The notes under the pieces: generated by a model
What the model was told of the DNA's origin: nothing
What the model saw: only the letters and a program-made list of their open reading frames with translations
Database searches by the model: none
In this document: in pieces, positions 1-64,000 of the stretch
How the letters are laid out: each line of letters begins with the position of its first letter
Position numbering within the stretch: the stretch's first letter is position 1
From: Amoebophrya sp. A120
Taxonomy: Eukaryota > Protista > Dinoflagellata
Assembly (NCBI GenBank): GCA_905178155.1
Contig: CAJINV010000002.1
Coordinates: 3,176,515 to 3,240,514 of the forward strand
Length of the DNA: 64,000 bases
Direction: 5' to 3'
Translations under genes and position numbers: made by a program

Positions 1-1933
1 TTTGCAGTTGATGCAAAACGCGTCGTCCGTGATGAACAGCAGATTACGGGAACAGCAGTTGTCGATTGATTTGCTGAGTGGGGACTATCACGAGATGGTG
101 AGATTGGACCAGGAGTTGAAAAATGTCGTCATGCTGTCCTCTTCGGGGAGTGCAGGCCAAGGCGGTTCCAGCAGCTCTTCTTCTGCCAACGTGAACACCA
201 ACATGCAGAATGAAGATCAGAAAGTGATCAAGGCGATTGGCAAATACCTGGAGCACCACATGCTTTTGCAGCAGCGGACGCAGAGCCGGGAGGTGAGCGG
301 GCGGGATGTTGTGTACGGAGGTGCTAGTACAACAACTGCTGGAAGAATAAATGCCGTCGGAGTAGGTGGTCAAGTCAGCAGCACCCCGGGTTTCACCCTT
401 CGAGACCTGCTGCATAGCAGTGAAGACGACATTAATCTCCAGGACCAAAACGAAAACTCAGCGGAAGACGATTTGAATCTCGCGAGCAGCATCGCGAGAC
501 TCGGTTATCCGAGTTCTGGTTCGATGTTGAACGCGAGTCCGAGTAGAGGGGAAAACCAAACTTCATCAGCGATGCGCACCTCCACCTCCTCCGACCAACG
601 GGAAAGATCCAGGAGACGGTCTAGTGGGGAGTTGGAGTTGCAACAACGGGAGACGACCGAGATGGCGATCTCGGATTTGAGCTTCGTCCCGCTGGTTCGA
701 ATCCCGCTGGAGAACGACTTGTTCCGCGTGGATGAGCGCGAACAGCATGCGACTGGTGTGGTAAACCAGCGGCAGGGGCAGGTGTATCAGCAGCAAGTGC
801 CTGGTACTACGCCGCAGCAACACGCTGGTCAAGTGTCGTCGCCATCGGTACAGGGAATTCAGCATCAGATTCAGCAGCAGCAGCAGCAACAAAGCCCGTC
901 GTCCTTTCAACAACAGCAGCAGCAATTTTACCAGCAGCAGCAGCAGCAGCCTTCAAACATTCCCAGCAACACAAACTACACTTCCGCAGCGGCGGCTTTG
1001 AACAACCAACTCCGGAACATCACCGCCATGGGAACCTCCCCGACTTCCGCGCAACCCCCACCCGGCTCCGCATCCTCGTCTTCCTCCGGGTCCGGGCCGG
1101 TTGGCACTTTTCAACACCCCGCGAGCCGAACGGTGCCACCTCCGAGTCCCGGGACAATGCGCGGGGGGTATTTTACGGGGATAACAGGACCGAGCGGAGC
1201 ACCAGGTGGCTCCATTCAGAGTCAGCAATTTTTCGCAAATAGCAATACCAATCAGCAGCAGCAAAATGTCGGTGGTTTCGGAGGGGTTGTTGCACCAGGA
1301 GGAGGAAATATTAACAATAGCTACACCGGAATCAATATCGGTAGTTCTGCACCGGCCCCGGGTCCTTCGTTCCGCTACCCGGGATTGAACCCACCGGCGA
1401 GTAATTTGTTGAACGGCAATGACTATCCTGTGCAAAAGTATCGTACTCGTAGTGATTGCTGCTATGCATAACAAATCTCCTTTTTATAGGTAAAACAGCA
1501 TTACAAATTTCAGTTGTAGTGCTAAGCAAATTTGTAATGCAATTGCTACTAGTACGATGCTTTTGCAAGGCATAATGACAATGACATTAATTACACGGTG
1601 AATCAGCGGCTCTTCTCCGCTACCTACGGAACGGGGATCCGAGCAGGCGTGCCGCCCGGAACAACAACTGGAGTACTAGCGGGGAATATTAATCCCCTCG
1701 CCGTGACGAGAACCAACGCCACTGTCGAGTCTCAGTCGTTGTCCCAACAGTCCGGAAGTAGTTTTGGAGCTTTAGGTGGTGGTGTCGGGGCGGGAAATGA
1801 ACAAGATTTTCAGGCGGATAGCCCGAGCAGGAGACTGTCCTTTGCCAACATCGCAGCCTCGCCGTCGAGGTTTGGGAATCCGAATCAACAATTGAATGGT
1901 GGTGGTGTTGGGGATCAGCAGCAGTGGCGATAG
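1..1933 (+). CDS. 3' part of a Q/S/G/N-rich low-complexity protein (5'-truncated); exons <1-1423 and 1580-1933
   Basis: ORFs 2..1471 and 1598..1933 share a frame. Removing element 1424-1574 plus DR ATGAC (156 nt) joins NGND|NDINYTVNQR. Confidence 0.8.
1424..1574. mobile_element. Introner family A (TAT-N4-TGCAAAAG TIR), 151 bp
   Basis: TIRs, DR ATGAC, excision restores frame. Confidence 0.9.
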
Positions 1934-3895
1934 AGAATGAACTACTGTTATCATGGCGCCCTTTTTGAAGCTTTGAACTTTTGCTTGTTTCTGTTTCTGC
2001 TTGAGTCAAACTTTTGCCGTCTGAAATGCTCTGAAAAGATTAAGATCATGTACACTACTTTCTTGAAGGTAGAAGCCGACAATCAAAATGTCGCAGGCGC
2101 AATCGCTTTTTTGGTGCTGGCCGTGCTTGTGTAGTTCAAATTTTAAGATGGGCAGACGGTCGTGTTCAGGCCTAAAGAGCAGCAAAGCTGAGGGTTTTCT
2201 GCAGCGTGTTTCCTGAGTGTCTGTGAGAGTGAGTGAGCGGAATGAACGAGGATAGAGCAAAGGTTTTTTTCTTGATTTACAGAAAGCGAATCGCCGCGGC
2301 CGCGGTCTTTGTGCGTGGAAGGCCCCGGGGCTGGGCTGCCAGCCGTTTCTGCATCGCCGGCGCACGTGTGCCGGTGTTGCCTGCATGATTCGCCCCCGCG
2401 CGGCCGTGGTCGCAGGGTCGCGCCGGCGTTGCGTGCCTCTTCCGGCCGGCATCGAGGCAAACCCAAAAGGGCCGGCGCTCCGGGTCGTGGATGGCCTTGT
2501 GGCTCCGTTGCCTCTTGCCGAGTGCCGCCCGCGACCTCTACTCGCCCGGCGAGGGCGGGCAAGAAATTACTAAAGCCGTATTAATTTAATTTAGTTCGTG
2601 AGTGATAGCATAGCCGGGGTCTGGTGCGGCCGAGCAGACTGAAAAACGATTTTCGCACTAGCGCGCCGGGTGGCGCAGCTAGTCGGCGAAACCCATGCCG
2701 CCGCTGGCGCGCTTTGCCGGCTCCCGTAACCAAACCGCGCCAGCGGTGGCGCTGGTTCTGCCGCCCGGGTATGCGGGCCGGCGGCCGCGGCGGGGCCGCA
2801 GTTCTGGGCCGCGCGCCCGGCTGGATAGTGCCCGTGAAGGGCCGCGCGGGCGGCAGGGGGGTGCCCGTATTCCAGGCCTCCGGCCTTCGGGCCGTGCGTC
2901 TTTGTTTGCCCCTGGCGCCCCCCCCTTCCGGCAATTGTTTGGCTGACTCTCTGCCGTGGTTGGCGGTTGGCCGCCCGCGGGCACCCCGCCCGCCGGCCGA
3001 TCGCGTGGTCGGTCGCGGCTCTGCCCTGCGCCCCGGGCGCCTGGGGTTTTCGCCCTGTCCCTGTCAATGGTGACGCCCCTTGGGCTGATTAGGAAGGATG
3101 GCGCAGGTGTGTGTCTTGGTGTTTGGCCGCACCACCGCAGCCATGCATGCGTGGCGCGCCTGCGAGCGCGCGTGGGCGGAAGCACGCACCAGGGGATGTG
3201 CATGTGGTCACGTTTCCGCGGCTAGAGGGGCTCTCTTCCTAGCTATTGGCTCATCTTGGAGGAGGCTCGCGAACTTGTGCTTGTTTATATGAGTCCCACC
3301 TGACATCGGTTATCACGCGAGCCACGCTGCAAGAATGAATGTTCATTGCACGCGAGTCGCGATAGAAGCTCCGTGGGCAAATCGACAACAGCTGTGGAAC
3401 AGCAAGGGCGGGAAAAATATGGAATTTCATGCTTCTTTTAATGTATGCTCGATGTTCATCAAATGCGAGCGAATCTCCGCTGACATGGAAATGGGAAAAG
3501 AGCAAAAAAATCGAACCACACTGGAAATCGAAATCCACATATTAAATCAAATTTTTACAACACAGATTGGAGCGCGCAACAGATCTGCACGAGGATGAGT
3601 TGGTCGAGCATGCATTTCAGAGTGAGGAGGACGAAATATTGGACGATGGCCACCAGTGCCGAAGGATCTGATCTGCCCAGCCCTGTCTTGTTTCTTCGTT
3701 CGCTCAATTCCGCGATGTTTTCTCCTACATGTCGTGATCTTCGACACAAGTAAGTTGACTCAGACTCTTCAGGCTGCGGCAGCAGAATTTCTCACGAGGT
3801 AGATCGATATCGATTGTGAAGTTCTTGTGATTTCTATAAGACAATATGAAAACTTCTAAGTTGTAGCTATTTCGATTGTGCAACAAGAAGCGAAA

Positions 3896-5983
3896 ATGAA
3901 AACCAGCGCCGTGACAATCCGGAGCCAAGAAGCGGATCCGGAGAGCAAACCCACCTCCTCCACCTACAGCGGCATCGGTGTGGAGTACTTGCAGTTTGAC
4001 CTGGCCCGGCATCCTTTTGTAGACCTGTTCGCGAAGTTGTTACCGAAGAGGACGAACGACAGGCGACGAAGTGGTGATGCAGAGAACTACAAGCTGGATA
4101 ACGAATCATCAACGTCGGTTAACAATTCTCTCGAATACCTCCATCTCCGCGTCGATGATTTCCGGCCCGAGAACCGCGACGAGAATGCAAGACAAACAGT
4201 GCCTCCTTTTCTGGAACGAGCATTGCAAATCCTACCCCAGAAGGTCGTGGATCATGAACAAGCGACTCAGAGGACTCGCTCAGTAGACCTGCAGCAGCCC
4301 TTGCAGCCGCATGCGAAGGAGGTCTTCGACGTTGACGAGCCAGCAACCCCCTCCCCCACAAATTCATCCACGACGACCCCGAGTTCTACTACTACTTCTA
4401 CCCCTGCAGCTTCAACGACAGCAACAAATTCAAATCTCCCTACTTCCACGACCAAAAAACGACAAAAACAAGCCAACAAGAAGGCGAAGAACACGCTTCT
4501 GAAGCAGTGGAACCGCGACGAGAACTGGATAAACTTTCTCGCTGCGTACGATCATTTTGTGAAGGAGTTTGTCATTCCGGACCTGCAAGACAAATTTGGG
4601 CGTCAACATCGTGCGGATCTTTACGCATCTTCAGAAAAGACTACAAGACAAATCCTCGGCGTGTTCTACCAGGAGCAACCCGTGCTCCGCATCGTTTTTC
4701 CAAACAGCCAGGTCCCGCCCTCAAGACCACATAAAGATTTGGAGTACGGGCATTTTGAACAGGAGATCAACTACTGGCTCCCGATTTGTCAAAACGAATT
4801 GAACGGGAGAAACACGCTGTGGGTGGAGAGTGAGCCGGGTCTCGGGGATTACAAACCTTTTGTCACGGACAAATCTTCACGACAGCGGCGGAAAAACAAA
4901 AACTGTGATGCGGTTTCTAATGCTTCACAAGGAACCGTGATTCGCTTCGACGGCATGCACTTGCACCACTACGCGCATTTGGACATGAAGAACGACGAGG
5001 AGCGAGAAGAAGTGCCAGACCACCGTGTTTGTGACCCAGACCGTGTTGAAGAATCAGAACTAGAACCACTTCCAGCGATATCCAGAACCACTACGGCGTC
5101 GACAATAGCAACTGTGAAAGACGAGATTTCTGATTCCAATGTCGTGGGTAGAGACATTTCCTCTTCTCCTCTAGAACTACCAGCCACGTCGGTTCTTACA
5201 ACCAAAACCGGGCCTGCAAGCATCAGAGAAGAGAAGCTTACGCGCATCAGCTTCGATTTTCGTGTGTTGCCAGTTTTCAAGACGTCCATAACAACACCAA
5301 AAACTTCCGCTCCTGAAGATGAAGAAATAGAAATGCACAGGACCAGCAGCCCACTAAGTAGACTAAATGAAAGCGAGAAGCTTTACATACAGAAACAAGC
5401 GACAGACTTCAAACATTTGGTGGATTTGAACACGGATATTTTTCACAATTTTTCAACGAGTAGTATGGAGTTCTCAAACGTTACATTCTCAACTGTTAGA
5501 TGAATTTGTCATGCAAGACAACCTTAAGCCGCCAGATGATGAAGCTGCTTCGCATGACAAATCCCCGAGAGGCTAGACGGCATCTAAATCTGTGCCAAAT
5601 CTGTAATGCAGGAGCAGCAAGCTTGGCCGTTTGACTCTTGCCATTCTTGCATCACAAATAATGCATGTAACAGTTGAGAATGTAACAGTTGAGAACGCCA
5701 TAAGTAGCTCTGAGAAGTTCAACACAGCATTGGAAATGTTACTCTCTTATCCTGTGCAAAAGTATCGTACTCGTAGTAAGTGCATTTATGCATCACAAAT
5801 CTCTTTCTCAAGGCAAATCAGCATTACAAATTCCATTTGTAATGCTGAGGAAAGTTGTAATGCGATTTCTACTAGTACGATGCTTTTGCATTTCATATAC
5901 TCTCTGCAACCGCAAATCCGATGAGAAAACGTTTCCGGTTGGCAGAAAACCAACATGGACTTTTCAAATTCGTGTACGCATAA
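3896..5983 (+). CDS. StrG-like / 2OG-Fe(II) oxygenase-fold protein, 3 exons
   Basis: Motifs YQEQPVLRIVFP, HKDLEYGH, EINYWLP, NTLWVESEPG, FDGxHLHHY and TRISFDFRV. Two introners excise in frame to TAA at 5981-5983. Confidence 0.7.
5464..5702. mobile_element. Introner family B (TATGGnGTTCTCAA TIR), 239 bp
   Basis: TIRs, DR AGTAG, frame restored. Confidence 0.9.
5748..5897. mobile_element. Introner family A, 150 bp
   Basis: TIRs, 8-bp DR TACTCTCT, frame restored. Confidence 0.85.
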
Positions 5984-6392
5984 AACGACATCACATAGCT
6001 TGTTTTCAACACCATATGCTCCTCGCAGAACAATAAATGCACAGACACGTGACAGCACCAACTTACAGCAGCGCAATTACAGTCTGGCGCACTTAGTACT
6101 CTCGCGACCGCAGTAGCACTGGACGCGCGATCGCTTCTGATGCGGCCGATGTTGTTCCATTTCACGACCACTTCTAAGGAGAAGAAGTGCACGCGTTCGT
6201 CTGTAGGTGTCCACCCTTGTTTTACTACTACACACCCGGAGGTTTCCATCTTCTCTGGAAGATTTTGTTTCGTAGATCAACGTCGTGAGGGTGCAGACCT
6301 CCTGGATCTAAACAGCGCTGCAGCTGGTGTTGTGCCGTCCTCGATCAACAAAGTTCAAGAGATCATCTACTTGTTCAGAAGCAAAATAAGCA

Positions 6393-7121
6393 ATGTGCTC
6401 GCGTCCGCCCTTAACCACCTCCACTTTCTACCACGCAACTTCGCTGGAGAACGCGGAGAAGCTCATCGAAAGTCAGAAATTCCGCCTACCAACCCGCAGA
6501 GAGGCGATTGACAGGGGCTTGAAACTCGGCGCGGCGGTGTATTTTGGTAAAAATGCGGATTATTGCATCCACGAAGCCGTGAACACAATGATGGATTTAG
6601 AAAGGGGAAGCAACTGCAGTTCATCTTCGGGTTCCTCAACCCCTTGTTCCTCTCAAGCTGACAGAAGCCCATGCGAAGAAGCTGGAACCAACACTTCTAC
6701 ATCAAAACAGAAACTTCAAAAGCAGGAGAAAAAAGCCAAATATCGGAAAATGATCCAAGAAAAGTACAGGATCGTGTGCCTCTCGTGCGACATTGACGCT
6801 GGTACAATTTGCGATTTCGGGTCGTACGACGACAGGAAGTGGCCGGAGTGTTTGCCGACGCTACCGAAGCATCCGGATTGCCGGAAGGCGGATCAGGCGA
6901 AGAAGAGTGTTGCGGGGAAGAGGATGAAACAGCGGGATTGGGATAAATACACGGAGCTGATCGATTTGGAATATTTGAGGGAATTTGGATACGACAGCAT
7001 TGTTTTAAACAGAGATGAAAAAGATGATGGAGCAGAATCTGCTTACGCGTTTGAAATTGCAGTGTATGATGTGGACAGAATCAAGAATATTCGAATGGCT
7101 GATGTTGGATGTTGGAAATAA
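6393..7121 (+). CDS. PARP/Gig2-like ADP-ribosyltransferase-fold protein
   Basis: FYHATS...GLKLGAAVYF...GYDSIV...FEIAVYD resembles the H-Y-E ADP-ribosyltransferase signature. Intronless 242-aa ORF. Confidence 0.65.
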   Translation: MCSRPPLTTSTFYHATSLENAEKLIESQKFRLPTRREAIDRGLKLGAAVYFGKNADYCIHEAVNTMMDLERGSNCSSSSGSSTPCSSQADRSPCEEAGTNTSTSKQKLQKQEKKAKYRKMIQEKYRIVCLSCDIDAGTICDFGSYDDRKWPECLPTLPKHPDCRKADQAKKSVAGKRMKQRDWDKYTELIDLEYLREFGYDSIVLNRDEKDDGAESAYAFEIAVYDVDRIKNIRMADVGCWK

Positions 7122-9185
7122 GAATAGCTCTCAGATGAAGATTTTTGTTGTGCTTGACATAACGAGCACAAGCAGAATGGCGGCCTGTGCGCTGTCTGCC
7201 GTGAGCAGAGGTAGACTGTGGGCGATTTTTGTATGACGTGTGGTTTTTGTTGTTCTCAAGCTGCTTAACGTTCCTGCCGGCGGATGCTGGTGTGTGTGGT
7301 GTGTAGGGTGGGCGCCTGTGTTTTTCCCGTTTGTGATTGCCCGGCGCTAATATTGAAAAGGCGCCGGCCCTGTTGTGCTGGCGAACGGTGGGCCCGCCAT
7401 TTGCGGACGCGGGCGCCGGCGGAAGGTCGCTCGCCCCTTGCCGGCGTTTGGTCCCTGGCCCCGCCCTGGCGCGCGGGCCAGGATACGCGGCGGGCCGGCC
7501 CGGGCGGGGCGATCGAAGGTGACAGGGGGCCCCTCCGCGCCCAGTTGATTTTTGGGCAGGCGAGTCGCAAATCGTCGAGCGCGAATGGGGGACCCGTGTG
7601 GGGTCTTCACGAGTTTGGTGTGTTTATGCAGCTGTGGGGCACTGTCCCGCGCTTCTTCACGGAGCGCCGAGCCAGTCGCGGCGCCGATAGTCTTCGCATG
7701 CCCCAGAGCCCCCCGCATGGAGCCCGCTAGCCGCGGCGCAGTAGAGGGGCGGCGCGAAAAAAGCGCCGGCGACCCGGGGGGGGCGGTAGGTTAGTTGCGT
7801 TCCCTGTCGCGGCGCACGCCTCTCGCGCCTGTCTCGCTGATTCGATAACAGGAAAGGAAGGTGATGGCCCAGCTTTGGAAGGTGTTCGGGAAGGCGGTCG
7901 AGGGCTCCGGCAGGGCTCCTGAAATTGCCCCCCCGTGTTATTGGGCGGGGCCGCGGGGCGGCCCTTTTTGTCGTGGCGCGCACTCATATGGCGCGCAGCG
8001 CTTCCCGCGCCGCTGTTTGGAATGCCCCCGACCGCCGACGCGAGCATGATCTAAAGGCGTCAAGGCTGCAGGGGGCCGGCAATGTCCTCGACGAGATGAG
8101 GCAGGACGCGCAGAGCCGGCCGGAGAGCTGGCAGGCCCGCCCCCCACCCAAAAATCCCGGCCCGTCGCCTTTATTTTTGGCGTCGTCTAGTTGCCTGCCG
8201 CGGCGCCGCCGGCCGGCCGCGCCGTTCGATCCCCGGCGGGGATGCGGCCGGCCGGGCCCGCGTGGGCGCTTGGGGCGCGCCCCGGTTGCTTCTGGGCTCG
8301 CTGCGCGCCCGCCCCACGGTTTGGCCACATTTCTTATGGCAGGAAGGGGTCCTTTGGCGGGCCGGAACGCGCCGAGTGGGCTCGCCAGCGCGCCGTCCCT
8401 GTGCTGCATCCATGCAGCCCGCGCGCCGGCCCGCCCGCTCGGCCCGCTTTTTTCCGGGGGCGGCGCGTTTGCAGTGTCGCCCCCCCGCCCCCCCCCCGTC
8501 GCGGCCGCCTCGTCTCCTGCGCGCGCCCCCGCGCGCGGCCCCAAAGTCGCCGCGCTATGCTTGGCTCGGGCGCGTGGGGGCCGCAGGAGTTTGGCAGCGA
8601 AGCGTAAAAGCGTAGCAATGCGCGCGCGTGCGCGTGGGGGGGCCTGTGTGGTGCCCGGGATTGTAACTTGGCAGTCAGCGGGCGAGCTTGGGTTGCCAGG
8701 GCACCCTTTTCCATCCACATTGGCTCCACCGTCAGAACGAAGAGCGTCGGGCACCGTTATTTTGCTCGGGCTAGGCTTTTTTTCGACAGTGGAATCGCAA
8801 TAGAGAACAGCGCGGGCCAGCCGCAGCTCGTGTGGAGATCAGCAGGGGCCGCTTGAGCTTGTGTTCGTCCTCGTCATTTTTTCTTGTACGCTGAGCGCAG
8901 AACAGAGGAAAGTCGTGGCGTCAAATCTTTTACGAGCGCAAATTTTCACGTGACCGTCACAAAGCCAAAGCGAACTGCAAAGCAAATGCATCGAATGGCA
9001 GTGTTGAAGAAAAAAGAGCGGCCAATAAAACAGAGAATAGCCTGTAACACAAACTGAACTCACTTCTCCATGGTTTTCGTTCTTTTTTGCGAGGGTAATT
9101 TGTAGTTTCTTCAAGCCGACGTCATCTTTGAACTCGTGACTTGACATCCCAGTCCGTTGCGTCATAAACGAAAGCCTACTTCAAA

Positions 9186-10650
9186 ATGTCTTTCGGCTGC
9201 TACCGTCCGGACGCGAACACGAACCTTGGCTGTCGGCCGACGGCCAGTTCGATGAGCTTGAAGGACACCAAGTTGTTCCAGCAGCGGGTGCACCGGGAAA
9301 CCAGAAATCCCATCACAGGAGAAGTCGTGAACTACAGCCGAGGGGCGAATGCTTCAAACGCCGGGGATCCGAGTTCCACAACGAGTAGTTCCTTCGCATC
9401 CAACATGACAAACTCCGCAAATCAGACGAAAAGCGACATTTTCCACCTGCGAGACACGGATAGTGAAAATAACAAGCAGGATGATTTTACCGGGGGGAAG
9501 AAGGTAGTTAAGAAGTTTGTTGCTGGGAAGTACTTAGTTGTCATGCACTTTCTACAATCGCGATTGAGTTTGTCATGCGAACCTTGACTTTAAGTAACCT
9601 ATTCGTCAAACACGAAAATTATACAGCAAATGCCGGAGCAGCGGTACCAGGGAAATTTGAACCCCAACCTTACCCTTCCGGGGAGCAGCAGCTCGCGTGG
9701 ATTCGCAGAAAACCCAAGCCGAATAGCCGAGGGGAACCTGATATGCATTGCAAAGGTATCGCACTCGTACCAGTTGCAACCATGCATGACGAATCGAAGT
9801 CTTGTCCTTAAGGTAAAACAGCATGACAGAGTCCAGTTCTCACACTGAGAAATATTTGTAATGCACTTACTTATATGTACGAGTGCGATACTTTTACAGA
9901 GAATACCTGACGGTGGGAAGCATGGTTCCGAGTTCGTTTGCGATCACGGGTATAACTACTTTTCAGCTGCTTCATGCATGAAACGCAAATGCTTGCTGTG
10001 CATATGATTTTGATTCTGCTAGGCATGAGCATGACAGACTTGATACGAGTCGCATCTCGATAGTAAAAGAAAAACAACCACACATCGACATCAGGCGAAC
10101 CGGGCATTTACCGCGACACTGACTCTTCCTCCAACGCGTTCACGCACCGCACGAAGGTCTCCTACGCCGGTGGGGAGTGCGGACAGTATTTGAAACCGCG
10201 GGACAAGCTCGGGCCCGGGTGTTTGCCCATTGGCACCAACGACGCCACCCTATCGCCGACGACGCGGTCGCCGAAGTCGCATTTTACCCGGAACAACCTG
10301 AACAACACGAGGTACAGCGGGAAAAACTTGGTGAAAGCGGCTACGACCAACATTCGGCCGACGGAGTTCGGAATGATGTATGCATTGCAAAAGTACCCCC
10401 GTGCTAGTACAAAACGCATCACAAATTTTCTCAAGAAGAAGAATGCAATTTGTCATGCGTACTCGGGTAGACGTAGAGAATCGGACTTGTCATGCATAGC
10501 CGCAATTACTACGAGTGCGATGCTTTTGCTCTGCATATGATGGCCGAGGCGCCGATTTTGCGGGAGCCGGACATGGACACGGTGGTGCACCATTTGCTGC
10601 AGGAGGTGCCAAGTGCGAAGTACTATGACGTGTTTAAGGGGGATTTGTGA
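9186..10650 (+). CDS. Hypothetical protein, ~5 exons
   Basis: GT-AG intron 9530-9594, introners 9742-9905 and 10379-10537, and one intron at ~9950-10070 whose ends I could not fix. Ends ...VFKGDL TGA. Confidence 0.6.
9742..9905. mobile_element. Introner family A, 164 bp
   Basis: TIRs, DR CCTGA. Confidence 0.85.
10379..10537. mobile_element. Introner family A, 159 bp
   Basis: TIRs, DR TGATG, frame restored. Confidence 0.85.
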
Positions 10651-12305
10651 TGGTCTAGTGCAGTTTTATCTCGGGGAACGAAGTCAAGCTGTCCGGAAAA
10701 TTTTTTTAGCGCAATGAAACAGAATTCAGATTGCAGTCTAACAGCCACTAGCCCGCGCTTTCTTGATCTGCTCAACGGTGTTCAAGCAATTTTCTTCAGA
10801 GCCGGTGTTCTCAAACATGAAGGAGAGATCTTCATCTTGGTTCTTGTCTTGTGCGACACATCCTCGAGCGCACACACACAAGTTACAGCGACGAGTGCGC
10901 AACTGAGCGCAACTTGGCGCGACTTTGTTTACCCGGCCGGCGCAACTTGGCGCCCGCCGGCGCGCCTGCGTGCTCACTCTGGGCCGTGGTGTCTAAACGC
11001 GACACCCGGCAAGCAGGCGCCTGAGCCAGCGGGCGCTGAGCGCTCGGCCGTGGCATTAATCCCGCCATGGGCGCGCCGGGCGTTGAGCGCCCGGCGCGCC
11101 CATGGTGGGCCTCCTTGGTGTGGCGAGCAATTCGCGCGGGGCAGCAGGGGGTGGCGGAGTTCCCTGGCCGGGGCCGCGGGCATCAGCGTGAGGCGATCGA
11201 TCGAAGACGGCGGCCCCTGCCGTCCAAGAGCCAGCAAGAAGATGATGGTCGGAAGCTGAAAATGATGAAAAATCCCAAGCGGTCGGGGCCGGGTTTGCCG
11301 AGGAAGACGCGGGCGCGCGGCGGCCGGGGGGCGGGAGGCGAAGCGGCGGGCGATATTAATCGCCCGCGCCGCCCCTTTGAGGTTCGGCCGGGGCACGCGT
11401 CCACCGACCGGCCGGCCTGGCGTTGTGTTTTTCAAGTGTGCCCCGACTGGGGCCGGGGGCTGTTTGCCCCCCCCCGGCTTCGATTGGTTGCCGCGCCGAC
11501 GGACCCGGGGCGGGCGGGCTGGCAAGTGTCTCGTCGTTGTTTCTGCGGGTGTGTGATGAGCGGCGCTGCCCGGCGGGGCCACCGGCCCAGGCAAGGTAGG
11601 AAGCGAGCTCGAGGGCGTCGTCCCCGTCGTTCGCGCCGCCCTGCAGCCGCTGGGCGGACGCATTACAGCGAAGGCGAACCCGGGCAAAGGGTCAGCCGCC
11701 TTGTATATAATCACTCAGGCAGCCCGGGGCGCTAGCTCTGTTTTATCCCATCTGAACCAAATCGCAGACATTGGGTCAAAAGTGTGACAAGGCAAGTCGC
11801 CCCGTTGCATTGAAGCACCGTCTAAAACAGTGCGTCGACCGTCGGCAACGACGATGTTCTGTCTGCTAAGCAGACAGAACAAGTCGGCCTTTTTCGTTGC
11901 AGGTGCGTGGCAGAACCGTTTTCGTGATCAAACCCCCACGATAGATTCGGGTGGCCGCACTTTTCAATTGTGAGCACTGATTACTCCTGCAAGAACGAAC
12001 AGCACTCGGAAAGCGATCACACATGCAACTGTCGTGCCCAAAGCAATAAAATAATACGAAGCAAAAATAGCATCGATGATATATTAACGCACTTGCTTTC
12101 GTCTTCGCCGTGAAGTAGGAAACTGCAACACTGTAAGTAAGAGTGCAACAGGTGAAAGTGTGGAGGCTAAGTTGAGTAGTTGATGAAGTAGGACACGAGA
12201 GGACGAGCGTTCTTGTGCGCATTCAATATGCAGTTTGGGTTCTCCTGAGCGATGTATTGTAGTTGTACTAAAATGTGTATGTAGCAGCAACAGGAGCCCT
12301 CCAAA

Positions 12306-14387
12306 ATGACCCCCTCCACCTCCTCTGCCCTGGCGGTCCTAGCAGCACTCATCGCCCCTCTCCTGATCACAACGGGACTGATTGTCTGGGACATGAAATG
12401 GAAGGGCCACGCGGTCGCACTGAATCTCTACAAATGCGCGGTCGCTTGCGTGTTTTTCTTTCTCACAGCCACGTTTCTCGGCTTTGCTCGCCTGTCTGCA
12501 TGGTCCTCTTCTTCCACGGGAGGTGAGGGCAAGAACACCAACACATCTTCCTTGGCAGAACTTCTGGACCAGGAGGAGGAATCAACTTTCTACGGCTCGG
12601 CAGACTACACACTTACCCAGGTCTTCGTATTGATTGTCAGCGGGACTATCGGGATCACGATCGGCGACGTGTTTTGGCTCTCCGCCGTGCAACTGATTGG
12701 GGCGAAAAAAGTGGTTCTGGTCGACAGTTTGAAGCCGTTTCTGGCGATTTACTTCGGGTCTGTGTGGCTAAACGAGGACATCGAGTCGATTGCGAAGTTT
12801 CTCATCGGGCTGTGCTGCACCAGCGTGGGCATCATTGTGATCACGAAAGATACGGAGGATGGAGACAACACTAAGGAAGACCACAGATCATGTTCCGCAC
12901 CTGCAGTGCGGGAGCAGGAAAAGGACGAGGATGAGATCGAGAAACCTGTCGATCATGGGGCTGCACCAGCCGCTCCCGATGAAACCACACCCGCGCCCAC
13001 CGCGGAGCAGGCTTTTGATCCTCGTGCACGACGAGAACAACACCTCGTCCTGGCAGATAATGAAGATTGCGATGCGAGTGCGGTCCTTAATATCACCGCT
13101 CTTGATGCAAGAACGACCGAAGAAGCAACGAAAACCGACCTACTTGAAGCTGAGCAGCTACAAGAACGACCGAGATTTACCACCAGCACAGCTCCTTCCA
13201 GCGATCATGGCGGTGGTGCTCTAGTAGATGAGGAATCAGAAATATTGCGTCAGATGATTGAAGATTCAGATGCACGAAACCCTTCGCAGCTGAAGATCGT
13301 ACTATCGACGTCGACCTGCGCGCAACAAACTTTAACATGCAGTAGCGCAACCGATACCGAGCCTGCTGGAGCTCCTGGTGCTGCATTGCCTCCATCTAGT
13401 ACTTCCACCTGTCCGTGTTGCGACGGCGCAGTTCTCAGTCCCTCAGATGTCAAAATAACTTCCACGACTGGGGGTGCTGCAACGGCGGCTAGCGGCTATG
13501 AAAATGAGCCCGATGCTGATGCTTTTGTTGTAGTAGCGGAAAGGAAAAATACTCACTGTCGACTGCCCAAGCGGACGAGCAGGTGTAACAAGCACAAGCA
13601 CGAAGATTCCATGGAGGAAAGGGAAAGCAACCTGCAAAAAGTAAACCGCTTAGTGAAAAATGACCGGCAGGTCCAAGGCTTCATTGCAGCCGCGTTGAAC
13701 GTGATTTTTGACGTGGGCGCGGCAGTGATGGCGAAGAAATACTGCCGGCACTGGTCCGCCTTGGACGTGAATTGGATCAGGTTCGGGACGACGGCGGTGT
13801 CGATTGGAGTTTGCACAGTTGTCGCAAGGAAGCTGGTTGCTGTGTACGATGTGAAAAGGCGGGAGCACGACCCCACGGGACGAGGTGACGGAGATGGAGA
13901 ATCAGCACCACAAGCTGCTCCACTTGATGAAAATCCGCCGACCGTTTGCGTTTCCGGAACGACAGCTCCAAAAGCCTACCAATGGTATGAAATGCCCCAG
14001 GAGATCTCGCTAGCGCATTTGCGATGTAGAAGTAAGTGCGGAAGCAGAAAACGGGCAAACAAGGACGAACAAGACAAAGACTCAATCGCCGCGCTGGAAA
14101 CACCTCCCCGAGAAAACCTCGATTTTCTTGAGCAACGAAGACAAAAATCCGCTTGTCTGTGGATCACGGCCGCGGTTTTTTTCGTCACTTTTCTCGGGCC
14201 AACACTGGCGACCATAGCGCTGTTCGAACTCCCAGTTGCGCTAGTGATCGCGTTGACCAGTATTGGACCGCTGTATGCGCTTCCCATGCTGTATTTGCTG
14301 AATTACCCCGAGAAAAAACCAACGATGATTGGAGTAACTGGTGCCGTTTTGACTGTTACTGGAGTGGCGATTTTGACTTTGATCTAG
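12306..14387 (+). CDS. EamA/DMT-family membrane transporter with long hydrophilic loops
   Basis: Two sets of hydrophobic helices (ALNLYK; SGTIGITIGDVFWLSAVQLIGA; VNWIRFG; IALTSIGPLYALP; GVTGAVLTVTGVAIL). Intronless 693-aa ORF. Confidence 0.8.
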   Translation: MTPSTSSALAVLAALIAPLLITTGLIVWDMKWKGHAVALNLYKCAVACVFFFLTATFLGFARLSAWSSSSTGGEGKNTNTSSLAELLDQEEESTFYGSADYTLTQVFVLIVSGTIGITIGDVFWLSAVQLIGAKKVVLVDSLKPFLAIYFGSVWLNEDIESIAKFLIGLCCTSVGIIVITKDTEDGDNTKEDHRSCSAPAVREQEKDEDEIEKPVDHGAAPAAPDETTPAPTAEQAFDPRARREQHLVLADNEDCDASAVLNITALDARTTEEATKTDLLEAEQLQERPRFTTSTAPSSDHGGGALVDEESEILRQMIEDSDARNPSQLKIVLSTSTCAQQTLTCSSATDTEPAGAPGAALPPSSTSTCPCCDGAVLSPSDVKITSTTGGAATAASGYENEPDADAFVVVAERKNTHCRLPKRTSRCNKHKHEDSMEERESNLQKVNRLVKNDRQVQGFIAAALNVIFDVGAAVMAKKYCRHWSALDVNWIRFGTTAVSIGVCTVVARKLVAVYDVKRREHDPTGRGDGDGESAPQAAPLDENPPTVCVSGTTAPKAYQWYEMPQEISLAHLRCRSKCGSRKRANKDEQDKDSIAALETPPRENLDFLEQRRQKSACLWITAAVFFVTFLGPTLATIALFELPVALVIALTSIGPLYALPMLYLLNYPEKKPTMIGVTGAVLTVTGVAILTLI

Positions 14388-15457
14388 CAGTAAAAGTCTC
14401 GCTGATGCTGTGCAGAATTGCTCCTGGTGGACGACTCGTCCACCAGGATTCGAAATACCAGGTCGTTGTTCAAAAACGAAAAGTCGAAAAGGCTTGCTCG
14501 GTGTAGTTCAGAATCGTACTTCTTGTGGTATGCAACGTTGATGTGATGTGATGATGATTTTTCCTCGCTCGTTGATGTGATGTGTTTCCAGCAACACACT
14601 GTTCTTGTGTCACAGCAGACACGTATGGTGTTAGTGTTTTTTTGGTATAAGTACTTTTTTCGGTGTCCTCTCCATAGCAAGCGGTGTGACAACGCAAGAT
14701 GAGGACTACGAGAATTAAGTACACAAAACCGTGCGCCATCCTGAGATAACAAAATGCCCAGGATTAAGCACGGTCTTTCTCCTTTTTGATCCGACACAGC
14801 GCTTCTATGCGGGTTGCTTTTAGAAGTAGATCGCAACTGTTTAATAGTAGCAAAAACAAGAAGCCGTTGACGTCGATGAAGAGTAGATTGTAAGACGGCG
14901 TCGCTTCATTTGAAATTTCAATTTCCTCACGAGAACAACCACCGTGCTAGCGATAAAGATATTACAGTAGCGCTTTTTAATGTATTATTCAGAAGCTCCC
15001 GGCCGCGGTAGATCAGATCGTCTCTTGTTGTATCAGATACAGATCTTCACCTTCAGTGCGGAAGTCCTGTTCCTCGAAGCGATCCTGAAGACGCCGAAAC
15101 CAAAGATGCGGCTCGAAAGAACCCCGTTCCCGAGCCCTGACATAATTTCTCCTAGAAGCAAAGCCAAGGATTTTTGAGACACACGCGCAACTGTTAGTAC
15201 GTGCACTTGTCTACTACCTTATCAGGAACAAGCAGCGCCGTTAGCGTTAAGTACATGACCACCGGCATATAGTACCACACCTACTTCCGTACTTAGCGAG
15301 CGAGCCGTAGTTTTTACCATTATTCGCCATGCGGATCTTTGTCGTTTTATTTTTGACGCCGTGCTTGTGCTAGCGCTAGAAATACTTATTTTCGTCCAAT
15401 AACTACCGCTCTCACCAGCAGCTCCAGTAGTTGCTGGAGTGATCTATTTTCGATTCA

Positions 15458-18400
15458 ATGCCAGGCTTGACAGAACTCCCTTTTCTGTCTAGTCCTCCTC
15501 CGCTACAGGAAGGATCGTTAGAAGATGATTATCAGGATAATACCGTAGAAATCATAGACTACCGAAGTGGCCAACACGGCAACTTTTTGGGCGGTGGTCA
15601 ACAATATCTTCAGGACATAGCACGTAGAACATACGGTAGTTGTGGCACTTCTCCACTTAATCACAATGTGAACCAAAGAACAAACACGGGTTTATTACAC
15701 ACCACTCTAAACCCGGAGAATTCATTTCCCTTCGAGCTCCACGCCAACGACCCTAGAGGACAGCTGCTCGCGTTTTTTTCGGGCGAAGAAGGCCAGACTC
15801 CGGACCAAATTTACCCAGACGGAACACCAGCAACCATGGCGGACTCCAGGGGGTATTGCAGCAAGGAGGCAAATATGCTGATCTTGAATACCATTAACCT
15901 GCATATGCCGTCTTCGCCGAATAACGAAAGGAGAAAGGCGGACAGCTGGATGCGCTTGTGGGTGGGGTCAAACACGGTGACCATGACGAGCATTATGGGT
16001 TTGGAAAAACTAGCGGAGTTTTACCAAACGAAGGACCCAATCCCGTTGACCGTGAACCCCGGGGGGCAAAATCCGAAGATGACAAAAAGCACGACAGGAT
16101 GCTGTGGACTGAGCCCGAATATGGTTGCGGTACTATAGAAGCAGCTCCAGAAGATGTTTTATTCTCGTACTATGCATGACAAGTTCTTCTTCTTCATCTT
16201 CTTCTTACTAGAAACAGGTTTATGAAAGTGTTTACCTGTATTCTATCATCCTCCACCAGCTCCAAAACCAAAATAATTCTATACAGTGGATAAATTTTAC
16301 CATGCATGAACCGCCTTTCACAAAATCACATCTCAGTTTCTTTCCTCCCCCGCCTGTTCGGGCTGCATCGCGACCGCCCTCCGTATATGAATTGCAAATA
16401 TGTGTGGGTCTGGACGAAGGTGGTAACTTGTCATGGTAAATCTGAAGCATACAAGAATCTGTGTTGCATGAGTGCCAAAAGCTGTCCACTTTCGACCAAG
16501 TTGGGAGGGAGGTTCTCATGCAGGATAGGCATGGCAGAGACCTCGCAGAGTCTGTCATGCTAAGTCCTGCATTCCGGACCTCATGGGTCATGGAAAATCT
16601 GCACTGCAAGTTTACACTCTTCCAGACCCAGACACTTTTGCACAGGATACCGTAACCGCGCGAAAACCGACCACAGAATACACCACTACCTGCCCTACAT
16701 GCTGGCGGTCATTCCCCATTTCGAATCTATGGATGTGTCAGGATCGAAATCAAGAAAATCGAAATAATTTGTGATGCATAAAATGGATACCACTTGAGGC
16801 CGCAGTTTCCAAGTGGCGCATGACAATTTCGGGAGCACCAAGATCCAGTCTGTCATGCTGTTTGGGCAAAGAAGACTGCTCCTCTCATGCTACTCTGGCA
16901 GCGCACTCCATACCCCAAAACAGGCTTGCAATCGGCCTCATTTGCCTGCTCCCCAACACAGGCCTTACGTGCCCTACATTTTACGCATTACAAATTTTTC
17001 GATTTTGGCGATTTCGGTCCTGACACTCTCATAGAATCCCACCGTGCGGTAATGAAGTGCGTCGCCTCGGCAATCTGCATGGCCTTTCTCGCGGGCTCTA
17101 GCTATGTGCCGGCGTCGAGAGCAAAGACCGACAAGACGACTGCCGACACAACCGAGAACAACAACAACGGGGTGCCTCTTGATGAGCTCTTTATCGAATT
17201 GGAACAGAAGGGCACCTGGTCAGCTTTGTATGTCTTAGGTGCGTTGCCGTACGAAGTTTCCGTGTGGACCCGATCTGCGGTGAATAAAGCGGCGATGCTG
17301 AAGCGATTGAGGAACGACCAGAATAACGCTAGCAATAATAACAACAACATCCCCTACGCCGTCAGGATGCTGAATGTTTTGGAAAAAATTACCGTTGGCA
17401 GGATTTTCGAGCCGGCGAATTCCGGACAAATGCTGACAAAAGAGCAGGAAAAGGACATGAAATATGGAGTTCTCAAACGTTACAGTCTCAACTGTTACAA
17501 CATGAATTTGTCATGCAAAAATACCATCATCATCCACGCGACCAAGCTGCTTCGCATGACAAATTTGCCTAGGGCTAAACAGCGCCGAAACGACCTGTGC
17601 GGAATTTGTAATGCTACAGGCGCAAGAGCCTTCCCCTTTCGCTTTTCCCATTCTTGCATCACAAATCCATGTAACAGCTGAGAGTGTAACAGTTGAGAAC
17701 GCCATATGAAGCTGCTCGCGGATTTGTTGCTCGAATGCGCCGCGAACTGGGTCCCGATGCTGCAGCCGGATAACTTGCTGCTCCAGATCCAGATGGACAA
17801 TTTGCTCCGGCTCTGCGCGCAGGTGGGGCGCAACCTGCCGCCGGACCAGCAGGGGGATTCTTCTATGGCGGCGGTAGCTCATTTATTTGGAAATTTTTTT
17901 TTTTTTTCTATATAGCGCTTAAATAGCTAGCAAGATATGCATTTATTGGCCCCATTACTGTAGCTAAAGGCGGAGTGCCCGTCTGCGAAAGGAAAACGAA
18001 GGCCGATACTGCGGCAACCGATGGCGTGGTAGACCATGGAGCTGGGGCACGGATTCGTCTACAAATCCGTTCAGCAGGAGGTCGTGCTTGCCGGATCGTG
18101 GGTGCTCCGCTGTTCCGGAATCTGGCTGAAGACTTCGAATTGGATACGTTAACTAGCTACAGTAATGGGGCATTTGGCATGCAAAAGAGAATGCGTAGCT
18201 AAGTGGTATAGCTAAAAAAAAAAATATTTTACAAATAAATGAGCTACCGCCGCCATATCTTCGCCCGCCAAATTCATCGAGGCTTTGGTCACGAAGACGC
18301 TGAAATTGAACATGAACGAGGCCCCGACGCAACAGTTCGTGGAAAAGCTATTGTGAGGAAAAATCACCCCTCCCCCTATTGAACACGCATCCGTCGGAGA

Positions 18401-21400
18401 ATTTGTGATGCAGATTTGTGACCACAAATCCTGTCTGTCTTGCAAGAAGGCAAAGTCAGAGAGCCCGCCACATTATGCAGGCGGTTTGTGATGCTGCTCG
18501 CCTTACAGCATAGACATTTGTCATGCTAGGCGCCTAAGTCAAAACCTCTCGGCTCAGCCTTGGCATGTTCCTGCAGTCCTCTACTGCAAGACAAATCCGA
18601 TTTGTGTCTGGAAATCCAGCATTAGAAACTTCGTTTCGATATGGGGAGGGGGTCTCTTTCCATTTGATAGAAGCTGTTGCAGCTTCTCGCTGCGGCCACG
18701 CCGGAGGAGCAGGAAGAACACGATAACGACCCGAGTGACACCAGTTCTATGCACACGAAAAAATCATCCTCCGTCGGCAACAACTTCCAGCGGTGCAGGT
18801 TACTCCTCACCGCCCTGTATCAACTGCAAAAGTATCGCACTCGTATAAATGCATGACAAATTATTTCCTCAGCATGAGAAATAAAATTTGTAATGCGGAT
18901 TTCCCTTGAGAGAAAAAGATTTGTAATGCATGACTGCAATGCGAGTGCGATACTTTTGCACAGGATGCCCTGGAGGCCTACCGCATGAATCCGAACATTA
19001 CGGCGACCATTCTCAATGATATGCAAGAAAAAAACTGTGTGAGTGTAAGTCTGTGATGCAGGAAATGCAAAACTGTTACACTTGTCATGCTGGATCTGCC
19101 TTACAGCCTACTTTCATACGTGTTTCCACGTGCTAGCGGCGAATGACAGATTAATGCAAAACGAATTTGTGATGCTGCTCTTCCTAAAAAGTTGCACTTG
19201 CACAGTTTTCTTCCTGGATAAACGAGATTATCCCATTGCTGAACAAAAGTAAATCCCACGGCGGCATGCACCTCTGCGACCTATCCTGTGCAAAAGTATC
19301 GTACTCGTACTAATTGCAAATATGCATGACAAATCTTCTTCCTAAGGTAAAACAGCATTACAAATTCGACTTCTCTCCTTGCCAAAATTTGCAATGCAAT
19401 TTATACGAGTACGATACTTTTGCAGTTCATACGACCTCGCCTTGCCCTATTTTGCGGGGCTGAAAAAAGCCTGCGCGGGGCAGCTGCCGCGGTTACCGGA
19501 GATTTTGGAAATCTGCCGGAAGTACTGCAAAATCCCTTTCAAGGGCTACATCGCGTATTACCAAAACGCCGGGCCTCTATTCCCTCTCGAACAGGAAAGG
19601 CGAAGTGCGGAGCAGTTGGAAGAGATGTTTCTCCCGGACGACACTTTATTTGACGAGTTTCTCGGCTACCGAGAAACCTTTGCGGACGCGGTCCGCGAGA
19701 TCGTAACCACCAGCGAGGAAACGTTGGCGGTCGTTCGCGGCTCTTTGGAAAAAGTTTCCGCGATTTTCCAAAAAGCGTCGCAGCTGCAGGTACAAGCCGA
19801 GACCGCGAAACTGCCCTTAGTGAACCTTCCGCACCCGAGCGGGGCGGGGGCCGCGGTTGAGCAGTTGGATGATTTGCTGCTCGAGCTGGAGGAGCATTTC
19901 TTCTTTTTGAGCTGTTTAGCCCGGAACATCCAGGGGCTGCACATGCCGGAAGTGTCGACGACTTTGGTGAACCTGTTCAAGCTGTTGCTATTATGTATTG
20001 CAAAAGTATCGTGCTAGTACAAATTGCATCACAAATTTTGGCAAGAAGGAAAGTGGAATTTGTGATGCTGTTTTGCCTTTGTAAAAACATTTGTCATGCA
20101 TATTATGCAATTAGTACGAGTAGGATACTTTTGCACAGGATAGCTATCGAGCAACAACAACGCGAATTTAATCAAGGGTTTCTTATACCGATCGCGCGTT
20201 CTGTGCTCAACGTTTCTGCGGTTCTGCTCGGGGTACGTGATTATGAATCGCAAAAGTATCGTACTAGTAGAAATTGCAATACAAAGTTCCTTAGCATGAG
20301 AAATGGAATTTGTAATGCGGATTTACGTTGGCAAAATGATTTGTAATGCACGACTGCAATTCATTTTACGAGTGCGATGCTTTTGCACAGGATAGTGACG
20401 GGTCTTCTCGCCGAAGAGGACGACACGGAGGTTTTTCACCAGCTGTATCTCCTCTGTATCTTCAGTTTAACTGCCCATCCGATGGAAATCCAGTGGAAGT
20501 TGATGTCGACAAGTGCTACCGCTTCCTCCAGCGGGAAATCAACGAACAAATCCACCGCGAGTACGGGCTCGGGCCTGATCGCAAAGTCAAGCTCTTCCTC
20601 CTCTTCCGACAGAACCGGAAACCACAGAGACGGCAGCAGCAGAACTCAAGATATGAATTCTGCGGATAAGAATTCCATCGAGGACAACCTACCCGATTTA
20701 GTCGCCTCGGAATTACAAAGCAAGCAGCTTTTCCCACCGACGGCGAGCAGCACGGGGGGGAATAGCGTTCCTTTATCCCCCGCAGAAGTCTTCTTCACGT
20801 TGATCATCCAACGAAATTGGTCCTTCAAATCCAGGCAAGACCATTTAGGCGCTGTGTGCCTGTTGAAATGCGCACAGTGCGTCGAGATTGGGCCCAAACA
20901 CATGGTTCCTGCTGCTCTCGGTGGAGGTGGAGCATCTACTTCATCAAGCCCCCAAGAACATCAACTACAGCAGCCGCAATTGTCCACCTCGCAGTCGGGA
21001 ACAATAATTCCAGAGATCTTAATCCAGTGGGCCATCGAGTTCTGTGAGCGAACGATTTTCATTCTGACCACGCACGCGAGCACGAAAACGTTCGAGAAGC
21101 AGTTCCCGAACGCAACAGCAGTAGAGTCTTCCCAACAGCAAGAGAAGCAGAATCAGGCGAACACAGCGAAGGTGATCTACGACAGCCGAACAGCGGAGGT
21201 TCTGGCGCAGATTTTGGCGATTCTGTCCAGCTACAACACCAGTATTGCGGAGAAAGTTCTCGGGAAACACTTCGTCACCGCGGTCGGGGTTTTGGCTGGG
21301 GAGATTGAGAAGTTTATTGTACTAAACGGGAAAATTTTTATGCAGCCGAACAACCAGCAATATAGAGCCTCCAACGCAATAAACAACGGAGACCGATCGG

Positions 21401-24400
21401 CCGCGGGAGCTGCAGGGGCGAATTCGACAAGAACGTCGAGAACGAGGTCGACTTCGGATGTGAAAGCGAGCAGCAAAACGACTGTGAGACATGCCCAGCA
21501 AAACAAAAACCCGCACCAGAGCTCTGTAGAAAAGATCTTGAAACACTTGACTTGTTTGATCCGCCACTCGTTGCTGGCAGATAAGAAAACGTTCGGGGCG
21601 GCATCCTCTTCGAAAAGCAGCACCCCGACGAACGCTGGAGTCTCGCCGATCGCGGTTAATATTGGTGGTGGCTCTAGCAGTATCGCAAGAAAAGACTGTT
21701 TCACTGTAAACTTGTGATGCATAAAACGGAACGCAAATGCGTTTGTCTTGCGACACATGCACGCCATTGGATTTTTAGCTGTGTTTTCCCGTAGGAATCA
21801 CGCGTGCCAAGTTTTCTTTGTCATGTGTAACAAACTTGTGATGCAAATCTTGCAAAATCATCACAGTGAAACAGTTTCTTCGTAGGATAAGCAGTAGCAC
21901 CAGCTCTCTGTCCTTCTTCCCGCCGGCCAGGACGATTTCGGACTCAGGGAATCATAGCAACTCGTCTGGTAGCGCCGGAGGAAGTAGTAATTCGCAGAGC
22001 AGCAAAACTCTTGTCCAAAAATACCTCCTGCCGAATCAGATGCCGGAGAACGCTGGCGCCCGATTGTTGCAGAACTCGAAACTCTGTCTCCAGGCTTTCA
22101 ATGTGAAGTCAAACAACCAGCAAGGGCCGAGCTTGGCGGACATTCTGACAAATAACTACAACATTGAGCACTCCTTGCACCCGTTTATGGAGAAACTCAC
22201 CCACGACGTTGGTACCACTGACAGCGCAGCAATATTAAATCAAGCCGGAACTACATCAGGCAACGGGCTAAGAAACAACAGCGGTAGCAGCTTGTCTAGA
22301 AACAGCCGGCAGCAGAACAGTAGTAGTATTCTAGACCGGGAGGAGATGGAGGCGATTCTGCTGGAAAACGAACTCTACGGGATGGACAATTTCCCGCCGG
22401 GATCTGGAAGAGTTCTTTTGGAAGAGATGATGGGCAATGCGGCGATGCACATGAATAATGGAGCGATGAATAGCGATGGCTTATTGTTGAACAGCAGCGG
22501 CCCCGAAGCAGCAGGTTCTTTCTCCCTACAGATAAGAATTTCCGACATCACCGCGTTGTACCAATTTTCCGACTCTTTCATCGACTTTGTGACGACGGTG
22601 GCAAAATGCCCTCTGCTATTCCCCTTTGTCTGCGAATTCCTGCAGGCTTTACTCAGACAGGCGGATAACCAGGTAGGGGTAGGAGCTCTAGCTGGTGCGG
22701 GGAACAATATTAGTGGACAGCCTGCGGTCGCAGGAACTTCATGTTCATCCACGACTTCCGCAATGAGTTCGACTGCCCAGCAAATAAATAACCCGACGTT
22801 CGTTTTCAAAGCCGTTCTGCAAACCCGGTTAGCGACGACATTACTGCACATGTGCTTGCTACAGTGTCAGCTGAATCCAGAGTATGTTACCGAAGCGCAG
22901 AAGTTGGTTGCAGCAGGAGCGTCAACCAATCTACCCCAAAGTGTCGAGTTGATTGAGCAGCAATTTGTGCAGATGTTCATCCTCTCCAGTAGTGGTGCTG
23001 GCGGACAGCAACAGAACAACGTAAATGTGATATCACAGCAAACCCAAAGCAACCAGATCAGCGCGATTGTCGAGAAGGATTTGCAGACGAAGGTACTCCA
23101 ACTGCTTCTCAACACGTGCCCAGTTTTCACGGACGAATTGTCCTTCAACGAAAAGCAACGGCAGCAGATCCTACTCGCGGGGAAGAACTTACCACGCAGG
23201 TACAACTCGGCCGCGTACTCAGTCCACAATTTGCAGCAAGCGGAACAGGATTTGTTCCTGGGAATGGTCGCGGGAGAGGAGATCGACGAGTTGACCGGGG
23301 TGGGCCATTTTTTCAACGACGACCCAAGAGGGGGCCTACACCATCAACACGGGAACAATAACCTGAATCCGCATAACAATGAACACTACCGGCGGCAGCT
23401 CCAGGCAATGCGGCGCAACCGCCGGTACGCGGCATTGGATGACGCGGAGGCGCGGGTGATTCTCGGGAGACGCATGATGCAGCGGGAGCAGCGACGGAAC
23501 CACCTCGGTGGGGGACCGCAGCTCCGGGGCCTGAACCTCAGGAACAACGCGAGTGTGAACCAGCGCGCGGGCCGGGAACACGCCGGAAATTTTATCCTGA
23601 GCAAAAACGGCCCCACCCCAGAGTTGTCATGCAGATTTGCAATCACAGGAAAACTTGTAATGCGCATCCCCATGAGTATGAGAGGCATTCGCAATCGTTT
23701 ATCATCTGGATTTTATGATGCTGTAAACGGGATACCAGGGCGGCTTTGTGATGCGACTGCACTTGCTAGCTCGCAGTAGAGCACAGAGAAAAACTTGTCA
23801 TGCGTGACTCCAAAAACTTCTGGATCTGTGTTGCAGAGTTCCATCTTGACTCTGCGGTCGTGGGGACGTTTTTACACAGGATAAATGTGACGGCCATCGC
23901 GAACGCCGCGGTGGCGTTGAGCGGGGGAGTGTTGGAGTCGAACAAGTATTTGAATATCTTGCTGTACGACTTGCATAAGCTGTCGCAAACCTTGTGGCTG
24001 TGCGGAAACGGAAATTTGATGCGGATTGTGCAGAACAATAATTTATCCTGTGCAAAAGTATCGTACTCGTACAAATGCTAATGCAAGTCTTGCATTACAA
24101 ATCTTGTTTCCAAGGCAAACCTGCATTACAAATTTTATTTTTCACGCTTAGGGAATTTGTAATTACACGTACTCGGAACAGCTTACATCTCACAAGTAAA
24201 AGTGCATTTTTTGTGCATTGTGATGCACCAGTTGTGAGTTTTTGGTCTTCGCGAAAAAACTTCTTTCTTCCTCGCCTTGAGCGCTAGCCTAAACCCAGTT
24301 TTGTCATTCTGAGCCCATATATGTGCGGCGACTCTGAAGCCTGTAAGTAGCTCAAAGTAAAGAAATCCATCGCGTTTTTTATTTTCCTTTCTAAATTTCA

Positions 24401-27302
24401 CACCATATAGAACTTTTATCACCACCTGATTTCTTTTGCTTTTTTGCATGAGATCTTCTGCTTCTGATTTTGTTTTTTTCATCTTCCTCTGCATTTTCAA
24501 AAAGAGTAAAATTTTGTTGATCACGGATCCGGGGTGTGGATAGTTTGGACTTCGACTCTTTGATCGATGTTTTTTAAAAAAACCCCGGTCCGTGATCTGT
24601 AGAAATCAGGGTGGTGTTTCTTCAATAAAGTACTGCTGTTAAGCTTCTAAAAACAGTAAATCTCAGTCCGTCACTGTAGCATCACAACGCTTCTCGCAAC
24701 ACTTCTATAAGTAAACCTTTTAGCATTAAAAACTTCTTCACATCAAAGCCTCCCTTTCTTACGTAAAACTTTTTTTGTAGAATTTCGTATAAAGGACTGA
24801 GAAAACTGCTATGCATTACAAATACTCTGTGGCGAAGCTTCTGTGTGAAATTTATACTACATATCTCGACCCTTCTTTCTTTACTTTGAGCTTCTGCCAC
24901 CGCTGTAATGCATTTATACGAGTGCGATGCTTTTGCAATGCATATGATTCCAGCTCTGGAGGGGCGGGTGCCGCGGGTAATATGAACAATATGATGAACA
25001 ACTATAACATCGACGCTAGTGGTGCCATATGAATTGCAAAACCACCGTACTAGTATAAATTGCATTACAAATTTTCTCAGCATGTTGAAAATTGGACTTT
25101 GTCATGCTGTTTTTCCTTGGAAAGGAAATTTGTCATGCATAACTGCAATTACTACGAGTGCGATACTTTTGCACAGCATATGCCAGCGACCGAGACCGGG
25201 AGCACAGTTCGCTGGAAGATTTTCTCGACATGATGGAAGTGCTGAAAAGGAATCTCAACCCCTTGCTCGTGCAATCCCAGAACAAAGTGAAATTTGCGAC
25301 AAATTTGCTGGAAACTCTCCTCCACTTGCTGGTCCGCTTTAGAATGAACGCCAACACGCCGCAAGCGCTCCAGATCCGGAATCTGATCGCGAAGCAGGGG
25401 CTGACCATTGTGCTGGCCTTGTTTAACACGAATCTTCGCGATTTCCTGCCGAAAACAGGGCCAGCGGAGCAGGCTGGGACGAGCACAGGTGCAACTTCTA
25501 AAACAGGCAGTGCCGCGTCGTCGAAGAGTAGTGCAGCGAATTCCACCACCAATGCAGGAGGTCTGAAGTCTAGTGCAACTTCAAGTTCTGCGGCAGAAAG
25601 ATATGCATTGCAAAAGTATCGTACTAGTATAAATTGCAATACAAACTTCCTTAGCATGAGAAATGGAATTTGTAATGCGGATTTGCCTTGATAAAAAGAT
25701 TTGTAATGCATGACTGCGATTACTACGAGTACGATGCTTTTGCAGTTCATAAAAGAGAACAAAACGCGATGTCCGTGGACACGGACGGGCCAAATCCCCT
25801 GGACATGTTTCACGGCGCGTATGAAAGCCTCAGAATGGAAATCCTCAAAGTGGAAATAATTTGTGATGCATGAAATGCGACGCAAAAAACCCTGTATTGC
25901 AGAGGACGCAATGGAGGCCGACTATTGTGCTTCTACGGGTTCAGAATTGGGCTGCTGATTAGCACGACAGAAGGGCACCCCTTTGCCTAAGTAGCATGAC
26001 AGACACGCTTTGAGTGCCGGGGAAATTTGTCATGCGCCGACTAGAAATGGTCCTTCAACTGGAGTCGTTTTTTTGCATTACAAAATATTTGCACTTTGAG
26101 GATTTCCAACCTGAGGCTTTCATAGCGCGACTAGTTCCCCCGACGGAGTGCACCACCACAGTTCCGGACTTGGTGCTCTCACGGGCGGCCAGAACAAATC
26201 CGGGAATGGGAGCCAGGCGCACCCGATGAAGGTGTGTCTCGATTTTCTGAACGAACTGCTGCTGAACTGTACTGGCAACACAGGTAGTTCTGTCATGCAG
26301 AACGCTAACGACAACTGGTTTCTCGACTACCTCAAACTTCCCGTCGTGGGAAGCAACCCAACCACAGGTTCCATTTCCGGTTATGCATTCTTGCAAAAGA
26401 ACTATCATACTGGTACTACTGTAAGAAATTGCATGACGAATTAACTTTCTCTGAAGGAAAAAATCGAATTTCTAATGCTGAACAAGGTAAGAAGACAGAT
26501 CTGTCATTTTGCTGTGCCGCAATTTGTTCAGATTCAGTACGAGTGCGATAGTACTTTTCCTCCAGAGGATACCGACCGCAGCGAGACAAATCTGCTACCA
26601 ACAAGTACCATTCCGCAAAACGAACAGGAGTTGGTTGCAAATCTGGAGCAGTTCGCGCTCCACAGCTTCCGCCTGGCCGCGCCGGTGGTAGGACCGGCAG
26701 GTGGTGGTGGTGGTGGAACCGCAACTGTTGTTGGTGGACAACATGTTCAAAACCAAAACTCTAGTATCGACGACCGCACTGTGTCCCAGTACATTCTGCA
26801 CCTCTCGACCAAAACCGCCATCGGGTCTTTGCTGCTTCGTGCGTTGTATCCTGTGCAAAAGTATCGTACTCGTATTGCAATCATGCATTGCAAATCCTTT
26901 TGTTAAGGTAAGTCCGCATTACAAATTTTATTTCTCATGCTGAGGAAATTTGTAATGCATTTATACGAGTACGATACTTTTACAGTTCATACGTTGTTTC
27001 AGCTGCTCAAACGAAACGCGCCCGTGAACCTTCTCGGGGAGATCATGCAAGTCACCCTTCTGCTCCGCGACAAGCTGGGTGCGGATATTTTTCACGCAAT
27101 GGGCGACCAAGCGCTCTCCGGACCGCAGACAAACAACGCGGACGTTGGTTCTGCAAATGCAACGTCTAGTATCGCGGAGAACTGCAAAAAAGCCCGGGAA
27201 ACGCAAGCGCAGTTTCTCCGGGACATGTGCGATGTGAGCCAGACGCAGCAATTTGCGAAAAACGCGATGAAGAAGTTTTTCGGTCGCGGAGGAAGGCACT
27301 GA
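15458..27302 (+). CDS. Large hypothetical protein (~2290 codons, probably alpha-helical scaffold), 20 exons
   Basis: One GT-AG intron (16130-16336) plus 18 introners. Removing each with one 5-bp DR leaves 6870 nt in one frame linking ORF fragments 15458, 16887, 17706, 19379, 20377, 21866, 23800, 25158, 26148, 26475 and 26937. Confidence 0.75.
16386..16649. mobile_element. Introner family C (TAT-N4-TGCAAAnATGTCTGGGTCTGGA TIR), 264 bp
   Basis: TIRs, DR CCGTA. Confidence 0.9.
16728..17033. mobile_element. Introner family D (TATGGATGTGTCAGG TIR), 306 bp
   Basis: TIRs, DR GAATC; inverted sister copy at 31972-32277. Confidence 0.9.
17463..17706. mobile_element. Introner family B, 244 bp
   Basis: TIRs, DR TGAAA/TGAAG. 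Confidence 0.9.
17864..18257. mobile_element. Singleton introner with long TIR, 394 bp
   Basis: TATGGCGGCGGTAGCTCATTTATTTG...CAAATAAATGAGCTACCGCCGCCATA, DR TCTTC, frame restored. Confidence 0.9.
18349..18669. mobile_element. Singleton introner, 321 bp
   Basis: Imperfect TIR (ACCCCTCCCC/GGGGAGGGG), DR AAAGC/GAAGC, frame restored. Confidence 0.8.
18818..18967. mobile_element. Introner family A, 150 bp (ends ATG)
   Basis: TIRs, DR CCCTG. Confidence 0.85.
19020..19220. mobile_element. Introner family F, 201 bp
   Basis: TATGCAAGAAAAAAACTGTG...CACAGTTTTCTTCCTGGATA, DR AATGA/AACGA. Confidence 0.8.
19282..19431. mobile_element. Introner family A, 150 bp
   Basis: TIRs, DR CGACC. Confidence 0.9.
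19992..20142. mobile_element. Introner family A, 151 bp
   Basis: TIRs, DR GCTAT. Confidence 0.9.
20242..20394. mobile_element. Introner family A, 153 bp
   Basis: TIRs, DR GTGAT/GTGAC. Confidence 0.9.
21681..21889. mobile_element. Introner family F, 209 bp
   Basis: TIR with ACTGTTTCACTGT/ACAGTGAAACAGT, DR AGCAG. Confidence 0.85.
23593..23883. mobile_element. Introner family E (TATCCTGnGnAAAAACG TIR), 291 bp
   Basis: TIRs, DR AATTT/AATGT. Confidence 0.85.
24044..24944. mobile_element. Introner family A expanded to 901 bp by an AT-rich insert (~24164-24903)
   Basis: Two halves of a family A element with TGTAAT duplicated around the insert. DR TAATT/TGATT; frame restored. Confidence 0.8.
25028..25180. 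mobile_element. Introner family A, 153 bp
   Basis: TIRs, DR TGCCA. Confidence 0.9.
25602..25751. mobile_element. Introner family A, 150 bp
   Basis: TIRs, DR AAAGA. Confidence 0.9.
25820..26124. mobile_element. Singleton introner, 305 bp
   Basis: TATGAAAGCCTCAG..GGAAATCCTCAAAGTG TIR, DR GCGCG. Confidence 0.9.
26382..26571. mobile_element. Degenerate introner family A, 190 bp
   Basis: Diverged TIRs, DR CCGGT/CCGAC, frame restored. Confidence 0.75.
26847..26991. mobile_element. Introner family A, 145 bp
   Basis: TIRs, DR CGTTG. Confidence 0.9.
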
Positions 27303-29404
27303 GGGGTTGTTGTGCTGGAAAAGAAAAAAACAGATGGAGGTCGTGATGGAAAACTCTGTCCTCGCGAACCATAATCAAGGGTTGTATTTTAACTCGAAAG
27401 TAGTTAGAGTTACTCTTACTATGAGCGAGATGAACGCTGCTTCGCCCAGACGCAACTGTAAGTACCTGATGAAGCGGTCTACCTTCTACGCTAGTAAAAA
27501 AGCGAGGGGTCGTGCTGAGATTTTCATGGCATCGTACGAAAGAGCAGACGCATTTTGATTTTTCGACCATTATTTCGTTGCATCCACCGAGAACAACAAA
27601 TACAAAACAGTAACAGCTAGTACAGCGACAAAAATGAAAGTGAACTCACCAGTGCGTGAACAAATATTCATTTTCCCCGGAGCAAAAATGTGAGGTAAAA
27701 ATAAAGATCCATCTGACTGTTCAAGATTCTTTTCTATTTCCCTGCGTCTTCCAGCTTTAGCTTTACTTTGTTTTCTGGCCGTTCGCTGACTTCTTAATGA
27801 CAGCTTGTATATCGGAATCGGACTTCTAGATAGCACAACTTCTCAATCAAATCGTCCAATAATCTGCTCGTGTTTATTGTCTGACACGTCGTTTATTGTC
27901 GGCCCCTCGTTCTGTCCTCGTGCAACTCTGGTTTCTCTTTCGATCGTTCTACTGGTCGTCCGTTCAAAAACAGTTTGATTCCGCACTTGAATGTCGACAA
28001 GTGAAAGTCCTGGCCTCATTCAACGTATGGCCTTAATATTATGGCAGTCGGGTAGGCTACTACTACTTATTGATTCCTACCGCGCGCCAAGCCCAGCTTG
28101 ATATCATCATCATCATCTTCACCGCATGACCATCTGAGTAGTAGTTGTTTACGCATACGCACCTGCCGCCTAGATTAGAATAGAACTAGAATCGTCCCTC
28201 CTCTCATGTCCTTCATGTGGAGGCTACAACGGGTACTACATATTTTCAGGCACTTGTAGTTCAAGTTCACGGCTACTTACTGTACTTCGGAAGTGAGGTC
28301 CTTGAGTGATAAAATTTCGGTTTGCCCTATCGTATGATTGATTCTTCATCGGTGATGCTCTCGCTCGGCTCGTTTTCTACATCGGTTCCTTGTCTTCGAT
28401 CTAGAGATGAGAAACTAAGCGCGACCCATAATATCCCTTTTAGGTACAAAGAGCGTTGGCGTTGCGAGGTGGCAACGACATCACTGACTGAAGCGGGAGA
28501 GCGGAAACAGGGTCTTCGTTCTACTGTGTGGTGTGCGCTATTTACTAGTCCTGTCTAGCTTGCTGTGTATGGTTCTCCTCCTCCTCCTCCTCCTCCTCCT
28601 TAGGTGCAATCTTTTTGCAGCAAAATCCTCCTTTTTTTGCTTCGTTTTCGTTTTTCCCGGGCCCAACTGGAACCAAGCAGTTTTTCTTTTTTTCCTAGGT
28701 CCTAGGATTTTAGCGCCCGCCGATACGGAATCATGCCCGTCGCCGCGTCTGTTTATTAAACTTCGATCCTCAACTCCTTCGGCCGCCCCGGCTGCACAAG
28801 TTTCTTTGCTTCAGATGGGACTCAAAAATTTTGGGTTGAGAACAGGACTCAGGCGTTGGCTCATCCACTTAGGAGGTGGAGAAGTGTTGTTTGTTCTATT
28901 CGGAGGTTGTAGGAAAATACTTGACCCCGGCAACTTCTTCTTCGCAGTTTCCTTTCCGTAGGAACAGGGGAGTTCTATGGCACTTCTTCGGAATTGATGA
29001 GATTGCTCGTTAAAAGTAAAACAATATGTTGAGTACTTGCAATAGACACCGCAGTACGTACTCGTGGTAGTTTTTGCACACATTCTCGGACGTTCAAGTA
29101 ATCTACGCGAGAAGCAGAACACTAAATGACGTTAAACGCCAGTAGTTTCTCTTCCGATAGTACCTCACCACCTTCATCTTTTTCGCAGGTCCCTTAGCCT
29201 TAGTTCCCCTTCAGAGGGAGACCGAGAGAGATCATATGGAGCATGATTCACTTCTATAGAACAATACGTATTCTTGTTGAAAAAAACAATCACGAATGAA
29301 AATGATGGATAATTACTACTAGGACCTTGTGTGTACTACTTCGCTTGATCCTTGATATTAAATGTCTAGCGGTTGAAGATTACAAGTACGACTGAAAGAA
29401 CAGC

Positions 29405-32400
29405 ATGGTCAACATCATTTTTTCGAAGCTGGGAGCCGTTGCATTGTGGACGTTCTTGGTGCCAGAAAGGGGGGCCGCAACGGGACTATACTGTCTAAAT
29501 TACTGCCCGATAGAGGCTAACGAGAAGTATCATTGTGACTCCGACGCGATAGCGGGAGAGGCGGGATTCTTTCTGGAAAATGATTACTCTGATGAGTTTT
29601 ATTGTGCGCCCTATTCTAGCGGGTTTTCCTCCCTGGAAGAGGGGATTACAACGTACACGGTTGTGCAGGAGCAAGTTGAACTTGAGAAATGTGGAGATGT
29701 GTGCAGCAAGTTAAACTTGAATCAGAACGGCGAAGGTTGTCCGGGCTACTTACTCTGGAAAACCAGCACTGCTGCTGGTGGCCCTTGGGAGTGAAGATTT
29801 TTTGCGAAAGACACCCCTAAACTGCTGTCGGTACCGATAACCACGGATTTCCCCCAACGAGTTATAGGAGCTTCCAAGTGGTGTCCGTGTACTCGGTGTC
29901 CGGATGAGAAACCCTATTGGGACCCTGCACAACAGAGTTGCGTCGAGCGTTGTCCCAGTCTACAGGCCACCTTCATCGTGTCAAGTGGTGTCACAAGATG
30001 TAAACCTGGTCTGGCGAACTCGCAAAGCGGAGACGGAGACGGGACAGACCCTACTCGAGTGCACCTCCTCACCGCCCCCTCATCTTTTCTGCAAATTTGC
30101 AATCCCCGCCGGTGCCTTACGGGCTGTGGTACAGCCCATTCGTTTCCACATTTATTGCCGCACTACATTTCTTTTCCAAATTTGTCATGCAGAAAGCCAA
30201 TTTTTCATTTTGTTGTTGTTTCATTCCGTTGCTGCTCATGCCATGCTGAAAAAAATGAGCGGGAGGGGGAGTTGTGCAAGGTCATACAAGCTGCATCCAT
30301 TTCCAGCGGCGATGCTAGTGGGAGTACCGCGAACTCTCCGAGCCCGGGACCCTCACCTTCTCCGCAAACAGCACCGTCTCCAAGCCCGGGACCCGAAAAT
30401 TCTCCGCAACCAGCACCATCTCCGAGCCCGGGACCCGAAAATTCTCCGCAACCAGCACCGTCTCCGAGCCCGGGACCCGCAGCTTTTCCGCAACCAGCAC
30501 CATCCCCGCTCACGGGACAGAAAGACGACGATATCATGTGTAAAAAACACAGTACAAGCCTGCACCACCCCGTAGTCAAATCCACAAGGCTGAGACCTCG
30601 CGCATGAGACGATAAATTTGGGTTTGGGTAAGATGTAGTGCACGTAGAAGTTGTGTCTAGGTACTACACTAACACTATACTTCAGCCAAAGTATAAATCC
30701 GTCTTTTCATCAACACGACCAAAGGCAAAGCATAATCATGATGAACTATCCTCAATCACGATAAGAATAGCAAGTGTAGTATGTCATGGGGTTGCGTATG
30801 AGCCAGCTTGTGGGCAACATGCAAATTTGCGTGACGAAAACAGGGAGGAGGCACGTTGGTTTTTCGAGCCCCGGCCCCTCCGATTGACGTTGGCCCACGC
30901 CCCCCGCCGGCTAGTGCGGTAGCTCGGGCAGAGGGAGAGGGCGCACCCGCGCCAGACCCAGGCCCATTGCGCCGCGCCGGCAGGCGCAGCAGTAGGTAGG
31001 TCGGGCAGGTGATGCTAGTCCAACACCTGCCGCGGTCGCCGGGCAGGTGTAGCACTGAGTTGCCCGGACCGGAAGGACCAGGGCACTGTGGTGGCGCGGA
31101 TCAGCCGCGCCACCACACAACGACAGCAATAGGTGGACCGGGGAGACCGCCGAGCCCTGACTTGCGCAGGCGGCCGGCACACCTTAGGAGGCAGGCCGGG
31201 CAAGCCAACACTGACTCCCGCCGGCCCGGGCGGAAGTAGGTAGGTAGGGCACGTCGGGAATTCTTGAAAGGCGCCTGCTCAGAGATAGGGCGAGTCGTAG
31301 GTAGGTAGCTTGGCGCCCTGTGATCCGCACCAGCTACGGAAGCTAGTCTGTCACTAGTAGGTAGGTAGGGCGGCTCGAGACCTATGCTCTGTGGCAGCTC
31401 GGCCGATAGTAGTAGGTAGGTCGGGTAGCTCGCCTCGCGCTGAGACGTGCATGACTGTGGCTGACCCGATGAGGGTAGGTAGGTAGGAGGGCAAAATCAC
31501 GGGAGGAAAGACACTACGACCACGCTCGAGGTAGCTAACGCCCATGCTATCTAGTTCACAGCATCGCCCTACTCAACTACCTACCAACCTACCGAAAAGG
31601 GTCTGCCGGGTCTGGCCTATAATTGCAAATTTGCGTGACGAAAACGGGGAGGAGGCACGTTGGTTTTTCGACACGATACAAGACGACGACACCGGATTTG
31701 AGACGAAGGTCATTGCCATTGCTGTTGTCTGCGGCCTGGGCATATCAAATGCAAATGTGTCTGGGTCAGAAAATAAACTGTGTACTATACTGCAGGCTGC
31801 TCGAGCGTCGCAAAGTTGCCACTTGTACTGCATATTACCAGCATCAGGACGAGTCTACTTTAATATTCGAGGCTAATATCTCATGAATCATACTGAGTAG
31901 AGTCATCTTCATCAGTTAGGTTTATTTGAAGTATTAACCCCAAGAATAAAGATAAAGAATCGCATAAAGCATATGGATGTGTCAGGATCGAAATCGACAA
32001 AATCGAAAAACTTGTGATGCGCAAAATGTAGGGCACTGAAGGCCTGTATTGGGGAGCAGGCAAATGAGACCGATGGCAAGCCTGTTTAGAAGTATGCAAT
32101 GTGCTGCCAGAATAGCATGACAGGGGCAGTCTTCTTTGTCCAAACAGCATGACAGACTGGATTTCGGTGCTCCCAAAATTTGTGATGCGCCACTTGGAAA
32201 CTGAGGCTCCAACTGGTATCGATTTTATGCATCACAAATATTTCGATTTTGTCAATTTCGATTCTGACACTTCCATAAAGCAGATGTAGCAAACTCTAAC
32301 GCTCGTCTTCGAGCACGACAAAAAAACTGCTCACAGCTCTTGCTTCATGATCGATCTTGTTGTCCTTCAACTTCCGACCCAGGTGAAGACACTTTTGCGA

Positions 32401-32977
32401 TGCATAGGGCATTCTGATCTCGGTGGCTTGGTATACGAGTCGAGCTGCGGCCACCGCGAACAGGAACAATGTTGGCCACGGGCTTGGATACGTAGACGGT
32501 GGCCAGGCATACGGTGCCCAGAGCTGGAACGGCACCGGTTGGGGCGGCACCGACTGGTACGATGCCGACTTATCCTGTGTAAAAACGTCATCTTCACGAC
32601 CCAAGGGCTGTCGTGCAAGTTTGCCTACATGTTCACGAGCCACATATTAAGAGGCAGTCTTTCATGGTGTTTTGGAGTTTTTCATGCCCTTCTTTCTGCA
32701 GGGAAAGAAAAGTTGAGTATCGATTGCTGACGCGGCTGCGCGAGCAGCTGATCTCGCTTTGTGTTCTTGCAAACTCCCCATCTTGACCCTGGGGTCATGA
32801 CCTTGTTTTTACAGAGGATGAGACTGGCCTACTTACCAGTCGTACGGCCAGGGCAAGGACGGCTACGGCGAGAAGGGCAGTGGAAAGGCAAAGGGCGGCA
32901 AGAAGGGCGGCAAGAAAGGCGGCAAGAAGGGAGGTAAGCGTCCGCCCAGTGCTGGAGATCGAGATTATTTCTACTAA
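29405..32977 (+). CDS. Putative type I membrane/surface protein: signal peptide, Cys-rich N-terminus, Pro/Ser stalk, TM helix, GGKK-repeat tail
   Basis: Hydrophobic N-terminus and SPSPGP repeats. The TM segment VIAIAVVCGLG|ILISVAWY forms only after removing 31743-32406. Tail ends DRDYFY TAA. Introns between ~29790 and 30820 are not resolved. Confidence 0.6.
30336..30507 (+). repeat. Coding 42-bp tandem repeat x4 (SPSPGPENSPQPAP)
   Basis: Period 42 seen directly. Confidence 0.9.
30868..31623. mobile_element. 756-bp GC-rich insertion with TAGGTAGG motifs, flanked by a 48-bp direct repeat
   Basis: 30820-30867 matches 31624-31671 with one mismatch. Confidence 0.7.
31743..32406. mobile_element. 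Degenerate family C introner containing a nested family D element
   Basis: TATCAAATGCAAATGTGTCTGGGTC...GACACTTTTGCGATGCATA, DR GGGCA. Confidence 0.8.
31972..32277. mobile_element. Introner family D, 306 bp (nested)
   Basis: TIRs, DR AAGCA; body is the reverse complement of 16728-17033. Confidence 0.9.
32571..32820. mobile_element. Introner family E, 250 bp (ends ATG)
   Basis: Imperfect TIRs, DR CGACT/AGACT, frame restored. Confidence 0.75.
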
Positions 32978-33664
32978 AATAAAAGCAGTAGCAGGGGAGG
33001 GGGCACAGTGTCAGTTCTGTCTGTGAAGTAGAAGTTGTCATCTGCCCCGAATCTTCTGCATCAGGCAGTGAGTGGCTCATCTGCCAATATTCGCTTTCTC
33101 CTTTTTGTTAAATCAATATTTACGTACTGCACCTATGTTTCCCTCAGATTTTTTAGACTTCCAACTCCGTGAATCCTGCAAGAAGCAAGTAGAAGATACG
33201 GCGTACTACGAGGATACGAGTCTGTTGCCAACTGCAGCGCAAGAATTTTGCAATAGCGAGATGTTGTTCTATGTATCTTCCCCGCAACAAGAAGCAATAG
33301 CAATCGTCTTCGTGCCTCTTCGTCCTGGTCGTCCTCGTTTGTCGTTCCTTTTAGTCGTGTGGTTCCTTGAATTTGACTACTTTCTCAGCAGGAACACGAT
33401 ACAGGTGACTTACTCTTCATCGTCGCACTAACAAAAGCTGTATTACGCAAGCAGTAGTACACCATCCATGACTGAAGACACTTTTCTTATTGGCGCAGGT
33501 AGTTGTAGTGGTAGTTGGCCTAATATCCCTACACATCATAGCACTGCAATTCCTGTTGTTTGGTGAGAACGCTTGAGTACCAACTTCTGCTCTACCTTAA
33601 GTTTAATATGACAGTGCACTAGTTTCAGTATCAGGGTAGTGTGATTCACAAGAACGATATTATC

Positions 33665-34417
33665 ATGGACAAAGACCACCATCATCCAGACGCCGCCAGC
33701 GGCGGCGCTGCGCTCCCGATGGAAAACAGTTCGATGGACTTGATCAGCCATGAAGATGTCGATTTCGATTTGACAGCACCATCGGGAGCAGGCACGACGA
33801 AGACCGAAAACGATAAAGCCACGACTGCGGCGCTTGCCAGCACGACAGCAGAGAACAACAAGCACATGAACTTCGCTTCTGCTGCCTCCGCGCCTTCGCA
33901 ACCGATTGTCCGGCGCCAGTACGAGGACCCAGGAATTACAACTACCAACCTTACTCGCACTCATTCTCAAGAATCGGTCGTTGTTCCCCCGATCTCGGAG
34001 ACCGCCGAGCGGCAAGCGGCGCAGGATCTGGTGTTCAGCATGCGACTCGCGCTGCGCCAGTTGCTGGCCCGGATTATGGACGTGCAGTTAGGCTTGGTGA
34101 GGTTAGACGGTAGGATATCCGATATCAACTCCACGATAGATCCAAATCAAATTATGCTCAAAGTGGACGAGACACTGACCACAACCGAGGAAGCGGGCAA
34201 TAAGGTGGAAGAGACCAGCGCGCGCGTGTTGAAGTTGGAGAAAGATCTGGTTGCTGCGCAGCAAATCCAGAACAACAGCGAGATGCTCAGGGCTGTGTTG
34301 GAGAGGATAGAGGGCAAGTTGAAACAGGTGGGGGAGGAAGTGAGAGATCAATCCGAAAAGGTAGCTCGTGTAGAGGAAAGGCAAAAGGAAATGACGTGTA
34401 AGTGTGTGATTATGTGA
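33665..34417 (+). CDS. Coiled-coil protein with C-terminal CaaX box (CKCVIM)
   Basis: Heptad-rich C-terminal half; ends MTCKCVIM-stop; intronless. Confidence 0.75.
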   Translation: MDKDHHHPDAASGGAALPMENSSMDLISHEDVDFDLTAPSGAGTTKTENDKATTAALASTTAENNKHMNFASAASAPSQPIVRRQYEDPGITTTNLTRTHSQESVVVPPISETAERQAAQDLVFSMRLALRQLLARIMDVQLGLVRLDGRISDINSTIDPNQIMLKVDETLTTTEEAGNKVEETSARVLKLEKDLVAAQQIQNNSEMLRAVLERIEGKLKQVGEEVRDQSEKVARVEERQKEMTCKCVIM

Positions 34418-35100
34418 GATTGAAGCTGTAGAAGGATGTTGGAGAAAAAAAACAAAGTTGTATTCATGGAAAGTTGCAACTACCGCAGTTGCGCCGGCAT
34501 CCTCACGGATGTTCAAGTGCAGGTAAAAAACGGGTCAGTTGTAGTACAAACACCCCTGTTGTTCGGCCAAAACTACAACGAAGAACCTCCTTGGAGGGTG
34601 GCAGGAAAAACGGACTTCTTCTTGTGATGTTTCGAAAACCAGAAAAGAAAGTAGCAGCACCGGAGTGAGGTTATGTCGAGAGAACAAGAAGCGTCGTGTC
34701 TTGCTCGCCTTATTGTTGTCGAGAAATCCAAACCGTTTCAACGGTCGTTACAAATCGCAAATTTATTCGTTCGATAAATTGTTTTCGAGGGGCCTGTGTG
34801 TTTGTCGTTGTTGATTTTTCAAAATGAAAAATGGCGAAGATGGCTCGGACGCAATGACATGGGTGTCAATTACATCATGATAACATCAACCATAATTTCT
34901 ATTCTTTCACCGTAGGTTGTTCTGTACAAGATCGGATTGAAAAGCAGCATGTAGGTATCCACTACTTATGAATTTGTTGTCATTGCGGCACTTTCATCCT
35001 ACAAGTGGAGCTCTCGTGTGCTGTTAGTGGACAGCTCCAGTACACCAGAACAAGCTCAAGCAGATCTGAAAAAATATGAATACCGCACAGCAAAACAACT

Positions 35101-38100
35101 ATGGCTGAAAGTATTCTGTCCGCGGGCGCGGCTCCGCGTGACGAAAGCCCATTCGCCAAAGCGGCACTTTCTTCGACTTCCGCGATAATTTCGACCGCAG
35201 GAGCAACAAGTCAACAACCCGCTGGTACAACCTCCACAACAATGAGTAAAACATCAAACACGACGACTTCTCATCTGACCGTCACGACCACCGACATCAG
35301 CAATCTGCGAGTTTTTCGATTCCGTGATGTCGGGGGCAACATCTTCTCCGTTTTCACGAACTCTGAGAGTTGCAAAACCGTCTACGACTGCATCTACAAA
35401 GTGTTCGGCATCCCAGCGGACGTGGCGAAGCATTTGGTATCCTGTGCAAAACTATCGTACTCGTACTGCAGTCATGCATTGCAAATCTTCTTTTTGAGGT
35501 AAATCTGCACTACAAATTTTATTTCTCATGCTGAGGAAATCGAAATTTGTAATGCATTAATACGAGGACGATACTTTAACTTTTGCAGTTCATATTTGGA
35601 GATGGTTCTCGACGACCGAGAGGAAGATGAAGCCGGAGCAAGCGGACTGCTTGGTCCGAAAATCTTCAAGACTAAACCCTCAACATCTTCATCTCCGACA
35701 GAGTCCGATGGGGACACTTCTAAAGATTATGACGATGAGGAAATAACTGCTGCCTCACCTGCTGCTGGTGCTGCACAAGTAGATGACCAAAAAGAACATA
35801 AACAAACCTACGAGGATCTCTGCTTCCGTGTGCATCGGAAGATGTTGAGTCCCCTCGAGCTCGTTCTCTTCGCGGAGCCGAATCTGAGCGGCATTCAGCT
35901 GGACGCAGACCAGGTGACGGTGCTAGCCCGCGACTTCGCGAAAATTGCGAAGGTCCGGGAGTTCGCGGTCACGACGAAGCACAAGAAGAGCAAAGAGAAC
36001 CACCTCGACGACAAGGCAGCAGCGCTGATTGGGGAATCGATCCGGAAAAGATACGGCGTGAAGGTCAAGGACCTGCTGCGCAGTGTTGAAATGAAGCGGA
36101 CGAGGGAAAACGAAAGAAATGGCCATGATCCTTCTGACCAAGACGACGAAAAATCTGATTTCGACAGCGACGTCGATAAAGACAGCTCGGACGAAGATGA
36201 AAAGGAAACGAGCAATTACGTCAGTACAGACGAGTCGGAAAACGAAGATTTTCTTTCTGCTCCTATTCTTGACAGGAGCACCGGCAAGACATCATCAAAC
36301 TTCCATCTCCTCGACTACGCGCCGCAAATCATTTTCCCGAACTTTACGGACCTCGTCAACGCCAACCAGCCACTGCACCCGAAGAAACTTTTGTCTGCAC
36401 TCTGGCGGCTCCGGTTTCTCCTGGCTTGTGCGGCCGGGACGCTGAACTTGGAAAAAAATAAGAGATCCTGTCCAAGTGCGAATAACAAGCGGTTCCAACT
36501 GGACGCGTGGTCCCTGCGGAGTTTGCTGCGCCGCGTGGAGCACGCGCTGTTGCAAGAAGCGCCGAAGCGGATCGCATTAGATCAGGCGCAAAAAACCGGG
36601 GAGGTGCCGCCGCCAAACCTCGGAAGAAGTAGTGCTGGCACCAGGAGCTCTAGTTCGAATACTAAGGATGAGTCCTCGTCCGGCGGGACTAGTACTTCTA
36701 GCAGTACTGAAGAAACGAACCACGACGAAGACGACTCGTCCCCCTTCTGGTCGCAGTTAAAACTGCACCAGCAGCGGGAACTTCTCCGGCTCGCGAACTT
36801 CGTCTTGCTACCCATATCAAATGCAAAAATGTCTGGGTCTGGGAGATTGCGAGATTTGTTATGCATGTCTAGCATCACTCGAGAATCTGTGATGCATGAG
36901 TACGACGAAAAGGCGCTCCTATCTGTCATGCAAGAACGCAGTTTCTCATGCGAAATACGCAACACATAGCACCTCAAAAATTTGTCGTGCTTGGCTGCAT
37001 ATTGCAGTCCGGCTATTATCCACTTTTAGCATTACAAGTTTCCAGACCCAGACACTTTTGCATTTGATAACCCAAATCCGGTCACAACACGGCTCTTTTC
37101 CGCACGGATGAGACCCCGTTTGAGCCGCTGTTAGAAGTGCAAGAAGAAGGAGGTGCTCCTGGGTCAACAACTACGAATGGTACGGGGCCGCAACATCAGC
37201 TCCGCCGCTTGCTCCACCGGTGGGACGAGGAAACCGACCGACCTATCCTGTGTAAAAACGTCCCCACGACCCCAGAGCTCTTGCAATGCAAATCTGCATG
37301 CCAAACAAGTTTCTCATGCGGAGCCCCATGAGAAGCATCTTCTAGTCGTGTTTTGGAATTTGTGATGCTAGAATCAGCATGGCTTGCTAGATCTATGTTG
37401 CTGCTGAACTAGCTAAACAGGATCACACTATGAGGGCAAACTTGTCATGCGAAACAACCAAAGCTGGCGGAGTTGTCTAGCAGATTTCCCTTCTTGACTA
37501 TGGGGTCGCGGGGACGTTTTTCCACAGGATACGGCCGCGGAGTAACCACGCGAACCCGCTGGATGTCGCGAAGTTTCTCGACAAGGCAAACGAGTTATGA
37601 ACTGCAAAAGTATCGTACTCGTATAAATGCATTACAAATTTCCTCAGCATGAGAGATGAAATCTGTAATGCGGATTGACCTGCAGAAAAGGATTTGTAAT
37701 GCATGATTGCAGTACGAGTGCGATACTTTTGCACAGGATACGAGTTGGGCTTGGAGTTTTGCCGGGCGTGGTTGTTTATGAAATGCAAAAGCATCGTACT
37801 AGTAGAAATCGCATGACAAATTCCTTCAGCATGAAAAATGGAATTTGTCATGCTGTTTTACCTTGGGATGGAGATTACTATCTAAACTGCAGCAGCTGGT
37901 CAAAAATGCAGGCGAGGGGTATGTTCGGGGGTGTGTCAGGGGTATGCAAATGGCAGTCAATCACGACCTGAATACAAATTTTTGGCGAAAAAGCAGAAGG
38001 TGGGGTATAAACATACCCCAGACACACCCCAGACACACCCCAGACATACCCCAGACAGACCCCCGAACACACCCCAGGCAAAAAGTCCGAACATACCCCA

Positions 38101-41100
38101 GACACACCCCGGACACACCCCGGGCAGACTTTCGGACACACCCCGGGCAGACTTTCGGACACACCCCGGCCAAACTTTCGGACACACCCCGGCCAAACTT
38201 TCGGACTTTGTCATGTGGGGTTTGGACCCGAAGCCCAGTCTGTCGCGCGAGACCGTGCGGCCAAGGGGCGATCCAAAGCCCTAGGTCAGCGCGGGGACTA
38301 TGTCCCCGCGCCATGACCTAGGTGCCAGCTGTGACCATTTCCGTAACCGGACGCCGTGTGGCTAAGGGGCGAACGCCCTAGGCCAGCGCGGGGACTCGGT
38401 CCCCGCGCCATGGCCTAGGGGCCAGCTGTGCGCGCTTCCATCCCGGACACCGTGCGGCCAAGGGGTGAGAGCCCTAGGCCAGCGCGGGGACTCGGTCCCC
38501 GCGCCATGGCCTAGGGGCCTGCTGTGAGCGCTTCCATCCCGGACACCGTGCGGCCAAGGGGCGAAAGCCCTAGGCCAGCGCGGGGACTCGGTCCCCGGCG
38601 CCATGGTCTAGGGGCCAGCTCTGGGCGCTTCCCGGACACCGTGCGGCCAAGGGGCGAAAGCCCTAGGCCAGCGCGGGGACTCGGTCCCCGCGTCATGGCC
38701 TAGGGGCCAGCTTTGAGCGCCTCCCGGACACCGTGCGGCCAAGAGGCTGGCGAAAGCCCTAGGCCAGCGCGGGGACTCGGCCCCCGCGCCATGGCCTAGG
38801 GGCCAGCTGTAAGCGCTCCCACCCGTCCCAGACACCGTGCGGCCAAGGGGCGAAAGCCCTAGGCCAGCGCGGGGACCCGGTCCCCGGCGCCATGGCCTAG
38901 GGGCCAGCTTTGGGCGCTTCCCGGACACCGTGCGGCCAAGAAGCGAAAGCCCTAGGCCAGCGCGGGGACTCGGCCCCCGCGTCATTGCCTAGGGGCCAGC
39001 TTTGCGCGCGCGGACACCGTGCGGCCAAGGGGCGAAAGCCCTAGGACAGCGCGGGGACTCGGCCCCCGCGTCATGGCCTAGGGGCCAGCTGTGAGCGCTT
39101 CCACCCCGGACACCGGGCGGCCAAGGGGCGAAAGCCCTAGGCCAGCGCGGGGACTCGGTCCCCGCGCCATGGCCTAGGGGCCAGCTGTGAGCGCTCCCAC
39201 CCCGGACACCGTGTGGCAAAGGGGCGAAAGCCCTAGGCCAGCGTGGGGACTCGGCCCCCGGCGTCATGGCCTAGGGGCCAGCTTTAGTGAGGCGCCTCCC
39301 GGAAAGCGTGCGGCCAAGGGGCGAAAGCCCTAGGTCAGCGCGGGGGCTCGGTCCCCGCGTCATGGCATAGGGGCCAGCTGTGAGCGCTTCCCGGACACCG
39401 TGCGGCCAAGGGGCGAAAGCCCTAGGCCAGCGCGGGGACTCGGCCCCCGCGCCATGGCCTAGGGGCCAGCTGGGGCGGAGCGCTTCCCGGGCACCGTGTG
39501 GCCAAGGCAGGGGCGAGAGCCCTAGGCCAGCGTGGGGGCTCGGACGGTCCCCGCGTCATGGCCTAGGGGCCAGCTGTATGCGCTTCGCGGACACCGTGCG
39601 GCCAAGGGCGCGGGGACTCACTCGGCCCCCGCGCCATGGCCTAGGGGCCAGCGAGCAGCGAGCGCCCCCCGGACACGGCGCGGCCGAGCAAGGGGCGAAA
39701 GCCCTAGGCCAGCGTGGGGACTCGGTCCCCGCGTCATGGCCTAGGAGCCAGCTGTGAGCGCCCCCCGGACACCGTGTGGCCAAGGGGCGAAAACCCTAGG
39801 CCAACGCTGGGACTCGGTCCCCGCGCCATGGCCTAGGGGCTAGCTATGAACACCCCCCGGGAACCACACCGCGCAGCCAAGGAAGGGGCAAAGAAAAGCC
39901 CTAAGGCGGTGCGGGGGCTCTGTCGCCGCGCCATGACCTGGGGGCCGGCTCCAGACCCGGCGCCAGTTTCTTCTTTCTTTTTATCGTTGCGCGCGGATGG
40001 CTAATGAATCTAGTGCGCGTAAGCAAGGGAGCCGCGTCCGCAGGCCCGTCGCGGGTCATTGAATGCAAGGCGCACCGAGATACCTAGCTGCGAGCGACCT
40101 GCCTGCCCAGTGCCACCGCGCAGACAAACGTCGGAAGGTCGCAGCACGGGGACTCTGTCCCCGTGCTCGGACCTTGTTTGTAATGCATAAGTGCAATTAC
40201 TACGAGTGCGATACTTTTGCACTGGATATTGTTTGCGAATGCGGTTCTGGTGGTGAACAATCCGAAAGACGTTTTCCACTGGTTCACCGCCCGAACGATC
40301 GCGGAGCACCACTTGTTTAATCTCGCGGTCGCCTGTTTGGAGCTCGTTTGGTACTCCCCCATGATTTATCAAGTGTAAAAATGTCTGGGTCTGGAAGAAT
40401 GCAACTTGTCATGCTAAATCTGAAGCTTGCAAAAATCTGTGTTGCATGATTGCCAAAAGTCGTCCAGTTTTGACCAAGTCGGGAGGGAGTTTCTCATGCA
40501 GGATAGGCATGAAAGAGATCGCACAGAATCTGTCATGCTAGGTCCTGCATTCCAGACCTCATGGGTCATCGAAAAGCTGCATGACAAATCGCGCACTCTT
40601 CCAGACCCAGACACTTTTGCATTTGATATGATTCGGGAGATGCTACAGCGGCAAACCTGGTCGTGGTGCGAACATTTACCGGAGTTTTACCTGTATCCCG
40701 TGCAAAAGTATCGTACTCGTAGTAATTGCAGTTATGCATCACAAATCTTTTTGTTTTTCTTAAGGCAAACCCGCATTGCAAATTTAATTATAATTTGTAA
40801 TGCTGAGCAAATTTACATACTAGTACGATACTTTTGCAGTTCATAACCTGCAGATGCTGCGAAACGTCGGAAGTAAGAAAGCGGTCGCGGTAGGGGCGGA
40901 GATGAACAAGAACCGGGACGGTAGCGATTTCTTGAACGCAAATGCTACAACGAGTATTGTCAACAGGAAGGACGACAACGACAAGGACAGCATCATTGTG
41001 AAAACCGCTCCCACTGCCAGCGACTTCGACTTTGTTTACTTGCGGACAGCTGCTGCTGTGTCGAGAGGACCTTCTTCGCCGGTGAAAACGACCGCCCGCA

Positions 41101-44100
41101 ATGATGAGGAGCAAGACCCCGACGATCCTTCCTTTTTCAAGTGCAGCATCGAGTCAAAGACACTTTCTTACCTCCCGGAGAGAAAGGAGCTCAACGCGGC
41201 AGATTTTTACGGCATTAAGCCGGGAACAAAGAAGTTGAGTAAGAAAAAACTGAAGCAAATCGAGGAAGAAAGAACGAACCCGTTGCAGGTCTTGATGAAC
41301 CCGGTGTGGCGTCACGTGAACCCGGAATTCGAGTATTCAGTGAAGCGGAAAGTCGCGAAACTGTTGTTGAAAAGTGGTGGCAGTAGTACTAGTACAGCGG
41401 TAGTACAGCATGACAAAAACCATTCCAACGACCAGCAAAGTAAAAACCAAAACGACGAGGGAAGTAAAATCTTTGACTTTTTGAGCGACGACGACGTGTT
41501 TGGCACATCGTTGGGTCTTATCAAATGCAAAAATGTCTGGGTGTGGAAGATTGCCAGGTTTGTCATGCATATTTTGCATGAACCCTTTTACTTTTTAATT
41601 TGGTTCCCTCGGTGCTGAGACAGGGAGTTTGCACAGAGTTATTTCTACCTAGATAACAACCAACTCACGTCGCAGCCGTCCCAGGAGTTTCGGTTGTTGT
41701 CTCTCGGTAGAAATCACGCTGTTCAAAAAATTTCTGTTTTGGAGTTTACCGGGTACGCGGTTAAGAGTTTGTCGACGTAATTTACAAAGGGACGCCCTGC
41801 CCTTAGTTTCCCAACATGACTCCTGATGTCTGTGATGCATGCCCTAGCATCACAGATCTTGTGAGGGCTTCCTGATGCCTCGACCGCATGAGAAATGCCC
41901 GCTCGCCGTGGCAAAAACTGGACCTCTTTTGCTGTTCATGCAATACAGATTTTTTGTAGAATCCAGATGCAGCATCACAAGTTGCATCCTTCCAGACACA
42001 GACTCTTTTGCAATGCATAGGGCTGATTTTAGACGTGAAGGAACAGACCATCGTAATGCCACTTTCGTTATGCACTGCAAAAGTATCGTACTCGTACTAA
42101 TCGCAGTCATGCATTACAAATCTAGTAATCAAGGGAAATCCGCATTACAAATTACCTTTGTAATGCTAAGCCAATTTGTAATGCAATTCATACTAGTACG
42201 ATACTTTTGCACAGGATATTCATCTTCGAGTTCGTGTGCAGCTCCAGCTGCGATTGCGGAAGCGCCGGAACAACAGGCGGAGGTTCATCTTGCAGGCTAC
42301 TGCTCCGACGATGAGAACAACGAGAATGAAGATGATGAAAGCTACACGAAGACGAGGAAGAACCTCAACGCGGCTAGTCCGGGAGGCGACACGACTATCA
42401 CTACCACCTGTGGAGATGGAAGCAACACAACAGCGGGGGTTGACCACGATGGTACAGCGAGTCCCGAGGACGACGATGAGGACAACGGTCGTTGTGACGT
42501 CACCACCGGGCTGTTGAACCAGCGCGAAGAACTACAGGTCGAGGAGGAAGACAATCGTGGGAATGTCAATTACAACGTCGAAGATGTGACCAAGATGGGC
42601 GAGGGCGACATCGAAAAAATGTTTCTCGACATGGCACACGAACAGGAGGAAAACAAGGAAAAATCTTTACTCGGCGACCTGCTCGATCCAGAGAATTTTG
42701 GGAACCATTTGGACAAATTTGAAAAAGTCGCATTGACCGAAGAGTCCGTCGAGACGCTAATCGCGGACTGCGCCACGGTGCATCGGAAGCTGAAGGACAT
42801 GTCGTTTCGCAATAATTATGGGGAGAAGAAACATCTACAACAGCAAAAAGAACTACCCGCAGGAGGGCAGCAAAATCCAAGTGCGGCGGCAACAACTTCT
42901 GACGAAAGGAGTGGAATAAATGGTCGTCCGCGAGCCTACACGGGTAGCAGTTACGCGGGAAGTTCGGATCACGAGCTTGAGCAGAAAGTAGACTTTGCAG
43001 AAGTTGATGTTCCGGCCAAGAACAGTGACGAGAACAAGCTCCCATCATCAACCACTTTAAGCAGGACGAGTTGTACGACAAGTGTGAAAATCAACCACGA
43101 ACAGAATGAAACAACGAGGACCCCTGTCGTGCGCAGTTCTGCGACGCAATTTCATCGAAAGGCGGTGGTCGAAGCTCTTGAGGTGCAGTGTGAGGACCAC
43201 GTCAAAAGCGGTGATGGTGATGGTGTTCCTCCAGCGCCGGCCTTGGGAAAAAGTGGAAATGAAACCGCAGCAGCAGTAAGAGTGTCTGGTGCACGACCCG
43301 CTGCGGCTAGTACAAGAACCCCGATGCTGTTGAGCAAGGACGACGTGAAACGGAACAATAACAAAAATTCTCGTCGTGAAGATGATGAAACCAAAACTGC
43401 AATCATCCAACACCCACCGGGAAACGTCGAACTCACAATACAGGACCTGCCCTCGGAGCTGCCTGTCGTGCAAGACGAGAGGAAACAAAACATGTTAAAC
43501 ATTCTCCAGAATCATCAAGACACTGCTACCATAACGTCCTCCAGCTCCAGCGGTCTCATCGACAGAAAAAAGAGCCCAAGCACGGACCTCCACCTGATTT
43601 CCAACTTCGCGCTAATATGACTTGCAAAACTATCGTTTACCAGTGCCGTAGTACTTGCAATACAAATAATTAACGCGGTCTGTTTAGCAATACAAATTAG
43701 CGCAGCATGACAAATGGAATTTACCATGCTAATTTTGCTTGGGAGAAGCATTTGTCAAGCATGATTGCGACGACTACGAGTACGTGCACGATACCTTTGC
43801 AATGCATAGTTGAATTCCACCAACGAAATGGTGCCCTCCGCTTTGGGAATTGCAGTGGATCAGTACGTGGAGCTGAGCAAGGAAGACCCGTATGATTTGC
43901 AAAAGTATCGACGTACAGGTAAAAAAGTAGTAATCGCGTTTTATGCAATACAGATCTCCTTTCCAAAGTAAATTTAGCATATACAAGTTCCATTTCTCAT
44001 GCTGAGCAAATTTGTCATGCGAAGATTTCTACTAGTCTACAAGTGCGATACTTTTGTAATCCATAACCCGACAATTCCATCGGAAAATCTGAAAGCGATG

Positions 44101-45099
44101 CTCGAATTTTACTGCGGAAAGAACTGCATGGAGTACGAATGGGCAATGACGTGCGGCAACTGTAGATGCAAGTGTAGAAGTTCTTCTTCTTCTCCTTCGG
44201 ATGAAGACGCCGATGATCAGACCCTCGCTGCAAAAACAGAAAAAAACGTCCTCCAGGAGAAGATGAAGAGGAACGAAAAGCTGAACGGCGACATGCGGAA
44301 GTGGCGGAAAAAAGTGGTGATTGAGAAACTATGCATTGCAAAAGCATCGTACTTCTACCTTCTAGTATAAATTGCATTTACAAATCGACTCAGCATTACA
44401 AATTAAAATTGTAATGTGGATCCGCCTTGAGAAAAAGATTTGTAATGCGTAAAATCGATAATTGGTACAAGTGCGATACTTTTTGCACTGCATAAAAACG
44501 GAAAAACGTGTATTTGGAAATCATCAAGGAGCTGCTCCTATCAACTGCAAATATGTCTGGGTCTGGAAGATTGCGAGATTTGTCATGCTTGTTTGGCATG
44601 ACTGAAGAATTTGTGATGCGTGTCCAAGAAGAAACTCTTTTGTTTGTCATGCAAAAGCGCAGCTTGTCACGCGGAAAGCGCAACACTAAGCAGCGCAGAC
44701 ACTTCTCATGCTTGGCTGTGCATTGCAGAGCATTCACTTATTCTTGATCCAGCATTACAAGTTCTTTCCAGACCCAGACATATTTGCAATCCATAGCTCC
44801 ACGGCCCGCGAAGTGAGGATTTGGATCTGAAGTTGCATCTAGATCACTCCCAGTTCTTCCCGCTGAAGAACGGCCACACGCTGCGCGAGTTTTTGGTGTC
44901 GGATTTGGTACGGAAAAATTATCCGGAATTGTGGGAAGTAGTGAAAGATGCTGTGGAGAGAACGATTGGGACTACAGGCAGTACAACTTTTGCGGAAGGG
45001 AAGCGGAACGAAGTTTTGGGAAAGAAGAAGGAAGATAACTCCCAAGATCATTCCAAGAGAGCACCTGTGAGTGTGGACGACATTCTGGTGGATATGTAG
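35101..45099 (+). CDS. Large hypothetical protein (~1594 codons), 14 exons; central segment weakly BTB/BACK-like
   Basis: Removing 13 introners plus DRs leaves 4782 nt in one frame linking ORFs 35101, 35596, 37137, 40854, 41875, 43999, 44508 and 44821. The domain guess is weak. Confidence 0.7.
35438..35594. mobile_element. Introner family A, 157 bp
   Basis: TIRs, DR TTTGG. Confidence 0.9.
36815..37069. mobile_element. Introner family C, 255 bp
   Basis: TIRs, DR ACCCA. Confidence 0.9.
37244..37531. mobile_element. Introner family E, 288 bp
   Basis: TIRs, DR CGACC/CGGCC. Confidence 0.9.
37596..37740. mobile_element. Introner family A, 145 bp
   Basis: TIRs, DR CGAGT. Confidence 0.9.
38011..38208. 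repeat. Minisatellite (12-bp CAGACACACCCC units evolving into ~23-bp units)
   Basis: Direct inspection; short inverted copy at ~37916-37946. Confidence 0.85.
38250..39945. repeat. GC-rich ~95-bp tandem satellite, ~17-18 copies, each with a long palindrome
   Basis: CCCTAGGCCAGCGCGGGGACTCGGTCCCCGCGCCATGGCCTAGGG recurs at 38376, 38472, 38568 and onward. Confidence 0.9.
40367..40628. mobile_element. Introner family C, 262 bp
   Basis: TIRs, DR TGATT. Confidence 0.9.
40694..40845. mobile_element. Introner family A, 152 bp
   Basis: TIRs, DR ACCTG. Confidence 0.9.
41519..42019. mobile_element. Introner family C with a 233-bp nested insert (41582-41814, CATGA duplication)
   Basis: TIRs, DR GGTCT/GGGCT. 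Confidence 0.8.
42069..42218. mobile_element. Introner family A, 150 bp
   Basis: TIRs, DR TTCGT/TTCAT. Confidence 0.9.
43616..43808. mobile_element. Degenerate introner family A, 193 bp
   Basis: TIRs, DR GCTAA/GTTGA, frame restored. Confidence 0.75.
43891..44065. mobile_element. Introner family A, 175 bp
   Basis: TIRs, DR ACCCG. Confidence 0.85.
44330..44494. mobile_element. Introner family A, 165 bp
   Basis: TIRs, DR GAAAC/AAAAC. Confidence 0.85.
44539..44795. mobile_element. Introner family C, 257 bp
   Basis: TIRs, DR GCTCC. Confidence 0.9.
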
Positions 45100-46464
45100 G
45101 TCCTATTCGTGATAAAGATGACTGGTTTTCGTTTTACACGTTTCTTGTCTAATGTCATGCTTGTCGCAGTAAAGTAGAAATAGAAAGTTGTTGTGAGCTC
45201 CTCGTGTTTCTTTTTGTAAATTTACATTTGACGTCAAATTTTAAGAAGCGGATCATGATACTCTTCTAGTATTCCCGCTCGCAATCTAGAAAGAGAACTC
45301 GTTGGCTACACTACTAGTAGGTACTACCGTTTGAAAAAAATTAGGAATGTCCACGGTTAGAGCAGCTGCTTTCAGCTTATCCTGTGGTTTTCACACTCAA
45401 GCTGCTTGTTTATTTCCTAGAATCCACCTTCGGAAAAAAGAAAAACGAAATTGATTTACTGTGCCATGTTGAAAGCACCGATTTTTTTGGCAGACCGTGA
45501 GCTTCTATCGACGAACTTTCTTCCGTGTCGGGGTCATTTTTCTCATGTCTCTCGGACACCTATTCAACGTTCCTAGAACTTTTCGTGAAGAACTTTTCGT
45601 GAAGAACTTTTGCAGTCTTTCTTACAACTGCGCCATTCTACTTTACAACAATTTCATCTTCAGACAGTGTTAATATCCAAGAAGAAGAAAGAAACTTTCA
45701 GATGAAGCAGATATATACGAACAACGACGAACAGTTTTCGCTTTGGGTTTTCTCTTTATCCTCTTTCGTGCGAGCTTTTCACAGACAACGGCAACGGGAC
45801 GAAAATTTTTTACGATTTATCAAAAATACGAATACCGCGGCTTTTCGTGCAGCTGATGCTGACGCCACATGTCAGGCAGACAAGAGCAAGAGGTCGTATC
45901 CTATACAACAACGACGATGAATGAACTTTCAATTTGTTAAATGATGAACCCGAAAAATCGCAGAGAAAAGTATCATGGTAAAAGTCGAACGGTAGGCGTA
46001 GGGGCTAAGGCTACCGCTACGCGCTGCTTTCTTTGTCGTCGTGTCTGTTGTTGAGGTCGTTTGTGCAGCGACATGTAGCTCCGCCGTGTTTCGCTGCTGT
46101 TACAGCTTCAGCTACAGTAGAAGAGCAAAGCCATGAGATGAACAACGCCACAAAATATAGAACGAGAGGGAAGTAGTTGATGAAGATGCTTTTTGTGTCT
46201 TCAGCGAGCCAGCAGCACTACGCGCTCCAGACCGCGATGAAGCCGAGATATTCAGAAACGCAATAATAGAGATGATAGTCAGAAAAATTAGAACAACATA
46301 AAGTGTAGCGTACTCGTCATATTGATATTGATGAAGACAAGCGTTGTGATTGTAGCTGCTCGAGCTGAATCTTCGTACCGCGGCTTTTACGCCACATAAA
46401 ATCATGCTACAACTTTAGAACAACTTCCACTTCCAGCAAAAGAACCAACAAGCAAGCAAAAGCC

Positions 46465-49400
46465 ATGTTGTGCGAGTGGGGCGTCCCGGTGGACAAGAAG
46501 CGCAAAAAGATATCAAATGCAAAAATGTCTGGGTCTGGAAGGTTCTACACTTGTAATGCTGTCTCTGGATACTGAAAAAATTTGTATTGCATTACCAGCA
46601 AGAGAACTCCAGTTTGTGCTACGCGGAGAGGACATTTCTCATGCGGCAGAGGCATCACAAAATCCTCTAAAAATCTGTGACGCTAGGGCATGCATCACAG
46701 ACATCATGGGTCATTCAAAATATGCATGACAAACCTGGTAATCTTCCAGACCCAGACACTTTTGTATTTGATAAAAGAAGCCGAAGTTCAAACGGCGCGA
46801 CACGACCGCGAGCACTGCGTCAAAGACCAGCATATGGATTGCAAATATGTCTGGGTCTGGAAACTTGTAATGCTAAAAGTGAATAATAGACGTGCCGCAA
46901 TACGCAGCTATGCATCACAAATTTTGTGGCTGCCATGTCTTGTGCATGGCAAACTGCCTCTTTGCGTGACAGTTACGATGGCTCTTTCGTACCTATGCAA
47001 CACAGATTTTCTAGTCATGCCAGACAAGCATGACAAACTTGCATCCTTCCAGACCCAGACATTTTTGCATTTCATACAGCACGGTGGTGAGCAAGAAGAG
47101 CCGGAAGGCGACTGAAAGCATCGGTAATTATGCCGCGGCCGACGGAGGTACTACGAGTGCTGCAACTGTTGTGCCCGAGGCTGGAGAGCAGGCTCCACGA
47201 CCTTCTCAGCCAGACGGCGAACAACAAACTGGATCTTCAGGTCGTGGGCCTGTCGACGTCGAGCAGGGGCCGTCACTAACCCCCGAGACAGCAGCGGCAC
47301 GAGGAAAGCAGTCCGTCAGCACTGACGAGGCCGGAAATCATGCAAATGCGGACGCTAGGACCACCGCCTGCCCCAGCACCACTACAACCGTGCAGGAGCC
47401 GGAGTCCGGGTCGAAATTGTCAGCTTCGTCGAGTTTCAACACCTTGTATAACAACACGTCGCTCGTCATTCCGGAAGAGGAGGAGGTGGAACCAGTACCA
47501 CTATCGCGACAAGCGGTCCAGCACCAGTGTGCTAGTACAGAAGAAGAGGCACAAAGGCAGCAAATGCAAATTGCAGGCGAAAATATAATAGAGGCCAACG
47601 ACCCGACGACTCTTCCACCAGTGGGGATAATTGTCGGCAACCTTCCCGCAACAGCATCATCATCTTCCTCCTCCTCTGCCAGCTCCACAGCTTCTTCTCC
47701 CATCACCGCTATCCAACACGAGAGCGGGCTGCGATTTTGCGAGGTCGATGCGAAAAGGCAGCGGCAGAGGATTCCTTTTCAACATGCAGCGAAAACAAAT
47801 TCGAACTTTATTTCCGATGTTAACAAAAGTAGTATCGGAGGGCTGGATAACGATAATTGGAATAGTGGTTGTGCTGCAACCAAGGGCGCAGCTCCTGTGA
47901 CGAGCGGTGGCAGAAGTGCAGCATCTTCTCGGTCTGCTTCTGCATGCTGCAGGAATAAAAATTCGCAGGACACCATAATCCTCGCCGGAAGTAGTAGTTC
48001 TTCGGACGATGAAGTCCAAAAAAGTTTGGAGATTTTGCGAAACCTGAAATCTGCACTGGATCACGACATACAGCAACAAGATCATGCAGTTCTTCACGAC
48101 CAGCAACTACAACGCGGCGAGTCGTCGTCCTTCACCTCTTATGCTGTGCAAAAGTATCGTACTCGTAGTGATTGCGTTTATGCATCACAAATTTCTTTCC
48201 CAAGGTAGATCTGCATTACAAATCTATTTGTAATGCTGGGCTAATTTGTAATGCGATTTATACTAGAAGTACGATGCTTTTGCATTGCATACCTCTCGCG
48301 AGGAGAACGAGATGAGCAACGACATCCTCAGTGCTTCCTCGGTTTCCCCCAGTCCCTCTGTCGACTTCGATTTTCTGGAGGTCGCTAATATAAATTTGAT
48401 CCAGAACTACAACGAAGATGACGGCGAGTTATTTTCAGCCGGCTCGTCTAGTAGTAGACCACCGCCTGCGATGTCGATGAAAGCGAGGTTTGAAGGAAAT
48501 TTGGAGCTCCTGATATGAAATGCAAAAGACTCGTACTAGTAGAAATCGCATGACAAAGTTCCTCAGCATGAGAAATGAAAATTGTAATGCGGTTTTGAGA
48601 AAGAAATTCAAACTTGTAATCGTATGACTGCGATTACTACGAGTGCGATACTTTTGCACTGAATACCGGAACGGGTTTGATGACGAATTTATCGTGGAGA
48701 ATTTCGAACCATCAGCTACTGTAGCGGATGGGTTGATGAAAAATGTGGAGATTTATTCTCATGCAAAATCAACAAAAACCGCAACTGGTTCAACATCTGT
48801 GGCTTCTTCCTCGTCCTCTAGCACTTCTGCTGCGAACTCTGCGACGAGCAGCACGACCGTGTCGCCACTCGAAGAGAGTGCTCCGCCTTCTGGTTCTTCT
48901 GTGTCTACTAGTGTGGTTCCATCGGTAGAACAAGTGCCATCTTCATCTTCAAGTTCCTCTTCCTCCGTCTCCAAAGCGACCTTTATCCGCAAAAAAAAAC
49001 CTCCATCCCCATCCAATTTGTCATGCAAAACATGCATCAAGTCCGGTGCTTCTCATCCAAGAAACGGATGATGATATTCACGGTTTTTTTTTCTGTGGAT
49101 ACCATCCCCCTTCGTCGCACTGCTGGATGAACACCAGCAGGAGCGAGACCGCGCGCCCTCCATCGAAGAAGTGACCAGTGACGCGGATAAGGATGTTACA
49201 AACCGGGTCGAGAAGTCGGATGAACATCTGCTGGCCGCGATCGCGGACAGTCTGGCGAAAGACGTGGCGGAGCACGGGGTCAGGGAGGAAGTGGAGTCTT
49301 TGTACTGTTCTACGGTATCCTGAGAAAAAAGTGTTACAGTTACACACTCTGATGGAAGTAGACAAGCAGTACAGACAACCTCTGTCATGCAGGAAATGCT

Positions 49401-52400
49401 TGGCAGCCTCATTTCATTCGTGTTTTCCCTATATAGTCTGCGCATCACAGGTTTTCGTTTCAATGTCGAGCAACTTTGTGATGCAGAAACTCCAATAAGT
49501 GTTTAACTGTAACACTTTTTTCCTGTGATATACGGATCAGAACGAAGACTATCAGCAGTTGAATACCGATCTCCTTTTCGACGAAGGGGCCGCTGGGAGT
49601 GGTAATTCTAATTTTTATCCGGAAGCAGCACCATCTACTTCCCGCACGGAGGACACAAAGAAACGAAATCAGAGGGAACATGTCAATCTGTCAGAAGGTC
49701 GTGGGAACAAGTATGGCGTTCTCAAACGTTACATTCTCAACTGTTACATGATTTGTCATGCAAAATGACCATGACCCGCCAGACGATGAAGCTGCTGCGC
49801 ATGACAAATTCTCGGAGGGCTAAACACCACTATAATCCGCACGAAACCTGTAATGCAAGACGCGCAAGGTTCTCCCTCTCATCTGTGCTAGTCTTGCATT
49901 ACAAATTTATGTAACAGTTGAGAATGTAACAGTTGAGAACGCCATAACAAGAACCCGGGGGCCAGACCAGCAGGGACAAGAAAAAGTCGTATATAACCTG
50001 CTCAGGTGTTACAATCTCAAACGTTACAATAGAATCTGAAATTTGTCTTGCATGACTAACATGACAGACTCGGACAGCGTTCCACTTTTTGCAATACAAA
50101 TTTCGCCAGATTGTAGTGCGGATTGGGACTCCAGAACTTGTCATGCGCAATCCTGTGGGAGTAGGGTAGATCATGCACGTCTTGCAACACAAATTCCAGA
50201 TTCTATTGTAACGTTTGAGATTGTAACACCTGAGCGGGTTATATCGTAGCAGTAGAAGTTCCAGGCCGTGGTACCTCCCCAGTACGCACTTGCATATCCT
50301 GTGCAAAAGTATCGTACTCGGATTGCAATCATGCATGCACCCAGATGAATTGTCGTATAAGATGAATTGTAACAAAATACGTATCTGCTATCCAGCGAAG
50401 CTTGCAGCGTATCGTATTACGCAGCAGAGAAAAGCGAAAGCGAACACCAGCCGAGCCAAATTCGACAAAAGCAAAAAAGCAACCCTTGCAACATATTTTC
50501 CCAAAAATGAATTGCAAAAAGCATCACCCCGCTGTTGTAAAAATCGATGCAATTCAGCGTGAAAAGACAAAGCAGCTCAGCTTGCCGCTTCTGTGATATA
50601 GCTGCGCTGCGAAATAGAATAAGACGAGCAAGCGGAAAAAAAATGCAGCAAAATAGCGACAGGAAAGCGAGCGCGATCTACTTCTATTGCCTCAGCTGCA
50701 GCTTCTGTGACAAAATTGACGCACTGAGAAACGCGATCAAAAAAACAATCGCTCTTTAGATTGTGAAAATGTAGGGAATGAGAACGAGAAAGCCAAAGCT
50801 AACATAGGGAAAACAAAAATACACAGAACGAGTCCCACATTAGCAAATAAAGCCTACAAAACTTAACTTGCACAAACACAAAACGCAGGGACGTATCAAA
50901 TTAGCAACGCGAGTTTTGTATGAGAACAAAACGAGCGAAGGAGAACTTGCAGGCGAAGTGCAGCGTCGGGGCAAGTTGGTGAAAGCGTTAGCCGTCAATC
51001 AACATGCGGGGTGCGCTGTACTTCGTACGGAAATGGAAACAGTTTGCAGAAACAGAAGACAGCAGAATAGTGTAAAAATTGCATGTAAAATTCAAGAAGA
51101 AGCGCATAGTGTACAAGTGGAGTGCAGCAACAGAGCGCGTTGGTCGAAGCGACAGCCTCAAATCAACTCGCGTCGTGCGCTGCGCTCCTAGTTTTAATAG
51201 TTATAGCTGATAACAGTTCAAGTCCGACACAAGAAGAGATACGAGAAAAGACGAGAAGAACGACTGATAAAAGTAGCACAACGCATGTTGTTTTTCACGA
51301 GAAATTACACATGCGAAAAAAAACAAAACGAGTAAAAGGAACGCAGCGCATCTTCTAGCGCAAGAAATAACAGGCCAAGAAGCTAAGCAAAAACGGAAAA
51401 CCGACGCCGCGGCGCTTTTCGCGTGCCCCCTCTTCAGGGCTCGGGATTCTTGAACGCAGACAGAGACCGGCGCCCCTCCGAGGCGGAGGACGTCGAGGCC
51501 ATGCGGTGCAGTTCCTGAAGCTCCGGCGGGGCGCGCGGCTCGATCGAAGTCGTGCGCCACGTTGCCGGCATGCGCAGAAACTGGCCGCCTTGAAAATTTC
51601 GCGTGAGCGCCAAAGGAATGAAAACGACGCAAGGGCACCGCTGAGCACGCCACCACGCCATTGGTGCAGCCTCATAAATTCGCCAAACGATGCTGACACC
51701 AGTAACGCCCTCAATGCGGATCCGAATTCCGCGCGTCGCCCCCTCGACACGGGTGACCGAACCCCGGATGTTCGTGGGAACTTGTTTCGGGCCGGCAGTT
51801 TCCAGCTCGGCGACGTCGACGTAGGCTTTCGTTTGCCCTTATGCACTGCAAAATCGCACTGGCGCAACGTAATTACGCAAGCAGCCAAATAAAAACAAAG
51901 AAAAATTAGAGACCAGCATGCTTCTGGGCGCATAAAGAGAAAAAAAGACACTGAGAAAAATGCGCAACCACATGCGCGCCAGCACGAGTGTTGCAGAGCT
52001 TAAGAGCGGAAGCGACCCCGAGCCAAAAACGCGATCCATTGCGGGGTCGACGGCGACGACCGCGGAAAGATCGTCGCCCGCAGCTGGAGGCGGTGGCCCA
52101 GCAATCGACGCCGTTTCTTGTTGGACTCGTGGCGGGACGTGATTCGGCGCGGCAGGCGGCGCGGTCTCGGTGGGAGGCGCAGGCGGCGCGACGACTTGCG
52201 TGAGGCCCGTGGGGCACCGCTTGAGGTCCTTCCAAGGAACATCGCGCAGAGTCGTTTCGCGTTTCTTGCCGGAGAGGACTCCGTCGCTGCGGACATCCAC
52301 CCCGAGCGCCTTCACCTGCGTAACGACGAAAGGCCCCAAGAATTTTGTTGCCAAGCCGGGGCTTTTCTGTCTGTTTCTGCACAAAACACGTTCCCCAATT

Positions 52401-55400
52401 TTCAGTTTTTTAATGTCCTTCAGCCTGCCCCCGTCCTCCCGATTTTCAAAGAAGCGGCTGCGATTGTGTAGCGCCTGTCTGGCCAGAGAGCCGCGCAACG
52501 TTGCGGCCGCAAAATCAGCAGCGCCATCACTCTCGCCACCCGCGGCCCCGGCGCCGTGTTTCCTTTCCTCGGAATTCTGCGGCGGGGGTCCAGCCAGTGG
52601 GGTGGCGGAGGCTGCGCTTGCGCTTTCTGCCGCGGCGCCCTTGTCTGCAACGATATGCGGAGGCGCACGCTGCACGGGATGCAGAGTGGCTTCGGTGATG
52701 TCCCGTAAGGGGCGGAGAAACGTGTTCAAATGCCTCGCAGCGGGAATCCGACGGCCCCGCGTCGCCCGTCGGTTCAGTGCCGCAACAGACGCAGGCAAAT
52801 GACGAGGCCAATCCTTTTCGCCCCCCCCTTTTACGCAGTTGCTGCTTCAACTGTCCATTGTAGGTTTGGTCGGAGCCGCCCCCGGCGTTTTGCTTGCTAA
52901 ATCGCGGCTATTTTTTTTCCCGAACAATGTGGAGAAGATTGCCGGCGCGGTGGTGAGGTGCCATCCCCTGGGCTCGGCGCGAAATCGCAAAGGCTTGGCG
53001 CCTGTCCGCCACGCCCTTGGCGCGCGGGCGCCGCGAGCCCATGCCGGGTCTGTGGCTTTGCGCGCTCCAGAGGGCCGCGCCCTCCCTGCGGCATGGCCCG
53101 TCCCTTGTGCCTTGCGCATTGGCAGGGCCGCCGGCCGGAGGCAGCGCGCCACCCCCTTTGTCCAGCCTATAGATTTGCTATTTTGCTTGCTATTTCCCCT
53201 GCTAAATCGCAAACGCGCAAAACCTGAGGCAAAACGCTGGGCCCGAGATTGTTGCCGACTTTGGCAGGAAATTTAGCCCGCGCCTTCGGCAAGGGATTTA
53301 GCAAGGAAAATAGCAAGGAAATTAGCAGGCGAATTAGCAAGCAAATTAGCACGCGAAATAGCAAGCAAAATAGCAAGCAAAATAGCACGCGAAATAGCAA
53401 GCGAAATAGCAAGCGAATTAGCAAGGGAGAACAAGTTCGCCCCGCGCTTAATCGGGGCCAAAAAAGGGGGGGCCCATTTGGCGAATTTTTGGGGGGTTTT
53501 TTGGGTGGGCAAATTCGAACACGGGAAAAAAAATAGCCGTCACTTAGCACGGCCCCCGCCGGGGCCGGCTCCGCCCAAGTAGGTTATCACCGAAAAATCC
53601 GCCCTCCCCATATTGCAAAAGGAATTTGCGTTGCTGATGCGTGGCCGCGAGTTGTAGTCCGTTGCAGAACACGCGCGAACACGAACCCAGCAACACGAAT
53701 GGTCTTCATAAATATGGGGGAGCGGCTTTTTCAGTTTCGTAGAACTTTCCGCGGCACCATTGGACTGCGGATGCGCGCGAGGGCTTTCGCGGATATCCGT
53801 GCGAAAGGCTGCGCCCGCCGGGGGGTCGTTGGTGAAGGTCGCGCACTTATGGTCGCGCGTCAAGCAGGTGCACTGGCTCCAGTTCTTTATCTGCTGCAGC
53901 TCTGTGCCCTTGTCAATGTTCAAATGATCCGGCGCGCCGTGTTCCTCGATCATATCCAGATGCGCTTGCTTGACTTGGTCGGAGCCGCCCCCGGCGTTTT
54001 GCTTGCTAAATCGCGGCTATTTTTTTTCCCGAACAATGTGGAGAAGATTGCCGGCGCGGTGGTGAGGTGCCATCCCCTGGGCTCGGCGCGAAATCGCAAA
54101 GGCTTGGCGCCTGTCCGCCACGCCCTTGGCGCGCGGGCGCCGCGAGCCCATGCCGGGTCTGTGGCTTTGCGCGCTCCAGAGGGCCGCGCCCTCCCTGCGG
54201 CATGGCCCGTCCCTTGTGCCTTGCGCATTGGCAGGGCCGCCGGCCGGAGGCAGCGCGCCACCCCCTTTGTCCAGCCTATAGATTTGCTATTTTGCTTGCT
54301 ATTTCCCCTGCTAAATCGCAAACGCGCAAAACCTGAGGCAAAACGCTGGGCCCGAGATTGTTGCCGACTTTGGCAGGAAATTTAGCCCGCGCCTTCGGCA
54401 AGGGATTTAGCAAGGAAAATAGCAAGGAAATTAGCAGGCGAATTAGCAAGCAAATTAGCACGCGAAATAGCAAGCAAAATAGCAAGCAAAATAGCACGCG
54501 AAATAGCAAGCGAAATAGCAAGCGAATTAGCAAGGGAGAACAAGTTCGCCCCGCGCTTAATCGGGGCCAAAAAAGGGGGGGCCCATTTGGCGAATTTTTG
54601 GGGGGTTTTTTGGGTGGGCAAATTCGAACACGGGAAAAAAAATAGCCGTCACTTAGCACGGCCCCCGCCGGGGCCGGCTCCGCCCAACTTGACCTCTTCC
54701 GCCTCGAAGCTCGTCAGCAGTTTGGAACAAACGGCGCCAGTCGTGAGGCAGCACATGTTCAAACAACCGACGAAGCGCGTGCCGACATTTTTGCCGCGGT
54801 GCGCCGAGTTTTCGCAGGGGGTGCAAACTATGCAGTCGACGCCTGCCCAGGCAAAAGGCCGAAGGGACTCATTGGCGGGGTCCTTGAGCGCCGCCAAAGT
54901 ACTGCTTGCGTAAGAATCCTGCTGCTGCGGCGCATGTTCTTCGTTGGCCGCGCAAGCCTCGCACGCTTGCACCGCAACCCGCGCGCTTTCTTTCAAGCCG
55001 CACCACGTGAAGCCAAGCTGCTGGATGGCCACCCCAGTTGCCTCAATTCCCCCATGCGACCGCAAATGCCCAAGGGCCGCAATGCGCTGCTTTTCCGCGT
55101 CGTCGTCGGCGCCGATGACGGTAAGCCAATCCGGATACACCATCAGCGCTTCGGTGGTTTTGCGTCCGTAACCCTGGAACTCTGCGCGGACCTGCAGCTT
55201 GCCCATGCCCGGGGCCAAGCGGAAAAAGTTTTTCTTTGTTTTCCACCACTTCCGCTGCCGCGCGGTAAGTCCCAACGCTTTGGAAGCCGCCCCAATGTCA
55301 GCAGCCCGCAGCAAGAATTCAATCGCGCCATCGGGCAAAGAAAAATTTTTGCCGGCGTTGGACTTTCGCCCGCGCTTTCGTGGGGGGGGCGCGCACTCGC

Positions 55401-58400
55401 TCGCATCCGAAGCAGCCTCCCCATCGCTTTCGCTCAAGTCGCTCAAGCTAACAACGCTCGAAACCGACGGCGCCGGCGCATCTGCTTCCGCTGCACGTTT
55501 GCGAGAGGCCAAGCCAACCGCCACAGGTTCGCCCTCTTGCGTTTCCAAAACCGTTTCGGCCTTCGTTTCGGGGGGCGGGGCAAAGGAAGTCCCCGTCGCT
55601 TCCGCTTTCGGCTGAGCGCCGCGCCTGACAAAGGCGTTGTAGTGGCGGCCATCGTACTCGAGTCGGATCGCCTTCGCGCCGCTTCCGATTTTCTGCGGCT
55701 GCTCTTGAGAACCGGGGGCGGGTTCGATCTGAATCGACAACACTATGCAAAAGAAAAAGCAAACCAGCCCACTACACATCAGAGACAAGAAAGGCACGGG
55801 CCGCAAATTTTCGCAAAACGCGCGCCGCATCCCGCGCAAAAACGACAGCGCGCGGCGTGCCGCTCGGCTCTTTTAGGTGCGGGCGGGCTCATTTTTTCGG
55901 GTAGGGTCCATGACTTTCGCCACAGCCTCCAAAAATGCGTGGCCCAGCCATACCGTTGCCGCGGGGTGCAGAAGTTTTCCCAACCAGGCCAGCCACTTGC
56001 TCTGCTCTGCTAAAACCGCGGGGCCCGCCGGCTCGTCCACTCCGTACTCCCCCACCCAAAACGGACCAAGCTCTTCGCGCTTGTCCGCCATGAAACCCTC
56101 CACCAACTGCTTCACCTTCGGCATGCTGATGCCTGTGGCCGCCGCAATCGAAAGAGGGCAACAATTGCCGTTCCCCTCGATCTTTTGCAAAACATCGGTC
56201 GAAGCCGCACCACAATCGCTGAAAAAACGGAGCCCCCCCCGATATCGTTTCGGGCTTCTGTCATGCTGATCTCCTGAATTTCCCGGGATTTTCGTGGAAA
56301 ATCCTGGGAAACCAGCGAAAGCGCAACCAAGTCCGCGCATTAGCTGAAACAACAACGGGGGGGGCGCCTGTGTTCACGGCCTTAAGCTTCCCCCGGAGCG
56401 GCCGCAGCAGGGGCCTCCGCCGGTTTCTCGCCGCGGATCCACTCGACCCGGCACAGCCACTTGCCCCGTCCCGGCTTGGGGTTGCGGCTGCCGGGGAGCC
56501 TCCCGACTTGGCTCGGCTTGTTGGCGTGCCTGTCCCCCCCTAAAAGGGGGACCATCACCGTGCGGAAATCTTTTTCCGCTGTCGCGCCGCCGGGGACCTG
56601 AGACCACGCCTGCCAGCAGGCCGCCGAAGTGCGGGTCACCAACTGGCAGCGGTGGTCTTCCTTCGCCCTTTCCACCACCCCCGGCGCAGCGTTGTCCAGG
56701 TCGACCAAAAAATATCAAACACGCAAAGCCCCCGCAAAACAGCGCCGCGCTACGGGCGCGCGCGCGAGGTATTGCCCGACGGCTGGGCAGGAAATTGAGC
56801 GACCGCCCAATCCCCCCGGCTCTTCTGTCATGGTGCTTGGCCGCGGCCAATCAAGCAAGCGGCGCCCCTTTCCCCTTGTACGGGCGGCAAGCTAGAAGGA
56901 AAACGCGAACCCGCAACGCCCCCCATGCTACTAAAAGCGCGCGCACGAGGCGGGGGGCGGCGCTGCCCTATCTAGCCAAGGAACGGCCCCGGCGCTGCGC
57001 CACACTGGGCGCGCGCCTTGCAACTCGGGTCGCCTCGCTCGGCCGCCGGCCGGCCAAAGAAATTTTCTCACCAACCGGCGAAAACCTGCGCCGCGACCTT
57101 GGCCGGGGCCTAGGGTTTAGAATCTCCACCGGGCGCCCGCGGCTTTGCAGAAAAACGCCGCAACTCCATTGCGCGCAATGCTTGCGCGCCGTTGCGAAGG
57201 CTTTGCGCGTGCACATGCGTAAAATCCAGTCGGAGCCCATCGGGCGAAAGAAATAATGAAAATCCTTCCCGAGCGCGTTGGGCCGCCACGCCTTCGGGTC
57301 CGCTCGCTGCTCCATGCTGGCGACGCCTGAAAAACAGGAAAGATGAGTGTTGCTATTTGACATGTGAAAAAGGAAACCTCACTACGCGGAAAACGACTGA
57401 AGCGCCCTGCTTCCCCTCCCTTACTATAAGAAAGCGGAAGCGAAAATCTATCGCAACACCCAAGCGAAAAAGAATACCTCCCCCACCACGCAGCGGGTCC
57501 TTGGCCTGTGTCAGGATCAACTTCCGGAGGGCCCCGACCGGCAACAACTTCGTGACCCGTGACCTATCCCCGAAAAAAATGCTGTCCACACAAAGCTGGC
57601 GGCCTCACTGCATACAAGAGCGAAAACGCGAACCGGCAAAACAAAAAAAAAATCCGTTGCCCATCGGCGGGGCAAATGCAAAAAGCCACCACGAGGCCCC
57701 GCCGCCTTCCATGCGCCTGGGGAGTCCATTTTTTTGGGGGATAGGTCATGTCTGCGACAAGGAAGTGCCGCCGCATCCAGATCGTTCGTCACCAACCCTT
57801 CCCCCGTGTACCGGTAACCCGGAAACGCCGACGGCATCGGGGGGGGCGGGGGGGGCAGGTTGTGCAGGCCCGGGCCACCGGCCGTGCGGCCCGCGGGCGG
57901 ATCGATGTTGCGCCCGGACGCTTTGCCGCTCGCCTTCGAATTGTCCCCGCAATCGGAGTCGCTCGCCACAGAAGCCGGGCCCGCGTCGAGCTGCCCGTTG
58001 GTGGGGGCCTGGGTTCCGTCCGGAGCCGGGGCAGCGGGGGCCGGGTCCTGCAGCCAAGAAACGCCCAAGACACTGCCCGGGCCACTGTGCGGAAATGCCG
58101 CCATTAGGCCGGCATCCCGCGTCTTTGTGGCGACATTCGCGGCAAAATCTTTCTGCTCGGGGCTGATGGGCTGCGCCCCTTCCATCGCCATCGCCAACAT
58201 CCCGCCAAGCATGCTGCGCCATAATGGGAAAAAGTGCGCCCAATCAAATCACGGGCGGGGGCCCTTGTATCATAAAAAACAGCCCAAAGCGCCAGGCGCT
58301 GCCTGGCCTGGGCGCCGCAAAAGGCGGAGCCCTTAGCGGGCGGAAACCCTGCAAAGCCTGGGATTTGTCATGCCTAAAAAGCTGCCCGCGCCCTGCAATT

Positions 58401-61400
58401 GCAGGGGCTTGGTTTTTTTTCGTATTTTTTCCTTGGCGCTGAGGCCCTTCCCGAGCGTCTCCAAGCGCTTGAAATTCGCCCACAGCTTCGCCACCTTCAT
58501 ACGAGTGAGCCGCAGGCGGTCGCGCTGCTTGTCCGAGTAAGCGCCCGGGTCACTCATGTCGACCCACCCCGCGGGAGTCAGGCGAGGGGGAAAATTGCCC
58601 GAGTCCCCGAAGCAGAAGTCGGAATCCTGCAAGTCCAGCAAGCCAGCGACCGCCAAGGCCTTGGCCCGGTCGTAATCGCCGGCCACCGAAACGATTTCCA
58701 TGGCCATGGTGTTTGTTGTTTTCTTTCGATTTGCAAGGCGAAACCGAAAAAATGCGAGAAGAAGAAAAACGCGAAGCAACGACAAAGATAAAGAAGCCAG
58801 AAGCGTCGCAAGCTAGTGCGTAGCTGGTGTTTTTTTGCTTAGTAGTCGAGAGGTTTTTTTTTGTGGTTAGTGTGCTCGTTTTTCGTCCGAGGTAGACAAG
58901 TTGTTTTTTTTTGGGTAGCGTGTTCTTTTTTTCGTCTGAACAAGACAAACTGAAGTTGGGCACTGTAAGGGTAATGAAGATGAAACAAGAAAAAAGTAAT
59001 ATAAGCATGAGCCAACACAAAGTCATCATATGCCTATCACGTGACTGCTCACATGATAATCATATGATTTTGCACCCCCATAAGTAAGCCATTTTGAGTT
59101 GTTTCGCTCACATGATAGTCATGTGATTATCATGTGAGGCCCGACGCTCGACAGCGAAAGTATTTTTCCAATTATATGACGCAACGCCCGTCATACGTAC
59201 GAAAGGAAGCGTAAAAACGTGAACGAAACACAACGAAAACAACGAAAGAACGAAAACCGATCGTATACACAATACGACGACAACTCAGATTGCATCCCGT
59301 AAGGCCATGAAAAAAAGTGAAAAAGACAACTCAGCACGAAGCAATTCAGATTACTGCATGCATTACAAGTCTTCTTTTTAAGGTAAATGCGCATTACAAA
59401 TGTTATTCCTCATGCTAAGGAAATTTGTAATGCATTTATACGAGTGCGATTATACTTTTGCAGTTCATATTGCAGTGGCTCGCAGACAAAGCAGAAGACA
59501 TCTTCGCACAGGAACATGAAATCGCTGATAGAACTTCTGCAATACAAATTGCAAATGGAAATGCTTCTGGACCTCCACGACGGGGTGCCCCACCTGAGCA
59601 GGAATTTCTCTCCTACTACGAAAACCACTGGCATAACTCCTCCTCCTCCTCTTACAACTATCCGGAGAGCGTTCTGTTGGAAAGAATATCAACTGCAAAA
59701 ATGTCTGGGTCTGGAAGAGGCGGAGCTTGTCATGCACATTTTGCATGACCCGTGAGGTCTGTTATGCTGGTGCTAGCGTCACTGATTTTTTCAGAGCTTC
59801 TTGATGCTAATTACGCATGAGAAATGCCATCATCTCCGCGTGCCGCGAACTGACTCCTCTTGCTGCAGCTCATGCAACACAGATATTTTCAGAATCCGCA
59901 GACAGCATTACAAGTTCCACTCTTCCAGACCCGGACATATTTGCAATCCATAAAGAAAACCCTACGTTTTGTTCGCGCCGAGGTGTGGGTTCTGCAAAAA
60001 ATTCATGTGCAACCCAGAGATCATTGATGCGGTGAACGTGAACGTGAATCAAGAGCAACAGCAAGGACAAGGTTGCTCCGCCGTAGAAGACGAAGATGAA
60101 GAAGTACTATTCCCTTTCGTGGCGAAAAGCGACGAGTTTTTAGCGGATATAATGCCCAGGATCAGCGAACACGAAGGACTAGGCGAGAGGGAAGATGAAC
60201 AGAAGGAGCAGGAGGAGTCCTCAAGCGCAACCAACCTTGCACCGGAACCTCCAACAGTTGACGTACAACCACAACAACCTGCAGCACCTGCACCGCCCAC
60301 CCCTCGTGCCTGCAGCAAAACGTGTATTGAGACCAACGGTAAATGTCAGGACTTGGAGTGTATCAAATGCAAAAATGTCTGGGTCTGGAAGAGTTGTGTT
60401 TGTAGACTTGTCATGCAGATTGTCCATGACCCATGAGGTCTGGAATGCGAGCCTTAGCATGACAGACTCTGCGACGAGGTCTCTGCCATGCCTATCCTGC
60501 ATGAGAAACTCCCTTCCTTTTTTGTTCCTCCAGCGTGGAGCGGCAGCACCATCGTGGTTTTTTTTTCTCCCCGCGACGCGATCACTGGATCCCGGTAGCG
60601 CTAGATCCCTTTCCGCAGGCGCTCCTAAAGTGGGCCTTTTTACCGGTGCCGGCGCACTAAAAAAGAACCCCGAGACGGGGAAAAACAGAACCACGAAGGA
60701 GAAGACGGAGGTGGGGCACAGAAGAAAAGCGGAGTGGGGCACTAGGGAAAAAGAAGAGAAGAAAAGACGAGCGGGGGGGGAAGGGGCTAAAGAGCAAAAA
60801 AAGAGCTGCAACTGTCTGGGAGTTTGCATGTCGAAGTCGTTCGGACTAGGTTTATTACCAAAGTGGCGCCAGGGTTGTTATTTTAAAGATTGCGCTAAGG
60901 CAGCACCCCCCTTCCCCAAGGGGCCCCCCGGGGCGGGCGCGGTGGCGGCTCTGCTAACGCGGAGCTCCAAAGTCCGACTCTACCTATGCGCATAAAAAGG
61001 GTGCGCGGAAGCAGGTCGGTAAGGTGCTTGAAAGGGGCATGCTTTGGGGTTGCCCGCCATCGTGATAGGGTCAACGTGTGTGACCAATAGGCCCCCAGTA
61101 TATCATAGCGCGCAACCGACCACAAAAGCAGAAGAGTTTAAAGTTTGTAAGAATAACCCAGCAAGGCAACACTGGAGCTCCACCTTGCTCGCGGGCTTGG
61201 ATGGTAAATCAGGTCAGCCACATCTAACGCCCACTGGCCGTATACACGCGTAAGAAATCGGAAACGGTTCAGCGGATGCGGTCGGGTGGTACCTGTAGGA
61301 CGTGGAACGGGTGTCCACCTAGGGGTATTGGCAGAGGCTAAATCTGTTCTAACGCCACGGTATTGGCAGAGGCTAAATCTGTTCTAACGCCACCCTGACA

Positions 61401-64000
61401 GGAGTCAAAGGTCAAAACGATACGATGCGATAACTTGGTCCAAAGTGTACAGCTTTTGGCACTCATGCAACACAGATTTTTGCATGCTTCAGATTTACCA
61501 TGCAACCTTCCAGACCACCCAGACACGTTTGCAATGCATAGAGTGTAACGGGGTGGACATGGACGATTTGCCAAATCGGACAGAATATGCAGCGCAAAAG
61601 CATCGTACTCGTAGTAATTGCAATCATGCATTGCAAATCTCTCTCTTAAGCCAAATCAGCATTGCAAATTTCATTTTTCATGCTGAGGAAATTTGTAATG
61701 CATTTATACGAGTAAGTACTACGATACTTCTGCAATGCATACAGAACTCCTCTCTTTCGAAATCGAAAGGGTGCATCCCGCGACCTTGACTGCGGAAGGA
61801 GCAGAGGAAGTTTGTGAAGATGCAGGAGATGAAGCAGGAGAAGCTGCAAGAAAGGAAAAGCAAAACGAATCGTTTCGCACGGCGAGGACCATGACCCGCA
61901 CGGAGCGCATCCACTACGTGCTGGTTTGGCCGCACAGGAACAGGAACTCCGCTTTCGGCCTGAAAGCTACGTCAAACTCTTTTCATTCCAGTTTTACCTC
62001 TACCAGCACAGGAGGCATGGAAATAGCGAGTCCAAGAACAGACGACGATGAAGAAGGAGACCAACCAGAAGAGAAATACAGCAAGCAAAAACAATCTGAA
62101 TACCCACTGACCCTCTTTCTCCCGGGCACGGGCAACATTAACTGGCAGGTCCCTGGCTGTCCCTGGTCCGGCGGGTTCGAGCTGTTGACGAATAAGAACA
62201 AGCTCTTCAACAGCTTCTACATCATGCCCTTAATAGAGGACTACCGGTTGGAATCGGATATGGCGTTCTCAACTGTTACATCCTCAAGTGTTGCGATTGA
62301 TTTGTGATGCAAGAGTGGAAAAAGTGAACGGGTTTACCTTGCGCGTCTTGCATGACAGATTTGGCACAGATTGTCAGCCTGCTTGGCGGCCCTCTGAGAA
62401 TTTGCCATGCGAAGCAGCTTGCTGGTGTCGGTTCTGAACGTAATTTTGCATGACAAATCACGCAACAGGAACAGCTGAGAATGTAACATTTGAGAACGCC
62501 ATATCGGATATGGTTTACATCGAGGACTCCTACGGACACTATCGGTACTATGAATTGCAACAGCAATATCGTACTAGTACTAGAACTTTGCAATCACGCA
62601 TTACAAATCTTTTTCTCAAGGGAAATCAGCATTACAAATTTTATTTCTCATGCTGAGGAAATCGAAATTTGTAATGCATTTATACGAGTGCGATACTTTT
62701 GCAATCCATAGGTACTGCGAGAAGACGATTGAACTGCTATTGAAACACGCTGTGCAGCATATCGAGGCGAATGCAGTATCCCGAGCAATAAAAGCATCGC
62801 GATTGCACTCGTATAGAACAAGATCGCAGTCGTGCATGACGAATCTCCCTCCTTTAGGTGAATCAGCATGACAAATTCATCCACTTTCCGACTTGAAAAA
62901 AATTGTAAATATATGCATTTTAGAGGTAGTCGTGCCATGCTTTAGCTTTTGCGATGCATCCGCCGCAATCAACTACAACTGTTACCTCGACTATGAGAAA
63001 TTCTACCTAACTGGCATCTCCATGGGCGGCACTGGGTGCTGGCAAATTCTGGCGCACTGCGGGAAATATTTCGCCGCTTGTGTTCCGATAGTTGGGAACC
63101 CGGATTGGGGCGTGACTGGGAAACGGATGGACTTGAACTTTGGGGTATACGGATTGACGGTAGGGTACAACGAGGAGGATTTTCTTGATCCGGCGGAAGT
63201 AGACACAGCGCGGACGGGAATAGCTGTTGCACCTACTTCGAGTGGTGTTGTTGATGGTGCTAATATTGCGACAGGTGGCGCAACAGGAGTCGAGCCTGCA
63301 ATTGTGCTGGCACAGCATCCCCATAATAAACCGGAGCCCGACCCCTTCGGATTCGATGCAGAATCCCTTCCAGACGACGACGCAGACCCAGAAGTTGCGA
63401 AAATCGTGGAGAAATTGCGGAGTAGAAGTTCCTCAAAGTGCACTAACATCTCCTGCGTCGACGAGCTTGAAACAGATTGTCATGCCGACACGCATGGTGC
63501 AGCTCCCTCCGATTGTCTTGACCACAACGCATCGGAACGGAACTGGTCCAATTTGGTCGGGAAATTGGTGGCGTCATTTTCCTCCAGTGCGACAGCATCT
63601 GAGGCAGCAGTTTCAGGGACAAGTTCTTCTTCAACTTCTACGAGAAGCAAGAACTTGTTCACGACGAGCAGCGGCAGCGTCACAACGACTTCCCTCAGCG
63701 GCCCGATCTCGATTTTCGAGCAAACTTTGGCGGCACTAGCGGAGATCTTCCTCAGTCGGCTGTTGCAAGGGACAGGACGAGGACGACGAGGACCGCGTTC
63801 ATCCGGGGACCAATCAGCATCTTCGGAGGACGATCATGTGGGCGGAGATTCTTCACGGCCGCAGTCTACAGATGCGCACGTCGCAACCTCCGTGGCAGTA
63901 GCTCCGGGCGAGAATCATGAAGAGAGCACGGGACGAGGACGACCTCCAAACGACCCGAACAACAAACACTCGAACAGCAATTCTGCGCTCCTCTCCTGCT
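46465..64000 (+). CDS. Large protein with an alpha/beta-hydrolase (predicted esterase/peptidase) domain; 15 introners; runs off the window
   Basis: The frame is preserved across all 15 excisions, including the 9.2-kb one. Motifs YPLTLFLPGTG and DYEKFYLTGISMGGTGCWQILAHCGKYFAACVPIVG (GxSxG elbow, ~62990-63100). The start codon is tentative. Confidence 0.7.
46511..46773. mobile_element. Introner family C, 263 bp
   Basis: TIRs, DR AAAGA. Confidence 0.9.
46833..47076. mobile_element. Introner family C, 244 bp
   Basis: TIRs, DR CAGCA. Confidence 0.9.
48140..48291. mobile_element. Introner family A, 152 bp
   Basis: TIRs, DR CCTCT. Confidence 0.9.
48514..48665. mobile_element. Introner family A, 152 bp
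   Basis: TIRs, DR CCTGA/CCGGA. Confidence 0.85.
48984..49101. mobile_element. Small singleton introner, 118 bp
   Basis: TATCCGCAAAAAAAAACC...GGTTTTTTTTTCTGTGGATA; a 4-nt DR CCTT/CCAT is needed to restore the frame. Confidence 0.7.
49316..49530. mobile_element. Singleton introner, 215 bp
   Basis: AAAAAAGTGTTACAGTTA/TAACTGTAACACTTTTTT TIR, DR TACGG. Confidence 0.9.
49712..49946. mobile_element. Introner family B, 235 bp
   Basis: TIRs, DR ACAAG. Confidence 0.9.
49992..50243. mobile_element. Singleton introner (B-related), 252 bp, ~50-bp TIR
   Basis: TATAACCTGCTCAGGTGTTACAATCTCAAACGTTACAATAGAATC TIR, DR TCGTA. Confidence 0.9.
52866..53578. mobile_element. 713-bp TIR element (MITE), copy 1
   Basis: TTGGTCGGAGCCG...CGGCTCCGCCCAA, 6-bp TSD GTAGGT, internal AATAGCAAGC repeats. 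Confidence 0.9.
53975..54687. mobile_element. 713-bp TIR element (MITE), copy 2
   Basis: Apparently identical to copy 1, 6-bp TSD CTTGAC; removal joins EEVK|QAHLDMIEEHG in frame. Confidence 0.9.
55620..56200 (-). CDS. OTU-like cysteine protease segment of the transposon (two exons)
   Basis: KIEGNGNCCPLSIA (Cys motif), W.GH..LEAVA, IRLEYDGRHYNAF (His motif). Confidence 0.6.
56382..56720 (-). CDS. RepB'-type (archaeo-eukaryotic primase-like) segment of the transposon
   Basis: VDLD...LVTRTS..CWQAW...LGGD......VGRLPGSRNPKPG resembles RepB DNA-primase motifs. Confidence 0.6.
59687..59952. mobile_element. Introner family C, 266 bp
   Basis: TIRs, DR AAGAA. Confidence 0.9.
60361..61540. mobile_element. 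Introner family C expanded to 1180 bp by an insert (~60518-61432)
   Basis: Two halves of family C, DR GAGTG, frame restored. Confidence 0.85.
61586..61741. mobile_element. Introner family A, 156 bp
   Basis: TIRs, DR CAGAA. Confidence 0.9.
62259..62503. mobile_element. Introner family B, 245 bp (inverted relative to the other B copies)
   Basis: TIRs, DR TCGGA. Confidence 0.9.
62549..62710. mobile_element. Introner family A, 162 bp
   Basis: TIRs, DR GGTAC. Confidence 0.9.
62777..62960. mobile_element. Highly degenerate introner family A, 184 bp (ends ATC)
   Basis: DR TGCAG/CGCCG; excision joins EANA|AINYN into the hydrolase frame. Confidence 0.65.

What the first reader, a model, noticed from the sequence alone, without database searches (positions are those of the whole stretch)
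1424..62960. A shared internal motif, TTGT(A/C/G)ATGC / GCAT(T/G/C)ACAA, marks nearly all intron-like sequences
Seen: this 9-mer occurs several times, in both orientations, inside families A-F and most singletons, whose other internal sequence is unrelated. It also lies in GT-AG or unresolved introns (twice in 9530-9594, ~10030, ~16174, ~30181) and in presumed introns of the 9-kb transposon (~56258, ~58364). It appears sparse in long exons (exceptions near 26290, 41408 and 63477). Inference: it may be a binding site for a splicing factor, chromatin protein or transposase, or form pairing arms that fold the intron, which would make it a general intron-definition signal in this lineage.
Basis: partly seen in the sequence, partly recalled or inferred. 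Interest (0 to 1): 0.75.

Follow-up and report, generated by a model that had tools for sequence, protein, structure and literature searches.

The report
Spaced docking motif in jumping introns
A nine-letter DNA word recurs at fixed spacings inside nearly all the jumping introns of this marine parasite (likely Amoebophrya), and likely serves as a docking site for a still unidentified protein that copies them around the genome.

Summary
The motif is real: 124 exact copies against about 2 expected; 114 lie in 54 short elements with TAT-N7-AAA inverted ends and 5-bp duplications. These match the published introners of Amoebophrya A120, and RNA-type contigs skip them. In about 640 kb of another record set, 386 of 409 elements and all 15 families carry it.

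New here is the geometry: same-orientation pairs 30-33 bp apart in 14 of 15 families, often with an inverted copy midway, and the first inward site 31-33, 39-43 or 51-54 bp from the end. A site is equally conserved whichever strand is transcribed, and partner copies do not covary. This points to a protein site on double-stranded DNA rather than RNA pairing arms.

A general intron signal is only partly supported: 6 of 33 predicted GT-AG introns hold it, the ~30181 case is a decayed introner, and one skipped element has no site. Enrichment in GT-AG introns, slower decay in old copies and a weak sense-strand bias keep a host splicing role open.

Best reading: a subterminal binding array for the unknown mobilising protein (0.5); host intron marker (0.3).

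The parts
1424..62956 (.). Span holding 54 TAT-ended inverted-repeat introners with 114 of the 124 exact motif copies; their host genes read on +
1424..1574 (.). Family A introner
5464..5702 (.). Family B introner
5748..5897 (.). Family A introner, 4 exact sites
9504..9626 (+). Predicted GT-AG intron without family homology; exact sites at 9538 and 9570, 32 apart; not RNA-validated
9742..9905 (.). Family A introner
9950..10094 (+). Predicted GT-AG intron; one-mismatch site at 10029; not RNA-validated
10379..10537 (.). Family A introner
16130..16286 (+). Candidate GT-AG intron read by eye; exact reverse site at 16174; not RNA-validated
16386..16649 (.). Family C introner, no exact site, 4 profile sites; skipped in RNA-type contigs
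16728..17033 (.). Family D introner; skipped
17463..17706 (.). Family B introner, 4 exact sites
17864..18257 (.). Singleton element, perfect 20-nt inverted ends, 5-bp duplication, no exact site (one profile site at 18174)
18349..18669 (.). Family 6 introner
18818..18967 (.). Family A introner
19020..19220 (.). Family 2 introner, sites in one orientation
19282..19431 (.). Family A introner; skipped
19992..20142 (.). Family A introner in the opposite orientation to 19282; skipped
20242..20394 (.). Family A introner; skipped
21681..21889 (.). Family 2 introner, sites in one orientation; skipped
23593..23883 (.). Family 3 introner, 5 profile sites all in one orientation; skipped
24044..24944 (.). 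Family A introner with ~730-bp insertion; skipped whole
25028..25180 (.). Family A introner; skipped
25602..25751 (.). Family A introner; skipped
25820..26124 (.). Family D introner (variant ends); skipped
26382..26571 (.). Decayed family A copy, no exact site, 2 profile sites; skipped
26847..26991 (.). Family A introner; skipped
30051..30290 (+). Skipped CT..AG segment, a decayed family 13 introner (not among the 54); exact site at 30182
31743..32406 (.). Family C-type element with a nested family D element
31972..32277 (.). Family D introner nested in 31743-32406
32571..32820 (.). Decayed family 3 copy without any profile site; skipped in one contig, partly unskipped in another
35438..35594 (.). 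Family A introner
36815..37069 (.). Family C introner
37244..37531 (.). Family 3 introner
37596..37740 (.). Family A introner
37777..40228 (.). Family A introner carrying a 2.3-kb GC-rich satellite insertion without profile sites
40367..40628 (.). Family C introner
40694..40845 (.). Family A introner
41408..41416 (-). Exact site inside an open reading frame (exonic exception)
41519..42019 (.). Family C introner with insertion
42069..42218 (.). Family A introner; sites at 42111, 42142 (31 on), 42158 (16 on, inverted) and 42176
43616..43808 (.). Family A introner, diverged
43891..44065 (.). Family A introner, diverged
44330..44494 (.). Family A introner
44539..44795 (.). Family C introner; sites at 44580, 44611 and 44644 (31 and 33 apart) and 44752
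46511..46773 (.). Family C introner
46833..47076 (.). Family C introner, short-end variant (first site at +32)
48140..48291 (.). Family A introner, 4 exact sites
48514..48665 (.). Family A introner
48984..49101 (.). Family 8 introner
49316..49530 (.). Family 2 introner
49712..49946 (.). Family B introner
49992..50243 (.). Family 14 introner (related to B)
50295..59469 (.). Family A introner interrupted, next to a motif copy, by a 9-kb integrase-coding element with ends of its own; sites at 56258 (one mismatch) and 58365 lie in that cargo
59687..59952 (.). Family C introner
60361..61540 (.). Family C introner with ~0.9-kb insertion
61586..61741 (.). Family A introner
62259..62503 (.). Family B introner
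62549..62710 (.). Family A introner
62777..62956 (.). Decayed family A-like copy
63477..63485 (+). Exact site inside an open reading frame (exonic exception)

Best explanation
The motif is a regularly spaced internal array shared by all introner families examined, and is likely a binding site on double-stranded DNA for a still unidentified protein (a transposase or its host cofactor) that would assemble on the element ends to move them. Shown: the array (direct pairs 30-33 bp apart, often with an inverted copy midway; first inward site 31-33, 39-43 or 51-54 bp from the end), conservation independent of the transcribed strand, and removal of the elements in RNA-type contigs. Inferred: that a protein reads it, that the spacing reflects protein packing and DNA helical turns, and that the selection acts mainly at transposition. 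The family-specific inverted ends would then supply the hairpin that joins the splice boundaries, as the A120 paper proposes (untested).
For: Exact site in 386 of 409 elements found by their ends, not by the motif, and in all 15 family consensuses. 22 direct pairs at 30-33 bp in 14 of 15 families (null mean 3.3, maximum 10 of 3000); 14 inverted neighbours at 15-17 bp in 8 families (null mean 4.6, maximum 13). ~16.25-bp lattice, coherence 0.43 against null maxima 0.31 and 0.38. Distance from end to first inward site clusters on a 10-11-bp ladder in 12 families (R 0.77-0.88 at 10.5, p 0.003 or less). The same site is equally conserved read forward or reverse in the transcript (42 sites, p 0.67; 9.7% vs 10.8% mismatch), and equally in coding-flanked and non-coding-flanked copies (3.7% of 4523 vs 3.3% of 1044). 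Family A lies both ways in genes (60:59) and both ways are skipped. T is excluded from the middle position although pairing would allow it (16 of 1326). Spaced internal site arrays are how Tn7 TnsB and Hermes recognise their ends (passages).
Against: No cognate transposase was found: no TAT-ended element with a convincing reading frame in ~700 kb, and the window's integrase element has other ends; PMC7789003 reports none in A120. The motif is enriched in predicted GT-AG introns without inverted ends. In 55 old copies (duplication 3 of 5 or worse) it decays less than equally invariant columns (excess difference 4.0 points, interval 1.3-6.6), which transposition-only selection does not predict; the interval spans zero for 106 copies with 4 of 5 and for 24 with a lost end. 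Weak excess of the forward reading on the sense strand (94:62, p 0.013; 144:114, p 0.07). First sites of the opposite orientation are not phased (family A: 33-34, 38, 42) and the family C step is 7-9, not 10.5. Some families share ancestry, so they are not fully independent. No binding was measured.
Confidence: 0.5

Rival explanations
1. A host factor reads the motif (on DNA/chromatin or on nascent RNA) to mark introns for a spliceosome that reportedly lacks U1; introners carry arrays of it in both orientations because well-marked copies are tolerated.
For: Exact in 6 of 33 predicted GT-AG introns (8 hits vs 0.5); the top enriched 6-mers of these introns are pieces of the motif (25 vs 5.9 expected); relaxed core 13 of 33 vs 9% intergenic and 4% exon windows, p 2e-5; one 7-mer piece is 10 sense to 2 antisense there; a 32-bp pair recurs in two such introns (window 9504, L012); slower decay in old copies; weak sense bias; U1 not detected in A120 (PMC7789003).
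Against: 20 of 33 predicted GT-AG introns lack the relaxed core; they are unvalidated and may be old introners, as the ~30181 case proved to be; element 32571-32820 has no site yet is skipped (one contig); no strand difference in site decay and no relaxation in non-coding-flanked copies; fixed distance to both ends.
Confidence: 0.3
2. The array is a relic of one ancestral element, inherited by all families and no longer read by anything.
For: Families 5, 13, 14, 3 and 2, 9 still share sequence outside the motif; spacers between paired sites are more alike than shuffled (0.42 vs 0.36).
Against: Motif columns are more conserved than other interior columns in all 13 families aligned; families 0, 1, 8, 10 and 11 find no other family with motifs neutralised; site number, order and orientation differ while spacing holds; the spacer likeness comes largely from the midway inverted copy.
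Confidence: 0.08
3. Forward and reverse copies pair in the pre-mRNA (long arms, or 9-bp hairpins with 7-nt loops) and fold the intron for removal.
For: Where an opposite copy exists, folding predicts pairing to it with probability about 0.3-0.7 in most families; symmetric families extend their end stem through the terminal site.
Against: The middle base does not covary between outermost partners (observed vs expected 0.57/0.57, 0.26/0.41, 0.35/0.38, 0.05/0.12) or in most neighbours; families 2, 3 and 8 have no opposite exact partner and members of 2 and 3 are skipped; pairing does not explain one fixed sequence or the excluded T.
Confidence: 0.06
4. The motif is a branch-point signal readable on both strands (shared RTNAY core) near each end.
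For: A site lies 31-54 nt from both ends in most families; both readings contain TNAY (sequence; branch-site consensus recalled).
Against: Several internal copies at strict spacing are not expected; the A of the core is replaced by T in 18% of weighted sites; most information lies outside the shared core.
Confidence: 0.04
5. The V-A-T-G core is an adenine-methylation (VATB) target that marks these stretches.
For: T exclusion before AT matches the VATB context reported for AMT1-type methylation (PMC12695648 passages); CATG is 4.5-fold over expectation in elements.
Against: T is also excluded in the variant without ApT (0 of 167); methylase preference would not fix nine letters or spacing; no methylation data.
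Confidence: 0.02

Closest known systems
Introner elements of Amoebophrya sp. A120 (Farhat et al. 2021, PMC7789003; Gozashti et al. 2025, PMC12130899)
   Same: Inverted ends starting TAT, seven variable letters, then AAA; short direct repeats; non-GT-AG boundaries; many families of ~150-320 nt; removed from transcripts; no transposase inside.
   Different: The sections and passages read describe only end motifs; no shared internal motif or spacing rule. Figures were not visible.
Subterminal repeat arrays of DNA transposons (Hermes/hAT BED sites, PMC10368747; Tn7 TnsB sites, PMC9308760)
   Same: Several short internal sites near the ends, both orientations (Hermes), defined spacing (Tn7 left end: sites separated by 42 and 31 bp), needed for end recognition.
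   Different: Here one site is shared by families with different inverted ends, fills the whole element, and no cognate protein is known; the duplication is 5 bp, not the 8 bp recalled for hAT.
Nonconventional introns of euglenids (review PMC11282704, passages)
   Same: Non-canonical boundaries, inverted ends, duplication-like repeats, probable MITE origin.
   Different: Conservation there is reported as end structure; no internal fixed-spacing motif is mentioned in the passages read.

Membership tests
Amoebophrya A120-type introner | Inverted ends beginning TAT-N7-AAA | tested here: met
   some families (B, D, 13, 14) keep TAT but not the AAA run.
Amoebophrya A120-type introner | 3-5-nt direct repeat at the boundaries | tested here: met
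   Exact duplication of 5 bp or more at 38 of 54 window elements; 377 of 562 aligned copies 5 of 5.
Amoebophrya A120-type introner | Removed from transcripts at non-canonical boundaries | tested here: met
   13 of 15 joints shown and 2 of 2 skip elements; none of these 15 can be read GT-AG. Runs are RNA by guess, one sample; empty-site DNA is not formally excluded.
Amoebophrya A120-type introner | Repeated families across the genome | tested here: met
   13 multi-copy families among 462 elements, two more.
Amoebophrya A120-type introner | Source genome is A120 itself | tested here: inconclusive
   End motif, sizes and GC (51.5% vs 51.2%) fit; no genome is held, no direct match made.
Transposase subterminal binding array | Multiple internal copies at defined spacing near the ends | tested here: met
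Transposase subterminal binding array | Autonomous partner with the same ends and sites | tested here: inconclusive
   None in ~700 kb; that is under 1% of a 115-Mb genome.
Transposase subterminal binding array | Bound by transposase and needed for transposition | not testable with these tools
   Needs biochemistry.
Transposase subterminal binding array | Neutral decay after insertion | tested here: inconclusive
   Slower decay in 55 oldest copies, no clear effect in 106 and 24 others.
General intron-definition signal | Present in most canonical introns | tested here: not met
   Exact 6 of 33, relaxed 13 of 33 predicted GT-AG introns; predictions unvalidated.
General intron-definition signal | Enriched in canonical introns over background | tested here: met
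   8 hits vs 0.5 shuffled; 39% vs 9% of intergenic windows.
General intron-definition signal | Strand-specific, as an RNA element | tested here: inconclusive
   No decay difference; weak orientation bias.
Structured RNA element | Compensatory covariation between arms | tested here: not met
   no Rfam match in the window.

The most novel reading that the evidence does not exclude
One host protein reads this spaced array on DNA and does two jobs: it licenses many sequence-divergent introner families to move, and it marks introns, canonical ones included, for a U1-less spliceosome. That would be intron definition written on DNA.
Probability: 0.2. Interest if true: 0.9.

Novelty: new variant of a known kind. 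Interest (0 to 1): 0.6.

Why it matters
How Amoebophrya removes tens of thousands of non-canonical introns without a detected U1, and what moves them without a known transposase, are open questions in PMC7789003. A short site with a strict spacing rule, shared by all families examined, gives a defined bait and defined mutants for finding that protein, and a way to detect decayed introners. If it also marks canonical introns, it would be a new route of intron recognition.

Tried and rejected
No whole genome is held, so genome-wide counts rest on 140 de-duplicated sequences (window plus L001-L148, 701 kb), selected by a family A end pattern and so rich in family A.

Motif as a degenerate copy of the inverted end: profile score 10 or more at the end in 16%, 10% and 40% of families 0, 1 and 7 and 0% of the other 12; rejected as general. 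Adenine-methylation context: rejected. A plain 10.5-bp period over all site pairs: not seen (coherence 0.01; -0.05 for same-orientation pairs outside 30-33). First decay test with neutralised alignments misaligned motif columns and was discarded; one search has selection bias and is superseded.

Viral collection: 120 hits to a motif pair, none with inverted ends; the five richest are coding repeats. Raw RNA runs X9 and X10 laid almost only on element sequence and say nothing on splicing. One search left most of 27700-36700 uncovered, so no GT-AG intron was validated; 17 of 32 joints were not shown. Rfam: 0 matches. Earlier findings: three look-ups, nothing. Pfam on six frames of the 9-kb element: only zf-H2C2 and Integrase_H2C2, both below cut-off, in 1 of 6. 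No binding or structure prediction was run, as no candidate protein exists.

Full report
OBSERVATION. The 9-mer occurs 124 times against 1.97 in shuffles. I delimited 54 elements by eye and script. They hold 114 exact copies in 11.6 kb; large insertions inside them hold 4 in 13.0 kb; the other 39.4 kb hold 6; 50 of 54 elements have one. F below means TTGTVATGC as written, R its reverse complement.

WHAT THE CARRIERS ARE. The elements start TAT, mostly followed by seven variable letters and AAA, end in the reverse complement, and are flanked by 5-bp duplications. PMC7789003 describes this end motif for introners of Amoebophrya A120. Window GC is 51.5% against 51.2% for A120 (table). The organism is therefore inferred, not matched. 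Contigs of runs X3 and X4 (RNA by guess, one sample) skip 13 window elements among the 15 joints shown of 32, mostly with one duplication copy; two more are skipped. None of the 15 can be read as GT-AG. The joined form in DNA runs was not given, but one 5,215-nt contig skipping many elements in a row fits mRNA.

MORE DATA. A scan with a family A end pattern returned loci L001-L148 from record set JACKZZ01; they share families with the window but do not overlap it. An end-and-duplication search, blind to the motif, found 409 elements (0 in shuffled sequence), 386 with an exact copy, and 75 more under relaxed rules (2 in shuffled). They form 15 multi-copy families, all with the motif. Motif columns are more conserved than other interior columns in all 13 families first aligned. 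A family-weighted profile gives roughly a-a-A-T-(T/c)-T-G-T-V-(A/t)-T-G-C; it hits 519 of 528 elements (partly circular, as it was trained on them). With motif columns neutralised, some families still match each other (5-13-14, 3-13, 2-9), while 0, 1, 8, 10 and 11 find none.

GEOMETRY. Same-orientation pairs 30-33 bp apart occur 22 times in 14 of 15 consensuses (null mean 3.3, maximum 10). Inverted neighbours at 15-17 bp occur 14 times in 8 families (null mean 4.6, maximum 13). The spacer of a pair often holds a degenerate inverted copy midway, giving an F-R-F module. All pair distances fit a ~16.25-bp lattice. Where the first site reads inward as F, its distance from the end is 31-33, 39-43 or 51-54 bp in 12 families (p 0.003 or less). 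Against over-reading: first sites in the R orientation are not phased, the two family C end types differ by 7-9 bp, and there is no general 10.5-bp period.

DNA OR RNA. Strand was called from codon usage for 296 copies (253 of 258 agree within loci). A given site is as conserved read F as read R (42 sites, p 0.67), and copies with non-coding flanks keep it as well as exonic ones. Family A lies 60:59 in the two orientations. The free middle base does not covary between most inverted partners, and families 2, 3 and 8 have exact sites in one orientation only, yet members of 2 and 3 are skipped. T is excluded from the middle even in the variant without ApT. These points favour protein read-out on double-stranded DNA. 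One result points the other way: families with unequal F and R counts place the F-rich side on the sense strand 94:62 (p 0.013), or 144:114 with propagated strands (p 0.07).

CANONICAL INTRONS. A motif-blind gene parse predicted 80 GT-AG introns. 36 passed filters for flanks, length and absence of element homology; I dropped 3 as visibly decayed elements, leaving 33. Exact copies occur in 6 of 33 (8 hits, 0.5 shuffled), profile hits in 12, and their most enriched 6-mers are pieces of the motif. A relaxed core is in 13 of 33, against 3.8 shuffled, 9% of 356 intergenic and 4% of 815 exon windows. Outside elements the C variant dominates (47 of 61). So the enrichment is real, but most of these introns lack the site and none is RNA-validated. 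Element 32571-32820 has no profile site and is skipped in one contig, while another runs into it; this is weak evidence that the site is dispensable for removal.

DECAY. Using the duplication as an age marker and invariant columns defined on held-out copies, substitution rates rise from 3.0% to 4.8% in motif columns, 3.1% to 8.9% in subterminal and 7.9% to 13.3% in inner columns for 55 copies with 3 of 5 or fewer matches (difference 4.0 points, interval 1.3-6.6). For 106 copies with 4 of 5 and 24 with a lost end the interval spans zero. Old subfamilies that kept the motif while still active could mimic this, so selection after insertion is suggested, not shown.

MECHANISM. Most likely (0.5) the array is where a mobilising protein packs onto the element, at a set distance from the cut site, as spaced internal sites do in Tn7 and Hermes. 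The protein is unknown. The window's 9-kb insertion encodes an H2C2 integrase-like protein but has other ends and few sites, and no autonomous TAT-ended element was found. The main rival (0.3) is a host intron marker; the two are not exclusive.

LITERATURE SEEN. PMC7789003: abstract, passages, sections 11, 12 and 16 whole, and 4 supplement passages, with no hit for motif letters in the supplement text; figures, including the end-motif logos, were not visible and could bear on novelty. PMC12130899: passages, and supplement rows 1-21 of 58 for A120, mostly classed as inverted-repeat DNA elements of unknown superfamily; files 13 and 14 not searched. Passages only: PMC9860276, PMC11282704, PMC12005148, PMC10368747, PMC9308760, PMC12695648. 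Nine searches listed no paper on an internal motif in these introners. Roy et al. 2023 (Curr Biol) was seen only in reference lists.

VERDICT. Known elements, with an internal array not found in the papers read. Interest 0.6.

Noticed in passing
window elements and L001-L148: Insertions inside introners are mostly 3 nt (316) or 6 nt (139), against 83, 67 and 38 for 2, 4 and 5 nt; the window alone shows 23 and 13 against 5, 4 and 0. A triplet bias in spliced-out DNA suggests a mutational process or frame selection on retained introns.
   Followed up: no
window 50336-59355: 9-kb element on the minus strand with an H2C2 integrase-like frame and a stretch resembling an OTU protease (recalled, no Pfam hit); repeated short words at its ends; Ginger-like by recall only.
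   Followed up: partly
window 52862-53579 and 53977-54688: Two near-identical ~715-bp inverted-repeat elements without TAT ends or motif interrupt the integrase-like frame; a possible second kind of introner; splicing untested.
   Followed up: no
window 37872-40176: GC-rich tandem array of ~60-70-bp units inserted in a family A introner.
   Followed up: no
window 25820-25933: About 500 reads of run X9, from another locus or strain, match this family D end at 90-95% and carry an adapter-like tail at 25933, as if a transcript began inside the element.
   Followed up: no
window 17864-18257: Element with perfect 20-nt inverted ends, a 5-bp duplication and unrelated interior; removal leaves an open frame across the site; no exact motif.
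   Followed up: partly
window 19432-19948: One X4 contig differs at 30 of 517 letters while other pieces are identical: a second allele, paralogue or strain.
   Followed up: no
element ends, positions 4-10: Left and right ends of one copy often differ here and agree no more than random pairs in families A and C (0.59 vs 0.59; 0.68 vs 0.67).
   Followed up: partly
window 2280-3200, 7300-8700, 10900-11700: GC-rich (61-67%) stretches precede genes and lack exact motif copies.
   Followed up: no

Follow-up and report, generated by a model that had tools for sequence, protein, structure and literature searches.

TAT...ATA introners in an Amoebophrya sp. A120 window: removal with five flanking letters and the case for a single cut register

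Related introns and the elements of the window

The non-canonical introns of Amoebophrya A120 include introner elements with inverted and direct repeats that fall into repeated families; the available part of the account (PMC7789003) describes the position of their splice sites with respect to the hairpin as variable, and gives the position and mode of the cut as unknown (Fig. 3 legend). The window analysed here, a stretch of 64,000 nucleotides, holds 55 curated elements with TAT...ATA-type ends that match that partial description in their inverted repeats (TAT, about seven variable letters and then at least three A in the end matrix), their 5-bp direct repeats (DRs; 3-5 nt at the exon/intron borders in that description), their families and the spliced leader-like 5′ end of one message; like the published introners they are spliced without GT-AG, here at 12 joints in RNA-type contigs. 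The elements are already published, and the differences from the same partial account lie in the single register proposed below, N1-TAT...ATA-N4, independent of the repeat, and in an asymmetric constraint on the terminal letters, although Figures S19-S25 of that account, compared by their legends, may bear on the register. A literature search, conducted largely outside subscription journals, found no paper fixing the register or using DR mismatches in Amoebophrya.

The non-conventional introns of Euglena, as presented in parts of PMC12501133 and PMC3935182, share border-blurring direct repeats and a proposed MITE origin and may also share paired ends and fixed motif-to-cut spacers, the border having been solved there, too, from introns that cannot be slid. 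In the present elements the spacer total is five at 12/12 joints, with the register taken from one of them; the code N1-TAT...ATA-N4 differs from the Euglena code N3-CDG...CHG-N5-6 plus purine in having no clear purine rule, and, unlike in Euglena, there is no sign of selection on arm pairing. In Fritillaria borealis, too, transposon-derived elements with TIRs and TSDs are spliced without GT-AG, the major spliceosome being modified there (PMC13326754, PMC11282704, both in part); Fritillaria, however, has U1 and preferred ends, AG-AC and AG-AT, read by a duplicated U2AF, whereas the present elements prefer no end dinucleotide and U1 went undetected in A120. The introners of Polarella and Symbiodinium are likewise dinoflagellate TIR elements that create introns, with a lean towards phase 0, but, according to the portion available of 10.1101/2020.10.14.339549, their G[TCA] and AG come, in several frames, from the TSD or from within the element, and the present elements recruit neither.

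The DRs of five nucleotides are perfect in 37/55 window elements and not in the other 18, and perfect in 363/495 elements of other loci, where copies of window elements match over their full length at 74-93%. TIRs, a TSD of fixed length, short size and many copies were all found, as in MITEs, and the sole transposase-type trace was a below-cutoff integrase zinc-finger hit (Pfam) in a nested insert. Pfam searches with exon pieces of the element-bearing genes gave nothing: 2/14 pieces had hits, both elsewhere, and the exons tested of the genes at 16310..27302 and 35080..45099 had none.

Once each element is removed with five further nucleotides, frames without stops remain that measure 2074, 1600 and 1519 amino acids (the last running off the window end), 591 (already open where the window starts), 574 and 368, which fixes the reading frames. 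On the + strand, as are the elements with imperfect DRs named below, the host gene at 16310..27302 carries the 2074-codon frame after removal of 18 elements, with eight joints seen in X4, and those at 35080..45099 and 46369..64000 carry the frames of 1600 codons (13 elements removed) and 1519 codons (15 removed, open at the window end). The gene at 29187..32977 has high coverage in X1-X3 and four spliced elements, and its RNA contig starts with loose letters that fit the dinoflagellate spliced leader and end in its last five letters as given in PMC7789003, in part, which points to a host of dinoflagellate lineage. X1-X4 were treated as RNA because of their spliced joints and this leader-like end; X1-X3 are three runs of one sample, and all RNA evidence consists of assembled contigs from one study.

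At 12/12 element joints in these contigs the element is removed with exactly five nucleotides, including elements whose DRs match at 3/5 or 1/5 positions, which are spliced at a depth of 309-438 in X1-X3. The degenerate element 30052..30286, with the 5′ end TAC and the DR GACCC/CAAGC (1/5), has the joint 30050>30291 in X1-X3 (depth 309-356) and in X4 (4.5), with a cut range of letters 4-6; at 30532..31678, with a DR of 3/5 (10/11 as a longer repeat), the joint 30529>31682 (X1-X3, depth 421-438) removes five and not 11 additional letters, and an 11-nt DR was discarded on this ground. Removal of the element plus five letters is thus shown, for intact and degraded repeats alike. Among 19 elements of other loci with DRs of at most 2/5, two favoured the same rule, two favoured other lengths and 15 were unclear, some of them probably having mispaired ends. 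Two of 14 joint rows (23648>23786 and 23883>30256, with a short side of 21 letters) were dropped as cross-matches between elements; in the DNA run X5, such cross-matches dominated the joint table.

The explanation judged rather probable is that TAT...ATA introners are removed with exactly five flanking letters in one fixed register by an altered spliceosome, selection on the exonic copy giving the synonymous lean. The register would comprise one letter before TAT and four after ATA; each duplicated letter would then be present once in the exon and once in the intron, and the repeat would be a transposition scar, a 5-bp target-site duplication ignored by the splicing machinery. With palindromic ends, and with one and four adding up to the length of the duplication, an element newly inserted in either direction would leave a seamless mRNA. 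If the register is fixed, tens of thousands of exon borders in A120 would have to be corrected, together with some predicted residues.

Synonymous differences between repeat copies

An earlier note on this DNA had listed 16 imperfect coding DR pairs, 10 differing only synonymously and six not, and all 16 coordinates and codon calls were reproduced. They belong to 50 coding pairs (34 perfect, 16 imperfect), with 5748 and 30532 set aside in keeping with the choice made in that list, and 14/21 of their single mismatches are synonymous. Absent from the list were 30532-31678 (DR 3/5, non-synonymous), 5748-5897 (8-nt DR) and 30052-30286 (DR 1/5), the last found through RNA only and classed as non-synonymous from the sequence; with 30532 and 30052 added, the window tally becomes 10/18 pairs. 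Nine of the 16 junctions lay outside the RNA reading and were described from curated ends and frame: 18349..18669 (AAAGC/GAAGC), 19020..19220 (AATGA/AACGA), 37244..37531 (CGACC/CGGCC), 41519..42019 (GGTCT/GGGCT) and 62777..62960 (TGCAG/CGCCG, two changes, 3′ end ATC), all synonymous; 48514..48665 (CCTGA/CCGGA, Leu/Arg); the short degenerate element 48984..49101 (ACCTT/CCATC, 2/5), where removal with five letters keeps the frame and Thr-Ser is predicted; and two pairs with a letter-5 mismatch, 17463..17706 (TGAAA/TGAAG, synonymous) and 20242..20394 (GTGAT/GTGAC, Met/Thr).

The window share of 10/16 exceeds that expected for random change (0.25-0.34, P 1e-4 to 2e-3) and is marginal against a null of one selected exonic and one free intronic copy (kappa 4, omega assumed at 0-0.2), with a pair-level P of 0.02-0.05. 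The argument of the earlier note, that a freely drifting intronic copy should give mostly non-synonymous differences, leaves out the drift of the exonic copy, which also contributes synonymous changes, so that the neutral synonymous expectation is 35-46%. In a replication set of 344 frame-called elements from other loci, which may not be of the window's species, 39/88 mismatches (44%) were synonymous against 0.35-0.46 expected (P 0.07-1), as were 31/74 pairs; among pairs with a single mismatch the count was 30/60 (P 0.02-0.24 at omega 0.2). The marginal excess of the window did not replicate, and the comparison with a neutral model proposed in the earlier note gave, for these loci rather than genome-wide, a fraction within the neutral range. 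Frames in the replication set came from ORF continuity and a codon model that had the window as its training set, and a check that gave 51 right, none wrong and one uncalled is partly circular for that reason. The synonymous share of the set lies above that of random change (P 5e-5 to 5e-3), which supports purifying selection on the host genes and bears out the view that they are functional; no orthologues of the window genes were found among the other loci. The silent DR differences likely reflect, for the most part, ordinary selection on the copy retained in the message, and the synonymous pattern is in itself ordinary.

A mild constraint on the intronic DR letters, acting for example through spacer length or splicing efficiency, would be compatible with the fixed cut and is considered rather unlikely. 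It draws on the same marginal window excess and on the ratio of 4-fold to 0-fold mismatches, which reaches 5.1 in the window and 2.38 in the loci, where a free copy would give no more than 2; the window, however, is the discovery set, and the interval for the loci (95% CI 1.41-4.02) includes free-copy values. No letter or dinucleotide preference appears at the cut, and an element with a DR of 1/5 is spliced, both of which speak against such a constraint. A constrained intronic copy is unneeded to explain the data.

Terminal letters and the candidate machinery

In the register after DR letter 4 the intron reads N-TAT...ATA-N4, and changes in its terminal letters were scored by gene orientation in 29 frame-called of 46 variants from the loci. 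Letter 1 was changed in no element at the 5′ end (T, +2) and in nine at the 3′ end (P 0.004); letter 2 in two and four, position +3 remaining a purine and position -6 a pyrimidine in every case; and letter 3 in 11 and three, the latter at the A of -7 (P 0.057). The window adds terminal changes of 0 versus 3 and 1 versus 0 (5′ versus 3′). Mutational strand bias was discarded as the cause of the asymmetry, since the lean of letter 1 runs counter to that of letter 3. At inward positions 4-14 the 5′ and 3′ arms do not differ in composition. The U at +2 is unchanged in all frame-called elements, and the A at -7 is changed in three coding elements against about 13 expected at a free site; these three, lacking the proposed branch A, count against a branch role. 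G stands at +1 in 122/394 introns, so that a U2-type G+1 is not the rule, and the 3′ end shows no preference for AG (33/394 versus 28.7 expected); GT...AG occurs in 7/394 under the inferred cut, and the intronic copy shows no drift towards AG (4 versus 4 of 38).

This asymmetry resembles a donor U together with a branch-like A at -7, without AG. In Entamoeba invadens (at -8), diplomonads and parabasalids, a conserved A followed by a pyrimidine also keeps a constant, short spacing to the 3′ cut, but those introns, in the part available of 10.1101/2022.06.08.495308, have GT, AG and a full AYTRAY, while in the present elements A-Y is the constrained part and branching would be deduced from it. 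For the machinery, N-U-R at +1 to +3 would serve as a relaxed donor and the first A in ATA, at -7, as a branch-like residue, and the 3′ site would be set by distance without AG. The snRNA set given for A120, with U2, U4, U5 and U6 but no U1 (PMC7789003, in part), counts in favour of an altered spliceosome. A more specific version, which on sequence grounds can be put forward tentatively and at somewhat less than even probability, is that the Amoebophrya spliceosome dispenses with both G+1 and AG, taking N-U-R as donor, branching at the first A of ATA and cutting seven letters on, so that TAT...ATA would supply donor and branch and insertions would be born as perfect introns at any target sequence. 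If this were true, a conserved spliceosome could function in the absence of both G+1 and AG, fitted to the ends of a transposon and to the length of its duplication, and a complete splice code would be in hand for the elements behind about two thirds of the non-canonical introns of A120.

The same fixed cut could instead be made by a protein endonuclease and a ligase measuring from the hairpin base, in the style of tRNA introns or euglenids, which we regard as unlikely. Such a mechanism requires neither G at +1 nor AG, fixed spacers around paired motifs occur in Euglena (PMC12501133, in part), fold prediction pairs the ends of 48/50 elements of up to 600 nt, and U1 was not detected in A120, according to the part of PMC7789003 available. 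On the other hand, the sense-strand arms of 384 elements show no excess of G-U over A-C (237 versus 265), and at letter 3 the pair-breaking changes in the 5′ arm (11) outnumber the wobble-keeping changes in the 3′ arm (3), which points to a constraint on letters and not on pairs. At 30052 the terminal letters do not pair in the predicted fold, and yet the element is well spliced. No internal complementarity of the DRs that could extend the stem was found.

RNA joints and the position of the cut

The slide ranges of the 12 joints intersect at a single cut, after DR letter 4, which leaves four upstream letters in the message; a cut after letter 5 would fit 11/12 of them as well, and the register is fixed by 26382, in one contig of one run. 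Its intron as spliced, 26381..26575, consists of upstream DR letter 5, the element 26382-26571 and downstream DR letters 1-4, the joint 26380>26576 (X4 contig, depth 12) having no slide and giving the same outcome when recomputed; the pair is non-synonymous, and the mRNA carries a hybrid DR encoding Ser-Gly. The suggestion of the earlier note that mismatches mark the true cut thus proved useful here. The cut after letter 4 is shown once, by this contig, and a T/C difference or an assembly error at 26381 is conceivable.

Seven of the 16 listed junctions could be read in the RNA contigs, four as joints and three inferred from piece ends, so that the scoring of DR alleles in cDNA proposed in the earlier note was achieved for these seven, with one allele each, and not for the other nine. 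Besides 26382, the joints are 32571..32820 (CGACT/AGACT, synonymous, 3′ end ATG; 32566>32822 in 4/4 runs), 23593..23883 (AATTT/AATGT, non-synonymous; 23591>23888, X4) and 24044..24944 (TAATT/TGATT, non-synonymous; 24040>24947, X4), whose mRNAs have upstream letters 1, 4 and 2, respectively. For the three further junctions, X4 piece ends imply that the mRNA carries the upstream copy: letter 4 at 42069..42218 (TTCGT/TTCAT, synonymous; piece starting at 42223), letters 2 and 4 at 43616..43808 (GCTAA/GTTGA, Leu/Leu; piece ending at 43614, with a gap length of 73 in the X4 contig that fits 43813-43885) and letter 1 at 44330..44494 (GAAAC/AAAAC, synonymous; piece ending at 44325, with a gap length of 38 that fits 44496-44533). 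The raw RNA runs X9 and X10 contained six and eight partial reads over 31500-50500.

A fixed cut at the TAT boundary, with the upstream copy wholly exonic and 26381 a strain or assembly difference, is permitted by the 11/12 joints just mentioned and by a tie in the summed codon likelihood (-982.6 for cut 4, -983.1 for cut 5), and is nonetheless quite improbable. The 26382 joint carries the downstream letter 5 with zero slide in contigs otherwise without letter differences; among non-synonymous mismatches of the loci the upstream allele is the commoner codon in 30/44 at letters 1-4 against 4/12 at letter 5, a reversal (Fisher P 0.045); and the phase excess would fall at phase 1. Letter 1 runs against the upstream allele (4/11), a point that weighs against the main explanation. 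With the cut after letter 4, 183/405 introns lie between codons (phase 0), the usual lean (10.1101/2020.10.14.339549, in part), of which a palindromic target matrix accounts for little (35% versus 45%); neighbouring elements show no excess of the same phase (68/184 versus 0.356 expected).

That the junction slides, either DR copy reaching the mRNA under coding constraint on both, as the earlier note had offered, is highly improbable: the window's 14/21 fits both copies coding at omega 0.2, an omega near 0.5 fits the ratio in the loci taken alone, and PMC7789003, in part, speaks of variable splice sites, but the seven readable listed junctions and two further imperfect ones show one form each while unspliced forms persisted as contigs at 3-5%, both copies coding at omega <=0.2 is rejected in the loci (P <=5e-4), the coding-like allele is the upstream one (30/44), and sliding would be costly at DRs matching 1/5 or 3/5. 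A rare variant differing by one letter could go unseen in contigs, and low-level sliding may therefore occur. In the loci, a whole downstream copy in the mRNA would introduce two stops and a cut at letter 3 or later none, and under the fixed cut after letter 4 the mRNA is predicted to carry AAG at 17463 and Thr at 20242.

Retained repeat letters and the position of the cut

The + strand genes of the window are interrupted by palindromic elements that start with TAT, end with ATA and are flanked by 5-nt direct repeats (DRs, letters 1-5); 55 were curated, 37 of them with perfect DRs, and taking out each element plus 5 nt leaves stop-free frames of 2074, 1600, 1519, 591, 574 and 368 codons. Such elements are already known: their anatomy agrees with that of the A120 introner elements, which in the available text of PMC7789003 comprise TAT, about seven variable letters, an A run and DRs of 3-5 nt, with splice sites variable relative to the hairpin and a border position stated as unknown. 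A search of the available literature for a fixed splice register or a DR-mismatch analysis of these elements found no paper.

Spliced forms occur in four contig sets of one study and two samples (X1-X4), presumed to be RNA. Of their 14 joint rows on 17000-33100, two were dismissed as cross-matches and 12 show the removal of an element; all 12 skip the element plus five letters, and six have imperfect DRs. The mRNA keeps upstream letter 1 at 32571 (joint in four runs) and, in contig joints, letter 2 at 24044, letters 1-3 at 30532 (30532-31678) and letter 4 at 23593, while the contig joint at 26382 (26382-26571) has zero slide and combines upstream letter 4 with downstream letter 5, a hybrid repeat that still codes Ser-Gly. 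The element at 30052-30286, missed in the earlier note (DR 1/5, TAC end), is spliced at a depth of 309-356, and upstream alleles at 42069, 43616 and 44330 are implied by the piece ends of one X4 contig. The slide ranges of all 12 joints share one cut, after letter 4. The mismatches thus served as the cut markers that the earlier note had expected, and this foreseen by-product is the useful outcome: a likely fixed 4|5 register, resting on one junction, and a testable splice code. The repeat is dispensable for splicing. Among non-synonymous mismatches, the commoner codon is that of the upstream allele in 30 of 44 cases for letters 1-4 but in 4 of 12 for letter 5 (Fisher P 0.045); for letter 1 alone it is so in 4/11, and in summed codon likelihood cut 4 ties with cut 5.

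A sliding junction, suggested in the same note, is unlikely, since the contigs hold one joint form per junction and two copies both coding at omega ≤0.2 are rejected by the replication loci described below (P ≤5e-4). No alternative joints are listed among the X1-X4 contigs, in which collapse of a rare one-letter variant is possible; unspliced forms were kept as contigs at a depth of 13-23 beside 420-500 for spliced ones. The unspliced contigs 30502-31542 and 32541-32851, at about 3-5% of spliced depth in X1-X3, give a first estimate of intron retention there.

Synonymous mismatches between the repeat copies

The 16 imperfect pairs of the earlier note have the positions and frames it gave them, 10 being synonymous and six not; its list lacked 30532 (DR 3/5) and 30052, with which the count becomes 10/18. 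Single mismatches in the 16 pairs are synonymous in 14 of 21 cases, and perfect coding pairs number 34 of 50. Random change at these DR positions would be synonymous in 25-34%, which the window exceeds (P 1e-4 to 2e-3). The exonic copy of each letter also drifts, mainly at synonymous sites, so the expectation rises above random: one selected and one free copy give 36-50% at omega 0-0.2, and the window excess over this null is marginal (P 0.02-0.05, pair-level simulation, kappa 4).

Replication was sought in metagenome contigs scanned with a 22-nt end motif (at least 132 matches, 126 loci; one assembly among the matches listed), which share element families with the window (full-length matches 74-93%); none of the window's genes was found among them. 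Pairing of ends blind to the DR gave 495 elements, with 5/4/3/≤2 DR matches in 363/95/18/19, and strand and frame were called for 354 of 488 non-nested elements with DR mismatches masked. In the 344 with ≥3/5 DR matches, 39/88 mismatches (44%) and 31/74 pairs are synonymous; the figures are 51/129 for all 354 and 30/60 for single mismatches only. The 39/88 agrees with a fixed cut that leaves the intronic copy free (expected 0.35-0.46, P 0.07-1) and is also compatible with both copies coding at omega 0.5; a frozen exon is rejected (P 5e-5 to 5e-3). The difference between the window and loci shares is not significant (Fisher P 0.09). In these comparisons the random-change null is exceeded, but the loci share fits the selected-plus-free null, and ordinary selection acting on the exonic copy accounts for most of the synonymous lean. 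The intronic letters are possibly under mild constraint (4-fold/0-fold ratio 2.38, 1.41-4.02).

Among the loci mismatches, non-degenerate DR sites carry 12 transitions and 24 transversions, and four-fold sites 14 and 9. Three loci elements (L068:1157, L068:4639, L050:9498) have well-matched arms and 0/5 DR matches; they are possibly recombinants between two elements, in which case exons would be deleted or shuffled.

Constrained intron ends and the mode of removal

Read with the cut after letter 4, the introns are N-TAT...ATA-NNNN, and no preference at the cut was found in 394 of them (G at +1 in 122, terminal AG in 33 with 28.7 expected, GT...AG in 7). Although in DNA the two ends share their three terminal letters, these decay unequally by gene orientation. 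In 46 loci elements with one altered end, 29 of them frame-called, letter 1 changed at no 5' end and nine 3' ends (P 0.004), letter 2 at two (only to G) and four (only to C), and letter 3 at 11 and three (P 0.057), where about 13 changes would be expected of a free terminal site changing as often as 0-fold DR sites do. Window elements contribute three more letter-1 changes at the 3' end and one letter-3 change at the 5' end, giving combined P values of 0.0005 (letter 1) and 0.035 (letter 3). Mutational strand bias cannot lean both ways, and wobble pairing fits letter 1 but predicts the reverse of what letter 3 shows. Constraint falls on U at +2 and a purine at +3 and, towards the other end, on A at -7 and a pyrimidine at -6. 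This is the register of a G-less GUR donor and of a branch A with a pyrimidine after it.

We favour removal by an altered spliceosome that would place the 3' site by distance, on account of this register together with the branch points at fixed -8 in Entamoeba invadens (10.1101/2022.06.08.495308), the modified major spliceosome processing transposon introns in Fritillaria (PMC13326754) and the A120 set of U2, U4, U5 and U6, U1 being undetected (PMC7789003), each as given in the available text. The proposed branch A is missing from three coding elements. A hairpin-measuring endonuclease might act instead, with a parallel in the Euglena spacer code (accessible part of PMC12501133). The arms are able to pair in 48/50 predicted folds; no sense-strand excess of G-U over A-C mismatches was found (237 vs 265), which leaves no visible sign of selection for RNA pairing.

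Under the inferred cut, 183/405 coding introns of loci and window lie between codons (P 2e-6), the DR starting at codon position 3. This phase-0 lean is the familiar one (10.1101/2020.10.14.339549, available text); the inferred cut recruits no target letters, and neither palindromic target preference nor same-phase neighbours account for it.

Individual elements and a spliced-leader end

Element 5748-5897 has a perfect 8-nt direct repeat, the frame being kept by +5 and +8 removal alike. Element 37777-40228 has grown to 2.45 kb through a nested GC-rich tandem array (unit roughly 90 nt), and its +5 removal restores the frame. Element 50295-59469 (9.2 kb, perfect 5-nt DR) contains a large insert nested inside it, with a 713-nt exact repeat and with an ORF (54649-55836, -) whose zf-H2C2/integrase zinc-finger match lies below the cutoff; elements combining TIRs with retro-integrase homology are known from A120 (available text of PMC12130899). 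At 17864-18257, long T/A-rich inverted arms (17883-18240) mark a family different from the common GCAAAA families; its TAT...ATA ends are the same as theirs, and the DR of 5 nt is perfect. The gene at 12306-14387, an EamA-family transporter (E 1e-11), is without elements.

The 5' end of an X1 RNA contig carries 10 loose letters ahead of the genomic AG at 29187 (29187-29189), and together these finish with the five 3'-terminal letters of the dinoflagellate spliced leader as given in the accessible text of PMC7789003. The junction follows a pyrimidine tract ending in CAG and fits spliced-leader trans-splicing, so that canonical AG acceptors appear to serve trans-splicing beside AG-free introners. 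The RNA contig 29187-30050, ungapped and at a depth of more than 300, has an in-frame TGA at 29792-29794 that separates two long open stretches (29405-29791 and from 29795 on) of a Cys-rich protein, for which read-through, selenocysteine or an upstream ORF are the alternatives.

Follow-up and report, generated by a model that had tools for sequence, protein, structure and literature searches.

The window analysed here, a stretch of 64,000 nucleotides from Amoebophrya sp. A120, carries a 9023-bp element with its genes on the minus strand (50336-59358; 7585 bp after subtraction of two MITEs and one target site duplication (TSD) each). Its GC content is 0.57, as compared with 0.51 in the rest of the window. 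The flanks are the two halves of a host introner-like repeat with TAT..ATA ends and the 5-bp TSD TTGCA (50295-59469), interrupted by the element; the ~150-bp family to which it belongs has 20 near-full copies within the window. The junctions read CATGCA/TGCACCC on the left and TACTGCA/TGCATT on the right (slash, element boundary), so that an element with the ends TGCA..TGCA lies between two copies of TGCA (50332-50335 and 59359-59362). Since a single ATGCAT, the empty site, is found at the matching spot in seven of the seven intact repeat copies listed, TGCA was duplicated at insertion; the 4-bp TSD is judged from one insertion, that of the window copy.

The terminal inverted repeat (TIR) is imperfect, with 12 of the 17 terminal bases identical. 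The alignment of the two ends was equalled by 1 of 2000 shuffles over 30 nt and by 12 of 2000 over 20 nt, and the similarity declines beyond ~30 nt. The motif TGA(A/G)TTG has 17 sites in the window, eight of which lie within 270 nt of the element ends, three at each end facing inwards. At the 5ʹ end the 17-bp TIR and three inward repeats occupy 59287-59358 (minus strand); at the 3ʹ end (50336-50562, plus strand) the TIR is accompanied by TGAATTG at 50346, 50363 and 50508 and a reversed copy at 50556. A comparison of the first and last 900 nt of the element reached a local score of 22 at best and gave no sign of long direct repeats at the termini, and the Y/FxDD motif of reverse transcriptase (RT) was absent from all six frames. 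A Gypsy LTR retrotransposon is ruled out by these two absences and by introns inside the integrase. The locus is thus a genuine TG..CA element with a 4-bp TSD: the ends, the shuffles and the empty sites bear out the earlier note, which had described TGCA ends, an imperfect TIR, subterminal repeats and a 4-bp TSD, and neither the LTRs nor the RT whose absence it reported were encountered.

In the 5ʹ non-coding part two strong DNA hairpins (59025-59138) gave z values of -4.4 (minus strand, 0 of 200 shuffles) and -3.1 (plus strand, 1 of 200). We regard them as a candidate priming or origin site; repeats of a promoter or a short palindromic insertion are alternative explanations. The region differs in other versions of the element present in a DNA run (X1), which may come from the source sample of the window and which has three forms at 58978-59106.

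About seven introns, not reported in the earlier note, are predicted in the element, three of them with significant bounding inverted repeats. Exon 1 (58373-58707; ATG at 58707, 111 codons, GC3 0.79) had no match in family searches. It is followed by predicted intron A (58214-58372, 159 nt, with a 5-bp direct repeat at its ends), which keeps the frame and whose inverted repeat is not significant (102 of 1000 shuffles), and by exon 2 (57759-58213, GC3 0.79), a Pro/Ala-rich linker. Predicted intron B (57557-57758) is bounded by an inverted repeat of 21/22 (0 of 1000 shuffles); the frame fails to join across it in the window copy, and both versions seen in the reads are 4 nt shorter at 57759-57763. 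The short exon 3 (57478-57556) is in frame with exon 4 across the 151-nt GT-AG intron C (57327-57477). Exon 4 (57221-57326), with the motif FFRP (57241-57252), would encode the N-terminal piece of a primase: it adds 6.7 bits to the profile score, as 3 of 1000 shuffles did, and hhalign places it at the expected column (P 0.02). The primase is split by predicted intron D (56707-57220, 514 nt), which is consistent in frame and has a bounding inverted repeat equalled by 0 of 1000 shuffles in one test and 3 of 2000 in another. Of the block 58785-56968, earlier listed as unknown, the part 57363-56968 consists partly of the N-terminal primase exon and partly of intron.

The catalytic domain of the primase occupies 56382-56706 and ends in TAA at 56382; its motifs are DxD (56694-56705), TS..WQAW (56604-56630), GGD (56532-56540) and GRLPG (56490-56504). 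Pfam RepB_primase matched 56385-56714 with E 2.2e-4 and 21.6 bits, under the cut-off of 24.3. Among 20 phmmer matches, all seven that were not repeats were RepB_primase proteins, and a profile built from the window primase and its relatives had RSF1010 RepBʹ as its sole PDB match (E 2e-27). With the AF2 model (pLDDT 76.5), Foldseek returned 3h20, 6zp9 and 3h25 at probability 1.0 and E values of 3e-3 to 8e-3, which exceed 1e-3; VIA placed the same entries at ranks 1-3 (Z 7.4, 7.0 and 6.2), the best structural match being RSF1010 RepBʹ. Residues D5, D7, D61 and R72 are equivalent to the catalytic positions D77, D78, D134 and R145 described for RepBʹ (PMC8567376) and are invariant or nearly so in an 11-row alignment. 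The primase resembles RSF1010 RepBʹ (PDB 3h20/3h25; PMC8567376) in fold, in the catalytic Asp/Asp/Asp/Arg and in having hairpin DNA nearby; it differs in its ~25% identity, in that no helix-bundle domain was found, and in being eukaryotic, intron-split and located in a transposon. Judged from profiles and the model, the domain is a RepBʹ-type AEP catalytic domain with its catalytic positions intact, as the earlier reading of 56720-56382 had it; the fold check on this peptide did return RepBʹ structures.

The search for a helix-bundle domain over 894 tiles gave at best 1.9 bits, whereas leave-one-out controls scored 7-16 bits in five of seven cases and -1.5 and 2.3 in the other two. None was detected in the link between primase and OTU-like domain either (56219-56381, intron(s) or intergenic), where a candidate 44-nt GC-AG intron (56387-56344) would join the two frames. 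According to PMC8567376, RepBʹ without the helix bundle makes no primer. An AEP domain of this kind could instead act as a polymerase that needs a primer, filling the 4-nt gaps at the insertion site or repairing the ends and the donor site, with no priming. The intact catalytic domain with no accessory domain found, a fold near the isolated S-2L PrimPol AEP domain and LigD polymerase, and the possible fusion to the integrase through the 44-nt intron are in line with such a role; yet the closest relatives are RepBʹ-type proteins with a C-terminal helical domain, and the catalytic domain of RepBʹ, when assayed by itself, showed no activity in primer synthesis or replication (PMC8567376). We consider a repair function unlikely.

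The N-terminal half of an OTU-like domain follows at 55910-56218, with GNGNC at 56161-56175 and WLGH at 55939-55950. After predicted intron F (55745-55909, 165 nt, with an in-frame stop), a single open frame (54688-55744) would encode the C-terminal half of the OTU-like domain (HYN, 55636-55644), an acidic/basic linker, an H2C2 finger (55068-54952) and the first catalytic Asp of an integrase (GVD, 54843-54835). The Cys box, W-G helix and His box come in order and in one frame; the Cys box occurred in 3 of 200 shuffles, and the His box in 11 of 200 and three times elsewhere in the window. The domain had no Pfam or PDB match, and the OTU lead in the ESM Atlas stood at rank 6 (0.87), with OTU on 11% of members; the assignment is a putative one, drawn from motifs. 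The OTU-like block previously placed at 56200-55620 is not separate from the integrase, the two being combined in one ORF.

The H2C2 finger reached 25.4 bits with Pfam zf-H2C2 (cut-off 25). Pfam rve did not match the integrase pieces searched; in the ESM Atlas, the core had an rve first match at 0.92 and 10 of the 10 best named matches in the rve family or clan. The core (53746-53968) has its second Asp in NIDKG (53906-53920) and its Glu in PQSNGAAE (53747-53770), with D(54)E spacing and a Cys/His-rich insert. Beyond predicted intron G (53585-53745; bounding inverted repeat, 0 of 1000 shuffles), the C-terminal part (51434-52865) is recognised at motif level by a post-Glu helix, WPRHLP and a Pro-rich tail; it has a frame slip at a G8 run (52821-52828), a GPY/F module (52405-52328, GPF at 52328-52342) and a possible last exon (51838-51434). 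The patterns PQSNG-E and GPF, which we take to describe these integrase motifs, occurred in 0 and 1 of 200 shuffles. Together with the H2C2 and rve matches, they agree with the H2C2-DDE-GPY/F integrase claimed before. In the window copy the integrase is interrupted by two 713-bp MITEs, 100% identical and new to this analysis: copy 2 (53975-54687) has a ~57-bp TIR (TTGG..CCAA) and a 6-bp TSD, and copy 1 (52866-53578) a different 6-bp TSD. As assembled, this copy is broken by the two MITEs and two frame slips. Copy 2 is missing from other versions of the element in the DNA run, where 53968 is joined to 54688.

The depth of X1, as an absolute figure, was 91-229 over the 29 bins inside the element, and it was divided among contigs mostly 33-70 deep. 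Depth was similar, with several versions, over primase, OTU-like domain and integrase, and the form without MITE 2, the sole MITE covered, had a depth of 57-60. The listed differences (40 of 177 substitutions and 12 of 20 indels) included 7 synonymous and 3 non-synonymous ones in the integrase exon and 10 to 7 over all proposed exons; none of the 11 indels listed for the element fell in the three domains. A 355-nt primase contig had one difference from the window. Chance nesting of a primase element and an integrase element, or an assembly chimera of the two, is suggested by the lack of a single X1 contig with both genes and by the TAA at which the primase frame ends. The similar multi-version depth, the MITE-less form and the domains free of listed indels argue against it, the primase is not enclosed by a TIR/TSD pair of its own, and depth does not drop between modules. 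Moreover, the primase is split by the type of intron found in the element, joins upstream exons in frame and shares its intron style and codon bias (GC3 0.83, similar to other exons). We consider nesting or a chimera highly improbable, and the data indicate that the three domains travel together. The co-occurrence in other copies anticipated earlier is seen at the level of depth and contig pieces, not of whole copies. We are confident that the gene set (primase, OTU-like domain and Gypsy-type integrase on one spliced strand) is reliable.

The element is like Ginger1, as described in PMC2836005, in its H2C2-DDE-GPY/F integrase, OTU in the same protein, introns, TG..CA ends, 4-bp TSD and absence of RT and LTRs. 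According to the same description, Ginger1 has a C-terminal OTU or Ulp1 domain, a TSD of CCGG or CCGT/ACGG, TGTNR ends with TIRs of 40-270 bp, YPYY before the zinc finger and a length of 2.6-7 kb, whereas here the OTU-like motifs lie upstream of H2C2, the TSD is TGCA, the ends are TGCAG/TGCAC with a TIR of ~17 bp, no Y/F-P-Y/F-Y/F was seen by eye, and the element has D(54)E spacing, a primase domain and 7.6 kb without MITEs. Membership in Ginger1 is ruled out by the TSD, the ends and TIR, and the order of the OTU-like domain. Ginger2/TDD, characterised by no GPY/F, an RTATAY target and TGTNR ends, is ruled out by GPF, the target ATGCAT and TGCA ends. IS3EU, GingerRoot and introner family 38 of A120 are also integrase-like TIR elements, described with TA..TA (rarely TG..CA) ends and 5-6-bp TSDs (PMC10045372, PMC6839031, PMC12130899), and the first two are reported without HHCC (PMC10045372, PMC6839031); the 4-bp TSD and H2C2 rule out membership in either. 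The host repeats in the window fit the TA..TA, 5-bp-TSD type, and the element does not. For the bacterial DDE transposon Tn6049, the main text of the published description does not use the word primase (PMC2864759).

Polintons, Polinton-like viruses (PLVs) and transpovirons likewise combine rve, a replication enzyme and OTU (PMC11161782, PMC12220804, PMC12721341). Compared with these descriptions, no pPolB, AEP-helicase fusion, capsid or ATPase was detected in our element, its TIR is short, its TSD is 4 bp, and OTU is fused to integrase, not polymerase. Capsid and packaging ATPase of the Polinton/PLV type had no match at profile level. Polinton/PLV membership is ruled out by a RepBʹ-type catalytic domain only, no pPolB or polymerase-helicase match on the element ORFs scanned, and no 5-6-bp TSD or long TIR. 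No processive polymerase, helicase or capsid was found on these ORFs, so the label "self-synthesizing", for which a helix-bundle domain was not detected either, is not borne out; nor is a place between Gingers and Polintons, since the closest primases have as neighbours two genes resembling a rolling-circle Rep and a capsid gene and are not in Polinton-like contigs. Relatives also occur in a dinoflagellate (Karenia). These neighbours, and the union of AEP replicases, rve and OTU domains in PLVs (PMC11161782, PMC12220804, PMC12721341), would fit an integrated small virus or satellite, a reduced PLV- or ssDNA-virus-like replicon using rve, with particle functions supplied by exons 1-2 or a helper. 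We think this very unlikely: capsid, ATPase, helicase and HUH Rep were not detected in the element ORFs scanned, the 17-bp TIR and 4-bp TSD contrast with the several hundred bp and 5-6 bp described for PLVs, and host-type introns are many.

The best reading, held tentatively, is a Ginger-like transposon in which a captured primase primes a copy-out step; equally tentatively, the primase would start the DNA synthesis by which a single strand, once excised, becomes a duplex that can be integrated. IS3-type copy-out is a model for the nicking and joining, and the RepBʹ-type primase family works on ssDNA. The integrase would bind the TGA(A/G)TTG repeats, nick a single strand at the CA ends and then join or release that strand; second-strand synthesis would be started by the primase, with the pair of 5ʹ hairpins as the most plausible site, and continued by a host polymerase, and the integrase would insert the duplex with a 4-bp stagger. 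The OTU-like domain, lying between primase and integrase, would serve as the protease that cleaves the polyprotein, a role proposed for OTU in Polinton pPolB (PMC11161782). Alternatively, the primase may be a passenger that takes no part in transposition, its catalytic half having been acquired from a small plasmid or ssDNA virus by a cut-and-paste Ginger-like element. The failure to detect a helix bundle points that way, as do the acquired gene fragments reported in GingerRoot elements (PMC6839031), the stand-alone relatives of 240-320 aa and the observation of the primase-integrase pairing in one genome only; searches with longer proteins gave no second such lineage, and contig scans gave phage- or virus-like loci or nothing. 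But the catalytic residues are kept, codon bias matches the integrase, an intron was gained, and the X1 versions are nearly invariant in the primase while introns B-D vary; a mere passenger is rather unlikely, if the most serious competitor to primed copy-out. The fuller form of the preferred reading is held with still more reserve: a new self-priming eukaryotic transposon lineage, with a RepBʹ-type primase from small rolling-circle ssDNA viruses, a primase-OTU-integrase polyprotein, and ssDNA copy-out with the second strand primed at internal hairpins.

The substrate of retroviral-type integrases is a linear duplex that already exists, and the way in which Ginger or Polinton elements make one from a chromosomal copy is not known to have been tested. 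An ssDNA primase of the element's own makes the idea of single-strand copy-out testable, with one small enzyme, a candidate hairpin site and one catalytic motif. If the self-priming lineage is real, it would show how Ginger-type integrases, which cut one strand per end, leave the donor site, and RepBʹ-type primases, characterised on a bacterial plasmid, would extend to eukaryotic transposons. For the introner-rich dinoflagellate Amoebophrya A120, where introner family 38 is described as Ginger-like and ~810 bp long (PMC12130899), and for genomes of this type, in which the movers of invasive introns are described as unknown (PMC7789003), the locus provides a coding integrase element, with ends unlike those of the local introners.

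The window is gene-dense eukaryotic DNA. Repeats of 150-300 bp, which have inverted ends and fall into several families, break up its open reading frames. These repeats end in TAT..ATA, with 5-bp duplications in the flanks of the copies checked by eye, and fit the introners of Amoebophrya as described in the available parts of PMC7789003 and of PMC12130899 (text and supplement rows). An architecture of this kind points to a syndinian dinoflagellate as the probable host. One introner-like repeat is split by the minus-strand integrase element (50336-59358); the two parts of this repeat lie at 50295-50336 and 59357-59469, each matching one half of the family sequence. The matching spot holds a single ATGCAT in 7 of the 7 intact repeat copies printed, whereas TGCA is found here on both flanks of the element, which indicates that the target site duplication (TSD) is TGCA and that the element ends in TGCA..TGCA. 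The terminal inverted repeat (TIR) is short, with 12 of 17 bases matching, and the 30-nt end alignment was equalled by 1 of 2000 shuffles; 8 of the 17 TGA(A/G)TTG sites of the window are clustered at the two element ends. No LTR and no Y/FxDD motif of a reverse transcriptase was found in the element. The earlier note had proposed precisely such ends, with an imperfect TIR, subterminal repeats and a 4-bp TSD, and without LTRs or reverse transcriptase, and is upheld on each of these points.

Window-wide, four introner-like families have 20, 4, 5 and 3 near-full copies (for example 26847-26991, 49710-49947, 40367-40628 and 16728-17026). All four share the TAT..ATA ends, with 5-bp TSDs in copies checked by eye, and resemble non-autonomous TA..TA integrase-type elements. 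We rejected the idea that the element's integrase moves the host introners, because of these ends and 5-bp TSDs. Identity of the element with A120 family 38 was also rejected, this family being about 810 bp long, with TA..TA ends and a 5-bp TSD, in the available part of PMC12130899. The window further holds, at 38011-39860, a GC-rich array of about 17 tandem copies of a 96-bp unit, with an 11/23-bp array in front of it, and an EamA-like transporter gene at 12285-14387 on the plus strand (Pfam E 2e-12), the sole family match among 14 host ORFs scanned. The Rfam search gave no match.

The RepB'-like primase module claimed in the earlier note was borne out as a catalytic domain. The 110-aa frame at 56385-56714 matched Pfam RepB_primase with E 2.2e-4, under the curated cut-off, and phmmer against 1.84 billion proteins gave 20 matches, of which 7 were RepB_primase proteins and 13 were repeat proteins matched by chance and discarded. 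A profile of the window peptide and 10 relatives found RSF1010 RepB' alone in the PDB (E 2e-27). With the AF2 model (pLDDT 76.5), Foldseek placed RepB' and the AEP domain of S-2L PrimPol on top (prob 1.0, E 3e-3 to 8e-3, against E 0.48 for the following match), and so did VIA (Z 7.4, 7.0 and 6.2, middling as Z <8; rmsd 2.7-2.9 over 92-93 residues). Foldseek, VIA and the sequence searches thus agree on the RepB'-type identity. According to the available part of PMC8567376, RepB' requires D77, D78, D134 and R145, and D5, D7, D61 and R72 of the window primase are present at the matching positions. The conserved F-x-R-P motif, which precedes DxD, lies 514 nt upstream, beyond predicted intron D (56707-57220), which has an inverted repeat at its edges that none of 1000 shuffles equalled. 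Since the profile score was 75.2 bits without exon 4 (57221-57326) and 81.9 bits with it (3 of 1000 shuffles as high) and hhalign puts this exon at the expected column (P 0.02), part of the block labelled unknown in the earlier note, the exon with F-x-R-P, belongs to the primase.

RepB' lacking its helix bundle does not synthesize primers, as reported in the same portion of PMC8567376. We found no helix-bundle domain in the element (best 1.9 bits over 894 tiles; controls scored 7-16 bits in 5 of 7 cases, and -1.5 and 2.3 in the remaining 2), which counts against full-primase function. Chiefly because this domain is missing or unrecognised, a priming role is plausible but unproven. The primase domain could also be a passenger fragment, a reading that we consider rather unlikely.

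The joins at predicted introns A (58214-58372), C (57327-57477), D and F (55745-55909) keep the frame, and intron B (57557-57758) gives an in-frame join solely with a 4-nt shorter form present in reads. The primase frame ends in a stop at 56382. A 44-nt GC-AG intron would carry it on into the OTU-like region, but codon bias like that of the remaining exons is absent from the 160 nt after this possible intron. CATGAC recurs where several predicted minus-strand introns begin, or close by (58372, 57750, 56832, 56265 and 59123), and may be a signal for splicing or for an introner end.

In the OTU-like block, GNGNC, WLGH and HYN stand in OTU order and in one frame, spanning a 165-nt predicted intron. 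The Cys box turned up in 3 of 200 shuffles, against 11 for the His box, with patterns that we took to be typical of the OTU and GPF motifs. The OTU-like block claimed earlier shows these three motifs in order; it had no match in Pfam or PDB, and ESM Atlas provided a lead only. Because the His box shares one open frame with the H2C2 finger (Pfam 25.4 bits) and the first catalytic Asp, the OTU-like part forms an N-terminal fusion with the integrase. A 713-bp MITE has inserted twice in the integrase core, D..D(54)E; the two copies are identical, their 6-bp TSDs differ, and the frame of the core is kept once both are removed. ESM Atlas identified the core as rve (0.92; 10 of the 10 best named matches), and the integrase pieces had no rve match in Pfam, NCBIfam, PHROGs or PDB. 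Predicted intron G (53585-53745), bounded by an inverted repeat, comes after the catalytic Glu. Farther on there is a one-base frame slip at a G8 run, and then WPRHLP and a GPF motif, the latter found in 1 of 200 shuffles. The finger, the Atlas match and the GPF motif support the proposed H2C2-DDE-GPY/F integrase.

The D-E spacing of 54, usually 35 in integrases, includes a C-x-C..H-x-C insert (53906-53770). The MITE copies (52866-53578 and 53975-54687) carry a 57-bp TIR, a 6-bp TSD and an internal 12-bp tandem array; they are 100% identical, and some 390 bp of a single gene separate them. A read depth of 91 suggests that they are the only full copies; shorter deletion forms occur in reads at depths of 182 and 42.

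Two runs of one sample contain 82% of the words of 54700-59400. In the DNA sequencing run X1, which may be the window's own source and was compared over 53585-59480, depth was 91-229 in all 29 bins that lie within the element and did not fall between primase, OTU and integrase. Variant contigs were mostly 33-70 deep, three forms were seen at 58978-59106, and a form without MITE 2 had a depth of 57-60. We read this as probably two to four copies of the element. Nesting or a chimera, which would make the association of the domains accidental, is very improbable in our view, given that depth runs through all three domains; no X1 contig, on the other hand, spans both primase and integrase. Among 12 of the 20 indels listed, 11 were inside the element, 8 in introns or 5' non-coding sequence and 3 where exon 2 meets intron B; primase, OTU and integrase had none. 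Among 40 of the 177 differences listed, which gave 31 classed substitutions, 7 were synonymous and 3 non-synonymous in the integrase exon (10 and 7 for all exons pooled). The single primase difference is QAWF in reads against QAWS in the window, F being found there in 5 of 10 relatives.

The top pairwise matches to the window primase were the relative P0002 and the primase of contig L017 (36-37% over about 95 aa). The L017 primase lies directly upstream of a capsid-like ORF (locus L017:33-1385, primase included). On contig L018, the primase (32%) and an ORF bearing what we take to be HUH-Rep and SF3-helicase motifs are arranged tail-to-tail (locus L018:2615-5175, primase included), the capsid label being likewise our own presumption; the Pfam E values of the L018 and L017 primases are 1e-7 and 3e-8. 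The neighbour ORFs had no matching family in Pfam, PHROGs or PDB, and in NCBIfam a weak P4-primase C-terminal match alone (E 0.098). To judge by these motifs, the loci are possibly CRESS-like ssDNA viruses encoding their own primase, of which our literature search found no published account. A second group of relatives includes a Karenia brevis protein and a primase-zinc-finger protein; P0011, P0007 and P0030-P0032 form a RepB'-type clade that includes the Karenia brevis EukProt protein (support 99/97), and P0030 has Cys-rich zinc-finger-like repeats in addition to the primase. In the primase tree (27 rows) the window row falls outside the phage and dinoflagellate clades without a settled position, and we therefore name no donor.

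In word-index protein searches for longer relatives, 0 of 1674 candidates qualified for the primase and 0 of 1469 for the integrase N-part; with P0007, 1 of 2109 was a primase-zinc-finger protein without integrase. Scans of contigs with the window primase, tblastn of plasmids and a search for bacterial cases that resemble this primase-transposon pairing gave no match. Sixteen viral loci look like phage primase regions, and no rve integrase was seen by eye in their long ORFs; none of the primase relatives found is fused to or adjoined by an integrase. With virus-like settings among its primase relatives, the element may be a reduced virus, which we regard as quite improbable.

To the extent that PMC2836005 was available, the element is like Ginger1 at the integrase level but differs in TSD sequence, termini, TIR length and OTU position, and it does not belong to Ginger2. 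Nor does it belong to IS3EU/GingerRoot (PMC10045372, PMC6839031) or Polinton/PLV (PMC12220804, PMC12721341), going by the available parts of these sources. The pairing of a primase with a Ginger-like integrase is absent from the accessible portions of PMC11071296 and PMC12669031. No Ginger-like element with a primase is described in the titles and abstract openings from our literature search.

IS3-type copy-out provides a model for single-strand release. Building on the ends, TSD, domains, intact catalytic positions and several versions seen directly, we suppose that the integrase would nick and free one strand in this manner, and that synthesis of the other strand would be primed by the primase; a plausible site is the hairpin pair at 59025-59138 (z -4.4 and -3.1; no comparable signal at the element termini). 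A host polymerase would extend the primed strand and the integrase would then insert the copy, while the OTU-like domain may cut the polyprotein, a role that the available part of PMC11161782 proposes in the case of Polinton pPolB. We put this mechanism forward tentatively, as somewhat short of an even chance. The same catalytic domain could instead serve in gap-filling or end repair, which is unlikely.

Overall, the observation of the earlier note is confirmed, and its interpretation is supported in part. The element is real and Ginger-like, with a captured RepB'-type primase domain, in one genome so far, and is apparently new to the literature.
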